DNA of 47,788 nucleotides from Gemmatimonadota bacterium (GTDB taxonomy: Bacteria; Gemmatimonadota; Gemmatimonadetes; Gemmatimonadales; GWC2-71-9): contig JBGQJV010000003.1 of the NCBI GenBank assembly GCA_041499215.1, positions 1 through 47,788 of the forward strand, written 5' to 3'. The notes under the pieces are model-generated. The model was given only the letters and a program-made list of their open reading frames with translations. It searched no databases and had not been told where the DNA came from. Each line of letters opens with the position of its first letter. The first letter of the stretch is position 1. Of this stretch, positions 1-47,788 are shown one piece after another. The position numbers and the translations under genes were made by a program.

Positions 1-16
1 CGCCCTCGGAATGACA
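1..16. repeat. Right end of a TGTCATTCCGAG...CTCGGAATGACA REP-like palindrome, truncated by the window edge
   Basis: CGCCCTCGGAATGACA is identical to 5246-5261, the right end of the complete element at 5167-5261. Confidence 0.8.
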
Positions 17-39
17 TCGTCCCACGAACACCGCCACTC

Positions 40-67
40 CTCACTTCTCACTCCTCACTTCTCACTT
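40..67. repeat. Heptamer tandem array (CTCACTY)x4
   Basis: CTCACTT CTCACTC CTCACTT CTCACTT; the last unit contains the stop codon (62-64) of the minus-strand CDS. Confidence 0.9.
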
Positions 68-862
68 CTTGGTCAGAATCTCCTCGAACAGGGCCAGAGC
101 CCTCGGATCCTCCGACTGTCCCAGCCAGAAGAGCGCCGAACGGCGCACCTCGGCGCTGCCGCTGGTGCGGGCGACCCGAATCAGCGCGGGCACCCCTTCG
201 TCTCTTGGTCTCTGCGAGAGGGCGAACACTGCCTGGGTGCGGATGTCGTGATCCTCGTCCTCGCTCTCCGCCAGCTGGCTGAGCCCGACGGTGGCCGAGT
301 CGCCGGCGGCCTGGCTCACCCAGAACACCGCCTGTTTGCGAGCGTCGCGTGGGGCGGCATCGTTCCGGGCCAGCCGCAGCAGCTGGGGCCAGACGGTCAC
401 GCTGTCCGCCAGGGTGGCGGGGAACACGGCGTGCTCTCCGCCGGAATGCCGGGGGTCGGCCGCGATGGTGAGCAGGGCGGCGACCGCGTCGCGCGCCGGT
501 ACCGTGCCCAGGTCGGTGGCGCTCCCGACGTCGGTCCGCCACCGGCCTCCGACCCAGGTGCGCACCTTGGTCACCCGGTGCTCGGTGACGCGGAAGGCGA
601 CCCGCACCGGTCCCGGCTCGCAGGGGCAGTCCCTGTCGCTGTACACCACGTCGTCATCATCGTCCTGGATCCGGTTCCGTCGGCCGTGCCGGATGGTGTG
701 TTCCCCATCGCCACAGACGTCCGGCTGGGCCGCGAAACTCATCCGCACCTCGCCGTTGGGCGCGGCAGTGATGCGCTGGGCCAGCCCCTGGGCCCCCGCC
801 GGCGCGGCAAGCAGCGGAAGAGCCAAGACAGCGCCGGCCAGGCCGATGATCGTGGTTCGCAT
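62..862 (-). CDS. Exported HEAT-repeat protein
   Basis: ATG 862 with AGGGAG SD; signal peptide MRTTIIGLAGAVLALPLLAAPAGA-Q; three C-terminal HEAT repeats (RKQAVFWVSQ, RTQAVFALSQ, RRSALFWLGQ). Confidence 0.85.
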   Translation of the reverse strand: MRTTIIGLAGAVLALPLLAAPAGAQGLAQRITAAPNGEVRMSFAAQPDVCGDGEHTIRHGRRNRIQDDDDDVVYSDRDCPCEPGPVRVAFRVTEHRVTKVRTWVGGRWRTDVGSATDLGTVPARDAVAALLTIAADPRHSGGEHAVFPATLADSVTVWPQLLRLARNDAAPRDARKQAVFWVSQAAGDSATVGLSQLAESEDEDHDIRTQAVFALSQRPRDEGVPALIRVARTSGSAEVRRSALFWLGQSEDPRALALFEEILTKK

Positions 863-938
863 TGCGTCGCTCCCTGGGAACACGTTGCCAATCTCGTGGA
901 CCTGTTGTGGCCTCTGACTGCGGAGTTCACCATCCGCG

Positions 939-1000
939 GTCCGCCCGTCCGCCCGTCCGCCCGTCCGCCCGTCCGCCCGTCCGCCCGTCCGCCCGTCCGC
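939..1000. repeat. Octamer tandem array (GTCCGCCC)x7.75
   Basis: Perfect units directly abutting the stop codon at 1001-1003. Confidence 0.95.
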
Positions 1001-2371
1001 TCACGGCTGCTCAATCACCTGCAGCAGGAACTCGGCGGCGCGCGGGTCGCGGCTCTGCGACAGCCAGAAGATGGCCTTCTTGCGCAGTTCCCTGTCGGTG
1101 TCGGACTTGGCGATCTGCATCAGCTTGTCCACCGCGGCCGTCTCCCGCCGCTGCGAGTACACGAAGATCAGCTGCTCACGCATCGCCGGCTCGGCCATCC
1201 GGTCGTACAGGTTCACCAGGTCGGCAACCGAGGCTCGCGACTGGCCGGCCCAGAACAGCGCCTTCTTGCGGAGCTCGACGTCCTCCTTGGCGTTGAGGGC
1301 AATATCCAGCAGCCACTGGTCGCTCGCCGATGAGCGGATCTGGGAGATCGAGAACAGGATCTTTTCCTTGAGTTCGGCGTTGCCGGTTTTGCCGTACAGC
1401 GTCCGCAGGAACTCGGCATTGCCCGCGTCCCGCGACTGGCCCAGCCAGAACACCGCCTGCTCCCGCACCTCCTCATCCGCGCCCTCCTTGGAGGCCAGGT
1501 CGCGAATCACCTGCTGGGCCCGCGCCAGCTTGGTTTGGGAGAGGGCGAAGACCGCCTTCTTCTGCAGCTCGGGGTCGTGGGAGAACTGCAGGATGGAGTC
1601 GAGCGCGCTCACCGAGCGCTCGGTGCCCACCTGGGACAGCCAGAACACCGCCTGCTCCCGCACCTCGCCGTCTGGGTCCTGCCGGGCGGCGTCGAGCAGG
1701 ATCTGCTCGGTCTCGTCAGTACGCTTCTGGGAGACCAGGAATACCGCCTTCCGGCGGAGGATCTCGGAGCAGCGGTCGCGCCGCGCCAGCACCCGCTTGA
1801 GGATCGGCAGCGCCCGTTCGGCGTCGATCTGCAGCATCGCGTTGAGCGCCGCGATCCGGGTGTCGTCATCGTCGTCCGTGCAGGGCGCGCCACCACCGCC
1901 GGCCGGAGCCGCCGATTCCGCCGCCACTGAAACCCGCCGGGCCGCATCGGCATCGCCCAGTTGGGCGAGCTGGCCCTCCACCCGGGTCCGGAGGGTGGCG
2001 GCGTCGCCGTGGGTCGCCGCCTTGGCGTATTTCTCCTGCTGCTCGGCCAACAGCCGCCGGGCCTCCCGTAGCTCCTCGCCCCCGCCCAGCCGGTAGCGGG
2101 CGAATGCCTCCCAGTAGTAGCTGTCGGCCACGTAGCGTGACTTGGGCTGCTGCTCGCGCAGCTGACGGAACAGATCCGCCGCGTTGCTGTAGTTGGAGGC
2201 ATTGAGCGCGGCCCGCGCGGCGCGATAGAGCGAATCCGCCGGATCGTCGTCGACCCAGCCGCCGAGCAGGGTCCAGCCGGAGCCGGGTTCCGGCAGGACT
2301 GGCGACCCGGTCTCGGGCCGTGCGTGGGTGAAGAGGACACCGGCCAGTACGAGGGCGAAGGTGACGCGCAT
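1001..2371 (-). CDS. Exported HEAT-repeat protein with N-terminal TPR-like (BamD/YfiO-like) helical domain
   Basis: Signal peptide; DPADSLYRAAR...YVADSYYWEAFA TPR-like region; eight HEAT repeats of type REQAVFWLSQ; start overlaps the upstream stop (TGATG). Confidence 0.9.
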   Translation of the reverse strand: MRVTFALVLAGVLFTHARPETGSPVLPEPGSGWTLLGGWVDDDPADSLYRAARAALNASNYSNAADLFRQLREQQPKSRYVADSYYWEAFARYRLGGGEELREARRLLAEQQEKYAKAATHGDAATLRTRVEGQLAQLGDADAARRVSVAAESAAPAGGGGAPCTDDDDDTRIAALNAMLQIDAERALPILKRVLARRDRCSEILRRKAVFLVSQKRTDETEQILLDAARQDPDGEVREQAVFWLSQVGTERSVSALDSILQFSHDPELQKKAVFALSQTKLARAQQVIRDLASKEGADEEVREQAVFWLGQSRDAGNAEFLRTLYGKTGNAELKEKILFSISQIRSSASDQWLLDIALNAKEDVELRKKALFWAGQSRASVADLVNLYDRMAEPAMREQLIFVYSQRRETAAVDKLMQIAKSDTDRELRKKAIFWLSQSRDPRAAEFLLQVIEQP

Positions 2372-3027
2372 CAGCTTTCTCCTGAAATGTTGGCGGCGGG
2401 CCCGGCGGGAATGGAGGTTCTGAGCCGGGGCAGGACGCCCTGTTCGTCGAGTTCGCGGACGATCAGGTCCGCGTCTTCCCGGGTCGGCTCGGCCTGCAGT
2501 TGAGCCACCTGGGCGAGTACCACTTCGAGTTCCCGGAGCAGTTGCCTGACCCGCTGGTCCTGGAGGTCGGGCGAATCGAGGAGCAACCGGGTGGTGCCGA
2601 GCAGATCGCGGGCGCCGGCGAGCAGGGCCGGGTCCGGCACCCGGGCCTGGGCTTCCAGCCGGAATCCGGTGAGGAAGGTCTCGGTGCGGCTCAGGTGCTG
2701 GAGCGCGGCTCCGGCCAGGGCCGGAGAGGTGGAGCCCTGGGCTTCATTGGGCAGGGTAGGCGCCGTGGTTGGCCCCAAAGCATGCCTTGGGGCCACCTGG
2801 CCCTCCTGGGTCAGTCTTCCCAGCCCAAACCCCACCGCCAGCAGCGCCGCGATGCCCAGAGGCCATGCCAGTTTCCTGATGGTGCCCGGCTGGCGCCAAG
2901 GCATGCCCTGGCGCTCCCCTTTGCGAGCCTGAATCGCCGCCCACATCGCTTCTCTGGGCGAGGACGGTGGCGGGTTGTACTGATCGCGCGCCTGGTCGAG
3001 CAGGCGGTCCAGCGGATCTTCGTTCAT
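2371..3027 (-). CDS. Putative membrane-anchored anti-sigma factor
   Basis: ATG 3027 overlaps the sigma stop (ATGA); short N-terminal domain with MWAAI, one TM segment (WPLGIAALLAVGFGLG), helical C-terminal domain. Confidence 0.75.
   Translation of the reverse strand: MNEDPLDRLLDQARDQYNPPPSSPREAMWAAIQARKGERQGMPWRQPGTIRKLAWPLGIAALLAVGFGLGRLTQEGQVAPRHALGPTTAPTLPNEAQGSTSPALAGAALQHLSRTETFLTGFRLEAQARVPDPALLAGARDLLGTTRLLLDSPDLQDQRVRQLLRELEVVLAQVAQLQAEPTREDADLIVRELDEQGVLPRLRTSIPAGPAANISGES
2771..2796 (-). repeat. Intragenic palindromic REP-like element (GCATGC centre)
   Basis: Minus strand GTGGCCCCAAGGCATGCTTTGGGGCC, 24/26 identical to 10487-10512. Confidence 0.8.
2893..2914. repeat. Second intragenic GCATGC-centred palindrome
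   Basis: GCGCCAAGGCATGCCCTGGCGC shares the CCAAGGCATGCC core. Confidence 0.65.
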
Positions 3028-3599
3028 CGGTGCCAGTCTCTTGCATGGGGCCCGAGCGCGGTTCTCAGCTTGGCACGTGCCCGGAACAACTGGGCTTTCG
3101 AGGTCCCCGGGTCGATGTCGAGCAATGCCCCGATCTCCTCGTGGGTGTAGCCTTCCAGCTCGTGCAGCACCAGCACGGCGCGATAGCCGCCGGGCAGGGC
3201 GTCGATCGCCTCGAACAGCCGCCGCCGGAGATCCGGCTCCAGCGATTCCCGCCGCACCGTCACTGGCTCGGCCGTTTCCAGGTCGATTTCGCGATCCCAC
3301 CGCCGTTTCCGCTGGCGGAGCCCCGTCAGGGTCACCGAAATCGCGATGCTGCCCAGCCAAGTCGAGAAGGCCGCCTCTCCGCGGAAGGTCGCCAACCGGT
3401 CGAACGCCCGGACGAAGGTGTCCTGGGTGAACTCCCTGGCCAGCTCCGCGTCGCCCGCCATCCGGTACACCATCCGGTAGACCCGATCCACGTGGCGCTC
3501 GTACAGCTCCCGCTCGGCGGCGGGGTCGCCGACGAGTACTCGCGCGATGACGGCGCGGTCGGATCCGGGGGCGCCCCGGAGGGTCATGGGCGAAGCCAT
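3024..3599 (-). CDS. ECF RNA polymerase sigma factor
   Basis: Region 2 (AREFTQDTFVRAF, FRGEAAFSTWL) and region 4 (LHELEGYTHEEIG...GTSKAQLFRAR); start 3599 or 3587. Confidence 0.95.
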   Translation of the reverse strand: MASPMTLRGAPGSDRAVIARVLVGDPAAERELYERHVDRVYRMVYRMAGDAELAREFTQDTFVRAFDRLATFRGEAAFSTWLGSIAISVTLTGLRQRKRRWDREIDLETAEPVTVRRESLEPDLRRRLFEAIDALPGGYRAVLVLHELEGYTHEEIGALLDIDPGTSKAQLFRARAKLRTALGPHARDWHR

Positions 3600-3610
3600 T
3601 GGCTGTGAGG

Positions 3611-3638
3611 TAGACAACGGGACCCGGCAAAGGGTTTC
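3611..3638 (-). promoter_or_regulatory. Candidate ECF autoregulatory promoter
   Basis: Minus strand GAAAC-N17-TGTCTA, 11 nt upstream of the sigma ATG; fits the AAC/GTC ECF pattern. Confidence 0.5.
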
Positions 3639-3866
3639 GTGCGACCCCGGACCCCACCGGAGCATCCTTCCCCGGGCGAGAGAGGCACACGGAGAGTCGC
3701 ATGTACCCCACCCCTGAACCGGCTCCAAGTCGCGGCCCGGATGACACCTATCTGACCCGCCCACTCATCCTGGCGGCGGTACTCGTCATCGCGGGGCACC
3801 AGATCCGTGGAACCGTCGGTCCCCGGCCGACTCATTTCGCCACCCATACGGAGGAGGTCATCCACC

Positions 3867-5021
3867 ATGACTAGGTCCATCGGTTCGCTCTGCACAGCAT
3901 TGCTGGCCGTGGGCCTGCCCGCTGCGCTCACCGCGCAGACCAGGCTTCCGGAGCGGAGGCTGGAGAAACCGGACGCCGAGTTCCAGGAATCGTTTGACCA
4001 GATCGGTGCGCTCCGTGAGTTGCCCAGCGGCAAGCTGCTGGTCGTGGACCTTGGTCCCAAGTCGCTCTTGATGACCGACTTCAAAACCGGCCAGCAGACC
4101 CCGATCGGGCGCAATGGGCAGGGCCCCGGCGAGTATCAGTTTCCCGGCGACCTTATTCCTTATCTGGGGGATTCGACCCTCCTGGTCGACCGGGTCAGTC
4201 GTCGTTTCCTGACGGTGGGCCCCGATGGCAAGCTCGGCAAGACGGTGCCCTTCCCCGACGGGATTCTCGGGCTGGCCCAGCCGAAGGGGGCGGATGCGAA
4301 AGGCAGGATCTACTTCCAGGCGAGTCCGTTCCGCGGACCGGGCGACGGCGATGTGGCGCTGACCATCCCCGACTCGGCGCCCGTAGTCCGCTGGGACCGG
4401 GCCAGCAACAGGTTGGACACGCTCACGCGGGTGAAGATCCCGGCCACCAAGGTGCAACGCACCAGCACGGGGAACGCGAGAGTGGTCATGATGCGGCCAC
4501 AGCCGTATGCGGCCCAGGATGAATGGGCTCCGGCCCCGGATGGCCGGCTCGCGGTTGCGCGGGTGGGGGACTACCACGTCGAATGGCTGGGGGACCGCCC
4601 CGCCCGCGGAACGCCGGTGAGCTACAACCCGGTCCGGCTCGGTGACGGCGACCGGGAGGCCTTCATGGCCGCGATGAAGAACACCCGCAATCGGATCACC
4701 GTGACCAACGGCGGGCCGGGCCGGGGCCAGGAGCTGAAGCCACCCGAGCCCAAGGCAGAGGAGTTCGACTGGCCCGAGTACAAGCCTCCGTTCCGGAGCC
4801 GGTCCGCACTCATCACGTCGGACGGCCAGCTGTGGTTGCAGCGGTACACCTCGGCCCAGGACTCCACTCCGGTGTTCGACGTGTTCGATGCCAACGGCAA
4901 TCTGGCCAGCCGGGTGTACCTCCCCAAGGGCCGGGAAGTGGTCGGGATCGGCCAGGGGACCGTCTACGCGGTGCGGACCGACGGCGACGGGCTGCAGTGG
5001 CTGGAGCGGTATAGACGGTAG
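3867..5021 (+). CDS. Secreted 6-bladed beta-propeller (NHL-like) protein
   Basis: GGAGG SD; signal peptide; IGRNGQGPGEY motif; C-terminal FDVFDANG...DGDGLQWLERY blade. Confidence 0.8.
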   Translation: MTRSIGSLCTALLAVGLPAALTAQTRLPERRLEKPDAEFQESFDQIGALRELPSGKLLVVDLGPKSLLMTDFKTGQQTPIGRNGQGPGEYQFPGDLIPYLGDSTLLVDRVSRRFLTVGPDGKLGKTVPFPDGILGLAQPKGADAKGRIYFQASPFRGPGDGDVALTIPDSAPVVRWDRASNRLDTLTRVKIPATKVQRTSTGNARVVMMRPQPYAAQDEWAPAPDGRLAVARVGDYHVEWLGDRPARGTPVSYNPVRLGDGDREAFMAAMKNTRNRITVTNGGPGRGQELKPPEPKAEEFDWPEYKPPFRSRSALITSDGQLWLQRYTSAQDSTPVFDVFDANGNLASRVYLPKGREVVGIGQGTVYAVRTDGDGLQWLERYRR

Positions 5022-5163
5022 ACGGGAGACGTGAGGCGTGAGGCGTGAGACGTAAGAAGTGAGAGTGAGACGTGAGAAGTGAGACGTGAGAAGTGAGAAG
5101 GGAGACGTGAGAAGTGAGAAGGGAGACGTGAGAAGTGAGAAGGGAGTTGGGAGTTGAGAGTTG
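5022..5163. repeat. Heptamer array (GTGAGAA/GTGAGAC family, about 20 units), left arm
   Basis: Starts right after the stop codon; units drift GTGAGGC > GTGAGAA > GGGAGTT; contains the higher-order 21-mer GGGAGACGTGAGAAGTGAGAA. Confidence 0.95.
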
Positions 5164-5166
5164 AAC

Positions 5167-5261
5167 TGTCATTCCGAGCCGCATTAGGCGAGGAATTCCT
5201 CCGGGTTGGCACGTCGCTCACCCTGAAGGATTCCTCGGGCCTTCGCGCCCTCGGAATGACA
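5167..5261. repeat. 95-bp REP/MITE-like palindromic element
   Basis: Terminal IR TGTCATTCCGAG / CTCGGAATGACA, inner IR GAGGAATTCCT / AGGATTCCTC; second partial copy at 1-16. Confidence 0.85.
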
Positions 5262-5292
5262 ACGTTCCCCGTACCCGCGCCAGATTCCCCAT

Positions 5293-5338
5293 CTCACGTC
5301 TCACGTCTTACACCTCACTTCTCACTTCTTACCTCTCA
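5293..5338. repeat. Heptamer array (CTCACGT/CTCACTT), right arm, inverted relative to 5022-5163
   Basis: CTCACGT CTCACGT CTTACAC CTCACTT CTCACTT CTTACCT CTCA; the final unit holds the stop of CDS 5336-6079. Confidence 0.9.
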
Positions 5339-6079
5339 CCCTTTTCCGCTCATCGCGTACCGCGCCCCGCTCACCTGCCACACCGGGACCGGCTCCACGT
5401 AGCCGAAGCGTCGGAGTGTCATTTCCACCAGCCATTCCCACCCGGCACGCGTCACCGCCTCCACCCACGACATCTCAGTCGCCAGCCTGAGCCAGCGGCG
5501 CAGTGTGCGCGGGTCTACCCCTGCGGTAAGCGCCGCGAGTTCCAATGAGGTGTGCCCCGGCAGCATGGGTGCCGTGAGGATCTGCACCAGGCCTGCCAGG
5601 CCACGCCAGTCGCGGACCTCGAGCGGTCCCAGCGCTCGGACCCGGCGGGTCAGAGTCCGGGGCGGGCGCAGGGCATCACCTCCGTCGCCGAAACAGGCTC
5701 CCAGGGTGCTGGCCGTTCCCGGGCGTGCGAGGCGGCGCTCGACCCATAGCGCGATCGTCGTCGGCTGGGGCGGTGGCCGGCGGGCGATGGCCTTGAGCGC
5801 ACGCTCGATCAGTGTCCAGCCCGGATAGTCCCCCGGGTACAGCGGAGCGAGCACCCCAGGAACCGGCTCGAATGCGGCGAGACACGACGCCGGGACTCTG
5901 CGATCCGCCAGGCAGGTAACCAACGGGCACCAGGGGGCATCGCGGTGCTCCTGCAGCGCCTCGGCCAGGGCGGGGATGCCGTTGGAAAGATCGGCCACGA
6001 ACAAAGCCCCGACGGGTGGGGGAAAGGCCCCAGCCGGCAGCAGCCGCAGGTAGGGCGGCTCGAGGATGAACAGTGACAC
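5336..6079 (-). CDS. Putative transcriptional regulator (degenerate receiver-like N-terminus, AraC-like HTH C-terminus)
   Basis: PPRTLTRRVRALG and SLELAALTAGVDPRTLRRWLR HTH-like motifs; divergent from the 6281 cluster. Confidence 0.6.
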   Translation of the reverse strand: MSLFILEPPYLRLLPAGAFPPPVGALFVADLSNGIPALAEALQEHRDAPWCPLVTCLADRRVPASCLAAFEPVPGVLAPLYPGDYPGWTLIERALKAIARRPPPQPTTIALWVERRLARPGTASTLGACFGDGGDALRPPRTLTRRVRALGPLEVRDWRGLAGLVQILTAPMLPGHTSLELAALTAGVDPRTLRRWLRLATEMSWVEAVTRAGWEWLVEMTLRRFGYVEPVPVWQVSGARYAMSGKG

Positions 6080-6280
6080 GGAAATAGCCTACCTGCCCCG
6101 CTAGCGGCGGGGTTTCGCACCCAGGGGTTCCCGAGCGATGGCACGGGGGTCTGGTAGAGTGCACGATTCTGCCACCGTCTTCAAGCTGACGGACGCAATC
6201 GCGCCGCCGGTGGCGGGAAGTTGCATGGTGGGCGCGGATGCCGACCGATACCATGGACCACGCCCTCACCAATCAGGTCC

Positions 6281-7249
6281 ATGCGACAGATCGCTACGCT
6301 GGCTTCCTCGCTCGCGCTCACTCTAGGTCTGTCAGCCGCTTCCCCCCTGGAACGGGTGGCGGCCCAGGAATGCCGGAGTGGGCCGGTGGCGCTTGATGCC
6401 CGAGCTACCCTGGTCCTTCCCGCCACCTTCGGGGTTCGGGGTGTCGTCCCCGGCCCCTCAGGGTCCCTCGTTCTGTGGTCGGCAGGTGGCGATCTGTTCT
6501 CGATCGATCGGGAGCGCTCACTCACCCGGATTCTCCTTCCGGACAGTATTCAACCGGCCGGCGTGGGCCTGACGGCCGCCGGAATCCGGCTGCTGGATCA
6601 GGCGACCGGGCGTGACTACCTGCTTCGCCCTGACGGCGCGCTCGAAGCGGTGGGCCAGGCGCGTCTGGGCATGGCGGAACAGCTGGACCAGGCGCTGTGG
6701 CGGGAGAACGGGTGGATCCTTGCTCTCCGGGACCTCGCCAGCCGGCGGTTCGTGGTGCGCCGATTCTTCCCTGGCGACGCGGCCGAGCTGTTTCGCTCGG
6801 CGCCATCGGACAGCGTCAAGACCATACATCGCTATCAGCTCACTGAATCCGGCCGGGGACTGCTGCTCACCCGGTCGATGGCTCCGTTCACGGTCATCCG
6901 GCTCGATCCCTCGAGCGGGGCGACCGACACCCTCGCGGCTCCGCTGGCATCGCTCGAACGGGTAAACCTGCCGGCAGACAGCCTGGCTCATTGGCGGGCG
7001 CTGCCTGCGGTTGCGCTCGAGTGCACCGTGCTGCTCACCCTCACTGACCTGGCCTCCGACCGGCGCGTGCTGGTCCGTTACGGCGCCGACAATCGGATCC
7101 GGCAGGTCACCGAGCTCGATGCTCCGCTCGGCCTGGTCACGCGTCTTCCCGGCGAAGATGTGGTGCTCGCCGCCCGCCGCGCCGGGGAACTGGAACTGGT
7201 CTGGTATGACTGGCACTGGGTCCGGGAGCCCAGCTCACCCACACCCTGA
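6281..7249 (+). CDS. Secreted protein, probable divergent beta-propeller
   Basis: ATG 6281; signal peptide ending AAQ; beta-strand-rich repeats; 11 nt from the next gene. Confidence 0.7.
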   Translation: MRQIATLASSLALTLGLSAASPLERVAAQECRSGPVALDARATLVLPATFGVRGVVPGPSGSLVLWSAGGDLFSIDRERSLTRILLPDSIQPAGVGLTAAGIRLLDQATGRDYLLRPDGALEAVGQARLGMAEQLDQALWRENGWILALRDLASRRFVVRRFFPGDAAELFRSAPSDSVKTIHRYQLTESGRGLLLTRSMAPFTVIRLDPSSGATDTLAAPLASLERVNLPADSLAHWRALPAVALECTVLLTLTDLASDRRVLVRYGADNRIRQVTELDAPLGLVTRLPGEDVVLAARRAGELELVWYDWHWVREPSSPTP

Positions 7250-7260
7250 AGAGGAAAATC

Positions 7261-7719
7261 ATGCGACTCCGTTTCCTTGGGCCGGCCTTGTGCCTTGCCC
7301 TCCTGTGTTTCATCGCTGCCCGCCCGGCTTCGGCGCAGAGTCTGGCCTCACTGGCGGCGGCCAACGCGGCCACCTCCGCAGTAGAGAAGGTCGGTGCGGG
7401 TTGCTGGGGCTGCGAGAGCTTCGGCGGGTGGCAGATCTGCCACGGCGGCGAGATTCCCGGCTACTACAACTGCACCACGACCGTGCTGAACACCTGTCAG
7501 CTCAGCAGCCCCGGCTGTGGCGCGGGTGCGGCGCTGCCGCTGGATCCCGACGGCTCCACGCAGTACGTCTCCCGGGGAAGTCTCCTGGGGGTTCAGGTAG
7601 CCCTGCATGACGGAGATCCGCCAGTTAGGCGGAATTGTGAAGGGGTGGTAGTCGCGCGGAAGCAGACTTCTGACGATATTATAGCCGTACGGATTCGTAC
7701 GGGTTCACTCACCCTCTGA
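7261..7719 (+). CDS. Small secreted cysteine-rich protein
   Basis: GAGG SD; signal peptide ending ASA-Q; six Cys in CWGC-x8-C-x10-C-x7-C-x6-C plus a later Cys in RRNCEG. Confidence 0.85.
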   Translation: MRLRFLGPALCLALLCFIAARPASAQSLASLAAANAATSAVEKVGAGCWGCESFGGWQICHGGEIPGYYNCTTTVLNTCQLSSPGCGAGAALPLDPDGSTQYVSRGSLLGVQVALHDGDPPVRRNCEGVVVARKQTSDDIIAVRIRTGSLTL

Positions 7720-7742
7720 GACCCGCTCCCGGATCCGTCGCC

Positions 7743-8957
7743 ATGTCCATGTCCCGCCAGCAGTTGAAGTTCGTTGCGGCGCTAGGGCTGGGCCTGTGGT
7801 TCCAGCCCCAGCCTCCCCCGGAGCCCATCGCCTCCCTCTCCCGGCTGGCAGCCCAGCGTGATTCCGCCTTCGTCGTCCCGGACAGCGTCCGGGCCCTCCT
7901 GACCTACGTCACCTCGCTGGTTCTCGATTCCGACAGCAGTCTGTATCTCGCCGATCCCCAGCTCGGCCTGATCCTCCAGCTCGAGCCGACGGGTGACTTC
8001 CGGAGGACGATCGGCCGCCGCGGCTCCGGGCCGGGAGAGTTCCACTCGGTCCTCACCCTCGGGCTGCACCGGGACTCACTCTGGGCCATGGATCCGGGTC
8101 TCGTCCGGCTCACCCTGATGCCGCGACGTGGCCGCGGAGTGGTCACCGTTCCGTTCGGCGGAACCGCGGTGACACTCGCATCTTCCGCCCGCCCACAGAC
8201 CCGAACCGGAATCCCCGCCGCGGTACTGCCGGACGGATCGCTGTTGGTGCAGGAAGTGGTGCGCGACAGTGCCAGCCGGGTCGGTGAGGCGAGTCACTCA
8301 TTCCTGCTACGGACTGCGCGCAGTCTCGAGGTGATGGACACCGTGGTGCGGTTGTCGATGGAGCATAGTGGAATGGGGTTCATCTACCGGGACGGCGAAT
8401 CGCACTATCGGCAGCCATTCGGGGATGACCCACTCTACGCCACTTCATCCGACGGGTCCCTGCTCGTCACCGTGACTCGTGACGTGTCAGGCCGGACCAG
8501 CGCCGGCACGTTCATCGTCACCGCCTGGGGCGAGGGCAAGCGGCGGTTGTTCACCCGCGAGATCAGCTATGAGGCCATGCGTCTCCCGCGGTCCGCGGTG
8601 GACAGCGTGATCGATCAGTTTTCCAGGCCGCAGCGCCGGGATGAGCCGTCCACTCCGGTGACAGCTGACTCCATACGCCGCCGGCTGTTCCGGCCGGCCT
8701 ACTTCCCGCCGGTCGAGGAGGTGAAGGTGGCGCGGGACGGAGCAGTGTGGCTCAAGGTACGGTTTGCTGACAGTCCGGAGGGCGTGGGGGACTGGCTGGT
8801 CCTCTCCCGGCACGGCTTCGAGCTTGCCCGGGTCACCCTCCCCGCCAGCTTCAGGCTTCTCGAGGCCAACCGGCGGACGGCCTGGGGGGTTGAAGGCGAC
8901 CAGCTCGATGTGCCGCTGGTGGTGCGGTATGTGATCCCCGAACGGCGGAAGGTCTGA
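7743..8957 (+). CDS. 6-bladed beta-propeller (NHL-like) protein
   Basis: LYLAD, TIGRRGSGPGEF, DSLWAMD; C-terminal GDQLDVPLVVRY; paralogous pattern to 3867-5021. Confidence 0.8.
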   Translation: MSMSRQQLKFVAALGLGLWFQPQPPPEPIASLSRLAAQRDSAFVVPDSVRALLTYVTSLVLDSDSSLYLADPQLGLILQLEPTGDFRRTIGRRGSGPGEFHSVLTLGLHRDSLWAMDPGLVRLTLMPRRGRGVVTVPFGGTAVTLASSARPQTRTGIPAAVLPDGSLLVQEVVRDSASRVGEASHSFLLRTARSLEVMDTVVRLSMEHSGMGFIYRDGESHYRQPFGDDPLYATSSDGSLLVTVTRDVSGRTSAGTFIVTAWGEGKRRLFTREISYEAMRLPRSAVDSVIDQFSRPQRRDEPSTPVTADSIRRRLFRPAYFPPVEEVKVARDGAVWLKVRFADSPEGVGDWLVLSRHGFELARVTLPASFRLLEANRRTAWGVEGDQLDVPLVVRYVIPERRKV

Positions 8958-8994
8958 TCCGGTAGACGTTCTGAGTTCGGACGACTAACCGGGG

Positions 8995-9035
8995 GCGGGG
9001 ACCAGCGGGCTCAATCCGAGCCTGCTGGTCCCCGC
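8995..9035. terminator. Strong hairpin, probable terminator or stabiliser
   Basis: GCGGGGACCAGCGGGCTC-aatcc-GAGCCTGCTGGTCCCCGC, 18-bp stem with one G-U pair; no U-tract. Confidence 0.55.
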
Positions 9036-9040
9036 GGCCG

Positions 9041-9329
9041 TCAGGGGTCCTGCGCGAGGAATGGGGTAGTGCCGGGTCACACCAGTTGGTACTCGTCCGA
9101 GCGCCGGCAGAATGTCGGCGAGTTCACGCCGCCCGGTACGGTTGACGACGCACTCGGCCATCTCTCCGGGCTGGGCAGCGGAGCAGATTGGAGCGCCGAC
9201 ACGATCGCGCTACCCGAAGGCCGCGCATTCCCTGGTGACCGCTCGACGAGCAGGATGGCTCCGGGGGGTAGGTCCGCTTGGGATCGGAGTGGGGGACCAG
9301 TGTGGCGGACCAGCGACGTACGTGTGCAT
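9041..9329 (-). pseudogene. Possible frameshifted remnant paralogous to the N-terminus of regulator 5336-6079
   Basis: ATG 9329 with AGGGGG upstream; MHTYVAGPP / LPPGAILLVE...SALQSAP / LPALGRVPTGVTRHYP across two frames resemble MSLFILEPP / PPVGALFVAD...EALQEHRDAP / LAAFEPVPGVLAPLYP. Confidence 0.3.
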
Positions 9330-9688
9330 CTGACCCCCTGTTGTTGGCCGGCCCGGCCGCATGGCGCGATGAGCCAGGATAGCCGAGGAAAACCAACCAA
9401 TCGTGAAAATGACGGCCGAGGGGGGCGGCCAGATGGTGGGAAAGCCAGGCGGTTGCGCACCTCAGGATCGTCTTTCCCGGGTGCCTCGGCAACGTTGTCT
9501 GGATTCAACGGCGATGTATTGTCGGTAAGGCATGTTGCTGGGGATCCCGGTACTCCAGGAGTCGATTTGGTTGCGGCTATCGGGACTATCCCGCGGCTCT
9601 CCCGTGCGTATTATTGATACCAGTTCCCCCTGCGACCGTGGTACCCTGTGGCGCATCATTACCGCCACCGAAGCCACGCGAATCTGCC

Positions 9689-10834
9689 ATGACCCGATAT
9701 CCCAGTCTCCTCCTGGCGGCCGTCCTTCTGGCCGCCCCCGCCTGCAAGGGCAAACCCGCCCAGGCGGAGGGGGACAGGCCTGCCTCCGGTGAGGATCCCG
9801 GGCTGGCCAGTGGGTCCAGCCTCGCCCTGCCGGTGGCCGGTGAGGCGGTTCGCCGGGGCGACCTGGTGCTCACCATAGCCACTACCGGCCAGGTCCGCTC
9901 CGAGGCGGTCGCGGCGCTCAAGGGCGAGGTCAACGGGACGGTGGAGGATGTGCTGGTCCGTCCGGGAAGCCGGGTCAGGAAGGGTGACCCGATTGTCAGG
10001 CTCGACCCCCGACAATTCGACCTGGCGGTGCGCGAAGCAGATGCCGCGCTCGCCGAGGCCAATATCCGGTTCCAGGGAAACCTCGCCTCCGATTCCATCC
10101 TGCTCGGTCCCGGCCAGGAGGGGGAGCGGCGCAAGAACGCGTTGGCGCTGTCCGGTGTCCCCGCCGCCGAAGTCCGGCTGGAAAAGGCCAAGCTCGACCG
10201 GGAGCGTGCCACCATCACCGCTCCGTTCGACGGGGTGGTGGACCGGGTGGGCATCTCCGCGGGCGAGCGGCTCTCCCCCGGCCAGGATGTTGCGACCGTT
10301 GTGGACATGACCCATCTGCGGGTCGAGGCCCAGGTGTTGGAACACGACCTTCCCTATATCAGGCCTGGCGGGGAGGCACTGATCTCCACTCCGGCCAGCC
10401 AGGGCACGCCAGTGCATGGCCGGATCACGGCAGTGCTGCCGCTGGTGGACTCCACCTCCCGCGCGGGGCGGGTGGTGGTGAGTGTGGTAGCCCCAAGGCA
10501 TGCCTTGGGGCCATCCGCCGCCCTCCAACCAGGTATGTATGCCGATCTCCGCCTCGAGGCGACCCGCCTGCCCAACCGGATCATTGTCCCCGCCCGCGCG
10601 GTCATCGAGCGGGACGGGCGTCCGCTGGTGTTCGTGGTGAAGGGCGGCCGAGCCCAATGGGTGTACATCCTCCCTGGCCGTTCCAACGGCTCCGAGACCG
10701 AAGTGCTCCCCGACTCCAGCACCGGGCAGATCCCCGTGGCCGTGGGCGACACGGTCCTGACCGAGGGTCACCTGACTCTCACCCACGACGCGCCGGTCAG
10801 AGTGCTTTCCGCCAAGGAGAGGGCCGATCAATGA
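9689..10834 (+). CDS. RND efflux periplasmic adaptor (MFP), lipoprotein
   Basis: Lipobox-like AAPA-C; VRPGSRVRKGD, ITAPFDGVV, LQPGMYA motifs. Confidence 0.95.
   Translation: MTRYPSLLLAAVLLAAPACKGKPAQAEGDRPASGEDPGLASGSSLALPVAGEAVRRGDLVLTIATTGQVRSEAVAALKGEVNGTVEDVLVRPGSRVRKGDPIVRLDPRQFDLAVREADAALAEANIRFQGNLASDSILLGPGQEGERRKNALALSGVPAAEVRLEKAKLDRERATITAPFDGVVDRVGISAGERLSPGQDVATVVDMTHLRVEAQVLEHDLPYIRPGGEALISTPASQGTPVHGRITAVLPLVDSTSRAGRVVVSVVAPRHALGPSAALQPGMYADLRLEATRLPNRIIVPARAVIERDGRPLVFVVKGGRAQWVYILPGRSNGSETEVLPDSSTGQIPVAVGDTVLTEGHLTLTHDAPVRVLSAKERADQ
10487..10513 (+). repeat. Intragenic GTAG-led palindrome
   Basis: GTAGCCCCAAGGCATGCCTTGGGGCCA; perfect 22-nt palindrome core; encodes VAPRHALGP. 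Confidence 0.8.
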
Positions 10835-10835
10835 G

Positions 10836-10907
10836 GTGAACGGTGAACGGTGAAAGGTGAACGGGGGAAGCCACGCACCCGTTCACCGTTCACTCTTCAC
10901 TGTTCAC
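10836..10907. repeat. Inverted heptamer arrays (GTGAACG)x4 / (CGTTCAC)x4
   Basis: Between the MFP stop and RND start; 16-nt centre; followed by CCTTTT. Confidence 0.9.
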
Positions 10908-10929
10908 CCTTTTGGTTTTCGCCCAGCCC

Positions 10930-13900
10930 ATGTCCCTTGCCTCCACCGCCCTCAAGCGCCCGGTCACCACCGTCGCCGCGACCATCGCCCTGGTGCTGCT
11001 CGGCGCGGTTTCGCTGGGGCGGCTGCCGGTCACGCTGCTGCCCGACGTCACCCTCCCGGTCCTGACCATTCGCACGCTGTATCCCGGTTCCGCCGCCACC
11101 GAGGCGTCGCGCTTCGTGGCCGAGCCGGTGGAGGAAGCGATCGCCGCGACGCCGGGTCTGGTGGAGCTCCGGTCCGTCAGCCGCAACGGAGAGGTGACCA
11201 CAACGGCGCGGTTCGCCTGGGGCACCGACATGGCCGCAACCGTCCTCACCGTGCGGGAACGGCTGGACAATGCCCGGTCGCAGCTGCCGGAGACGGCGGA
11301 GCGGCCGACCCTGCTCACCAGCGACCCGGGGCAGCGGCCCATCGCGGTGCTCGGCGTGACGGGCACCGGAGACCAGCGCGCGGTGGCACGGCTTGCCGAG
11401 CAGGTGCTGGCCCGCCGGCTGGAACAGCTGGACGGCATCGCCAGCGTCGCGGTGACCGGAGCGCCCGAGGATGAGATCCGGGTGGAGCTGGACCCGGGGC
11501 GGCTCCGGGCGCTGGGGCTCACCACCGAGGACGTGGTGACCGCGATCAGGAACGCCAACGCCAGCGCGCCCGGTGGCACTATCCGGCGGGGGCAGTTTCG
11601 CTTCTCGGTGCGAGCGCTCACCGAGCTCCGACAGCTCGATGAGTTCGCCGACATCCCGGTCGGACAGGCGGACGGGCGGGCCGGTGGACCGATACGCCTG
11701 TCCGACGTTGGCAGGGTCTCCCTGGCCACTGCGGACCCACGGACCCTCACGCGGCTGGATGGCAACCCTGGCATCGGCCTGGTGGTCTACAAGGATGCCG
11801 GCGCCAACACCGTCGCCGTCACCAGTGCGATGGTGGAGACGGTCGATCAGCTGGGCAAGGAGTTCCCCGAAGTGCGGCTGCGGGTGGTCGCGGCGCAGGC
11901 ACGGTTCGTGACCGACGCGCTGTCCAACCTGACCCAGGAGATCGTCGCCGGCGGGCTGCTCTCGCTGCTCCTGATCTTGCTGTTTCTGCGCGACTGGCGC
12001 AGCGCCCTTGGCATTGGTCTCATCGTGCCGCTGTCGGTGCTGGTATCGCTCACCGCGCTGCAGCTGCTCGACGTGACCATCAACGTCCTCTCGCTCGGCG
12101 GACTGGCTCTCGGCGTGGGTCTGCTGGTGGACAACGCCATCGTGGTCTCGGAGGCTTCGGGACGATTCCGCGAGGAGGGCTACGATCGCTGGGAGAGCGC
12201 GCGCCTGGCGGCCGAAGAGGTCTCCGGGCCGCTGATCGCGGGGACCCTCACCACGGTGCTGGTGTTCGGGCCGATCGTGTTCGTACGTGGGCTCGCCGCC
12301 GCGCTGTTCCGCGATCTGTCGCTGGCGGTGGTGACCTCGCTGATGGCGTCGTTGGTACTCGCCCTGACGCTGATGCCGGTGCTGCTGGTGGGAAGGCGGC
12401 GTTCGGTGTCCGTTCCGAGTTCCAAGTTCCAAGTTCAAAGTGGTTCCGGCGTCGAGCCAACTCGGAACTCGGAACTTGGAACTCGGAACGACTGGCTCAC
12501 CCGGGTTGGACTGCACCTCGCCGAGTGGTACGAGCGGGGCATGATGTGGTCTCTCGATCACCCGCGGACCGTCTTCACCATCTCCATCGTGTCCACCGTG
12601 CTGGCGGTGTGGCTCACCCTGCGACTGCCGCGCGAGATCCTGCCGCAGGTGGATGAGGGGGTGGCCATCGCCAGCCTGCGTCTTCCGGAAGGGACCGCCA
12701 TCGAGGAGACCGCCCGACAGGCGGCCCGGATCGAAACGGCGGCGGCGGGGCTGGGTTCGAAGGGGATCTACAGCCGGATCGGGGCCGCCACCGACGAAGA
12801 ACTGGTCTCCGGGGCCGAGCCCGGCGGGCCGGGCTACGCCCAGCTCCTGTTGCCGGTGCCGGCTGGCTCGGTGGCCCGGGCATTCGCCGACCGGCTCCGG
12901 GCGCGGGTACCAGACCTCGCCCAGGGGAGGCTCGCCATCGACCTGGCGGGGCAGTCGGAGTTCGGCAGCCTCATCGGACGGGAGGGGCGGCTGCTGCGGG
13001 TGGAGATCGCCTCGCCCGACCGCCGCACCACCGCGCGCTGGGCCGACACCGCGCGGACCCTGGTGGCCGCGATACCCGGTCTCACTGACGTCCGCGATGC
13101 CTACGCCGGCACCCAGCCGGTGGTGGAGCTGGGGCTCGAGCGCGAGCGGATCGCTCTGCGTGGTCTGTCTATCGACGCCGTGGCCGCCGCGCTCGCCGGC
13201 GGGCTTGGCGGAGTCAAGGCCAGCGAACTGCGCGAGACCGACCGGCGCACCCCCATTCGGGTGCGATATGCCGGCAGCGCCAACGAGGACCTGGCTACGG
13301 CCCTGGGCGCGACCATCGGGGGAGTCCCCCTCGGGCAGCTGGTCTCGGTCCGCGAAGTGCGCGACCCGGTCGAGGTGGTTCGGGTGGATCAGCGCCCGGT
13401 GCAGGTGCTGGAGGCCGCGGTCGAGGAGGGCGGCACGGCCCGCGCCGTCGAGCGGATCCGCACCACGCTGATCGGGTTGCCGGTGCCCGCCGGCCTCACC
13501 TGGGAAATCGGCGGCGCCGACACCGAGCAGCGGCGCACCCTGTCGGAGATGGGCGTGGTGGCGCTGCTTTCGGTCGCCCTGATGTTCCTGGTGCTGGCGG
13601 GTGAATTCGGCTCGTTCACTACCCCGCTGCTGGTCATGCTGACGGTGCCGCTGGCCGGCGTCGGCGGCATCTTCGTGCTGTGGCTCACCGGCCAGAGCCT
13701 CAACGCCGTGTCGCTGATCGGCATGGTGGTCATGATCGGTCTGGCGGACAACGATGCGGTGGTCAAGCTCGACGCCATCCGCCGGTTCCGCGAGGAAGGC
13801 CATCCGATCCGGGAGGCGGTGCTGCTGGGCGGGCGGCAGCGACTCCGCGCCATCGCGATGACTTCGCTCACCACCATCGTGGGCGTGCTGCCGCTGGTGC

Positions 13901-14157
13901 TGGGCTGGGGTAGCGGTGGTGAGCTGTATCAGCCGCTGGCGGCCGGCGTGATCGGCGGCTCGGTCACGGCCACCCTCGTGACTTTCTTTCTGCTGCCGAC
14001 CGCGTACGCCATGGTGGAGCAGCGCGCCGAGCGCCGAGGGCTGGCGGACGGGCGGACCGGCGGACCGGCGGACTTGAGCGCCCCCGGGTCCGAGGCGCTT
14101 GGCTCACTCGGCGAACTGGCATCCCGCCCGCCCGCCGGTCCGCCCGTCCGCCCATGA
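10930..14157 (+). CDS. RND efflux permease subunit 1 (AcrB/AcrD/AcrF family)
   Basis: ALKRPVTT, GLLVDNAIVVSE, RLRAIAMTSLTT, PLAAGVIGG. Confidence 0.95.
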   Translation: MSLASTALKRPVTTVAATIALVLLGAVSLGRLPVTLLPDVTLPVLTIRTLYPGSAATEASRFVAEPVEEAIAATPGLVELRSVSRNGEVTTTARFAWGTDMAATVLTVRERLDNARSQLPETAERPTLLTSDPGQRPIAVLGVTGTGDQRAVARLAEQVLARRLEQLDGIASVAVTGAPEDEIRVELDPGRLRALGLTTEDVVTAIRNANASAPGGTIRRGQFRFSVRALTELRQLDEFADIPVGQADGRAGGPIRLSDVGRVSLATADPRTLTRLDGNPGIGLVVYKDAGANTVAVTSAMVETVDQLGKEFPEVRLRVVAAQARFVTDALSNLTQEIVAGGLLSLLLILLFLRDWRSALGIGLIVPLSVLVSLTALQLLDVTINVLSLGGLALGVGLLVDNAIVVSEASGRFREEGYDRWESARLAAEEVSGPLIAGTLTTVLVFGPIVFVRGLAAALFRDLSLAVVTSLMASLVLALTLMPVLLVGRRRSVSVPSSKFQVQSGSGVEPTRNSELGTRNDWLTRVGLHLAEWYERGMMWSLDHPRTVFTISIVSTVLAVWLTLRLPREILPQVDEGVAIASLRLPEGTAIEETARQAARIETAAAGLGSKGIYSRIGAATDEELVSGAEPGGPGYAQLLLPVPAGSVARAFADRLRARVPDLAQGRLAIDLAGQSEFGSLIGREGRLLRVEIASPDRRTTARWADTARTLVAAIPGLTDVRDAYAGTQPVVELGLERERIALRGLSIDAVAAALAGGLGGVKASELRETDRRTPIRVRYAGSANEDLATALGATIGGVPLGQLVSVREVRDPVEVVRVDQRPVQVLEAAVEEGGTARAVERIRTTLIGLPVPAGLTWEIGGADTEQRRTLSEMGVVALLSVALMFLVLAGEFGSFTTPLLVMLTVPLAGVGGIFVLWLTGQSLNAVSLIGMVVMIGLADNDAVVKLDAIRRFREEGHPIREAVLLGGRQRLRAIAMTSLTTIVGVLPLVLGWGSGGELYQPLAAGVIGGSVTATLVTFFLLPTAYAMVEQRAERRGLADGRTGGPADLSAPGSEALGSLGELASRPPAGPPVRP
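12412..12489. repeat. In-frame inverted heptamer arrays (GTTCCRA / AACTYGG) inside the RND gene
   Basis: 30-nt arms complementary at 27/30; total length 78 nt. Confidence 0.9.
14043..14153. repeat. Inverted octamer arrays (GGCGGACN x4 / GTCCGCCC-type) in the 3' end of RND1
   Basis: Same octamer as 939-1000 and 41601-41656; ends at the ATG of RND2. Confidence 0.85.
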
Positions 14158-17100
14158 TCACCTGGGCTTCCCGCCGGCCCGCCGTCATCGGGGCAAGCGC
14201 CATTGCCATCCTGCTCGCCGGTGGCCTGGCTCTTTCGCGGCTTCCGATCGCGACCAGGCCCTACGTGGAGCTGCCCCGCCTGACCGTCTCGATGAGCTGG
14301 CCCGGCGCCTCGGCCGAGCTGGTGGAGACCTACCTCGGCAGTCCCATCGAGGCCGCCATCCAGTCGGTGCGCGGGATCCACAAGATCGGGAGCGAGTCGG
14401 GTGAGGGCTATCTCAGTCTCGACATCGATCTGGAGACCGGCACGGATGTGCGGCTGGCTCGGCTCGCAGTGCTCGAGCGGCTCGAGCTCCTCCGGGCCGA
14501 CTTTCCTGCCGGCTCGTCCGATCTGGAGGTCAGTAATTACGTCCCTGAGGGGCTGGACGAAGAGCCGCTGCTCGGCGCCACTGTCTACGGTCCGTACACC
14601 GCCGGGTCGCTGCAGGAGCTGGTCGAACGCCAGGTCAAGCCCCGGATCAACGCGGTGCCCGGCGTCGCGGGGGTTCGGGCCAGGGGTGGCGCGGTGGTCG
14701 GGGTGGCGGTGGCGTATCAGCCGGAGCGATTGCGACAGCTCGGCATCGAGCCGGCGGTGCTCAACGATGCGCTGGCGCGGGCCCGGGTGGTCGAGGCGAT
14801 CGGTGTGGAGCATGGCGGTGCCACCGAGCGCCAGGTGGTCCTGCGCGATACGCCCGATGCGCTCGAGGTTCTGGGGAGACTTCCGGTACCCGGTCCGGGT
14901 GGCCGGGTGCACCAGCTCGCTGACCTGGCGACCATTCGCCGGGAAGAGGACAACCAGGACAGCTTTTTCAGGGTGAACGGCGAGCCGGCGGTCATGATCC
15001 GGGTGGCCCGCCTGCCCGGCGCCGACGCGATCAAGACCGCCCGGGAGGTGCGGGCGGTCCTGGAGGAGCTTCGCCCCGGACTTCCCGCGGGGATCCGGTT
15101 CCAGGTGTTGAGCGACGAGAGTGTCCGGCTGAGCGAACAGCTGGGTGATCTCGGGGAGCGCGGGGCGATCGCGTTTGCCGCGGTGCTGCTGGTGCTGGCG
15201 ATTGGTCTCCGGGCACCCCGGGCGGTGATCCTGGTGCTGAGCAGCGCGGCGGTGGCCGTGGCCGGGACCACACTCGGTCTCTACCTCCTGGACATTCCGG
15301 CCAACCTGCTGACCCTGGCAGGCCTGGGCATGGGCATCGGCATCCTGGTGCAGAACGGCCTGGTGGTGGTGGACCGTCTCCGCACCGCCCCCGATACCAC
15401 GGCGGGACGCGCGGAGGCCGGCAGGCGGATCACCCCGGCAGTGCTGGGCTCCACCCTCACGACGGCAGTGGTGCTCTTTCCCTTCCTCTACCTGCAGGGC
15501 GATACCCGGGCGGCATTCGTGCCCTTCGCCGCGGCCTTCAGCATGGCGCTGGGGTGGTCCATCCTCACGTCGGTGGTGATGATCCCGGCGCTCGGTGCGG
15601 GCCACGGCGTGCACGAGGTCCGTTGGCCGCGGCTCCGCCGGTTCTATGTCCACCTCGTCATACGGCTGCTGCGCTGGCGCTGGGCAACGATGGCGGCCAC
15701 GCTGGTCATGCTGGCCGGGCTGGGCTGGGTCTTCGCGGTGAAAGTGCCGAGGTCCAGCTTCGCAGGCTGGTGGAACCAGCGGACCACGCTGTCCGCCCGG
15801 GTCGACTTCCCCAGCGGCTCGGACCCGGCCAGTGTGGATCAGAGTGTCCGGGAGCTGGAGCACATAGTGGTCGGCCGCGCCGGGGTGGAGAATGTGCAGG
15901 CGCAGGGTGACGCGAACGGCGGGTACGTCGTCGTGACATTCGACGACAACGCGGCTTTCACCTCGATTCCCCTGCAGATGCAGGAGGAGGTTACCCAGCG
16001 CGCGGTCCTGATCGGCGGGGCCTCGGTCGGAGTGAGCGGCCGGGGGCCTGGGTTCTATAACGGAGGCGCCTCGGGGAGCTTGGCCACCTTCCGGGTCAAG
16101 ATCCTGGGCTACTCGTTCACCGGGGTAGAACAGCTCGCGATCGACCTGAAGGCCCGGCTGGAACGCATACCGCGGGTCAAGTCAGTGGACATCAATGCCG
16201 CCGGGTTCTGGTTCGGCCGGGAACGGGCGAGCGACGTGACGCTGCTGCCCGACCGCGCTGCCCTGGCCAGCTACGGGCTCACCGCCAGCCAGTTCGCCGC
16301 GGCGGTAACCCGCGAAGTCGGCGGCGCCGCCGGACGGCAGCGCTTTGCCCTGGGTGACGAGGAGGTGTGGCTCTCGCTCAAGACCGAAGGGGCCAGGGCC
16401 CGGACCCTGGAGCAGCTGCGCGAGGCCCGGGTGCCCAACGCGCGGGCCATCCCGGTGCGGGTCGGAGATCTGGCCAGGGTGGAGGAGCGCGAGGCGCTGG
16501 CCCGGATCAGCCGCGAGGATCAGCAGTACGTCCGGGTGTTGAGCTACGAGTTCCGCGGGCCGCAGAAGCTGGCCAACCGCACCCACGAAGCGTTCATGAA
16601 GTCGATCTCGGTGCCACCCGGGTACACCGTGAGCGACGAGTACTTCGGCTGGCAGGACGACCAGAGCCAGAAAGGGCTGTGGCTGGTGTTCGCCATCGGG
16701 CTGGTGCTGGTCGTGCTTACCGTTGCGATGGTGTTCGATTCGGTCTGGGGGGCGGCGATGGTGTTCCTCAGCATTCCCATTGCCCTGGCCGGGGTGGTTG
16801 CGGCGTTCTGGATCGCCCACGCGGCGTTTACCCGGGAGGCCGCGGTCGGGGTGATCCTGGTGATCGGCCTGGCGGTGAACCAGTCGATCCTGCTGGTGGA
16901 TGGGGTGTTGCAGAACCAGGCGGCCACGCCGTGGGCCCGCACAGCTGTGCGGGCCTACACGGTGGTGGCCGCCTGCCGGGACCGGGCCGGGATGATCGTC
17001 CTGATCACCCTGACCACGCTCGCCAGCCCCCTGCCGCTCGCGGTAGGCACCGAGGCGCAGGATCTGTTCGGTGCGATCGCGCTGGCGATGGTCGGAGGAA

Positions 17101-17180
17101 CCGTGGCGGGCACCATCGGGGCGATGTTTCTGCTGCCGCCGATTCTGGTTCGGCAGCGATCCGCCAATCGCACGAACTAG
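14154..17180 (+). CDS. RND efflux permease subunit 2 (divergent)
   Basis: ATGA overlap with RND1; ASRRPAV, WPGASAELVE, full RND topology. Confidence 0.93.
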   Translation: MITWASRRPAVIGASAIAILLAGGLALSRLPIATRPYVELPRLTVSMSWPGASAELVETYLGSPIEAAIQSVRGIHKIGSESGEGYLSLDIDLETGTDVRLARLAVLERLELLRADFPAGSSDLEVSNYVPEGLDEEPLLGATVYGPYTAGSLQELVERQVKPRINAVPGVAGVRARGGAVVGVAVAYQPERLRQLGIEPAVLNDALARARVVEAIGVEHGGATERQVVLRDTPDALEVLGRLPVPGPGGRVHQLADLATIRREEDNQDSFFRVNGEPAVMIRVARLPGADAIKTAREVRAVLEELRPGLPAGIRFQVLSDESVRLSEQLGDLGERGAIAFAAVLLVLAIGLRAPRAVILVLSSAAVAVAGTTLGLYLLDIPANLLTLAGLGMGIGILVQNGLVVVDRLRTAPDTTAGRAEAGRRITPAVLGSTLTTAVVLFPFLYLQGDTRAAFVPFAAAFSMALGWSILTSVVMIPALGAGHGVHEVRWPRLRRFYVHLVIRLLRWRWATMAATLVMLAGLGWVFAVKVPRSSFAGWWNQRTTLSARVDFPSGSDPASVDQSVRELEHIVVGRAGVENVQAQGDANGGYVVVTFDDNAAFTSIPLQMQEEVTQRAVLIGGASVGVSGRGPGFYNGGASGSLATFRVKILGYSFTGVEQLAIDLKARLERIPRVKSVDINAAGFWFGRERASDVTLLPDRAALASYGLTASQFAAAVTREVGGAAGRQRFALGDEEVWLSLKTEGARARTLEQLREARVPNARAIPVRVGDLARVEEREALARISREDQQYVRVLSYEFRGPQKLANRTHEAFMKSISVPPGYTVSDEYFGWQDDQSQKGLWLVFAIGLVLVVLTVAMVFDSVWGAAMVFLSIPIALAGVVAAFWIAHAAFTREAAVGVILVIGLAVNQSILLVDGVLQNQAATPWARTAVRAYTVVAACRDRAGMIVLITLTTLASPLPLAVGTEAQDLFGAIALAMVGGTVAGTIGAMFLLPPILVRQRSANRTN

Positions 17181-17188
17181 CTGGGAGC

Positions 17189-17257
17189 ACGGCTGAGACG
17201 GTCGAGACGGTCGGGACGGACGCGTCCGTCTTGGCCGTCTTGGCCGTCCCGTCCGTC
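17189..17257. repeat. Inverted 9-mer arrays around a perfect 16-bp palindrome; possible bidirectional terminator
   Basis: ACGGCTGAG ACGGTCGAG ACGGTCGGG, GACGGACGCGTCCGTC (17215-17230), CTTGGCCGT x2; lies between convergent stops. Confidence 0.8.
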
Positions 17258-17264
17258 TGGAGAC

Positions 17265-17735
17265 CTACTTCGCCCGCCTCCCGTTCTGCTGCGCTCGCTG
17301 CCACACCGTCAGCGCGGACTGACTGCTCCGGAGGAAGACGGTGTACGCCCGCTCGCATTCCCGCAGCCTGGCTCTGAGTCCCCGTGCGTCGGGCGGAAGC
17401 CGCTTGCGGCCCTGCCCCAGCAGGGCGCGGAACCGGCGCATCCGCTCCAGCCTCACGTCCATGATCCTGACGGGAAGGTCGTTCGCGATCCGATAGAATA
17501 CCCGCCGGTCGCCCGGCCGGGTAACTCGCTCGAGGACACGCTGGCCTTCCAGCCGGCGAGTCTCGGTGGAGACGCTCGCTTTGCTTACCCGGAGGTCTCT
17601 GGCCAGGTCGCCCAGCGCCATCGGCTCCGGGCTCAGCAGCAGCCGCGCGAAGACCCGCCCGGCGATCGGGGCAAACCCCTCCCGCTCGTACAATTCCGCC
17701 ATCTGGTCCACGAACCGTACGACGTGCCGTTCCAA
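17265..17735 (-). CDS. GbsR/MarR family transcriptional regulator
   Basis: GFAPIAGRVFARLLL, LRVSKASVSTETRRL, RPGDRRVFYR; TTG start with GGGAGAG upstream. Confidence 0.9.
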   Translation of the reverse strand: MERHVVRFVDQMAELYEREGFAPIAGRVFARLLLSPEPMALGDLARDLRVSKASVSTETRRLEGQRVLERVTRPGDRRVFYRIANDLPVRIMDVRLERMRRFRALLGQGRKRLPPDARGLRARLRECERAYTVFLRSSQSALTVWQRAQQNGRRAK

Positions 17736-17782
17736 TCGCTCTCCCTCGGTAGCGGAGGTCCAAGCTAGCGGCTAGGTTCTCA

Positions 17783-17804
17783 ACGTTCAATCGCGACTGA
17801 ACGT
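17783..17804. promoter_or_regulatory. 22-bp near-perfect palindrome, candidate operator
   Basis: ACGTTCAATCG-CGACTGAACGT (one mismatch) between the divergent regulator and tolC; overlaps TAAAAT at 17804-17809. Confidence 0.7.
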
Positions 17805-17815
17805 AAAATCATATT

Positions 17816-19303
17816 ATGCCGCGCGCCTTTCGCCCTCGCTCACCCGTGCTGTCCGGACTTGCCCTGGTCCTGGCGGCTGGGTGCGCTCCATCCCTCCCTG
17901 GTCCGTCCGGTGCCCGCCCGGTGGCGGTTCGTCCCGACACCCTCTGGGTTCCGCCGCCTGATTCCCGCCCGGAGCGCAAAGCTGAAGCCACCCCCCGCGC
18001 ACTTCCTGCCGACATCGCCGCCCGTCGGACGGCCCTGTCCCTGGAAGACGTCGTGGGGCTCGCCCTCGAGGGGAGCCCCGACGCGCGGGCCTCCTGGGCA
18101 ACCGCCCGAGCGCAGGCCGCGGCGTACGGGGCTGCCCGTGGCGCCTGGTTTCCCACCATCCAGGGGAGCGCGACCGCGACCCGGCTCAAGACGGCGGCCA
18201 TTCTGGGCCGCAACGCGGTGACTCAGACCGTCTATCAGCCGAGTGCTTCCTTCACTTATATGCTGCTGGATCTGGGTGGGCGGAGCGGAGAGGTTCGGGC
18301 GGCCCGGGAAGGGCTGGTCGCCGCCAACTGGACCCACAACAGCACGTTGCAGAATGTGGTGGCAACCGCCGCCGCGGCCTATTTCGACTACACCGCGGCC
18401 AAGGCGCTCCTTTCCGCGCAGCAGACCACGGTGGCCCAGGCGGACACCAACCTGGCCTCGGCGGAGGAGCGGCGTCGGGTGGGTGTGGCTACCATATCCG
18501 ACGTGCTCCAGGCCCGAACCGCCCTGGCGCAGGCGCGCCTGGATCTGCAGACGCTGGAGGGGCTCCTGCTCACGACCCGCGGGGCGCTGGCGGTAGCCAC
18601 CGGGTTCCCCGCCACGCTGGAATACGACGTCGATACGATGGCGGTTGAGCGAGATGTAACGGTGCTGTCGGACAGCGTGGACCGGCTGATCGCCCAGGCC
18701 GTGGTGGAGCGTCCCGACCTCGCCGCAGCCCAGGCCGAGTATCAGCAGGCCCGCGCCCGGGTCCAGGTGGCGCGGGCCCAGCGGCTGCCTTCGCTCACCG
18801 CCAACGGCAGTGCCGGATACACCAAGGTCGGCGGACAACCGGGCAGCTGGGCTGATTCCTACACCCTGACTCTCGGCATCCAGATCCCGCTGTTCAACGG
18901 TTTCACCTGGGAGTACAACCAGCGGCAGGCCGAGGCCGAGGCGGAAGCGGCCCGAGCCCGGGCGGAGGGGCTTGGCCAGCAGGTGGTCTTTCAGGTGTTC
19001 CGCTCGTACTATGACCTGCGGACGGCGACCGCCCGGGTCGGGAGCGCCGAAGAGCTGCTCGCCTCGGCGCGGGAATCGGCCGAGTCGGCGCGGGCCCGCT
19101 ATCAGGCCGGTGTCGGAAGCCTGCTGGAACTGCTGACCGCCGAGAGCGCCCTCGCCGGCGCCCGCGCCCAGCGCATTCAGTCGAGACTGGGCTGGCAGGC
19201 TGCGCTGGTGCAGCTCGCCCGCGATGCCGGCCTGCTCGACCTTCAAGGACAAAGCCCCCTCCGGCTGGTTCCCGCCGGGACCTCAAACGACTCGCTGCCA
19301 TGA
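17816..19303 (+). CDS. TolC-family outer membrane efflux lipoprotein
   Basis: Lipobox LAAG-C; LSLEDVVGLAL, ERPDL, IQIPLFNG, RYQAGVGSLLELL. Confidence 0.95.
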   Translation: MPRAFRPRSPVLSGLALVLAAGCAPSLPGPSGARPVAVRPDTLWVPPPDSRPERKAEATPRALPADIAARRTALSLEDVVGLALEGSPDARASWATARAQAAAYGAARGAWFPTIQGSATATRLKTAAILGRNAVTQTVYQPSASFTYMLLDLGGRSGEVRAAREGLVAANWTHNSTLQNVVATAAAAYFDYTAAKALLSAQQTTVAQADTNLASAEERRRVGVATISDVLQARTALAQARLDLQTLEGLLLTTRGALAVATGFPATLEYDVDTMAVERDVTVLSDSVDRLIAQAVVERPDLAAAQAEYQQARARVQVARAQRLPSLTANGSAGYTKVGGQPGSWADSYTLTLGIQIPLFNGFTWEYNQRQAEAEAEAARARAEGLGQQVVFQVFRSYYDLRTATARVGSAEELLASARESAESARARYQAGVGSLLELLTAESALAGARAQRIQSRLGWQAALVQLARDAGLLDLQGQSPLRLVPAGTSNDSLP

Positions 19304-20424
19304 TGCGGTTTCTTGCCCGTCCGTCGCTTTCGCTGGTCCCTGTCGCGCTGGCCGCCCTCGGGTGTCACGTCGATCTGCCCCGGCGACCTCCGGCTCCCTC
19401 CGTGGTGGTGGCGGCGGCCGAGCGGCGGGACGTGCCGGTCGTGCTGCAGGCCACCGGCACGGTGGAACCGATCCAGGCGGCCTCGATCTCCGCCCAGGTG
19501 GACGGCATCGTCGAACGGGTGACGTTCCGTGAAGGCGACGAGGTTCACCGGGGCCAGATCCTGTTCCAGATCGATCCCCGCCCCTACTCCTCCGCGCTGG
19601 CCCAGACGGAGGCGACCCTCGCGCGAGACGTGGCCCAGCTGGAATCGGCCGAGCGAGACCGGGCGCGATTCGAGGAGCTGGCGAAGCGCGAGTTCGTCAC
19701 CGTCCAGCAGTTGGACCAGGCCCGGAGCACCGCAGCCGCAGAGGCCGCGACGGTTCGGTCCGATTCGGCGGCGGTGTCGCGCGCACGACTGGATCTCGAC
19801 CGGGCATCGGTGCGGGCGCCGATCTCCGGACGGGCGGGAGCCGTGCTGCTCAAGGAGGGCAACGTCGCCCGGGCCGCCGGCGGAGAGCCGCTGGTGGTGA
19901 TCAACCAGATCGCTCCGATTCTGGTGCGGTTCGCGGTGCCGGCCACCCAGCTCGGCGCCATCCGGGGCGCCGGCGCCGGCCTGCCCGTGGTGGCCACGCC
20001 GGTGGGTGATACCGCACGCCCGGTGGCCGGGTTACTCACCTTCGTGGATAACGCGGTCGACTCCATGACCGGTACCATCCTGCTCAAGGCGAGCTTTCCC
20101 AACCGGGAGCGCAGCCTGTGGCCCGGCGGGCTGGTGCGGGTCTCGCTGACGGTCGCGGTCGAAAAGGGGGCGCTAGTAGTCCCGGTGAGCGCGGTGCTCA
20201 CTGGGCAGCAGGGATCATCGGTCTATGTGGTTGAGGACAGCAACCGCGTCTCGCTCCGGAAGGTGACGGTGACTCGGACCACCGACAGCCTCGCGATCCT
20301 GGCCACGGGCGTGAATCCCGGCGACCGGGTGGTCGCGTTGGGTCAGGTACGGCTCACCGACGGGGCCACGGTGCAGGTGGTCTCCCCCCAGGGCGGGGCG
20401 GACAGCGTTGGAGGCAGTCCATGA
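19300..20424 (+). CDS. RND periplasmic adaptor (MdtA-like)
   Basis: FREGDEVHRGQILFQIDPRPY, VRAPISGRAG, FVDNAVDSMTGTI. Confidence 0.95.
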   Translation: MMRFLARPSLSLVPVALAALGCHVDLPRRPPAPSVVVAAAERRDVPVVLQATGTVEPIQAASISAQVDGIVERVTFREGDEVHRGQILFQIDPRPYSSALAQTEATLARDVAQLESAERDRARFEELAKREFVTVQQLDQARSTAAAEAATVRSDSAAVSRARLDLDRASVRAPISGRAGAVLLKEGNVARAAGGEPLVVINQIAPILVRFAVPATQLGAIRGAGAGLPVVATPVGDTARPVAGLLTFVDNAVDSMTGTILLKASFPNRERSLWPGGLVRVSLTVAVEKGALVVPVSAVLTGQQGSSVYVVEDSNRVSLRKVTVTRTTDSLAILATGVNPGDRVVALGQVRLTDGATVQVVSPQGGADSVGGSP

Positions 20425-23400
20425 GCATCGCCGAACTCTTCATCCGGCGCCCGGTCATGACCACGCTGGTCATGGCCGGCATCCTGGTCTTCGGCCTGGC
20501 GGCCTACAAGAATCTGCCGGTCAGCGACCTGCCCAGCATCGACTATCCCACTATCTCGGTCAACGCCAGCCTGCCGGGCGCCAGCCCCGAGACGATGGCG
20601 TCTTCGGTGGCGACGCCGCTGGAGAAGCAGTTCTCCACCATCGCGGGGCTGGACGCGCTGACCTCGTCGAGCGGGCAGGGGACTACTTCCATCACTCTGC
20701 AGTTCGCGCTGGATCGGAACATCGACGCCGCCGCGCAAGACGTGCAGGCCGCGATCGCCCAGACGCTCAGGTCCCTGCCGCAGGACATGGTGCCGCCGTC
20801 CTATTCCAAGGTGGATCCGTCGGCCTCGCCGATCATGTACTACGCGCTCACCACCGCCACCCTGCCGCTCTCGACCCTGGACGAGTTCGGCCAGACCACG
20901 ATCGCGCAGCGGCTTTCGACGGTGGAAGGGGTGGCGCAGGTGCAGGTGTATGGCTCGCAGAAGTACGCCGTGCGGATCCAGCTTGATCCGCAGGCCCTCG
21001 CCGCCCGGCGCATCGGGCTCGACGAAGTCACCCGGGCCATCTCCACCGGCAACGTGAACCTGCCCTCGGGGATCCTGTGGGGAACCGACCGGGCCTACGC
21101 GGTCCAGGCGGAGGGACAGCTCACCAACGCCGCCGCCTTCCGCCCCCTGGTGGTCGCCTACCGCAACGGCGCACCGGTGCGGCTCTCGGACCTCGGCCGG
21201 GTGGTGGACAGCGTGCAGGACACCAAGGCGGCGAGCTGGTTCAACGGCACCCGGTCGATCGTGCTGGCGGTGCAGCGCCAGCCCGGCACCAACACGGTGG
21301 CGGTGGCGGCACGGGTGCGGAGCGTGATGGCGCAAATCGAGAGCCAGCTGCCGCCGGCGGTGAAGGTCAACACCCTGTACGATCGCTCGGAAACCATCGA
21401 GGAGTCGGTGCACGAGGTGAAGTTCACCCTCTACCTGACTCTGAGCCTGGTCGTGCTCGTGATTTTCCTGTTCCTCCGCAATCTCTCCGCCACGGTGATC
21501 CCCAGCCTGGCGCTGCCGATGTCGCTGGTGGGGACATTCGCGGTGATGTACCTGCTGGGCTACAGCCTGGACAACCTGTCCCTGATGGCGCTCACGCTCT
21601 CGGTCGGGTTTGTGGTGGACGACGCCATCGTCATGCTGGAGAACATCGTCCGGCACATGGAGATGGGGAAGAAGCCGATGCAGGCCGCGCTGGACGGGGC
21701 CCGGGAGATCGGATTCACCATTCTCTCCATGACCCTTTCCCTGGTGGCGGTGTTCATTCCGCTCCTGTTCATGGGCGGCCTGATCGGCCGGCTGTTCCGC
21801 GAGTTCGCGGTGACGATCAGCGTCGCCATACTGGTGTCCGGCTTCGTCTCGCTGACCCTTACCCCGATGCTCGGCAGCCGGTTCCTGCGGACCGGGACCC
21901 ATGCCGGGCACGGGCGATTCTACGAGGCCACGGAGCGGGTCTACACCGGCGCGCTCCGGACGTATCTCTCCTCTCTCGACTGGGTGATGGCCCGCCGCGG
22001 ACTGGCTCTGACGGTCTCCGCCCTCATTCTGATGGCCACGGTGTGGCTCGCCATCCTGGTTCCGAAGGGCTTCATTCCCAGCGAGGACACCGCTCAGCTC
22101 CGCGGCACCACCGAGGCGACCGAGGGGACCAGCTGGGACAGGATGTTCGAGCTGCAGCAGACCGCGATGGCGATCGTCCGGCGGGACAGCAACATCGCCG
22201 GCTTCATGTCGGCGGTCGGCGGCGGCCGGAGCAGTGTGAACCAGGGCCGATTCTTCATCCACCTGAAGCCGCAGTCCGTCCGCGGGATGACTGCCGATGA
22301 GGTCGCCAGGTCCCTGTCGGGCAAGCTGGCGGCGGTTCCGGGCCTCCGGGTGTTCTTCTCCAACCCGCCCCCGATTTCCATCGGCGGTCGGCAGACCAAG
22401 AGCCTGTACCAGTACACCATCCAGGGCCCGGACATCGCCGAGCTGTATCGCACCGCCGGGGACCTGGAGCAGAAGCTCCGTCAGCTGCCCCTGCTGCGGG
22501 ACGTGACCACCGACCTGCAGATCAAGAACCCGGAGGTCCACGTCGCGATCGACCGCGAGCGAGCCTCGGCCTACGGGCTCACCGTGCAGCAGGTCCAGCA
22601 GGCGTTGTACGATGCCTACGGTGCCCGGCAGGTCTCCACGATCTACACCGCGACCAACCAGTACTGGGTGGTGATGGAGCTGCTGCCGGCCTACCAGCGC
22701 GACCTCGGCGCGCTGAGTCTGCTTGGTCTTACCGGGACCAACGGATCACTGGTGCCGCTGACCTCGCTGGCGACGGTGGAGCCTAGCGTCGGGCCGCTCA
22801 GCGTGAATCACTCGGGACAGTTGCCCTCGGTGACCCTGTCCTTCGACCTGGCGCCCGGAGTGTCGATCGGGCAGGCCGTGGCTACCGTGGAAACCGTCGC
22901 GGCCCAGGCGCTGCCGGCCGCCGTGACGGGCGGGTTTGCCGGCACCGCCCAGGCCTTCCAACAGTCGCAGCAGGGGCTGCTGCTGCTGCTGGTCCTCGCC
23001 ATCGTGGTGATCTACCTGGTCCTTGGCATCCTGTACGAGAGTTTCATCCACCCGCTCACGATTCTCTCCGGTCTCCCCTTTGCAGGCTTCGGCGCGCTGC
23101 TCACCCTGCTGGTGACCCGGACTGATCTGAGCGTGTACGCGTTCGTCGGCATCATCATGCTGGTCGGGCTGGTCAAGAAGAACGCCATCATGATGCTGGA
23201 TTTCGCCATCGATGCGGAGCGGAAGGCAGGCAAGAACCCGCACGATGCCATTCTCGAGGCGAGTGCGGTCCGGTTCCGGCCGATCATGATGACCACTTTC
23301 GCGGCCCTGCTCGGGACCCTGCCGATCGCCTTTGCCACCGGGACCGGCGCCGAGGCTCGGCGTCCGCTGGGCCTCGCCGTCGTCGGCGGCCTGCTCTTCT

Positions 23401-23534
23401 CCCAGCTGGTGACGCTGTACGTCACTCCGGTGATCTATACGACCCTGGCAGACCTCGTCCGCCGGCGGCAGCGGGTACCGGTTCCTTCGGGCTCGCCCGC
23501 TCCCGCTGGGGCGCCGCTGTCGCCGGATGCGTGA
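20421..23534 (+). CDS. RND permease (MdtB/MdtC-like)
   Basis: FIRRPVMTTL, ASPETMASSVATPLE, canonical VVDDAIV / VKKNAIMM / RFRPIMMTT. Confidence 0.97.
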   Translation: MSIAELFIRRPVMTTLVMAGILVFGLAAYKNLPVSDLPSIDYPTISVNASLPGASPETMASSVATPLEKQFSTIAGLDALTSSSGQGTTSITLQFALDRNIDAAAQDVQAAIAQTLRSLPQDMVPPSYSKVDPSASPIMYYALTTATLPLSTLDEFGQTTIAQRLSTVEGVAQVQVYGSQKYAVRIQLDPQALAARRIGLDEVTRAISTGNVNLPSGILWGTDRAYAVQAEGQLTNAAAFRPLVVAYRNGAPVRLSDLGRVVDSVQDTKAASWFNGTRSIVLAVQRQPGTNTVAVAARVRSVMAQIESQLPPAVKVNTLYDRSETIEESVHEVKFTLYLTLSLVVLVIFLFLRNLSATVIPSLALPMSLVGTFAVMYLLGYSLDNLSLMALTLSVGFVVDDAIVMLENIVRHMEMGKKPMQAALDGAREIGFTILSMTLSLVAVFIPLLFMGGLIGRLFREFAVTISVAILVSGFVSLTLTPMLGSRFLRTGTHAGHGRFYEATERVYTGALRTYLSSLDWVMARRGLALTVSALILMATVWLAILVPKGFIPSEDTAQLRGTTEATEGTSWDRMFELQQTAMAIVRRDSNIAGFMSAVGGGRSSVNQGRFFIHLKPQSVRGMTADEVARSLSGKLAAVPGLRVFFSNPPPISIGGRQTKSLYQYTIQGPDIAELYRTAGDLEQKLRQLPLLRDVTTDLQIKNPEVHVAIDRERASAYGLTVQQVQQALYDAYGARQVSTIYTATNQYWVVMELLPAYQRDLGALSLLGLTGTNGSLVPLTSLATVEPSVGPLSVNHSGQLPSVTLSFDLAPGVSIGQAVATVETVAAQALPAAVTGGFAGTAQAFQQSQQGLLLLLVLAIVVIYLVLGILYESFIHPLTILSGLPFAGFGALLTLLVTRTDLSVYAFVGIIMLVGLVKKNAIMMLDFAIDAERKAGKNPHDAILEASAVRFRPIMMTTFAALLGTLPIAFATGTGAEARRPLGLAVVGGLLFSQLVTLYVTPVIYTTLADLVRRRQRVPVPSGSPAPAGAPLSPDA

Positions 23535-23559
23535 GCTGAGGGCGGCTGGTTGATCGGTG

Positions 23560-23654
23560 GTGAAGGGCGCACGGCTAAGGGTGAAGGGGGAGTCGGCGAG
23601 TAGCTGAGACCCTGGCGCCGAGGGACCGTTCACCGTCTACCGTTCACCTTTCAC
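23560..23654. repeat. Degenerate inverted heptamer arrays (GTGAAGG / CGTTCAC)
   Basis: Right arm CGTTCAC CGTCTAC CGTTCAC CTTTCAC; left arm decayed. Confidence 0.7.
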
Positions 23655-23760
23655 TGTTTCGGGGTCCCTCGTTGCGGCCCGCCGTCCCACCTGATACCAT
23701 CCCGCAGTCGGAATGGCCGTCCGGCCCCTCCCCGCACCTCTCTCATTCTGGTCCGATCGT

Positions 23761-24702
23761 ATGCGCCGATCCCTCATCGCCTGTCTCTCGCTCGCCCTGC
23801 TGCTCGCCGCCGTTCCCGCTGCCCACGCCCAGCTCGGCGGTCTCAAGAAGAAGGTGGCGGACAAGGTGGCCGGGAAGAAACCCGATACGACCGCGACCGT
23901 CGCCGCCAAGCCGAAGTGCGACAACTCGTCGATGGTCATCTCCTCGGACGTGGTCGACCGTTACCTGAAGTCGCTGGCGGCGCGGGACGCTGAAATGCAG
24001 AAGCTGGCCAAGGAACCCGGCCAGACCGGCGCGTTCTACTCCGCCGTGCTCAAGCGCCAGGCGGTGGAGCGCCGTCAGGCTGAGTACGAGCTGCACCGCG
24101 GACCTGACTGGGAGAAAAACCAGGCGCTGCAGAAGCGGCTCATGACCGGAGACGCCTCTGCCGTGCAGGAGCAGACGGCCCTGTCGCAGTCCATCAATCC
24201 CCATGCCGTGGAGGTTCCGGAGCTCGAATGGGAAGCCCAGCAGAAGGGCAGTGTGCGGATTGACAGCGTGATGCGGGTCGCGGGTAGGTTCTCGGAGTGC
24301 GACTGGCTCAATGTGGGCACGGAGCGGCTGCCCCGGCTGATCTACATACTGGTGGCCGACCCGGAAACCAAGGACCTCCAGGGATTCGGCACTCCGCAAG
24401 AGGCCGCCGTGATTCGTCCCCGGGTCGCCGAGCTGGCTCGCGCTATGAACATCAAGTACGTGTCCCCCGAGGACAAGGCGCGGCTCAAGGCGGAGGAGGA
24501 GGAGGCGAAGCGGCTGGCGCAGCAGCCGACCTCCACCGGCAACCCGCAGACCGACTGCATGGTCAAGGTTCAGATGGAATTCGCCAAGGCCCATCAGAAG
24601 GAGTTCGAGGCCGCCCAGAAGAGCCAGGACGTGAACGCCACCATGAAGCTGAGCCAGCAGCTCGGGCTGGAGATGGCCAAGTGCAAGGCCCCCGGCCAGT
24701 GA
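23761..24702 (+). CDS. Secreted helical hypothetical protein
   Basis: Signal peptide ending AHA-Q then LGGLKKKV; strong GC3 bias; four Cys in the mature part. Confidence 0.85.
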   Translation: MRRSLIACLSLALLLAAVPAAHAQLGGLKKKVADKVAGKKPDTTATVAAKPKCDNSSMVISSDVVDRYLKSLAARDAEMQKLAKEPGQTGAFYSAVLKRQAVERRQAEYELHRGPDWEKNQALQKRLMTGDASAVQEQTALSQSINPHAVEVPELEWEAQQKGSVRIDSVMRVAGRFSECDWLNVGTERLPRLIYILVADPETKDLQGFGTPQEAAVIRPRVAELARAMNIKYVSPEDKARLKAEEEEAKRLAQQPTSTGNPQTDCMVKVQMEFAKAHQKEFEAAQKSQDVNATMKLSQQLGLEMAKCKAPGQ

Positions 24703-25607
24703 TCAGCCGGACCCGCGTCGCCGCGTTGGCGGCGCTCCTCGCGGGTGGATCGGCTCCGCCCCCGCCACCGGTCATGATGCTGACCGACGCGGGGCCGGTC
24801 GCGCTGACGGAGGTCAGCCAGGGCGCACTGGCGCGCGGGGCCCGGTGGCGACCCGGCGCCGGCGGGCTCGAGTGGACCGAGCTGAGCCTCCACGGGCGGG
24901 GTGAGAGCCGGCGCACCCGGATCGTGGCTGTGCGGCTCGCCCCGACCCGGTTCCGGCTCGCGCTCGAGAACGGGATGGCGCCCGGAGGGTTCACCCACGT
25001 GTGGACCCTGGATCGCGCGCCGGAACGCGCAGCATTGGCGCTCAATGCCGGGATGTTCGCCGCCGATGGCGCCTGGGGCTGGGTGGTGCACGCCGGCACG
25101 GAATACCGTCCTCCCCGCCAGGGACCGCTGGCCGGCGCAGTCGTGATCGACACGTCGGGCGGGGTGAGACTGGTGGATGACGCTGGGCTCGCGCGACTCC
25201 GCTCCGGCGGCATGGCCACGGTCCGGGAAGCATTCCAGTCCTATCCGGTCCTGCTCGAGCACGGGGGAGCGCTGCCCGAGCTGCTCCGAGTCCCCAGCGG
25301 CGCGATCGACCTGCAGCATCGCGATGCGCGGCTGGCACTCGGAGTGGATGCGGAGGGCCGGCTGATCCTCGCGCTCACCCGGTTCGACGCGCTGGGCCCC
25401 GCCTTCGGTTCGGTCCCCTTCGGCATGACCATCACGGAGATCGCGCTGGTGATGCGCGGACTGGGAGCGGAATCCGCGGTGGCGCTGGACGGCGGGATCT
25501 CCGCCCAGCTGCTGCTCAAGGATGCCGCAGGCGAGGTCCATCGCTGGCCGGGACTGAGGCCGGTGCCGCTGGGGCTCAGTGCCCTACCGGTGAGCAGTGA
25601 GCGGTAA
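24699..25607 (+). CDS. Phosphodiester glycosidase (NAGPA/DUF2233) family protein
   Basis: GTGA overlap; LNAGMF, ARLALG, AVALDGGIS motifs. Confidence 0.8.
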   Translation: MISRTRVAALAALLAGGSAPPPPPVMMLTDAGPVALTEVSQGALARGARWRPGAGGLEWTELSLHGRGESRRTRIVAVRLAPTRFRLALENGMAPGGFTHVWTLDRAPERAALALNAGMFAADGAWGWVVHAGTEYRPPRQGPLAGAVVIDTSGGVRLVDDAGLARLRSGGMATVREAFQSYPVLLEHGGALPELLRVPSGAIDLQHRDARLALGVDAEGRLILALTRFDALGPAFGSVPFGMTITEIALVMRGLGAESAVALDGGISAQLLLKDAAGEVHRWPGLRPVPLGLSALPVSSER

Positions 25608-25717
25608 GCAGTGAACAGTGAGGAGTGAGGAGTGAGGAGTGAGAAGTGAGAAGTGAAGGTCGAGTTACCACTCACCGCCACTTCTCACTTCTCACTTCTC
25701 ACTTCTCACTGCTGACT
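25590..25717. repeat. Inverted heptamer arrays (GTGAGSA/GTGAGAA x10 / CTCACTT-type)
   Basis: The left arm begins inside the CDS, encoding VSSER-stop; lies between convergent genes. Confidence 0.92.
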
Positions 25718-25737
25718 GTTCCGGCTGGCTGGTACGG

Positions 25738-26730
25738 TCAGATCACTCGCAGTTGCGGCCTCTCCCTGCGGTCGGGCTGGCGGCCCTTCTCGCGGTACAT
25801 CGCTCCATCCGCAATGCGCACCAGACTGTCCGCGTCGTGGCCGTCCTCCGGAAACATGGACAGGCCGGCGCTGACTCCGATCTGGAACCGGTTACTCCCG
25901 ACCTCGATCGGTTCGTTGAACAGGGTACGGAGCGCCAGCGCCAGCGACTCGGCCACCCCGCGTTCGGGGATGCGCTCGAACAGTACCGCGAACTCATCAC
26001 CGCCCAGCCGGGCGAGGGTGTCACTGCGGCGAACACCGGTAGCGAGCCGGGCCGCGACCTGCACCAGCACTTCGTCGCCCGTGGCGTGACCGAACCCATC
26101 GTTCACCGGCTTGAAGCCATCGAGATCGAGGTACAGCACCGCCAGCCGCTCCCGGCGGCGGGTTGCCTGGGCGATCGCATGGCTCAGACGGTCGAAGTAC
26201 AGGGTGCGGTTGGGGAGGCCGGTGAGGGGATCGTGAGTCGCCCGGTGCGCCTCCCGGCGGCGGGCGCTCTCCAGCTCGCCCAGCAACCGGTGCCGCTCCA
26301 GCGAATGGCGCAGGGTGCGGGCCAGGGTCCAGGAATCCACCCGCCCCTTGACCAGGTAGTCCTGGGCGCCCGCGCGGAGCGCCGCCATCGCCAGGCGCGG
26401 ATCGTCGCTGCCGGTCAGGACCACGATGGGAATGTCGGGATAGGCCTCACGCAGCCGGGTGAGCGGCTCCAGCCCGGTGGCGTCGGGAAGGTTGAGGTCG
26501 AGCAGGATCACTTCCGGACGGGTGGTCCCCGCGAGGTCGATGGCGTTCGCCAGGTGACTGGCCCGCATGAGCTGGTAGGGCTCGCGCGGAAGCTCCTCCA
26601 GCAGGACGCTCAGCAGGAGGGCATCATCGGGGTTGTCTTCCACCACGAGGACCCCGCGGGTCAAGCTGTCACTGGCCCAGGCCGGCTCGGTCACGGAGAC
26701 ACTTTCGTCGACAGTCGCCAAGGGGGACAT
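25738..26730 (-). CDS. Response-regulator diguanylate cyclase (REC-GGDEF)
   Basis: VLVVEDN, LLDLNLPD, HDPLTGLPNR, RRSD I-site, GGDEF. Confidence 0.95.
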   Translation of the reverse strand: MSPLATVDESVSVTEPAWASDSLTRGVLVVEDNPDDALLLSVLLEELPREPYQLMRASHLANAIDLAGTTRPEVILLDLNLPDATGLEPLTRLREAYPDIPIVVLTGSDDPRLAMAALRAGAQDYLVKGRVDSWTLARTLRHSLERHRLLGELESARRREAHRATHDPLTGLPNRTLYFDRLSHAIAQATRRRERLAVLYLDLDGFKPVNDGFGHATGDEVLVQVAARLATGVRRSDTLARLGGDEFAVLFERIPERGVAESLALALRTLFNEPIEVGSNRFQIGVSAGLSMFPEDGHDADSLVRIADGAMYREKGRQPDRRERPQLRVI

Positions 26731-26767
26731 CAGCAGGAGTATCGGCGGATGAGCGCAACGGCTTGAG

Positions 26768-27220
26768 TCACGAGCCGTCGGGCAGGCGGCACACCAGGGT
26801 CCAGTAATCCTGCAGCTCGCGCACTACCCCGGCGAAGGCCTCGAAATCATCCGGCTTGCGCACGTAACCGGCGGCGCCTTCGGCGTAGGCCGCCTGGATG
26901 TCGGAGGGCTGGTCGCTCACCGTGAGCACAATCGCCGGAATGGCCCGGAGAGCCGGGTCATGCTTGAGCGCCCGAAGGGTGTGCAACCCGTCCATGCGGG
27001 GCATGTTGAGATCCAGCAGGATCAGGCCCGGCCGCGGGGCTCGCTGATACGGCGGCTCCCGCCGCAGGTAGCTGAGCGCCTCGACTCCGTCGCTCGCCAC
27101 GTGAGCGATGCGGAGCGATTCGGTGGCGTCCAGCGCTTCGCGGGTCAGGATCACCGCGTCCTCGCTGTCGTCAATGACGAGGACCTGGATTGGCCGGCGG
27201 GTCGGGGCGTCGCTGTTCAT
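26768..27220 (-). CDS. Single-domain response regulator (Rcp1-like)
   Basis: VIDDS, LLDLNMPRMDG, YVRKP, YW tail. Confidence 0.95.
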   Translation of the reverse strand: MNSDAPTRRPIQVLVIDDSEDAVILTREALDATESLRIAHVASDGVEALSYLRREPPYQRAPRPGLILLDLNMPRMDGLHTLRALKHDPALRAIPAIVLTVSDQPSDIQAAYAEGAAGYVRKPDDFEAFAGVVRELQDYWTLVCRLPDGS

Positions 27221-29310
27221 GCCGCCTTCCCGCTGTCAGCCGCGAAGGTCACCGTGAAGACCGAACCGCCGCCCTGCCGGGGCTCCACCCACGCCTGACC
27301 GCCATGCCGCTCGGCGATCTGCCGGACGATTGCGAGGCCGGCGCCGGTGCCCGGGACCTCGCGACCCACGCCCCGCTGGAACAGCTGGAAGATGCGTTCG
27401 GCATGCTCCAGCGGAACGCCCGGGCCCCGGTCCAGCACCTGGAATCCAGCCTGGCCATTCCGTCCCCAGGGCGCGACCCGCACGTCGGCCAGCGCACCAT
27501 CGCGGCGGAACTTCAGTGCGTTGGCCACCAGGTTGTACAGCGCCTGGGTCGCCCACACCCGCTCTACGCGGAGTCGCGGCATGCTCGGCTCGACCGTCAC
27601 CGAGGCCCCCGTCTCGCGAATGGCGCCGTCGAGACGGGCGAGCACCTCCTGGACCACTTCCTCGCCGTCAACATGGACCTCGGCCGGCTCCGCCCGGCGG
27701 ACCCGGGAGAGGAGCTGGATCTCCTCCAACAGCTGACTCATCCGGCTGCCGGCGCGCACCACGCGCTCAAGGAAATCCAGGCCCTTGGCATCCAGCTGGC
27801 CCTGATAGCGCGAAGCCAGCAGCCGGGAGAAACTCTCGATGGAGCGGAGCGGCTCCTTCAGATCGTGGGACACCACGTGGAGCAGGGTCTCGAGGTCCCG
27901 ATTGCGCCGCTCGAGGAGCTTGCTGGTCTCGGCCGCCTCCTGCTCGAGGGCCCGCCGCGCGGTGATGTCGCGAAGCACGCCCACCGCTCCTGTGACCTGA
28001 CCGATCCAGTCTGTCACTGGGCCGAAGGCCCGTTCATAGATGATCACCCCACCGTCCGGCTGAGGGATCCCCTCGACGGTGGTGAATCGCTCTCCCTCGA
28101 GTGCCCGCCGCCAGCATGCCTGGCCCTGTTCCTGGTACTCCTGTGACCTGCGGAACACCTCATCGTACCGCATGCCGGGGACCACGGTCACGCCCTGGTT
28201 CGCCCGCAGCGACGCCACGTACGCCTTGTTGGCCACCACGTAGCGGTAGTCACGATCGATCGCCGCGATCAGGTCCGGCGCGCTCTCCATCACGGCCTGC
28301 AGCTGAGCCCGCGCGGCCTCGGCACGAATGGTGGCGCTCGCGACGGCCACCCTGCGCTCCATGACTTCCAGCTGCAGGCTGTTCCGGACCCCCTCCGCCT
28401 CACGCAGCGCCCGGCGCACCGCACCCTCGGCCTGATCCAGCTTCCGGAACGCCCGCCAGCCCAGGCCGAGCAGCGCGATGAATAGCGCCAGATTGCGGAG
28501 CGCCGCCGCCTCGCCCGGGCTCAGTCCGCCCGCGCGTTCCCATCCGGTCAAGAGCGTGACCACGAGGAGGAGCCACGGCAGGTGGATGAACACCAGGTGC
28601 CGCGCCTCCCGACCCGCCGGACTCGCCGAACTGAAGACCTCCATGACCGGCCCCGACGGGACGACGAACAGGAGTCCGAGTCCGGCGGCGAGCACCCCGG
28701 CCGTGGTGCCCAGGGCGATCGATCCGTACCTGAGATCGACCCTCAGCAGGAAGTGGGCGTGATAGATGTGACCCAGGAGGGCGAGGAGCCCGACCAGGAA
28801 CCCGCTCAGACCGAGCACCTGGGCGACCGCGGTCCGACGCCTGTCCCGTTTGAGGCAGGTCAGCAGTACACCAGGACCAAGCAGCAACAGTGCACTGGCG
28901 GCAACCAGGGACATGCGCCCCGGGTAGCTGGTGCCGTCCACCGGATGTGCGAAGAGCAGATTGTCGATCCCGACATCAAGGCCGAGATACCCGACGACCG
29001 TGAGGAGGGAGACCAGCACTACCAGGGCGGCCGCCACCGCGGCGGCCAGCCGGGCGCGCTTGGTCTGGTGTGCCCGGAGGTGCAGCGCCAGGCCCAGGAG
29101 CAGGAGCGAGACCGCGGTGTTGACCTTGATCGAGGGCTCTGAACCGGTCAGGAGCGGTAGGTGGAAGAACCACCGCAGCAACGTCGCCCCACCAAGCCCA
29201 GCTACGCAGAGCCCCAACCCGCCAGCTATCCGGCGGTAGCGGCGCTTGAGCACCGACCTGGTCAGGTGAGGGAGCGGTTCTGACAGCTGGGGCACGCGGT
29301 CGATCCTCAT
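27217..29310 (-). CDS. Membrane sensor histidine kinase with PAS domain
   Basis: Multi-TM N-terminus; PAS; H-box VSHDLKEPL; N, G1, F, G2 boxes. Confidence 0.95.
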   Translation of the reverse strand: MRIDRVPQLSEPLPHLTRSVLKRRYRRIAGGLGLCVAGLGGATLLRWFFHLPLLTGSEPSIKVNTAVSLLLLGLALHLRAHQTKRARLAAAVAAALVVLVSLLTVVGYLGLDVGIDNLLFAHPVDGTSYPGRMSLVAASALLLLGPGVLLTCLKRDRRRTAVAQVLGLSGFLVGLLALLGHIYHAHFLLRVDLRYGSIALGTTAGVLAAGLGLLFVVPSGPVMEVFSSASPAGREARHLVFIHLPWLLLVVTLLTGWERAGGLSPGEAAALRNLALFIALLGLGWRAFRKLDQAEGAVRRALREAEGVRNSLQLEVMERRVAVASATIRAEAARAQLQAVMESAPDLIAAIDRDYRYVVANKAYVASLRANQGVTVVPGMRYDEVFRRSQEYQEQGQACWRRALEGERFTTVEGIPQPDGGVIIYERAFGPVTDWIGQVTGAVGVLRDITARRALEQEAAETSKLLERRNRDLETLLHVVSHDLKEPLRSIESFSRLLASRYQGQLDAKGLDFLERVVRAGSRMSQLLEEIQLLSRVRRAEPAEVHVDGEEVVQEVLARLDGAIRETGASVTVEPSMPRLRVERVWATQALYNLVANALKFRRDGALADVRVAPWGRNGQAGFQVLDRGPGVPLEHAERIFQLFQRGVGREVPGTGAGLAIVRQIAERHGGQAWVEPRQGGGSVFTVTFAADSGKAA

Positions 29311-29432
29311 ACGGGTCGGGGCGGATGATCCAGTCGTGGATTATCGGCCGAAAGTGGGCGGACGTGAGTTTTCGTGGAAGCTGGGTTGGGTCAGGGACTT
29401 CGCTGTAAGTCATTCTATAGCAGGCTGTTGTC

Positions 29433-29480
29433 GGTCAGGCTGTCAGGTGGTCAGGCGGTCAGTCGGTCCGACAGTCGGAC
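29433..29480. repeat. Degenerate octamer array (GGTCAGGC-like x6)
   Basis: GGTCAGGC TGTCAGGT GGTCAGGC GGTCAGTC GGTCCGAC AGTCGGAC. Confidence 0.65.
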
Positions 29481-29718
29481 GGTGTGGCGGTAGGGCCGGG
29501 AGTCCGGCGTCCGTTTTCACTCCGCCTTCCAGCGGCGGGCTTATCCACGCCGAACCGACCTCAAGGGGAGAATCCCGGGGAAAGCGACAGGACCGAGACA
29601 GGCCGGTGACGGAGAGATCGGTGAGTGGCCGAAAAACGCCTTGTCGCCACCAGCCATGGCGGCCCGGTCGGTTGTCCTAAGTTCATTCCGGTAAACGACT
29701 TGCGGCAGTGGTGGCCGA

Positions 29719-29748
29719 TTGCTTCCGGCCCACCGACCGGGGTATATT
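29719..29748 (+). promoter_or_regulatory. Candidate sigma70 promoter of gyrA
   Basis: TTGCTT-N18-TATATT, 58 nt upstream of the ATG. Confidence 0.45.
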
Positions 29749-29806
29749 CCCGCGTTCTCCGGCCGCTACCCGGCCAACCCGTTTTTCACCCCACGTCCGG
29801 ACCCGC

Positions 29807-32284
<2,478 letters not shown>

Positions 32285-32293
32285 TCGGTCCTC

Positions 32294-32368
32294 AGTTCCA
32301 AGTTCCGAGTGTGGGGCCGCACAGCCGTGCGGCCCCACTGGGAACTCGGAACGCGGAACCCGGAACTT
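32294..32368. repeat. Inverted heptamer arrays (AGTTCC / GGAACNC) enclosing a perfect 12-bp hairpin
   Basis: GTGGGGCCGCAC-agcc-GTGCGGCCCCAC at 32311-32338 between the arms. Confidence 0.85.
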
Positions 32369-32405
32369 GCTTGCCAGACCATCCTTTCGCCGGTACTTTC
32401 GCCCC

Positions 32406-33371
32406 GTGACCGTTCCCCCCGCGGTTGCCCCGCTCCCGGTCTCGCTCGACGCCATTCTTGCCGCCCGGCACGCACTTGCCGGTGTGGCGGTGAAGAGCCC
32501 GATGGTGGAAGTCGCCGGCCGTCCGCTGTACCTCAAGTGCGAGCATCTGCAGCCGATCGGAGCCTTCAAGATCCGGGGGGCGTTCACCGCGATCGACCGT
32601 CTCGGGCCGGCCGGCCGGGCCGGCGGCGTGGTGACCTCCTCGAGCGGCAATCACGGCCAGGCAGTCGCCTGGGCCGCGCGCCGGTTTGGCATTCGCAGCG
32701 TGGTGGTGATGCCGGAGTCGGCCCCGGGCGTGAAGGTCGCGGGAGTGAAGAGCCACGGTGGTGAGGTGGTATTCGCCGGCGCGACCCGCTCCCCGGAGCA
32801 GCAGATCCGGGCCGAGCGGTTCGTCGCCGAGGAGGGACTGGCGATGATCCCGCCGTTCGATCACCCGGACGTGATCGCGGGGCAGGGTACCGTCGGGCTC
32901 GAAATCCTGGAGCAGGTGGCCACGGTCGCCACCGTGCTGGTGCCGGTGGGTGGTGGCGGTCTGCTCTCGGGAATCACTACCGCCATCAAGGCGCTACGGC
33001 CGGAGGTCGAGATCATCGGGGTAGAGCCGGCGGGAGCGCCGAAACTGGCTGCCGCACTCGCCGGCGGACGGCCCGTAGTGCTCAGCGCCACCGAAAGCGT
33101 GGCGGATGGTCTGCTCACCCGCGCGGTCGGAGCCCTGCCCTGGGCGCTGATCCGGCAGTATGTGCGGCGTGCGGTCGGGGTGAGCGACGCCGAAATCGGA
33201 CAGGCGATGCGCTGGTTGTTCGAGCATCAGGGACTCAAGGTGGAACCGTCTGGCGCGGTGACCGTGGCCGCGCTGCTCGCCGGCCGGATCGAGAGCCCGG
33301 GCCCGGTAGTTGCAGTCCTGAGCGGGGGGAACGTGGACCCGGACGTCTTCCAGCGACTGGTGACCGGATGA
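32406..33371 (+). CDS. PLP-dependent threonine/serine dehydratase (no regulatory domain)
   Basis: LKCEHLQPIGAFKIRGA, SSGNHGQ, PVGGGGL, SGGNVD; GTG start inferred. Confidence 0.93.
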   Translation: MTVPPAVAPLPVSLDAILAARHALAGVAVKSPMVEVAGRPLYLKCEHLQPIGAFKIRGAFTAIDRLGPAGRAGGVVTSSSGNHGQAVAWAARRFGIRSVVVMPESAPGVKVAGVKSHGGEVVFAGATRSPEQQIRAERFVAEEGLAMIPPFDHPDVIAGQGTVGLEILEQVATVATVLVPVGGGGLLSGITTAIKALRPEVEIIGVEPAGAPKLAAALAGGRPVVLSATESVADGLLTRAVGALPWALIRQYVRRAVGVSDAEIGQAMRWLFEHQGLKVEPSGAVTVAALLAGRIESPGPVVAVLSGGNVDPDVFQRLVTG

Positions 33372-34794
33372 GCCTCGCGCCGAAGATCCTGGTGGCGGAC
33401 GACGATCAGGCGCTTACCCGGACCCTGTCGTGGATTCTCAAGGAGAATGATTACGAGGTCGTGACGGTCACCAGCGGCGAGCACCTGCTCGACCGCCTGC
33501 GGGGAGACCAGTACGACCTGCTGTTGCTCGACATCATGATGCCGGGCGCCGATGGGTTGCAGCTGCTGGAGCGGGTCAAGGGAGACCCCTATCTGCGCCA
33601 CGTCCCGGTACTGATGATCTCGTCGATGCCGCCCGAGGAGGCCACCGTGCGGGCCCTGGGCCTGGGCGCGGCCGACTTCATCTCCAAGCCGTTCCGGGTG
33701 CGGGAGCTGCTGGCGCGGGTGAAGGCGCACCTTCGGGTGGGCCGCGAGCTGAATCAGGCGAGGGCCGAGGCGCGCACCCGGTCGGAGATGGTCGACATTC
33801 TCCAGGAGGTGACCGCCTCCCTCAAGCCGGAGGAGATCTACCACATCCTGGTGCGGCGGGTGGCGCGGGGCCTCAAGATCTCGAAGTGCTCGCTCATCTT
33901 CGCCACCCCCGGGGAGGAAGCGGCGACGGTGGTGGCCTCGTACGAGAATCCGATGCTCCGCAACCTCCGCATCGGGCTCAATCGCTACCCGGAGATCCGC
34001 CGGGCGCTGGACACCCGGCAGACGGTGCTGGTGACCGACGTCGCCACCGACCCGCTCTACGCCGAGGCGCGGACCGAGTGGGAACAGGAGGGATGGCAGG
34101 TGCCGACCCGGTCGGCGATCGCGATCCCGTTCGTGATGAAGGACCAGCGCGCCGGGGTGTTCTTCCTTCGGACTACGGCCGAAGACACCCCGCTCAACCA
34201 CTCCGATGTGGCATTCGCCGAGCAGGTGATCAAGGCCGCCTCGCAGGCGCTCGACAAGGCGTACGACCTCGAGAGCGCGGTGCTCGGCCGCGAGCAGATG
34301 AAAGCGCTGGCCGAGACCGATCCGCTCACTGAGACGTTCAACCGGCGGGCCCTGGCCGACAAGCTGGTGCAGGAGATGGAGCGGGCCACCCGCTACAACA
34401 CGGTGCTGGCCTGCCTGATGGTGGACGTCGACAACTTCAAGCACATCAACGACGCCCACGGGCATATGGTGGGCGACGGGGTGCTCCGGCAGCTGGGGGC
34501 CATCTTCCGGCGGGAGCAACGCACGGTGGACATCGTGGCCCGCTACGGTGGCGAGGAGTTCGTGGTCCTGCTGCCGGAGACGGCGGCGAGCGGGGCACGG
34601 ATCTTCGCCGAGCGCATTCTCAAGAAGGTGGCCACCCAGAACTTCGGCGAGGGTGACCGGGTGGTGCACGTGACGATCAGTGTCGGCATCGCCTGCTATC
34701 CCGACGAACGGGTCACCGACAGCGAGAGCCTGCTGCAGCTCGCCGACCAGAACCTCTACAAGGCCAAGCTCGACGGCCGGAACCGGTACCGCGA

Positions 34795-34798
<4 letters not shown>
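33368..34798 (+). CDS. REC-GAF-GGDEF diguanylate cyclase
   Basis: LVADDD, LLDIMMP, central GAF, RTVD I-site, GGEEF; ATGA overlap. Confidence 0.95.
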
Positions 34799-35871
<1,073 letters not shown>

Positions 35872-35922
35872 ACCGCAGGTCGTACCCTGACTCCGCAGCA
35901 TGGCAAGTCTGCAGCAACCGCC

Positions 35923-36047
35923 TTCCGCAGATTAAACGGATTTGAGGGATTACGCAGATTAGCGTTTGGTTTACCACATTTGGTCTACCATTCCTGTGTT
36001 CGTGTTCTCAATCATTTCAATCCGTGCAATCTGCGTAATCTGTGGAA
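35923..36047. repeat. Inverted 9-mer arrays (CGCAGATT / AATCTGCG type) around an AT-rich centre
   Basis: TTCCGCAGATT...TACGCAGATT / AATC...AATCTGCGT AATCTGTGGAA. Confidence 0.85.
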
Positions 36048-36068
36048 AGCTCTTCCCGCGGAGGAAAT

Positions 36069-36881
36069 ATGAAGCAGGGATCCATGTCCGTCGCCATGGT
36101 CGGTTTGACCGGTCTGCTTGCCGGCGCGGCGGCCGTCTGGGCTCTTGGTGTAGGCCGGGCCCGGATGCACGGCGTGACCGGTGCCGCGCTGCCGACCACC
36201 CACGGCGAATGGGTCAAGTTCACGAACCCCGCCGGCGATTCGATCCGGGCCTACGTGGCGTATCCCGAGCGCAAGGACAAAGCCCCGGGGATCATCGTGA
36301 TCCACGAGATCTTCGGGCTCACCGATTGGGAGCCAACCGTGGCGGACCGCCTGGCCGGGGCGGGCTACGTCGCGGTCGTGCCCGACCTGCTTTCCACCCG
36401 CTTCGGCATCACCCCGCCGAACCCCGACTCCGGGCGCAAACTGACCGCGCAACTCGCCCCGGAGGCGGTTACCGCCGATCTGGACGCGGCGTACGGCTAT
36501 CTCGGGGGCCTGCCGGCGGTGCGGAAGGACGACATCGCCAGCATCGGCTTCTGCTGGGGCGGCGGCCAGAGTTTCCGCTACGCCACCACCAATCCGAAGC
36601 TCAAGGCCGCGGTGATCTGCTACGGGCCCCCGCCCGACAGCACCACCTTCGCCAGCATCAAGGCCAAGCTGCTGGGCGTCTACGGCGAGGACGACTCGCG
36701 GATCGACGCCACCATCCCCGATGTAGAGCGCCAGCTCAAGGTCGCAGGGGTGAGTTACCGGTACGACATCTACCCTGGCACCGGCCACGGCTTCCTCAAG
36801 CCGGGCAGGAAGGGCTCCGATGGGCCGGCGGTGGAGCAGGCGTGGGGCCGGATCCTGGAGTTCTTCAAGGGGAGTCTGTAG
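36069..36881 (+). CDS. Dienelactone hydrolase family protein, probably exported
   Basis: GGAGG SD; IHEIFGL, nucleophile GFCWGG, GHGF. Confidence 0.95.
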   Translation: MKQGSMSVAMVGLTGLLAGAAAVWALGVGRARMHGVTGAALPTTHGEWVKFTNPAGDSIRAYVAYPERKDKAPGIIVIHEIFGLTDWEPTVADRLAGAGYVAVVPDLLSTRFGITPPNPDSGRKLTAQLAPEAVTADLDAAYGYLGGLPAVRKDDIASIGFCWGGGQSFRYATTNPKLKAAVICYGPPPDSTTFASIKAKLLGVYGEDDSRIDATIPDVERQLKVAGVSYRYDIYPGTGHGFLKPGRKGSDGPAVEQAWGRILEFFKGSL

Positions 36882-36886
36882 GGGCC

Positions 36887-37041
36887 ATTAGCCGTTAGCC
36901 GTTAGCTGCTCGTCTTGGAGCCACCCTCGCCTCTGGCGCCGAACCAGGAATGGGTCACAACTCGGACGGCTAACGGCTAACGGCTAACGGCTAACGGCTA
37001 ACGGCTAACGGCTAACGGCTAACGGCTAACGGCCAACGGCT
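36887..37041. repeat. Inverted heptamer arrays (RTTAGCC x3 / ACGGCTA x9 perfect + 2)
   Basis: Left arm 36887-36907, right arm 36966-37041. Confidence 0.95.
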
Positions 37042-37160
37042 CTACTGCGCCAGCAACCCCTCCAACCCGGCCGTTCGCAGCAGCCGGGCGTAGCGGGGGT
37101 CAGAGGCCAAACCGTGGTGGTCGTACGAGGGCGGCGCGAAGATCGACTGGCGGCTTGACC
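37042..37160 (-). pseudogene. Possible orphan C-terminal gene fragment
   Basis: Reads ...GLASDPRYARLLRTAGLEGLLAQ-stop, like the L-x-x-DPR-F/Y-x-x-LL tail of TPR/kinase proteins; its stop abuts the array. Confidence 0.4.
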
Positions 37161-37228
37161 ATGGGCGACTAAGATACCCCCGGCCGGGGCAGGCGAAACA
37201 TCTCACCGATCACCCCTTACCCTGTTCG

Positions 37229-37522
37229 ATGATTCACCATATCGTCTGTTTCCGGATCAAGCCGGACGCCCTGCCGGAGGCGATCGCCGAGGCCGGCGCG
37301 GCGCTGCTCGCCATGAAGAGGCGGATTCCGGAGATCCGCTCGGTGCGGTGGGGTCGGAACCTGGCTCCCAGCGCCGCCGAATACTCCCACGTCCTCACGG
37401 TAGTGGTGGACGACATGGCCGCGGTGGCCCGCTACCTGGAACACCCGGTGCACCAGGACACCGTGGCCCGGTTCATCGCGCCGATACGCGAGGCGCGGCT
37501 GGCAATCGACGTGGAACTTTGA
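37229..37522 (+). CDS. Dabb (stress-responsive A/B barrel) family protein
   Basis: MIHHIVCFRIK, IPEI, YLEHPVH. Confidence 0.92.
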   Translation: MIHHIVCFRIKPDALPEAIAEAGAALLAMKRRIPEIRSVRWGRNLAPSAAEYSHVLTVVVDDMAAVARYLEHPVHQDTVARFIAPIREARLAIDVEL

Positions 37523-37525
37523 GGA

Positions 37526-37617
37526 TTCCGAGTTCAGAGTTCCAAGTTTCGGGTGACGGATCAGCATCCGAAACTGGACACACCTGTGCTCGTGAACTTG
37601 GCACTTGGAACTTGGAA
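37526..37617. repeat. Inverted heptamer arrays (TTCCRAG / CTTGGAA)
   Basis: Same unit family as 12412-12489 and 32294-32368. Confidence 0.85.
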
Positions 37618-37624
37618 CCCCAGA

Positions 37625-39226
37625 ATGCTCCTCCTCCTTCTCTTCGCGCTGCAGGCCCCCGACCCGCTTGCGGTGCGCGCCGACACCCTCAGGCCGCGGC
37701 ACGACGCGATTCATCATGACGTGACCCTGGTGGTGAGCGATACCGGAAACCACATCCTCGGGATGGTACAGACCACCTGGGTGCTGCGCTCGGCCGAGCC
37801 GGTGGAGGTGCAGCTGGACTCGAGCTTCAGGGTGATCCGGGTGCTGACCGATGGGGAGGGCGACGACCGGATGGGGCGCATCACCTTCGCGCTCGATTCC
37901 GGCGGCGGGGTCTACATCCCCCACAAGAAGGCCGCGGGTGACACCCTGCACACCACCATCCGCTACCACGGGCCGGTCCGGGAGGGACTGGTATTCGGGA
38001 CCGATGCCGGCGGCCGGCGCACGCTATTCGCCGACAACTGGCCCGACCGGGTGCACCACTGGCTGCCACTCGAGGATCACCCCAGCGACAAGGCCACGGT
38101 GACGTTCCACGTGGAGGTGCCGCCGGGGATGCAGGTGGTGGCCAACGGAGTGCTCTGGAAGGTGGACACCCTCCTCCGCGGCCGAACCGTCTGGCACTTC
38201 GACATGCGCCAGCGGATCTCGCCGTACGGCATGGTCATCGGAGCGGGACGACTGGCAACGACAGTCCTGCCCGATGCCGCCTGCGACGTCAAGTGCGTTC
38301 CGCTTGCCGTGGTGACGTACCCCGAGGACTCGGCCTGGGCGGTCAATGGCCCGTTCCGCCGGGCGGGGGAGATCATCAAGTATTTCAGCTCCCTGGTGGG
38401 GCCGTTCCCGTACGATCGGCTGTCGCACGTGCAATCCACCACCATCTTCGGCGGGATGGAGAACCCCACGGCCATCTTCTACGATACCAAGGCCTACGCC
38501 GAGAAACGGCTCAAGGAAGAGACGGTAGCGCACGAGACGGCGCACCAGTGGTTTGGCGACGCGGTGACGGAGGACGACTGGCATCACCTGTGGCTGTCCG
38601 AAGGGTTCGCCACCTATTTCGCCGCGCTGTGGGTGCGGCATGCCGAGGGCGACAGCGCGTTCCGCGCGCGCATGGAGCAGCACCGCGCGAGCGTCCTCAG
38701 CGCCAAGGTCACCGCCCGCCCGATTCTCGATTCCGCCGCCGCCGATCTGATGGGCCTGCTCAACAGCAACAACTATCAGAAGGGCGCCTGGGTGCTGCAT
38801 TCCCTGCGCGGGCTGATGGGCGACAGCGCCTTCTTCCAGGGGATGCGCGAGTGGTACCTCATCTACCGGGACAGCACCGGACTCTCATCGGACTTTGCCG
38901 GAGTGATGGACCGCGTGGCGGGGAAGGATCTGACCTGGTTTTTCACTCAGGCACTGACGCAACCGGGGTACCCCAAGCTGGACGTCACCTGGCGCCACGA
39001 GGGCGGAAAGCTGACCCTGACCATCCGCCAGGTGCAGCCGCCGGAGTGGGGGCGCTTCCGGCTCCCGGGGCTGGTGATCGCGCTGGACGGAAAGCCGGTG
39101 AGGGTCGACATCAGCGGTGCCGAGACCGTGGTGAACCGGCCTGGCTTCAAGCGCCCGCCGAAGCAGATCGTGGTCGATCCCGGAGGATGGTGGCTGCTCG
39201 AGGCGTCGGTGAGCGAAGCCAGGTGA
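37625..39226 (+). CDS. M1 family zinc aminopeptidase
   Basis: GGMEN, HETAHQWFG-...-WLSEG, YQKGAWVLH. Confidence 0.95.
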   Translation: MLLLLLFALQAPDPLAVRADTLRPRHDAIHHDVTLVVSDTGNHILGMVQTTWVLRSAEPVEVQLDSSFRVIRVLTDGEGDDRMGRITFALDSGGGVYIPHKKAAGDTLHTTIRYHGPVREGLVFGTDAGGRRTLFADNWPDRVHHWLPLEDHPSDKATVTFHVEVPPGMQVVANGVLWKVDTLLRGRTVWHFDMRQRISPYGMVIGAGRLATTVLPDAACDVKCVPLAVVTYPEDSAWAVNGPFRRAGEIIKYFSSLVGPFPYDRLSHVQSTTIFGGMENPTAIFYDTKAYAEKRLKEETVAHETAHQWFGDAVTEDDWHHLWLSEGFATYFAALWVRHAEGDSAFRARMEQHRASVLSAKVTARPILDSAAADLMGLLNSNNYQKGAWVLHSLRGLMGDSAFFQGMREWYLIYRDSTGLSSDFAGVMDRVAGKDLTWFFTQALTQPGYPKLDVTWRHEGGKLTLTIRQVQPPEWGRFRLPGLVIALDGKPVRVDISGAETVVNRPGFKRPPKQIVVDPGGWWLLEASVSEAR

Positions 39227-40008
39227 AACCGCCGCCCTTCTCGGGGGCCGCGGTGGCGCTGCTGCTCCTTGCGGGTTGCCGCGGTACCCTGTCGCCCCTC
39301 TCCAACCGGCTCAAGCTTGGTGAGGAGGCGTACATCGTCTTTACCGCCGATGGGGAGGATGGGAAAGGAGACCTGTTCGCCTCGCCTGCAGCGGGGGGCA
39401 AGAGTTTTCAGGTCACGTTCACCAGGGTGGATGAGCGGGCGCCGGCCCTTTCGCCTGATGGCGTGGTGCTGGCCTTCCTTCGGAGCATCGCGCCGGGAGA
39501 CACGAGCGGCGTATCGGTGGTGTTGCTCAATCTGCTGAGCGGGGCGGAGCGGAGGGTCGATGCACCACCGGGCGCCTCTTCGCTGGCCTGGTTACCCGAC
39601 GGAACGGTGCTGCTGGTCCGGGCTGCCTCCGGGATCCTGCGTAGCGCCGCACCCCCCCAGCCGTTGACTCTCGAGCCGGTGCCGGCATCCGGTCAGGCCC
39701 CTGCGGATTCCCTTCTCCGTGTGCTGCTGGGAGATCCGGCGGTCGGCGAGGCAGGCCGTTGCGCGAGCGGCACAGGGGTCTGTGCTCGGCTCGCCAACGG
39801 CGACAGTCTCACATTGTCGACCGAAGGCAGTTATCCCGCGCGGTGGGGGACCGACTCGGTCGCGTATCTCGAGCGGGGCAGCTTCGTCATCCGCCCACTG
39901 GCCGGGGGGGCGACCAGGACCGTGCGTTGGACCGAGTCGATCGAGCACCCGCGGGGGCTGACCTATTTTGGGGGGGCGCCCAGACGGGGAAACACAGCGG
40001 GCCAATAG
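39223..40008 (+). CDS. Lipoprotein with TolB/PD40-like repeat
   Basis: GTGA overlap; lipobox LLAG-C; PALSPDG-x2-LAF. Confidence 0.8.
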   Translation: MKPPPFSGAAVALLLLAGCRGTLSPLSNRLKLGEEAYIVFTADGEDGKGDLFASPAAGGKSFQVTFTRVDERAPALSPDGVVLAFLRSIAPGDTSGVSVVLLNLLSGAERRVDAPPGASSLAWLPDGTVLLVRAASGILRSAAPPQPLTLEPVPASGQAPADSLLRVLLGDPAVGEAGRCASGTGVCARLANGDSLTLSTEGSYPARWGTDSVAYLERGSFVIRPLAGGATRTVRWTESIEHPRGLTYFGGAPRRGNTAGQ

Positions 40009-40037
40009 CCAGTTACACTCACCCGCCCCTCCGGACC

Positions 40038-40661
40038 CTATCCACCGGTTCCGTTCCCCGCGCCAGGCTTCGCGGCAATAGCATCCCACGCCGCTTCCAG
40101 GGCCATGCCCATCGGCGCGCTGTCCGCGGTCCACTCACCGGAGGCCACCCGTTCCACGGCGTATCCGACGATGGCCAGCCACACCGAGGCCCAGAGCTCC
40201 GCCGGCCCCGGCCTCACCTGCCCGTCCGACTTGCCCATCGCCACCAGCTGCACCAGCCCGTCGACAAACTCCCGCTTGAGCCCCCGGCTCTGCTGGTCGA
40301 GGAACGGCTCATGCGCGGTCGAGAAGAGCATCCGCACCAGGGGCGGGTCCGCCGCCGCGGTATCGGTGAGGGTGCGAGCCAGCAGCGCCAGCCGCTCAGG
40401 CCCGCGTCGGGCACGGTCGCTTTCGAAGCCTTCGAGCACGCCGAGGGCCCAGCGCTGGGCTCGGCGATAGGCCTCGTTGAGCAGATGCTCCTTGCTGGTG
40501 AAATGCCGGTAGATGGTGCCTTCGGCCACACCCGCCCGTTGGGCGATTGCCGGCGTGGTGGTGCTCAGAAAGCCACTCGCGCCATACAGTTCCAACGCGG
40601 CGCGCAGCAGGCGCTCGCGGGTCGCCTCGCCGTCTCGCCGGTGGGTCCGGGCAGTCGTCAT
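40038..40661 (-). CDS. TetR/AcrR family regulator
   Basis: TRERLLRAALEL...IAQRAGVAEGTIYRHFTSKEHL. Confidence 0.95.
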   Translation of the reverse strand: MTTARTHRRDGEATRERLLRAALELYGASGFLSTTTPAIAQRAGVAEGTIYRHFTSKEHLLNEAYRRAQRWALGVLEGFESDRARRGPERLALLARTLTDTAAADPPLVRMLFSTAHEPFLDQQSRGLKREFVDGLVQLVAMGKSDGQVRPGPAELWASVWLAIVGYAVERVASGEWTADSAPMGMALEAAWDAIAAKPGAGNGTGG

Positions 40662-40805
40662 GTCGACAATCTACGGTTTCGTTCAACTTCCGGCGCCCCC
40701 GGCCGATGATTCCGAATGGACGGGTCGGGATCCCCAGCCGGGCGGATAGAGGACAGGGTTACCTCTTCTAGGGCTACGGGGTCGCGACCCGTCCCGTTTC
40801 CGGCC

Positions 40806-40900
40806 GTCAGCCATTAGCCATCAGCCATCAGCGATGAAGGGTGAACGGTGAACAGGAGACGGAATTCGGAACTGGAAACTCGGAACTCGGAACTTTGAAC
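40806..40900. repeat. Composite heptamer array (ATCAGCC > GTGAACG > GAACTCG) in one 7-nt register
   Basis: 13 consecutive heptamers from three unit families. Confidence 0.85.
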
Positions 40901-40983
40901 CCCGATTCAGCCTTTCTTCAGAGCCCCCCTACCACCGTGGTGTAACTTCAAATAGGTGGGGCTTACTTGCAGGAGTAGTGCAG

Positions 40984-41517
40984 ATGCTGGATTTCAGGTC
41001 GTTGTGGGAGCAGGCGTTGCCGTTCGACCAGTTTGTCGCGGCCACGGCCGAAGAGCACCGGGGGCTGTGGCAGGGGGTGCGCCGCCTGGCCCGGGTGCCG
41101 GAGTGGGCGGAAACAACTCTTCCAGAGGGCGAGGAGCGGCGCCTGCTGGTGCTGGCCGAGGACTGGTGTGGCGATGCCTCCAATACGGTCCCCGTTCTGG
41201 CCCGCTGGGCGGAGGCTGTCGACGGACTCTCGCTCCGGATTCTGCGCCGGGATGAGCACCCTGAGGTCATGGATCGATACCTGACCAACGGCTCCCGCTC
41301 GATTCCGATCGTGATCGCCCTGGATGAAGAGTTCAACGAACTGGGCCACTGGGGTCCTCGCCCACGCGAGCTCCAGGCCTGGGTCCTGGCCAACAAGAAC
41401 ACCGTGGAAAAGGCCGAGCGGTACAAGGAGGTCCGTCGCTGGTACGCCCGGGACAAGGGTGAGACGACGATCCGGGAGGTGCTCGAGGCCATGGGAGTGC
41501 AGGCAGAGGTGATCTGA
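40984..41517 (+). CDS. Thioredoxin-like protein (WCGD type)
   Basis: AGGAG SD 8 nt upstream; EDWCGDA, TNGSRSIP, WGPRP. Confidence 0.92.
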   Translation: MLDFRSLWEQALPFDQFVAATAEEHRGLWQGVRRLARVPEWAETTLPEGEERRLLVLAEDWCGDASNTVPVLARWAEAVDGLSLRILRRDEHPEVMDRYLTNGSRSIPIVIALDEEFNELGHWGPRPRELQAWVLANKNTVEKAERYKEVRRWYARDKGETTIREVLEAMGVQAEVI

Positions 41518-41656
41518 GGCGAGAGGGCGGGAAGGCGGACCGTCCATGCAACGAAGGGGTGAGTTCCTCACGGAACCCACCCCGTTGCCTTACCCTGTTG
41601 GTCCGCCCGTCCGCCCGTCCGCCCGTCCGCCCGTCCGCCCGTCCGCCCGTCCGCCC
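41518..41656. repeat. Inverted octamer arrays (decayed GGCGGACN x3 / GTCCGCCC x7)
   Basis: Each arm touches the stop codon of one of the two convergent genes. Confidence 0.9.
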
Positions 41657-42819
41657 TAGAACGCCCACCCCGAGCCAGCGCTGAACTGGAACCCGTCAGG
41701 CCCACCGGCGAAATTGAAGGTCCAGATCGTGAAGCGGAGCAGCCGGATCGCGAGCCCGCCTCCCGCGCCCACCTGCATGTCTTCCGTGGTCAGCTTGAAG
41801 CTCTCCTGTTCGAACACCCGGCCGGCATCCACGAAGCCGAACAGGGTGAACGCGCCGAAGTCACCCAGGTCCAGCAGGTTGTGACGCACCTCGGCGTTGG
41901 CGAAGAGGACTCCCTTGCCCGCCAGTCGCTGGAACGCGAGCCCGCGGTTGGAGGTCGTGCCACCGAGTACGCTGAGCTCCCCTTCCCACACCGGCACCTC
42001 GTACCGCGCATTGAGCGGTCCTTTGGTCGACATGCCCGATCCGGCCACGCGGGCGGCCAGGACAGTGCCTTCCCGGATCGAGATATAGCCGCGGATATCC
42101 GCGGTCACCCGCGAATAACCGTCCCCGCCGGTGCCGCCCCCGACCGAGGCCTGGGCGAACAGCCCTCGAGTGGTGTTGAACTCGTTGTCGCGGGTATCCA
42201 GCACCAGGGTCACCCGCCCACGCACATCGGTATCGGTGATGTCACTGGTGCCGAAGTCGGCCCGGAACAGCGACGGCCGGGAGAGATCGCCCAGATTGCT
42301 GTACTCGACTCCGCCGGCGCCCGCGAGCCACAGCGGTCCCTTGATGCGACGGGAGATTTCCAGGTTGCCGAAATAGCGGGTTCGGCGCGCCTGGTAGTAG
42401 TGCGGCTGGCTCTTGGTGACGAGTCGTTCGTCGTCCTTCGTGTCGTTGCCCAGCCCGAAATAGCCCAGCCGGGTCTCGCGGGTGCTGCCGAGCGAGGTCA
42501 GCAGCCGCCAATCCTTGCGGAGCAGCGGGGCATGGAACCGGGCCACCACCATCCGCGCGCCGGTGAACCCCTGACCCACGTCCAGCGAGAACAGTCCCGC
42601 GTAGTTGGTCCGGGCGAAGTAGTCCGCCGCCTTCCGCTCCTCCAGGTGCAGCGCGATGAGCGGGAAGTTGTTCCCCAGGGACGGGAAGAACGGATAGAAA
42701 CTGTCCTTCCACGGAGCATCGCTGAGCTCGTCCTGGGCCGCGACCGCGCCGGGAATGAGGGCGAGTGCAATGGCCAGGGCGAGGACCGGGAGCAGTCTCG
42801 TCCGCGGGTCGCGGATCAT
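41656..42819 (-). CDS. Omp85 (BamA/TamA) family outer-membrane beta-barrel without POTRA domains
   Basis: Signal peptide; LDTRDNEFN, LGG-x3-NRG, FVDAGRVF, C-terminal GWAF. Confidence 0.88.
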   Translation of the reverse strand: MIRDPRTRLLPVLALAIALALIPGAVAAQDELSDAPWKDSFYPFFPSLGNNFPLIALHLEERKAADYFARTNYAGLFSLDVGQGFTGARMVVARFHAPLLRKDWRLLTSLGSTRETRLGYFGLGNDTKDDERLVTKSQPHYYQARRTRYFGNLEISRRIKGPLWLAGAGGVEYSNLGDLSRPSLFRADFGTSDITDTDVRGRVTLVLDTRDNEFNTTRGLFAQASVGGGTGGDGYSRVTADIRGYISIREGTVLAARVAGSGMSTKGPLNARYEVPVWEGELSVLGGTTSNRGLAFQRLAGKGVLFANAEVRHNLLDLGDFGAFTLFGFVDAGRVFEQESFKLTTEDMQVGAGGGLAIRLLRFTIWTFNFAGGPDGFQFSAGSGWAF

Positions 42820-43850
42820 GATTCGGCCTTGTCGAAGAGAAATGCGGTATCGCGCACCGAGGCGGTACCGTCATATGCCGCGAACCGGCTGGGGTAGATC
42901 GAGGCGCTGCCCACCTCGCCCTTCTTGTTCACCGCATAATAGTCCAGCTGGTACCGGGGGCGCCCGTTGGGCCATAGCAGCCGGGGCGGCGTCAGCGCCA
43001 CCGCCCGCTTGAGCGTCTCCAGCGCCGCGTCGGTGGGCTTCATGCCGCGGCGCATGTGCTCCACCGTCAGGAAACCGCCACACACCATGATGTTGCATTC
43101 GCCGAGACCGGTGGAGCCGGCGGCGCCGATCTCGTTGTCGGTGTACTGCCCGGCTCCCACGATCGGCGAGTCCCCGGCGCGGCCAGGGATCTTCCATGCC
43201 AGCCCGCTTGTGGTGGTCACCGAGGAGATCTCGCCCTGGCGGTTCACGATATTGAGGTTGCAGGTGCCGGTTGGCCGGGCCATCGGGGGCTCCGTCTCCG
43301 GCACGTCGAGCCAGTCGTCCTCGTGGCCACGGTTGGCCCGCCAGCGGAGCCACTTCTCCCGCGAGGCCGGTGTGAGCAGGTCCTCTTCCTTGAACCCGTA
43401 GGAGAGCGCAAAGCGCTTCGCGCCTTCGCCCACCAGCAGAACGTGGTTGGTGTATTTCAGGACGAGGCGGGCCACCTCACTCGGGGTCTTGATCCCTTCG
43501 ATCGCGGCAACCGCGCCGGCCCGCTTGGTCGGGCCGTGCATGCAGGAGGCGTCGAGCTGGACCACACCCTCCTCGTTCGGCAGTCCGCCGTAGCCGACGG
43601 AGTCGTCCTCCGGATCGAGCTCCTGAATCTTCACGCCTTCGACCGCGGCATCCAGGGTGTCCATCCCGGCCTCGACCTGCGGGATCGCCTGTGTGATGCC
43701 GCGGATGGCATTGGCCGAGCCGGCGGCCGCGGGACGGCCGGCCGAGGGAATGATGATGGCGGGCGCGCCGATGGGGCGTACCATGGCGCCCGCGGCGAGC
43801 GCGGCCCCGGTCTGGCCCAGAAAGTCCCGGCGGGTGACGGAGTCGGACAC
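42816..43850 (-). CDS. Tat-exported Ntn-hydrolase of the glycosylasparaginase / isoaspartyl peptidase family
   Basis: TRRDFL Tat motif; SVGYGGLPN, LDASCM, nucleophile GT, TTSGL, GRAGDSPIVGAG. Confidence 0.93.
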   Translation of the reverse strand: MSDSVTRRDFLGQTGAALAAGAMVRPIGAPAIIIPSAGRPAAAGSANAIRGITQAIPQVEAGMDTLDAAVEGVKIQELDPEDDSVGYGGLPNEEGVVQLDASCMHGPTKRAGAVAAIEGIKTPSEVARLVLKYTNHVLLVGEGAKRFALSYGFKEEDLLTPASREKWLRWRANRGHEDDWLDVPETEPPMARPTGTCNLNIVNRQGEISSVTTTSGLAWKIPGRAGDSPIVGAGQYTDNEIGAAGSTGLGECNIMVCGGFLTVEHMRRGMKPTDAALETLKRAVALTPPRLLWPNGRPRYQLDYYAVNKKGEVGSASIYPSRFAAYDGTASVRDTAFLFDKAES

Positions 43851-44057
43851 GGACAGCTCCGGGAGGAGGGAGAGGAAGACCGTCGTGAGGCAGGGATTTA
43901 GACACCGGCCGACGCTTCTGTCAACTTACCGCAGGTCCCGTCATCCCTCTTCCCACACCGGCCTTCCGCCAGCGGGTGTGGGTTCCGTCTCTGTCCGGTG
44001 ATGCTGCGTCGAACCGCTGCACCTCCTCTCTTGGGGCTGGTCCCATCGGCCGGTCGA

Positions 44058-44339
44058 TCAGGGAATCTGGGGTAACCTGGTCTCGGAAAGTCTCCGGACG
44101 CCGACTGGTTGGCGCCTGGGGCTTCCAGCCACGGACAAGGCCGGCGATCCATAGCCCGGTCCCACCGGCGTGGTCAGGAACGGGGTGTAGTTCACGTTCG
44201 CGCTGACTCCATCGCCGGCGGGCGCCGTGGGTCCGGCCGCGTCGCCCCACCAGTTGCCGGTGGCATCCACGGTATTGCCCAGGCTGGATTCCACCCCATT
44301 CCCGTTGTTTGCCGCGAAGTTGCAGGCATGGATTACCAT
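44058..44339 (-). pseudogene. Truncated paralogous copy of the C-terminus of 44528-45853
   Basis: 39/53 aa identity by hand over HxCNF...VDATxNWWGD...NVNYTPFLT; no N-terminal part. Confidence 0.75.
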
Positions 44340-44527
44340 ACCCGATAGTACGACCTTGCCTGCACATGGTCCGAGTCTCCGGAAAGTGCGGCCACTCATC
44401 TCGGTGGCACAAGGCCCGGTTTGCCCGGCGCTGGTTGCTGTTTCCGAACCTGTTCCTGTCTCCGTCGCCTGGTACTTCGCGATGCTCGGCAGTCTCGTTT
44501 CCCTGGCGTTGACCTCCCGCCGCACTG

Positions 44528-45853
44528 CTAGTGGTCTGCCGTCCGCCTCGGCGTCCGGGCCGCGGTCGGTGCCGGCGGAGCGTAGCCCAGCGTGACCTTC
44601 GACGTCAGGAACGGCGTGTAGTTGACGTTGCCGCTGACGCCATCGCCCGCGGGGCCGGTGGGCCCGGCCGGGTCGCCCCACCAGTTGTTGGTGGCGTCCA
44701 CGGTGACGCCGGAAGTGGCCGCCACGGCGTTGCCGACGTTGTCCGAGAAATTGCAGTTGTGCATCGCGATCACTGCATCGGTCGTCACCCCATCCGCTCC
44801 GCTGCCGGTTACTTCGCAGTGGTCGAACGAGACATTGGTCGCCCCCGCGCTAACCTGGATCCCGAGGGTACCCGCACCATGCACCGCTGAGGAGAACTCG
44901 ACGTCGGGCGCGCCGATGGCTACGCCTGCGCCGCTGGTGAGCACGCTCCGAACGGTGTCGATGCGAGACCGCAGGATGCGCGACCCCCGCGCGGTCGCCG
45001 AGAGCGACAGGCCGGGTCCCCTGATCTGGCGAATGACGCTGCTGTCGAGCACGACCGGCTGAGTCGTCTGGATGCCGCCGATCGCATATTCGATGCGCGT
45101 GTGCACGAAGTAGCTCGTGTCCGTGGCATTGCCACTCAGTTGGAAGTTGCCCCAGTACAGGGCGACGACTGGCGAGATGGCGGTGAAGAGAATTGGAGCG
45201 GCCGCCGTTCCCACCGCGACGATCCGGCTGCCGGGCAGGCCGACGATCTGGGTGCCGGTGGTCCCATTGAGACAGACCACGGTGCCGGGCCCCACCGTCA
45301 GCGTCACGCCCTGGAGGATCACGGCGTTGTTGACCCGGTGCGGGTTCCCGGTGGCGTCCCAGGTTTCGTTGGCGGTGAGGGTGCCGCCGGCGTGATCGGT
45401 GCCGCCCGGCCCCGCGCAGAGGGACGGGCCCGTGGCCGTGGCAGTGAACTGGATAGTGCCGTCCACCACCAGGCTGCCTGGGGTCGACTTGAGGACCAAC
45501 TCCGCCTTGACCGATTGGGGCCCCGCGGTCGGGCCGAGGGTCCAGTCAGCGCTGTTGTCGCCGTTGTCGTCGGTGGTGGTGGCGGTGGGCGCGATCGAAC
45601 CGCCGCCGGTGGGGGTCCACTGGACGATGAAGTTGACCGATGGTTCGACCACGTCGCCGCTCTTCGGGTCGATCGTATCCCAATGACCCTTCAGGTGCAG
45701 CACGGTGCCGACCGGCGCAGTCTGACCGTTCTGGACGATGGTCCCTCTGTACTCCACCTCGACATTCTCATCGGTGCTGCACCCGGCCACCCCGATCCCC
45801 GAAATGATCACCAGTCCCACCAGGCCGCCGGCCAGATTGCGCGTCGTGCACAT
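44528..45853 (-). CDS. Lipoprotein with Ig-like domain and right-handed parallel beta-helix
   Basis: GGAG SD; lipobox VAG-C; TTDDNG...WTLG Ig-like motif; GTAAAPILFT; VDATNNWWG. Confidence 0.85.
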   Translation of the reverse strand: MCTTRNLAGGLVGLVIISGIGVAGCSTDENVEVEYRGTIVQNGQTAPVGTVLHLKGHWDTIDPKSGDVVEPSVNFIVQWTPTGGGSIAPTATTTDDNGDNSADWTLGPTAGPQSVKAELVLKSTPGSLVVDGTIQFTATATGPSLCAGPGGTDHAGGTLTANETWDATGNPHRVNNAVILQGVTLTVGPGTVVCLNGTTGTQIVGLPGSRIVAVGTAAAPILFTAISPVVALYWGNFQLSGNATDTSYFVHTRIEYAIGGIQTTQPVVLDSSVIRQIRGPGLSLSATARGSRILRSRIDTVRSVLTSGAGVAIGAPDVEFSSAVHGAGTLGIQVSAGATNVSFDHCEVTGSGADGVTTDAVIAMHNCNFSDNVGNAVAATSGVTVDATNNWWGDPAGPTGPAGDGVSGNVNYTPFLTSKVTLGYAPPAPTAARTPRRTADH

Positions 45854-45927
45854 GAGATTGCTCCAGGCTGAAGTGGGCGAGGCAGACAATCTGCTCGCCG
45901 CGACTGGGCACCGCGTTGGCGCGGCAC

Positions 45928-46518
45928 TCAGTGGTCGAAGATCACCATCCCGCCTTCGCCATCGCTGATCACGCCGATCCCGGTGTTCGAGTTGTTATAG
46001 CTCCACGCACCGCCGCCGTGGTTCTCGCCGGTGCCGCCGTTCTGCTTCCAGTACCGCTGTGCCGCCGCGGCCAGCGCCCGCAGATCGAAGGCCGGCGGAC
46101 CGCCCTCGTAGCCGCCGACACCCTGGGCGTTGACCCAGTAGCGCCCCGGCAGCACCGTCCCGGTGATCGCCCGCAGTCCCTGGACGTCGAGCGGATGGAG
46201 TTCGCGCCCGTTGATGAACACCCCGGTGGGCCCCGCACCGCCCGACGCGTCCGCCGCCAGACGTCCTCCGAGCGGCAGACCGGGCATGATGAACCCCGCG
46301 GTCGGGCCGCCCTCGAGGCCCCAGGCGCCGGAGAAGGCGTCGTACCAGTAGTGGCCATCCGGTATCCGGCTGGCCGAACCGCGCTCCAACGCCGCGAGGG
46401 TGGTGTCCGGCACCTTCTGGCGGTTGACGACCACGGCGCGGGTCTGCGCCGGGAGATCAGGGGCGGCCATGGTTCCTCCCGCCAGGGTGGCGAGCAGCAG
46501 CAGTGTCGACATTCGCAT
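45928..46518 (-). CDS. Secreted Gly-rich hypothetical protein with YWYD / GVFINGREL motifs
   Basis: Signal-like N-terminus; GHYWYDAFSGAWG, TGVFINGRELH, PGRYWV. Confidence 0.85.
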   Translation of the reverse strand: MRMSTLLLLATLAGGTMAAPDLPAQTRAVVVNRQKVPDTTLAALERGSASRIPDGHYWYDAFSGAWGLEGGPTAGFIMPGLPLGGRLAADASGGAGPTGVFINGRELHPLDVQGLRAITGTVLPGRYWVNAQGVGGYEGGPPAFDLRALAAAAQRYWKQNGGTGENHGGGAWSYNNSNTGIGVISDGEGGMVIFDH

Positions 46519-46620
46519 GCAGCGGTCTCCGATGGGGTCCTATCTGTCAAACGCCAGCCGCCCGACGGAATTCTCGGAGTCCGTTTGCCGGTTCTCCTGT
46601 CACTCCGTACCTTCTCTGTC

Positions 46621-47169
46621 ATGCCGCCGGACGCCCTCTCCCAAGCCCTGGACGTGGCGCTCGCGCGGTACGCGAGGCTGGTCCGGCGCATCGGCTGTCG
46701 CCATGGGTTCATGGCCTCGGATGCCGACGAGTTGCTGCAGGAGGTGCGGATCCGGCTGTGGCGGGCACTGGAGAGCGGCGAGAAAATCGAGGCGGTGTCG
46801 TCGTCTTACATCTATCGCACAGCCATGTCGGCCGCGCTCGATCTGGTCCGGGGCCGGCGCCGGCGGCGCGAAGATGCGATCAGGCTGGACCGTCCCAGCG
46901 GGGAAGCCAGGCTGGGCGAGTCGCCGGGAGCCGACGTCGCCCTGGACCGCGATGAAGCGGTGGCGCGGATCGCACAGGCGGTCGACGGACTCCCGGCTGC
47001 CCGGCGTCCAGTGGTGCGCATCTATCTCGCCGGGTACAACCACCAGGAAATAGCCGGCCTGCTCGGCTGGTCGGAGGCCAAGACGCGGAACCTGCTCTAC
47101 CGCGGGCTGGAGGATCTGCGAGGCCGGCTGACCGCGCTCGGCCTGGGTCCGGGGAAGGGGGCGCCATGA
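46621..47169 (+). CDS. ECF RNA polymerase sigma factor
   Basis: DADELLQEVRIRLW, SYIYRTA, GYNHQEIAGLLGWSEAKTRNLLYRG. Confidence 0.92.
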   Translation: MPPDALSQALDVALARYARLVRRIGCRHGFMASDADELLQEVRIRLWRALESGEKIEAVSSSYIYRTAMSAALDLVRGRRRRREDAIRLDRPSGEARLGESPGADVALDRDEAVARIAQAVDGLPAARRPVVRIYLAGYNHQEIAGLLGWSEAKTRNLLYRGLEDLRGRLTALGLGPGKGAP

Positions 47170-47774
47170 GCGACGAAGAACTGCGCCGGCTCTACGCCGT
47201 AATTGTGGCCCGCCGCACCACCCCGGACGGCGGGGCGTGTCCGAGCCCGGAGGCACTGCAGCGCGTGGCGGAACGGGTGGGCACGGAAGCGGAGCGTCTG
47301 GCGGTGCTCGATCACGTGGGAGAGTGCGCCGCCTGCCAGCGGGACCTGGAGCACTTCCGGGTAGCTCAGGCTCCGCCGGCCGAGCGCCGGTTCATGGTGG
47401 CGGGGGTGGCCGCTGCCGCGGCGATCGCCCTCGTGGTGGTGTTTTTGTGGCGCGCACTGGCGTCGCCGTCGGACGAGTTGCGGGGCAGCGGAGATCACCT
47501 CGAGCTGGTCGCCCCGCGTGGCGTGCTCACGTCCCGCGCGGTGCCGGTCTTCACCTGGCACGCCCTGTCCGGAGCTTCCGGCTATGCCTTCGAGCTGCTC
47601 GACGACCGCGACTCGCCGATCTACCAGGCGACGGTTAGCGATACCACGCTGCTCCTGCCGGACTCGGTAGTCCTCGTCGCGGACCGCGGCTACAGCTGGC
47701 GGGTGCGCGGGCGGCTTTCCTCCGGCGACATCGTGGCCTCCCCCTTCGTGAGTTTCAGCCTCCATACGCCGTAG
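47166..47774 (+). CDS. Putative zinc-binding anti-sigma factor with TM helix and periplasmic beta domain
   Basis: ATGA overlap; CP...HxxxCxxC (HVGECAAC); TM; LRG motif; PVFTW. Confidence 0.8.
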   Translation: MSDEELRRLYAVIVARRTTPDGGACPSPEALQRVAERVGTEAERLAVLDHVGECAACQRDLEHFRVAQAPPAERRFMVAGVAAAAAIALVVVFLWRALASPSDELRGSGDHLELVAPRGVLTSRAVPVFTWHALSGASGYAFELLDDRDSPIYQATVSDTTLLLPDSVVLVADRGYSWRVRGRLSSGDIVASPFVSFSLHTP

Positions 47775-47788
47775 GCCAAAGCCACGAC

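What the first reader, a model, noticed from the sequence alone, without database searches (positions are those of the whole stretch)
40..41656. Dispersed family of inverted tandem 7-9-mer arrays with interchangeable unit sequences (candidate undescribed element system)
Seen: 16 loci in 48 kb. Twelve are inverted pairs (5022, 10836, 12412, 14043, 17189, 23560, 25590, 32294, 35923, 36887, 37526, 41518) and four are single arms (40, 939, 29433, 40806). The architecture is constant but the unit varies: GTGAGAA, GTGAACG, GGAACTC, GGCTAAC, GGCGGACG, ACGGTCGAG, CGCAGATT-type. The centres are unrelated (0 to about 130 nt), and most loci begin within a few nt of a stop codon. Known analogue: STRR heptamers of heterocystous cyanobacteria. 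From memory and unverified, similar arms flank four-helix-bundle (TIGR02436) and GxxExxY genes elsewhere. Inference: ordinary slippage does not explain paired inverted arms at gene ends, so these may be empty cassettes of a small mobile or RNA-processing system whose enzyme is encoded outside the window.
Basis: partly seen in the sequence, partly recalled or inferred. Interest (0 to 1): 0.85.

Follow-up and report, generated by a model that had tools for sequence, protein, structure and literature searches.

The report
Hairpin mini-elements with tandem-repeat arms
The genome is peppered with hundreds of small DNA palindromes whose two roughly 31-base arms are built from about four tandem 7-9-base units, sitting just after stop codons, and the same arms enclose two small gene families in many bacterial phyla, which points to a poorly understood kind of selfish element.

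Summary
All 16 loci exist. Genome-wide there are 1974 arrays of period 7-9, against about 147 in a Markov control. Same-unit inverted pairs within 150 nt number 399, against 5 direct pairs.

Arms are about 31-32 nt whatever the unit length. Polarity is fixed in every family. Loops are unique. Elements hug stop codons: 103 of 173 against 27.7 expected.

Filled versions exist. Three of 4 TIGR02436 (23S_rRNA_IVP) genes and the single GxxExxY (PDDEXK_3) gene of this genome lie between matching arms. The same holds for 32 of 73 IVP loci from many phyla, 21 of 28 in the genus, and 27 of 65 GxxExxY loci.

Best reading: IVS-like, REPIN-like palindromic mini-elements, most of them without an ORF. No RAYT or reverse transcriptase was found, so the mobilising mechanism is unknown.

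They are not undescribed. Xanthomonas "G4" heptamers and Geobacter "regulator sites" have the same architecture. I found no paper linking it to IVP or GxxExxY genes and rRNA IVS.

The parts
35..69 (.). Single arm (CACTTCT)x5, the right-arm form of the GTGAGAA family. It lies at the contig edge and overlaps the stop of gene 62-883(-).
   Evidence: TRF; gene call
939..1000 (.). Single arm (GTCCGCCC)x7.8 that abuts the stop of gene 1001-2371(-). It is absent at the orthologous junction of relative G011.
5012..5339 (.). Pair. The left arm has about 20 GTGAGAC/GTGAGAA-type units (5012-5163) and the right arm about 7 units (5292-5339), between two convergent stop codons. G011 has only a 13-bp GAGGAGTGAGGGG hairpin at this site.
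5168..5260 (.). Nested 93-nt palindrome GTCATTCCGAG...CTCGGAATGAC in the loop of the 5012 element. It belongs to a 75-copy family.
10835..10908 (.). Pair (GGTGAAC)x4.3 / (CCGTTCA)x4.3 with a 14-nt centre. It fills the gap between the stop at 10834 and the start at 10912. RNA fold -48.7 kcal/mol, z = -8.1.
12412..12489 (+). Pair (GTTCCRA)x4.3 / (AACTYGG)x4.4, 78 nt, read in frame inside the RND transporter ORF 10912-14157. It lies in the linker after about residue 500. Congeners carry other units at the same site.
14043..14153 (+). Pair (GGCGGACN)x3.9 / (CCGCCCGN). It encodes the C-terminal tail of the RND ORF and ends at the next gene's start. Both arms are absent in G011, while the centre aligns weakly with G011 sequence.
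17189..17255 (.). Pair of 9-mers (GAGACGGTC)x2.8 / (CCGTCTTGG)x2.6 around a 6-nt centre ACGCGT, 14 nt after the stop at 17180. z = -6.3.
23560..23658 (.). Degenerate pair of GGTGAAG-type and CCGTTCAC-type arms, about 25 nt after the stop at 23534.
25590..25710 (.). Pair (GTGAGNA)x9.6 / (CACTTCT)x4.6 that overlaps the stop at 25607, between convergent genes. z = -7.8.
29432..29468 (.). Single arm (CGGTCAGG)x4.6 in a divergent intergenic region.
32294..32366 (.). Pair of the GTTCCNN / NNGGAAC family, 9 nt after the gyrA stop. The orthologous element in G011 has the same family but a different centre.
35925..36046 (.). Degenerate 9-mer pair CGCAGATTA / TAATCTGCG without an ORF. This is the arm type that encloses GxxExxY genes.
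36884..37041 (.). Pair (GCCGTTA)x3.3 / (ACGGCTA)x10.9, 2 nt after the stop at 36881. It is absent in G011. Contigs from other runs break inside the long arm.
37526..37618 (.). Pair (TTCCGAG)x3.3 / (GAACTTG)x3.6, 3 nt after the stop at 37522. G011 has one arm (ACTCGGA)x5.6 at this site.
40803..40894 (.). Three different half-arms side by side, (GCCATCA)x4.3, (TGAACGG)x2.7 and (CGGAACT)x5, in a divergent intergenic region. Absent in G011.
41517..41656 (.). Pair (AGGCGGGA)x2.8 / (GTCCGCCC)x7 that exactly spans the gap between two convergent stops (41517 and 41656).

Best explanation
The loci are copies of a large, multi-family population of palindromic mini-elements. They are of the same kind as the stem-bounded intervening sequences (IVS) of 23S rRNA, and are analogous in population structure to REPINs and MITEs.

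Anatomy (shown). Each element has two inverted arms of about 31-32 nt, each made of about four tandem 7-9-nt units (a conserved core of about 5 nt plus variable positions). The arms have one fixed polarity and enclose a centre. In a few copies the centre is a small gene: a 23S_rRNA_IVP/TIGR02436 four-helix-bundle protein, or a GxxExxY/PDDEXK_3 nuclease-fold protein. In some copies it is a nested 91-nt palindrome. In most copies it is short, unique, non-coding sequence.

Situation in the genome (shown). The elements sit in the transcribed gap just after stop codons, mostly between co-oriented or convergent genes. Stop-free families also sit in frame inside permissive protein linkers.

Inferred steps:
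- ORF-bearing copies are the parental form, and the hundreds of ORF-less hairpins are derivatives that persist and multiply as selfish DNA.
- Only the arms are required in cis and are kept complementary at the DNA level. Centres drift or are replaced.
- Arms expand and contract by slippage. This is most visible in the GTGAGAA family.
- In RNA the perfect stem of about 31 bp would be an RNase III-type substrate, as shown for the Coxiella IVS. That would explain why the elements are tolerated in rRNA, between cistrons and after stop codons.

The agent that copies them is not identified.
For: Reality and scale:
- 1974 arrays against about 147 by chance.
- 399 inverted against 5 direct same-unit pairs within 150 nt, giving 402 non-redundant pairs.

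Element-like regularity:
- Arm medians are 32, 32 and 35 nt for periods 7, 8 and 9. The AACGCGG family has an interquartile range of 30-32 nt.
- Polarity is identical in all pairs of each of the 16 largest families.

Placement:
- 256 pairs in tandem, 75 in convergent and 22 in divergent intergenic regions, 35 intragenic, 14 at contig edges. Expected by intergenic-region count: 272/40/40.
- 246 of 327 start within -5 to +10 nt of a stop.
- 103 of 173 against 27.7 +/- 4.5 for random placement in the same gap. 141 of 173 lie nearer the stop than the next start, p = 1.6e-17.

Cargo:
- C116, C243 and C233 (IVP) and C68 (GxxExxY) lie between matching arms.
- 32 of 73 IVP loci from at least 10 phyla, 21 of 28 IVP loci in the genus and 27 of 65 GxxExxY loci do so as well. 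The GxxExxY arms are always the CGCAGATTA 9-mer.
- Arm unit follows IVP protein clade.
- Between Thiohalocapsa and a Desulfobulbaceae MAG, and between a Desulfobulbaceae and a Zetaproteobacteria MAG, nucleotide similarity begins inside the left arm.

ORF-less pairs also occur in two Acidobacteriota genomes.

Dynamics:
- GTGAGAA x3 matches 487 times in this genome and 0 times in each of 18 congeners.
- G011 has 22 pairs per Mb against 85 per Mb here.
- There is a clean 114-nt in-frame presence/absence at C27:26047.
- The same sites carry other units or other hairpins in relatives.

IVS parallel: the Coxiella IVS is 428-444 nt, carries an S23p ORF, and has a 28-bp terminal inverted-repeat stem cut by RNase III (PMC4990558, passages read).
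Against: - No transposase-like partner was found: 0 Y1_Tnp and 0 RVT_1 matches in a 96%-complete assembly of 443 contigs.
- IVP is a non-enzymatic four-helix bundle. Two unrelated proteins share the architecture, so they may be passengers rather than drivers.
- Centres are unique: 274 of 316 are singletons and only 33 of 240 have even weak matches elsewhere in the genome. This is not what copy-paste of whole elements predicts, even for the family that looks young.
- No target-site duplication was seen at the junctions examined.
- Three of four 'empty' sites in G011 keep one unit or a decayed arm. So much of the between-species difference may be loss or expansion at old sites rather than new insertion.
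- Sense and antisense fold equally well: 117 against 122, p = 0.90. Nothing shows selection at the RNA level.
- No RNA data were available.
- Only 32 of 73 and 27 of 65 cargo loci passed my arm detector. The remaining 41 and 38 were not examined for non-tandem stems.
- L040 and L087, which looked like cross-phylum transfer, are simply syntenic.
Confidence: 0.55

Rival explanations
1. These are host-selected 3'-end hairpins, acting as U-tract-less terminators, barriers to 3' exonucleases or operon punctuation. Every gene end needs some strong stem. Stems lengthen by slippage of a 7-9-nt unit, and arm types spread between sites by ectopic conversion. No mobile element is involved.
For: - The elements hug stop codons and avoid divergent gaps.
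- Folds are very stable: mean -66 kcal/mol for 113 nt, z down to -9.5.
- At orthologous sites G011 often has a different hairpin, or 1-2 units of the same type, e.g. at the 5012 ortholog, C68:7213, C93:5304 and C32:22113.
- Long unequal arms in the GTGAGAA family look like slippage.
Against: - There is no T-tract after the stem: 9 of 240 downstream against 8 of 240 in the control.
- 136 of 240 are followed by the next start within 0-40 nt, i.e. they lie inside likely operons.
- 26 elements are read in frame inside genes.
- Selection for stability alone does not predict a fixed polarity, nor a fixed arm of about 31 nt across periods 7-9.
- The same arms enclose IVP and GxxExxY genes across phyla.
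- The sense strand is not favoured.
Confidence: 0.2
2. The arms are arrays of binding sites for an abundant DNA-binding protein, or are G-quadruplex motifs. The first is the IHF/HU-type 'global regulator' reading given for Geobacter metallireducens. The second is the reading given for Xanthomonas. The inverted pairing then reflects how the protein or structure is used.
For: - Tandem short repeats are typical of multi-site protein binding.
- Aklujkar 2009 (PMC2700814, passages and supplementary legends read) describes paired sites on opposite strands with 4x8, 3x9 and 5x7 units at variable spacing.
- Rehm 2015 (PMC4692102, passages read) reports a four-unit preference and 70-75 inverted pairs near stop codons.
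Against: - This one genome has 76 distinct canonical heptamers and 50 octamers among its arrays, and at least 16 paired families. That is too many for one regulator.
- Most units (GTGAGAA, GTTCCGC, AGCCGTC) have no G-tract. Yet they show the same arm of about 4.4 units, and copy number falls to 4 and 3.6 for 8- and 9-mers, keeping about 31-32 nt. So G4 cannot explain the four-unit rule.
- Placement after stop codons rather than at promoters.
Confidence: 0.07
3. The arms are made on the spot. A repeat-adding activity extends both 3' ends of a break, or of an incoming DNA fragment, with a few tandem copies of a short template. After fill-in and joining, whatever lay between is flanked by inverted arrays of one polarity.
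For: - This model would explain several features together: the fixed polarity; the length-limited arms independent of unit size; the unique centres; and arms around unrelated cargo, namely IVP, GxxExxY and a nested palindrome that also occurs bare in 24 of 75 copies.
- At 14043 both arms flank a centre that aligns with arm-less G011 sequence.
Against: - No reverse transcriptase was found and no candidate polymerase was identified.
- Across hosts the arm unit follows the cargo clade, and GxxExxY always has the same 9-mer. That fits inherited arms better than host-made arms.
- The alignment of the centre at 14043 is weak.
Confidence: 0.08
4. The arrays are assembly artefacts of a fragmented metagenome bin.
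For: - The assembly has 443 contigs.
- 46 contig ends lie within 60 nt of an array.
- Contigs from other runs break inside the two longest arrays.
Against: - Arms of about 31 nt are shorter than a read.
- Contigs of three further runs reproduce 37028-41629 and 32000-33862 with 0 gaps at 20-64x word depth.
- Congeners and other phyla show the same architecture.
- An isolate genome, Thiohalocapsa marina DSM 19078, also has it.
Confidence: 0.01

Closest known systems
23S rRNA intervening sequences (IVS) carrying an S23p / 23S_rRNA_IVP ORF, e.g. the Coxiella burnetii IVS (PMC4990558, passages read)
   Same: A cassette of about 430-510 nt consisting of terminal inverted repeat, small IVP ORF and inverted repeat. 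The stem is about 28-31 bp. ORF-less versions exist. Distribution is sporadic and looks horizontally transferred. It has been regarded as a selfish element of unknown mobility.
   Different: The elements here are not in rRNA. They lie after stop codons and inside protein genes, in hundreds of copies. The arms are tandem 7-9-mers of many types. RNase III cleavage is not shown here. I did not check whether the arms of the Coxiella IVS are tandem repeats.
REP / REPIN populations mobilised by RAYT transposases (PMC3116915, search listing and start of abstract only; details recalled)
   Same: Hundreds of extragenic hairpin doublets made of two inverted arms around a less conserved spacer. Several families per genome. 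Each family has a gene flanked by its own repeats. Placement is at gene 3' ends.
   Different: No Y1/RAYT gene was found. The arms are tandem short units rather than a single imperfect palindrome. The enclosed genes are a four-helix bundle and a PD-(D/E)XK-fold protein. Centres are wholly unrelated between copies.
Xanthomonas GGGAATC and Nostoc GGGGAYT heptamer repeats (Rehm et al. 2015, PMC4692102, passages read)
   Same: [quoted passage not shown] In Xanthomonas, 70-75 inverted pairs on opposite strands. They lie close to or overlapping stop codons, between co-oriented ORFs, and are rare between divergent ORFs. Most are transcribed.
   Different: That work reports one G-rich unit per genome and interprets it as G-quadruplex forming. 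It makes no link to IVP or GxxExxY genes; the paper does not mention xcc0516. Here there are many units without G-tracts and the same arm length, so G4 is not the common denominator.
Geobacter metallireducens 'putative global regulator binding sites', classes 1-3 (Aklujkar et al. 2009, PMC2700814, passages and supplementary legends read; supplementary files not seen)
   Same: Paired sites on opposite strands at variable distance, each made of 4 octamers, 3 units of 8-9 nt, or 5 heptamers. There are 24, 21 and 8 pairs. They are specific to one species of the genus. Some occurrences lie within genes.
   Different: They were interpreted as IHF/HU sites. The passages read give no cargo genes and no analysis of stop codons or polarity.
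STRR heptamers of heterocystous cyanobacteria (Mazel et al. 1990; recalled, and cited in PMC4692102 as three tandem heptanucleotides of Calothrix PCC 7601)
   Same: Dispersed tandem heptanucleotide arrays of several unit types in one genome.
   Different: Different phylum and different units. Whether STRR arrays are paired, about 31 nt long, or enclose IVP or GxxExxY genes was not tested here.
Rickettsia palindromic elements (recalled; no call)
   Same: Palindromic mini-elements that are tolerated in frame inside protein-coding genes.
   Different: Unrelated sequence and host. RPE arms are not tandem-repeat arms.

Membership tests
23S rRNA IVS-type element | Terminal inverted repeats that form a stem of about 28 bp around the insert | tested here: met
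   Arm medians are 31-32 nt. The Coxiella stem is 28 bp (PMC4990558).
23S rRNA IVS-type element | Optional ORF of the 23S_rRNA_IVP / TIGR02436 family inside the stem | tested here: met
   3 of 4 IVP genes of this genome lie between matching arms. So do 32 of 73 and 21 of 28 loci elsewhere.
23S rRNA IVS-type element | Located in helix 9, 25 or 45 of 23S rRNA | tested here: not met
   All window copies lie after stop codons, in intergenic gaps or inside protein ORFs. Rfam finds no rRNA in the window.
23S rRNA IVS-type element | Excised from the transcript by RNase III | not testable with these tools
   No RNA run holds the stretch.
REP/REPIN-RAYT | Inverted doublet of a repeated arm that forms a hairpin, extragenic, in many copies | tested here: met
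   402 pairs, of which 353 lie in intergenic regions.
REP/REPIN-RAYT | A RAYT (Y1_Tnp, PF01797) gene flanked by the repeats | tested here: not met
   0 matches in the 96%-complete assembly, while the control genomes gave matches. The assembly is fragmented, so absence is not proven.
MITE | Terminal inverted repeats plus target-site duplication, and a related autonomous IS with a transposase | tested here: inconclusive
   Inverted arms are present. No duplication is visible at the junctions compared with G011, but those junctions are old (about 80% nt identity). No transposase partner was found.
Intrinsic (Rho-independent) terminator | GC-rich hairpin followed by a U-tract in the sense direction | tested here: not met
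   A T-rich tail follows 9 of 240 elements, against 8 of 240 on the control side.
G-quadruplex heptamer repeats (Rehm 2015) | Four consecutive G-tracts, one per unit | tested here: not met
   The largest families (GTGAGAA, GTTCCGC, GTTCCGA, AGCCGTC) lack G-tracts of 3 or more but have the same arm of about 4.4 units. Some 8-9-mer families (GGGCGGGA) could form G4.
Geobacter paired tandem-repeat sites (Aklujkar 2009) | Two sites on opposite strands, each of 3-5 tandem 7-9-nt units, at variable spacing | tested here: met
   The description is from PMC2700814 (legends only; its supplementary alignments were not seen).
STRR | Tandem heptanucleotides of the STRR1-3 sequences in heterocystous cyanobacteria | tested here: not met
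   Tandem heptamers are present, but the genome has 68% G+C and other units. The STRR sequences themselves are recalled, not searched.

The most novel reading that the evidence does not exclude
IVP four-helix-bundle pentamers and GxxExxY PD-(D/E)XK proteins are the specificity factors of a previously unrecognised class of mobile elements. Each protein clade would recognise its own tandem-repeat arms of about 31 nt, as a DNA or RNA hairpin, and would promote copying of arm-cargo-arm cassettes and, in trans, of ORF-less hairpins. On this reading one system unifies five things: rRNA intervening sequences, cyanobacterial STRR arrays, the Xanthomonas 'G4' heptamers, the Geobacter 'regulator sites', and the hundreds of post-stop-codon and in-frame hairpins seen here.
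Probability: 0.3. Interest if true: 0.9.

Novelty: new variant of a known kind. Interest (0 to 1): 0.7.

Why it matters
Paired tandem-heptamer repeats have been reported piecemeal for 35 years as fingerprinting targets, G-quadruplex motifs or regulator sites, with no mechanism. rRNA intervening sequences have been called selfish elements of unknown mobility for as long.

This genome shows the two are the same architecture. It shows the rule that holds across families: arms of about 31 nt, a fixed polarity, and unit types that go with the clade of the enclosed protein. It also shows that ORF-less copies can reach about one per 12 kb and enter protein-coding sequence in frame.

That turns an old descriptive puzzle into testable questions:
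- Do IVP or GxxExxY proteins bind their own arms?
- Does RNase III cut these stems in mRNA?
- What copies the elements?

There are practical consequences too. The arrays break short-read assemblies, add low-complexity peptides such as VPRSAFRVPRS...AERGTRNAERGT or GGPADRRTGGP...SARPPVRPS to predicted proteins, and may be mistaken for CRISPR-like repeats or regulatory sites.

Tried and rejected
- MacGregor's TAACTGA repeats (PMC4679880, passages read) were rejected as the same thing. They are direct repeats upstream of start codons, with only one inverted case.
- Rfam, gathering threshold, on the window gave 0 matches.
- RNA evidence: no RNA holder was listed for window 32000-41990, so nothing can be said on expression or processing.
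- Strand test: sense and antisense folds are equal, which gives no support for RNA-level selection.
- Terminator test: no T-tract.
- Whole-element copy-paste: loop clustering found only the nested palindrome (35 loops) and a small GCCGCACAGCTGTGCGGC hairpin (3 loops) shared between copies. Loops are not found elsewhere in the genome.
- Cross-phylum transfer of L040/L087: rejected, because their flanks are syntenic at about 90% identity.
- 'Clean empty sites' in G011: the projected spans were too optimistic. Re-alignment left only one clean case (C27:26047).
- Larger inverted pairs (200-1500 nt, 68 listed) are mostly neighbouring elements of the same family on both sides of an ordinary gene, not cassettes.
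- The paper 10.1101/2021.01.26.428298 mentions GxxExxY only in passing.
- Not in print, as far as searched. A search for GxxExxY / TIGR02436 / 23S rRNA-intervening sequence protein / PDDEXK_3 / 23S_rRNA_IVP returned 12 papers. From the listing, and from the passages read in three of them, none links these genes to tandem-repeat arms. Searches found no such link either.
The Geobacter and Xanthomonas supplements may hold alignments that bear on polarity and cargo.
A Gemmatimonadota affiliation is only a guess, from 68% G+C and from a Gemmatimonadaceae MAG being the second-best of the IVP hits.
- My gene calls come from a home-made codon-bias caller. Stop positions are reliable; start positions are not.

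Full report
WHAT IS THERE

The window is a whole contig (C3) of a 4.74-Mb assembly with 443 contigs and 68% G+C, rated 96% complete. Reading the sequence confirms the inverted arrangement.

Typical examples:
- 10835-10908 is (GGTGAAC)x4, a 14-nt centre, then (CCGTTCA)x4.
- 25590-25710 is (GTGAGNA)x9.6, a 22-nt centre, then (CACTTCT)x4.6.
- 17189-17255 is built from 9-mers around ACGCGT.

Five of the hairpins fold at -39 to -70 kcal/mol with z = -4.4 to -9.5. The loci at 23560 and 35923 are degenerate pairs. The locus at 40803-40894 is three different half-arms in a row. The arm at 35-69 is cut by the contig end.

IS IT MORE THAN CHANCE

- Genome-wide, TRF gives 1974 merged arrays of period 7-9 with at least 2.8 copies (1175, 466 and 333). 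An order-3 Markov genome of the same length gives 52, 61 and 34.
- Arrays with the same unit (at most 1 mismatch) within 150 nt of each other are inverted 399 times and direct 5 times. At 1-3 kb the two counts are equal, 107 and 107.
- After removing redundancy there are 402 pairs. There are also 1169 unpaired arrays. Of these, 230 have a degenerate inverted partner (34 have a direct one, as control), and 140 lie within 260 nt of a contig end.
- Unitig-level contigs from three further sediment-metagenome runs reproduce the arrays between 32000 and 41629 without gaps. They break only inside the two longest arrays. These runs may not be independent of the source sample.

ANATOMY AND RULES

(i) Arm length is constant, not copy number. 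Medians are 32, 32 and 35 nt for periods 7, 8 and 9. The AACGCGG family has an interquartile range of 30-32 nt on both arms. Only the GTGAGAA-type families are clearly expanded.

(ii) Polarity is fixed. In each of the 16 largest families every pair has the same arm on the 5' side. GTGAGAA is on the left in 53 of 53, CGTTCCG in 53 of 53, GTTCCGA in 46 of 46 and AGCCGTC in 23 of 23. A palindrome A...A' differs from A'...A on both strands, so this is not an effect of orientation.

(iii) Units have a conserved core (GTTCC, GTGA, GGCGG) plus variable positions. Variant units tend to be mirrored between the arms.

(iv) Centres are unrelated. Of 316 centres of at least 18 nt, 274 match no other centre. 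Thirty-five share a nested palindrome and 3 share a small GCCGCACAGCTGTGCGGC hairpin. Only 33 of 240 have even a weak match elsewhere in the genome.

(v) Placement. By my own gene calls, 256 pairs lie in tandem, 75 in convergent and 22 in divergent intergenic gaps, 35 inside genes and 14 at contig edges. The expectation by gap count is 272/40/40. The arm starts within -5 to +10 nt of a stop codon in 246 of 327 cases. Among 173 tandem-gap elements with at least 20 nt of free room, 103 do so, against 27.7 +/- 4.5 for random placement. In addition, 141 of 173 are nearer the stop than the next start, p = 1.6e-17.

(vi) They are not canonical terminators. T-rich tails follow 9 of 240 elements, against 8 of 240 on the control side. 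The next start follows within 0-40 nt in 136 of 240.

(vii) Twenty-six elements of stop-free families are read through in frame inside long ORFs. In the window, the 78-nt element at 12412 lies in the linker after residue 500 of an RND transporter. Orthologues in congeners are also open through this linker and carry arrays there with other units: CGTTCCG in G011, and 8-mers in G008, G001, G031 and G009.

(viii) The sense transcript does not fold better than the antisense: 117 against 122, p = 0.90, with G-U pairs at 664 against 618. Whatever keeps the arms complementary leaves no RNA-strand signature.

FILLED COPIES

The genome has 4 TIGR02436 matches and 1 TIGR04256 (GxxExxY) match. Pfam calls them 23S_rRNA_IVP and PDDEXK_3. 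Three IVP genes and the GxxExxY gene lie tightly between matching inverted arrays:
- C116: GTTCCGC / GCGGAAC.
- C243: AGGGCGGG / CCCGCCCT-type.
- C233: GTGAGAA / TTCTCAC.
- C68: CGCAGATTA / TAATCTGCG.

The three IVP arm types are also three of the families that occur as ORF-less pairs. The window's 35925-36046 element is an ORF-less copy of the GxxExxY type.

The association is general.
- Among homologues of the C116 protein fetched from one-per-species genomes, 32 of the 73 loci with both flanks available are flanked by inverted arrays. These are mostly about 4.4 heptamers. The hosts are labelled Gemmatimonadota, Acidobacteriota, Desulfobacterota, Gamma- and Zetaproteobacteria, Gallionella, Planctomycetota, Chloroflexota, Verrucomicrobiota, Zixibacteria and others, and include the isolate Thiohalocapsa marina DSM 19078.
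- In the window's own genus, 17 of 20 congeners have the gene, and 21 of 28 loci examined are flanked, each by a different 7-, 8- or 9-mer.
- Among GxxExxY homologues in metagenome contigs, 27 of 65 loci are flanked, always by the same 9-mer at about 3 copies, with a median arm of 26 nt.
- On a tree of the IVP proteins, arm type follows protein clade. Part of this is ordinary vertical inheritance. One apparent cross-phylum pair, L040/L087, is simply syntenic. For L040/L038 and L045/L096, whose records carry different phylum labels, nucleotide similarity begins inside the left arm.
- ORF-less pairs of the TCGAGTT / AACTCGA type occur by the dozen in two Acidobacteriota genomes.

A second passenger is a palindrome of about 91 nt, GTCATCCCGAG...CTCGGGATGAC, with 75 copies. 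Thirty-one are flanked by arrays on both sides, 20 on one side and 24 on neither. They sit mostly in the GTGAGNN families. One of them is in the window at 5168-5260.

DYNAMICS

- Three tandem GTGAGAA units (at most 1 mismatch) occur 487 times here and never in 18 congeneric species.
- The closest relative found, G011, has an RND orthologue 89% identical in protein and is syntenic with the window at 72-89% nt identity. In 444 kb sampled it has 158 arrays per Mb and 10 pairs, against 416 arrays per Mb and 85 pairs per Mb here. Its pairs are mostly of the GTTCCGA family, with the same polarity.
- Of the window's loci, G011 shares those at 12412, 32294 and 37526. It lacks arrays at 939, 36884, 40803 and 14043. 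At the 5012 site it has only a 13-bp GAGGAGTGAGGGG hairpin.
- Thirty-five elements had both flanks mapped in the G011 sample, and 23 of these had well-aligned junctions. The outcomes were of four kinds: the same family with a changed unit variant and an unalignable centre; a different family or another hairpin at the same place; one unit or a decayed arm left behind (C32:22113, C86:10156, C398:771); and one clean 114-nt in-frame presence/absence (C27:26047).
- No target-site duplication was visible. At this divergence neutral sequence is saturated, so these comparisons show turnover but cannot separate insertion from loss.

WHAT IT MOST LIKELY IS

The architecture of inverted arm, small IVP ORF and inverted arm, at 430-510 nt, is that of the ORF-bearing intervening sequences of 23S rRNA. 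The Coxiella IVS is 428-444 nt, encodes an S23p protein of this family, and is bounded by inverted repeats. Those repeats form a 28-bp stem that RNase III cuts in the middle (PMC4990558, passages). The family's solved member Xcc0516 is a homopentamer of four-helix bundles (cited in PMC4990558 and PMC3936711). IVP ORFs also occur in rRNA insertions of CPR bacteria (10.1101/2024.02.27.582315, passages). They are also found wedged between cas genes (PMC3936711), which fits an element that lodges between cistrons.

I therefore read the window's loci as ORF-less members of an IVS-like family of palindromic mini-elements. Their population structure resembles REPINs: many families, and a few copies that enclose a gene flanked by its own repeats.

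What is shown: the anatomy, the rules above, the cargo association, the placement and the turnover.

What is inferred: that ORF-bearing copies are parental; that the elements multiply as selfish DNA; that only the arms are needed in cis; and that a stem of about 31 bp in RNA is handled by RNase III.

What argues against a simple copy-paste model: the unique centres, the lack of any recognisable transposase (0 Y1_Tnp and 0 RVT_1), and the remnants at 'empty' sites.

The rivals are host-selected 3' hairpins grown by slippage, protein-binding or G4 arrays, on-the-spot repeat addition to DNA ends, and assembly artefact. They are set out separately with their evidence.

WHAT WAS ALREADY KNOWN

The architecture is not undescribed.
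- Rehm et al. [quoted passage not shown] They lie close to or overlapping stop codons and are rare between divergent ORFs, and most are transcribed. The authors explained the four-unit rule by G-quadruplex formation.
- Aklujkar et al. 2009 (PMC2700814) annotated paired sites on opposite strands in Geobacter metallireducens. These have 4 octamers, 3 units of 8-9 nt or 5 heptamers at variable spacing, and were absent from G. sulfurreducens. The authors read them as IHF/HU sites.
- STRR heptamers of cyanobacteria are older still (recalled).

The present genome argues against the G4 explanation as a general one. Units without G-tracts obey the same rule, and the conserved quantity is about 31-32 nt, not four units.

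I found no paper that connects such arrays with IVP or GxxExxY genes or with rRNA IVS.

VERDICT

This is a new variant of a known but unexplained kind.

It is interesting mainly for three reasons. It ties several loose ends together. It gives clear rules. It makes the mobility and function of IVS-type elements testable.

Noticed in passing
window 5168-5260; genome-wide 75 copies: A palindromic, MITE-like element of about 91 nt, GTCATCCCGAG...CTCGGGATGAC. It sits preferentially inside the loops of GTGAGNN-type hairpins: 31 copies have arrays on both sides, 20 on one side and 24 on neither.
   Followed up: partly
window 10912-14157: The RND (AcrB-type) transporter ORF carries one element in frame in its mid-protein linker. 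A second element encodes its C-terminal tail and overlaps the start of the next RND gene at 14154.
   Followed up: partly
window 40803-40894: Three half-arms of three different families lie head to tail in a divergent intergenic gap with no partners. This may be the debris of several elements.
   Followed up: no
G000 contig ends: 46 contig ends lie within 60 nt of an array, and contigs of other runs break inside the longest arrays. These repeats are a main cause of the assembly's fragmentation into 443 contigs.
   Followed up: partly
G000 C226:157 and C118:12777: Two elements have identical 25-nt flanks and nearly identical centres on two contigs. This is either a recent duplication or the same locus assembled twice.
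   Followed up: no
G000 C236:1735-2217 (L006): An ordinary-looking crcB (fluoride channel) gene with GC3 of 0.90 sits between TCCCGCCC and GGCGGGAG arrays. Either two separate elements flank it, or a normal gene lies inside a pair.
   Followed up: no
G000 C116, C243, C233, C68 cargo genes: The enclosed IVP and GxxExxY genes have GC3 of 0.63-0.72. ORFs that look like ordinary host genes among those examined (L005, L006, L010) have 0.81-0.90. This fits a foreign origin or weak selection on the cargo genes.
   Followed up: no
L040 1935-2141 vs L038: Similarity between the Thiohalocapsa and Desulfobulbaceae cassettes runs about 200 nt beyond the right arm. This suggests a second conserved piece next to the cassette.
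   Followed up: no
window 35925-36046: The centre of the ORF-less CGCAGATTA-type element is AT-rich compared with the 68% G+C genome.
   Followed up: no
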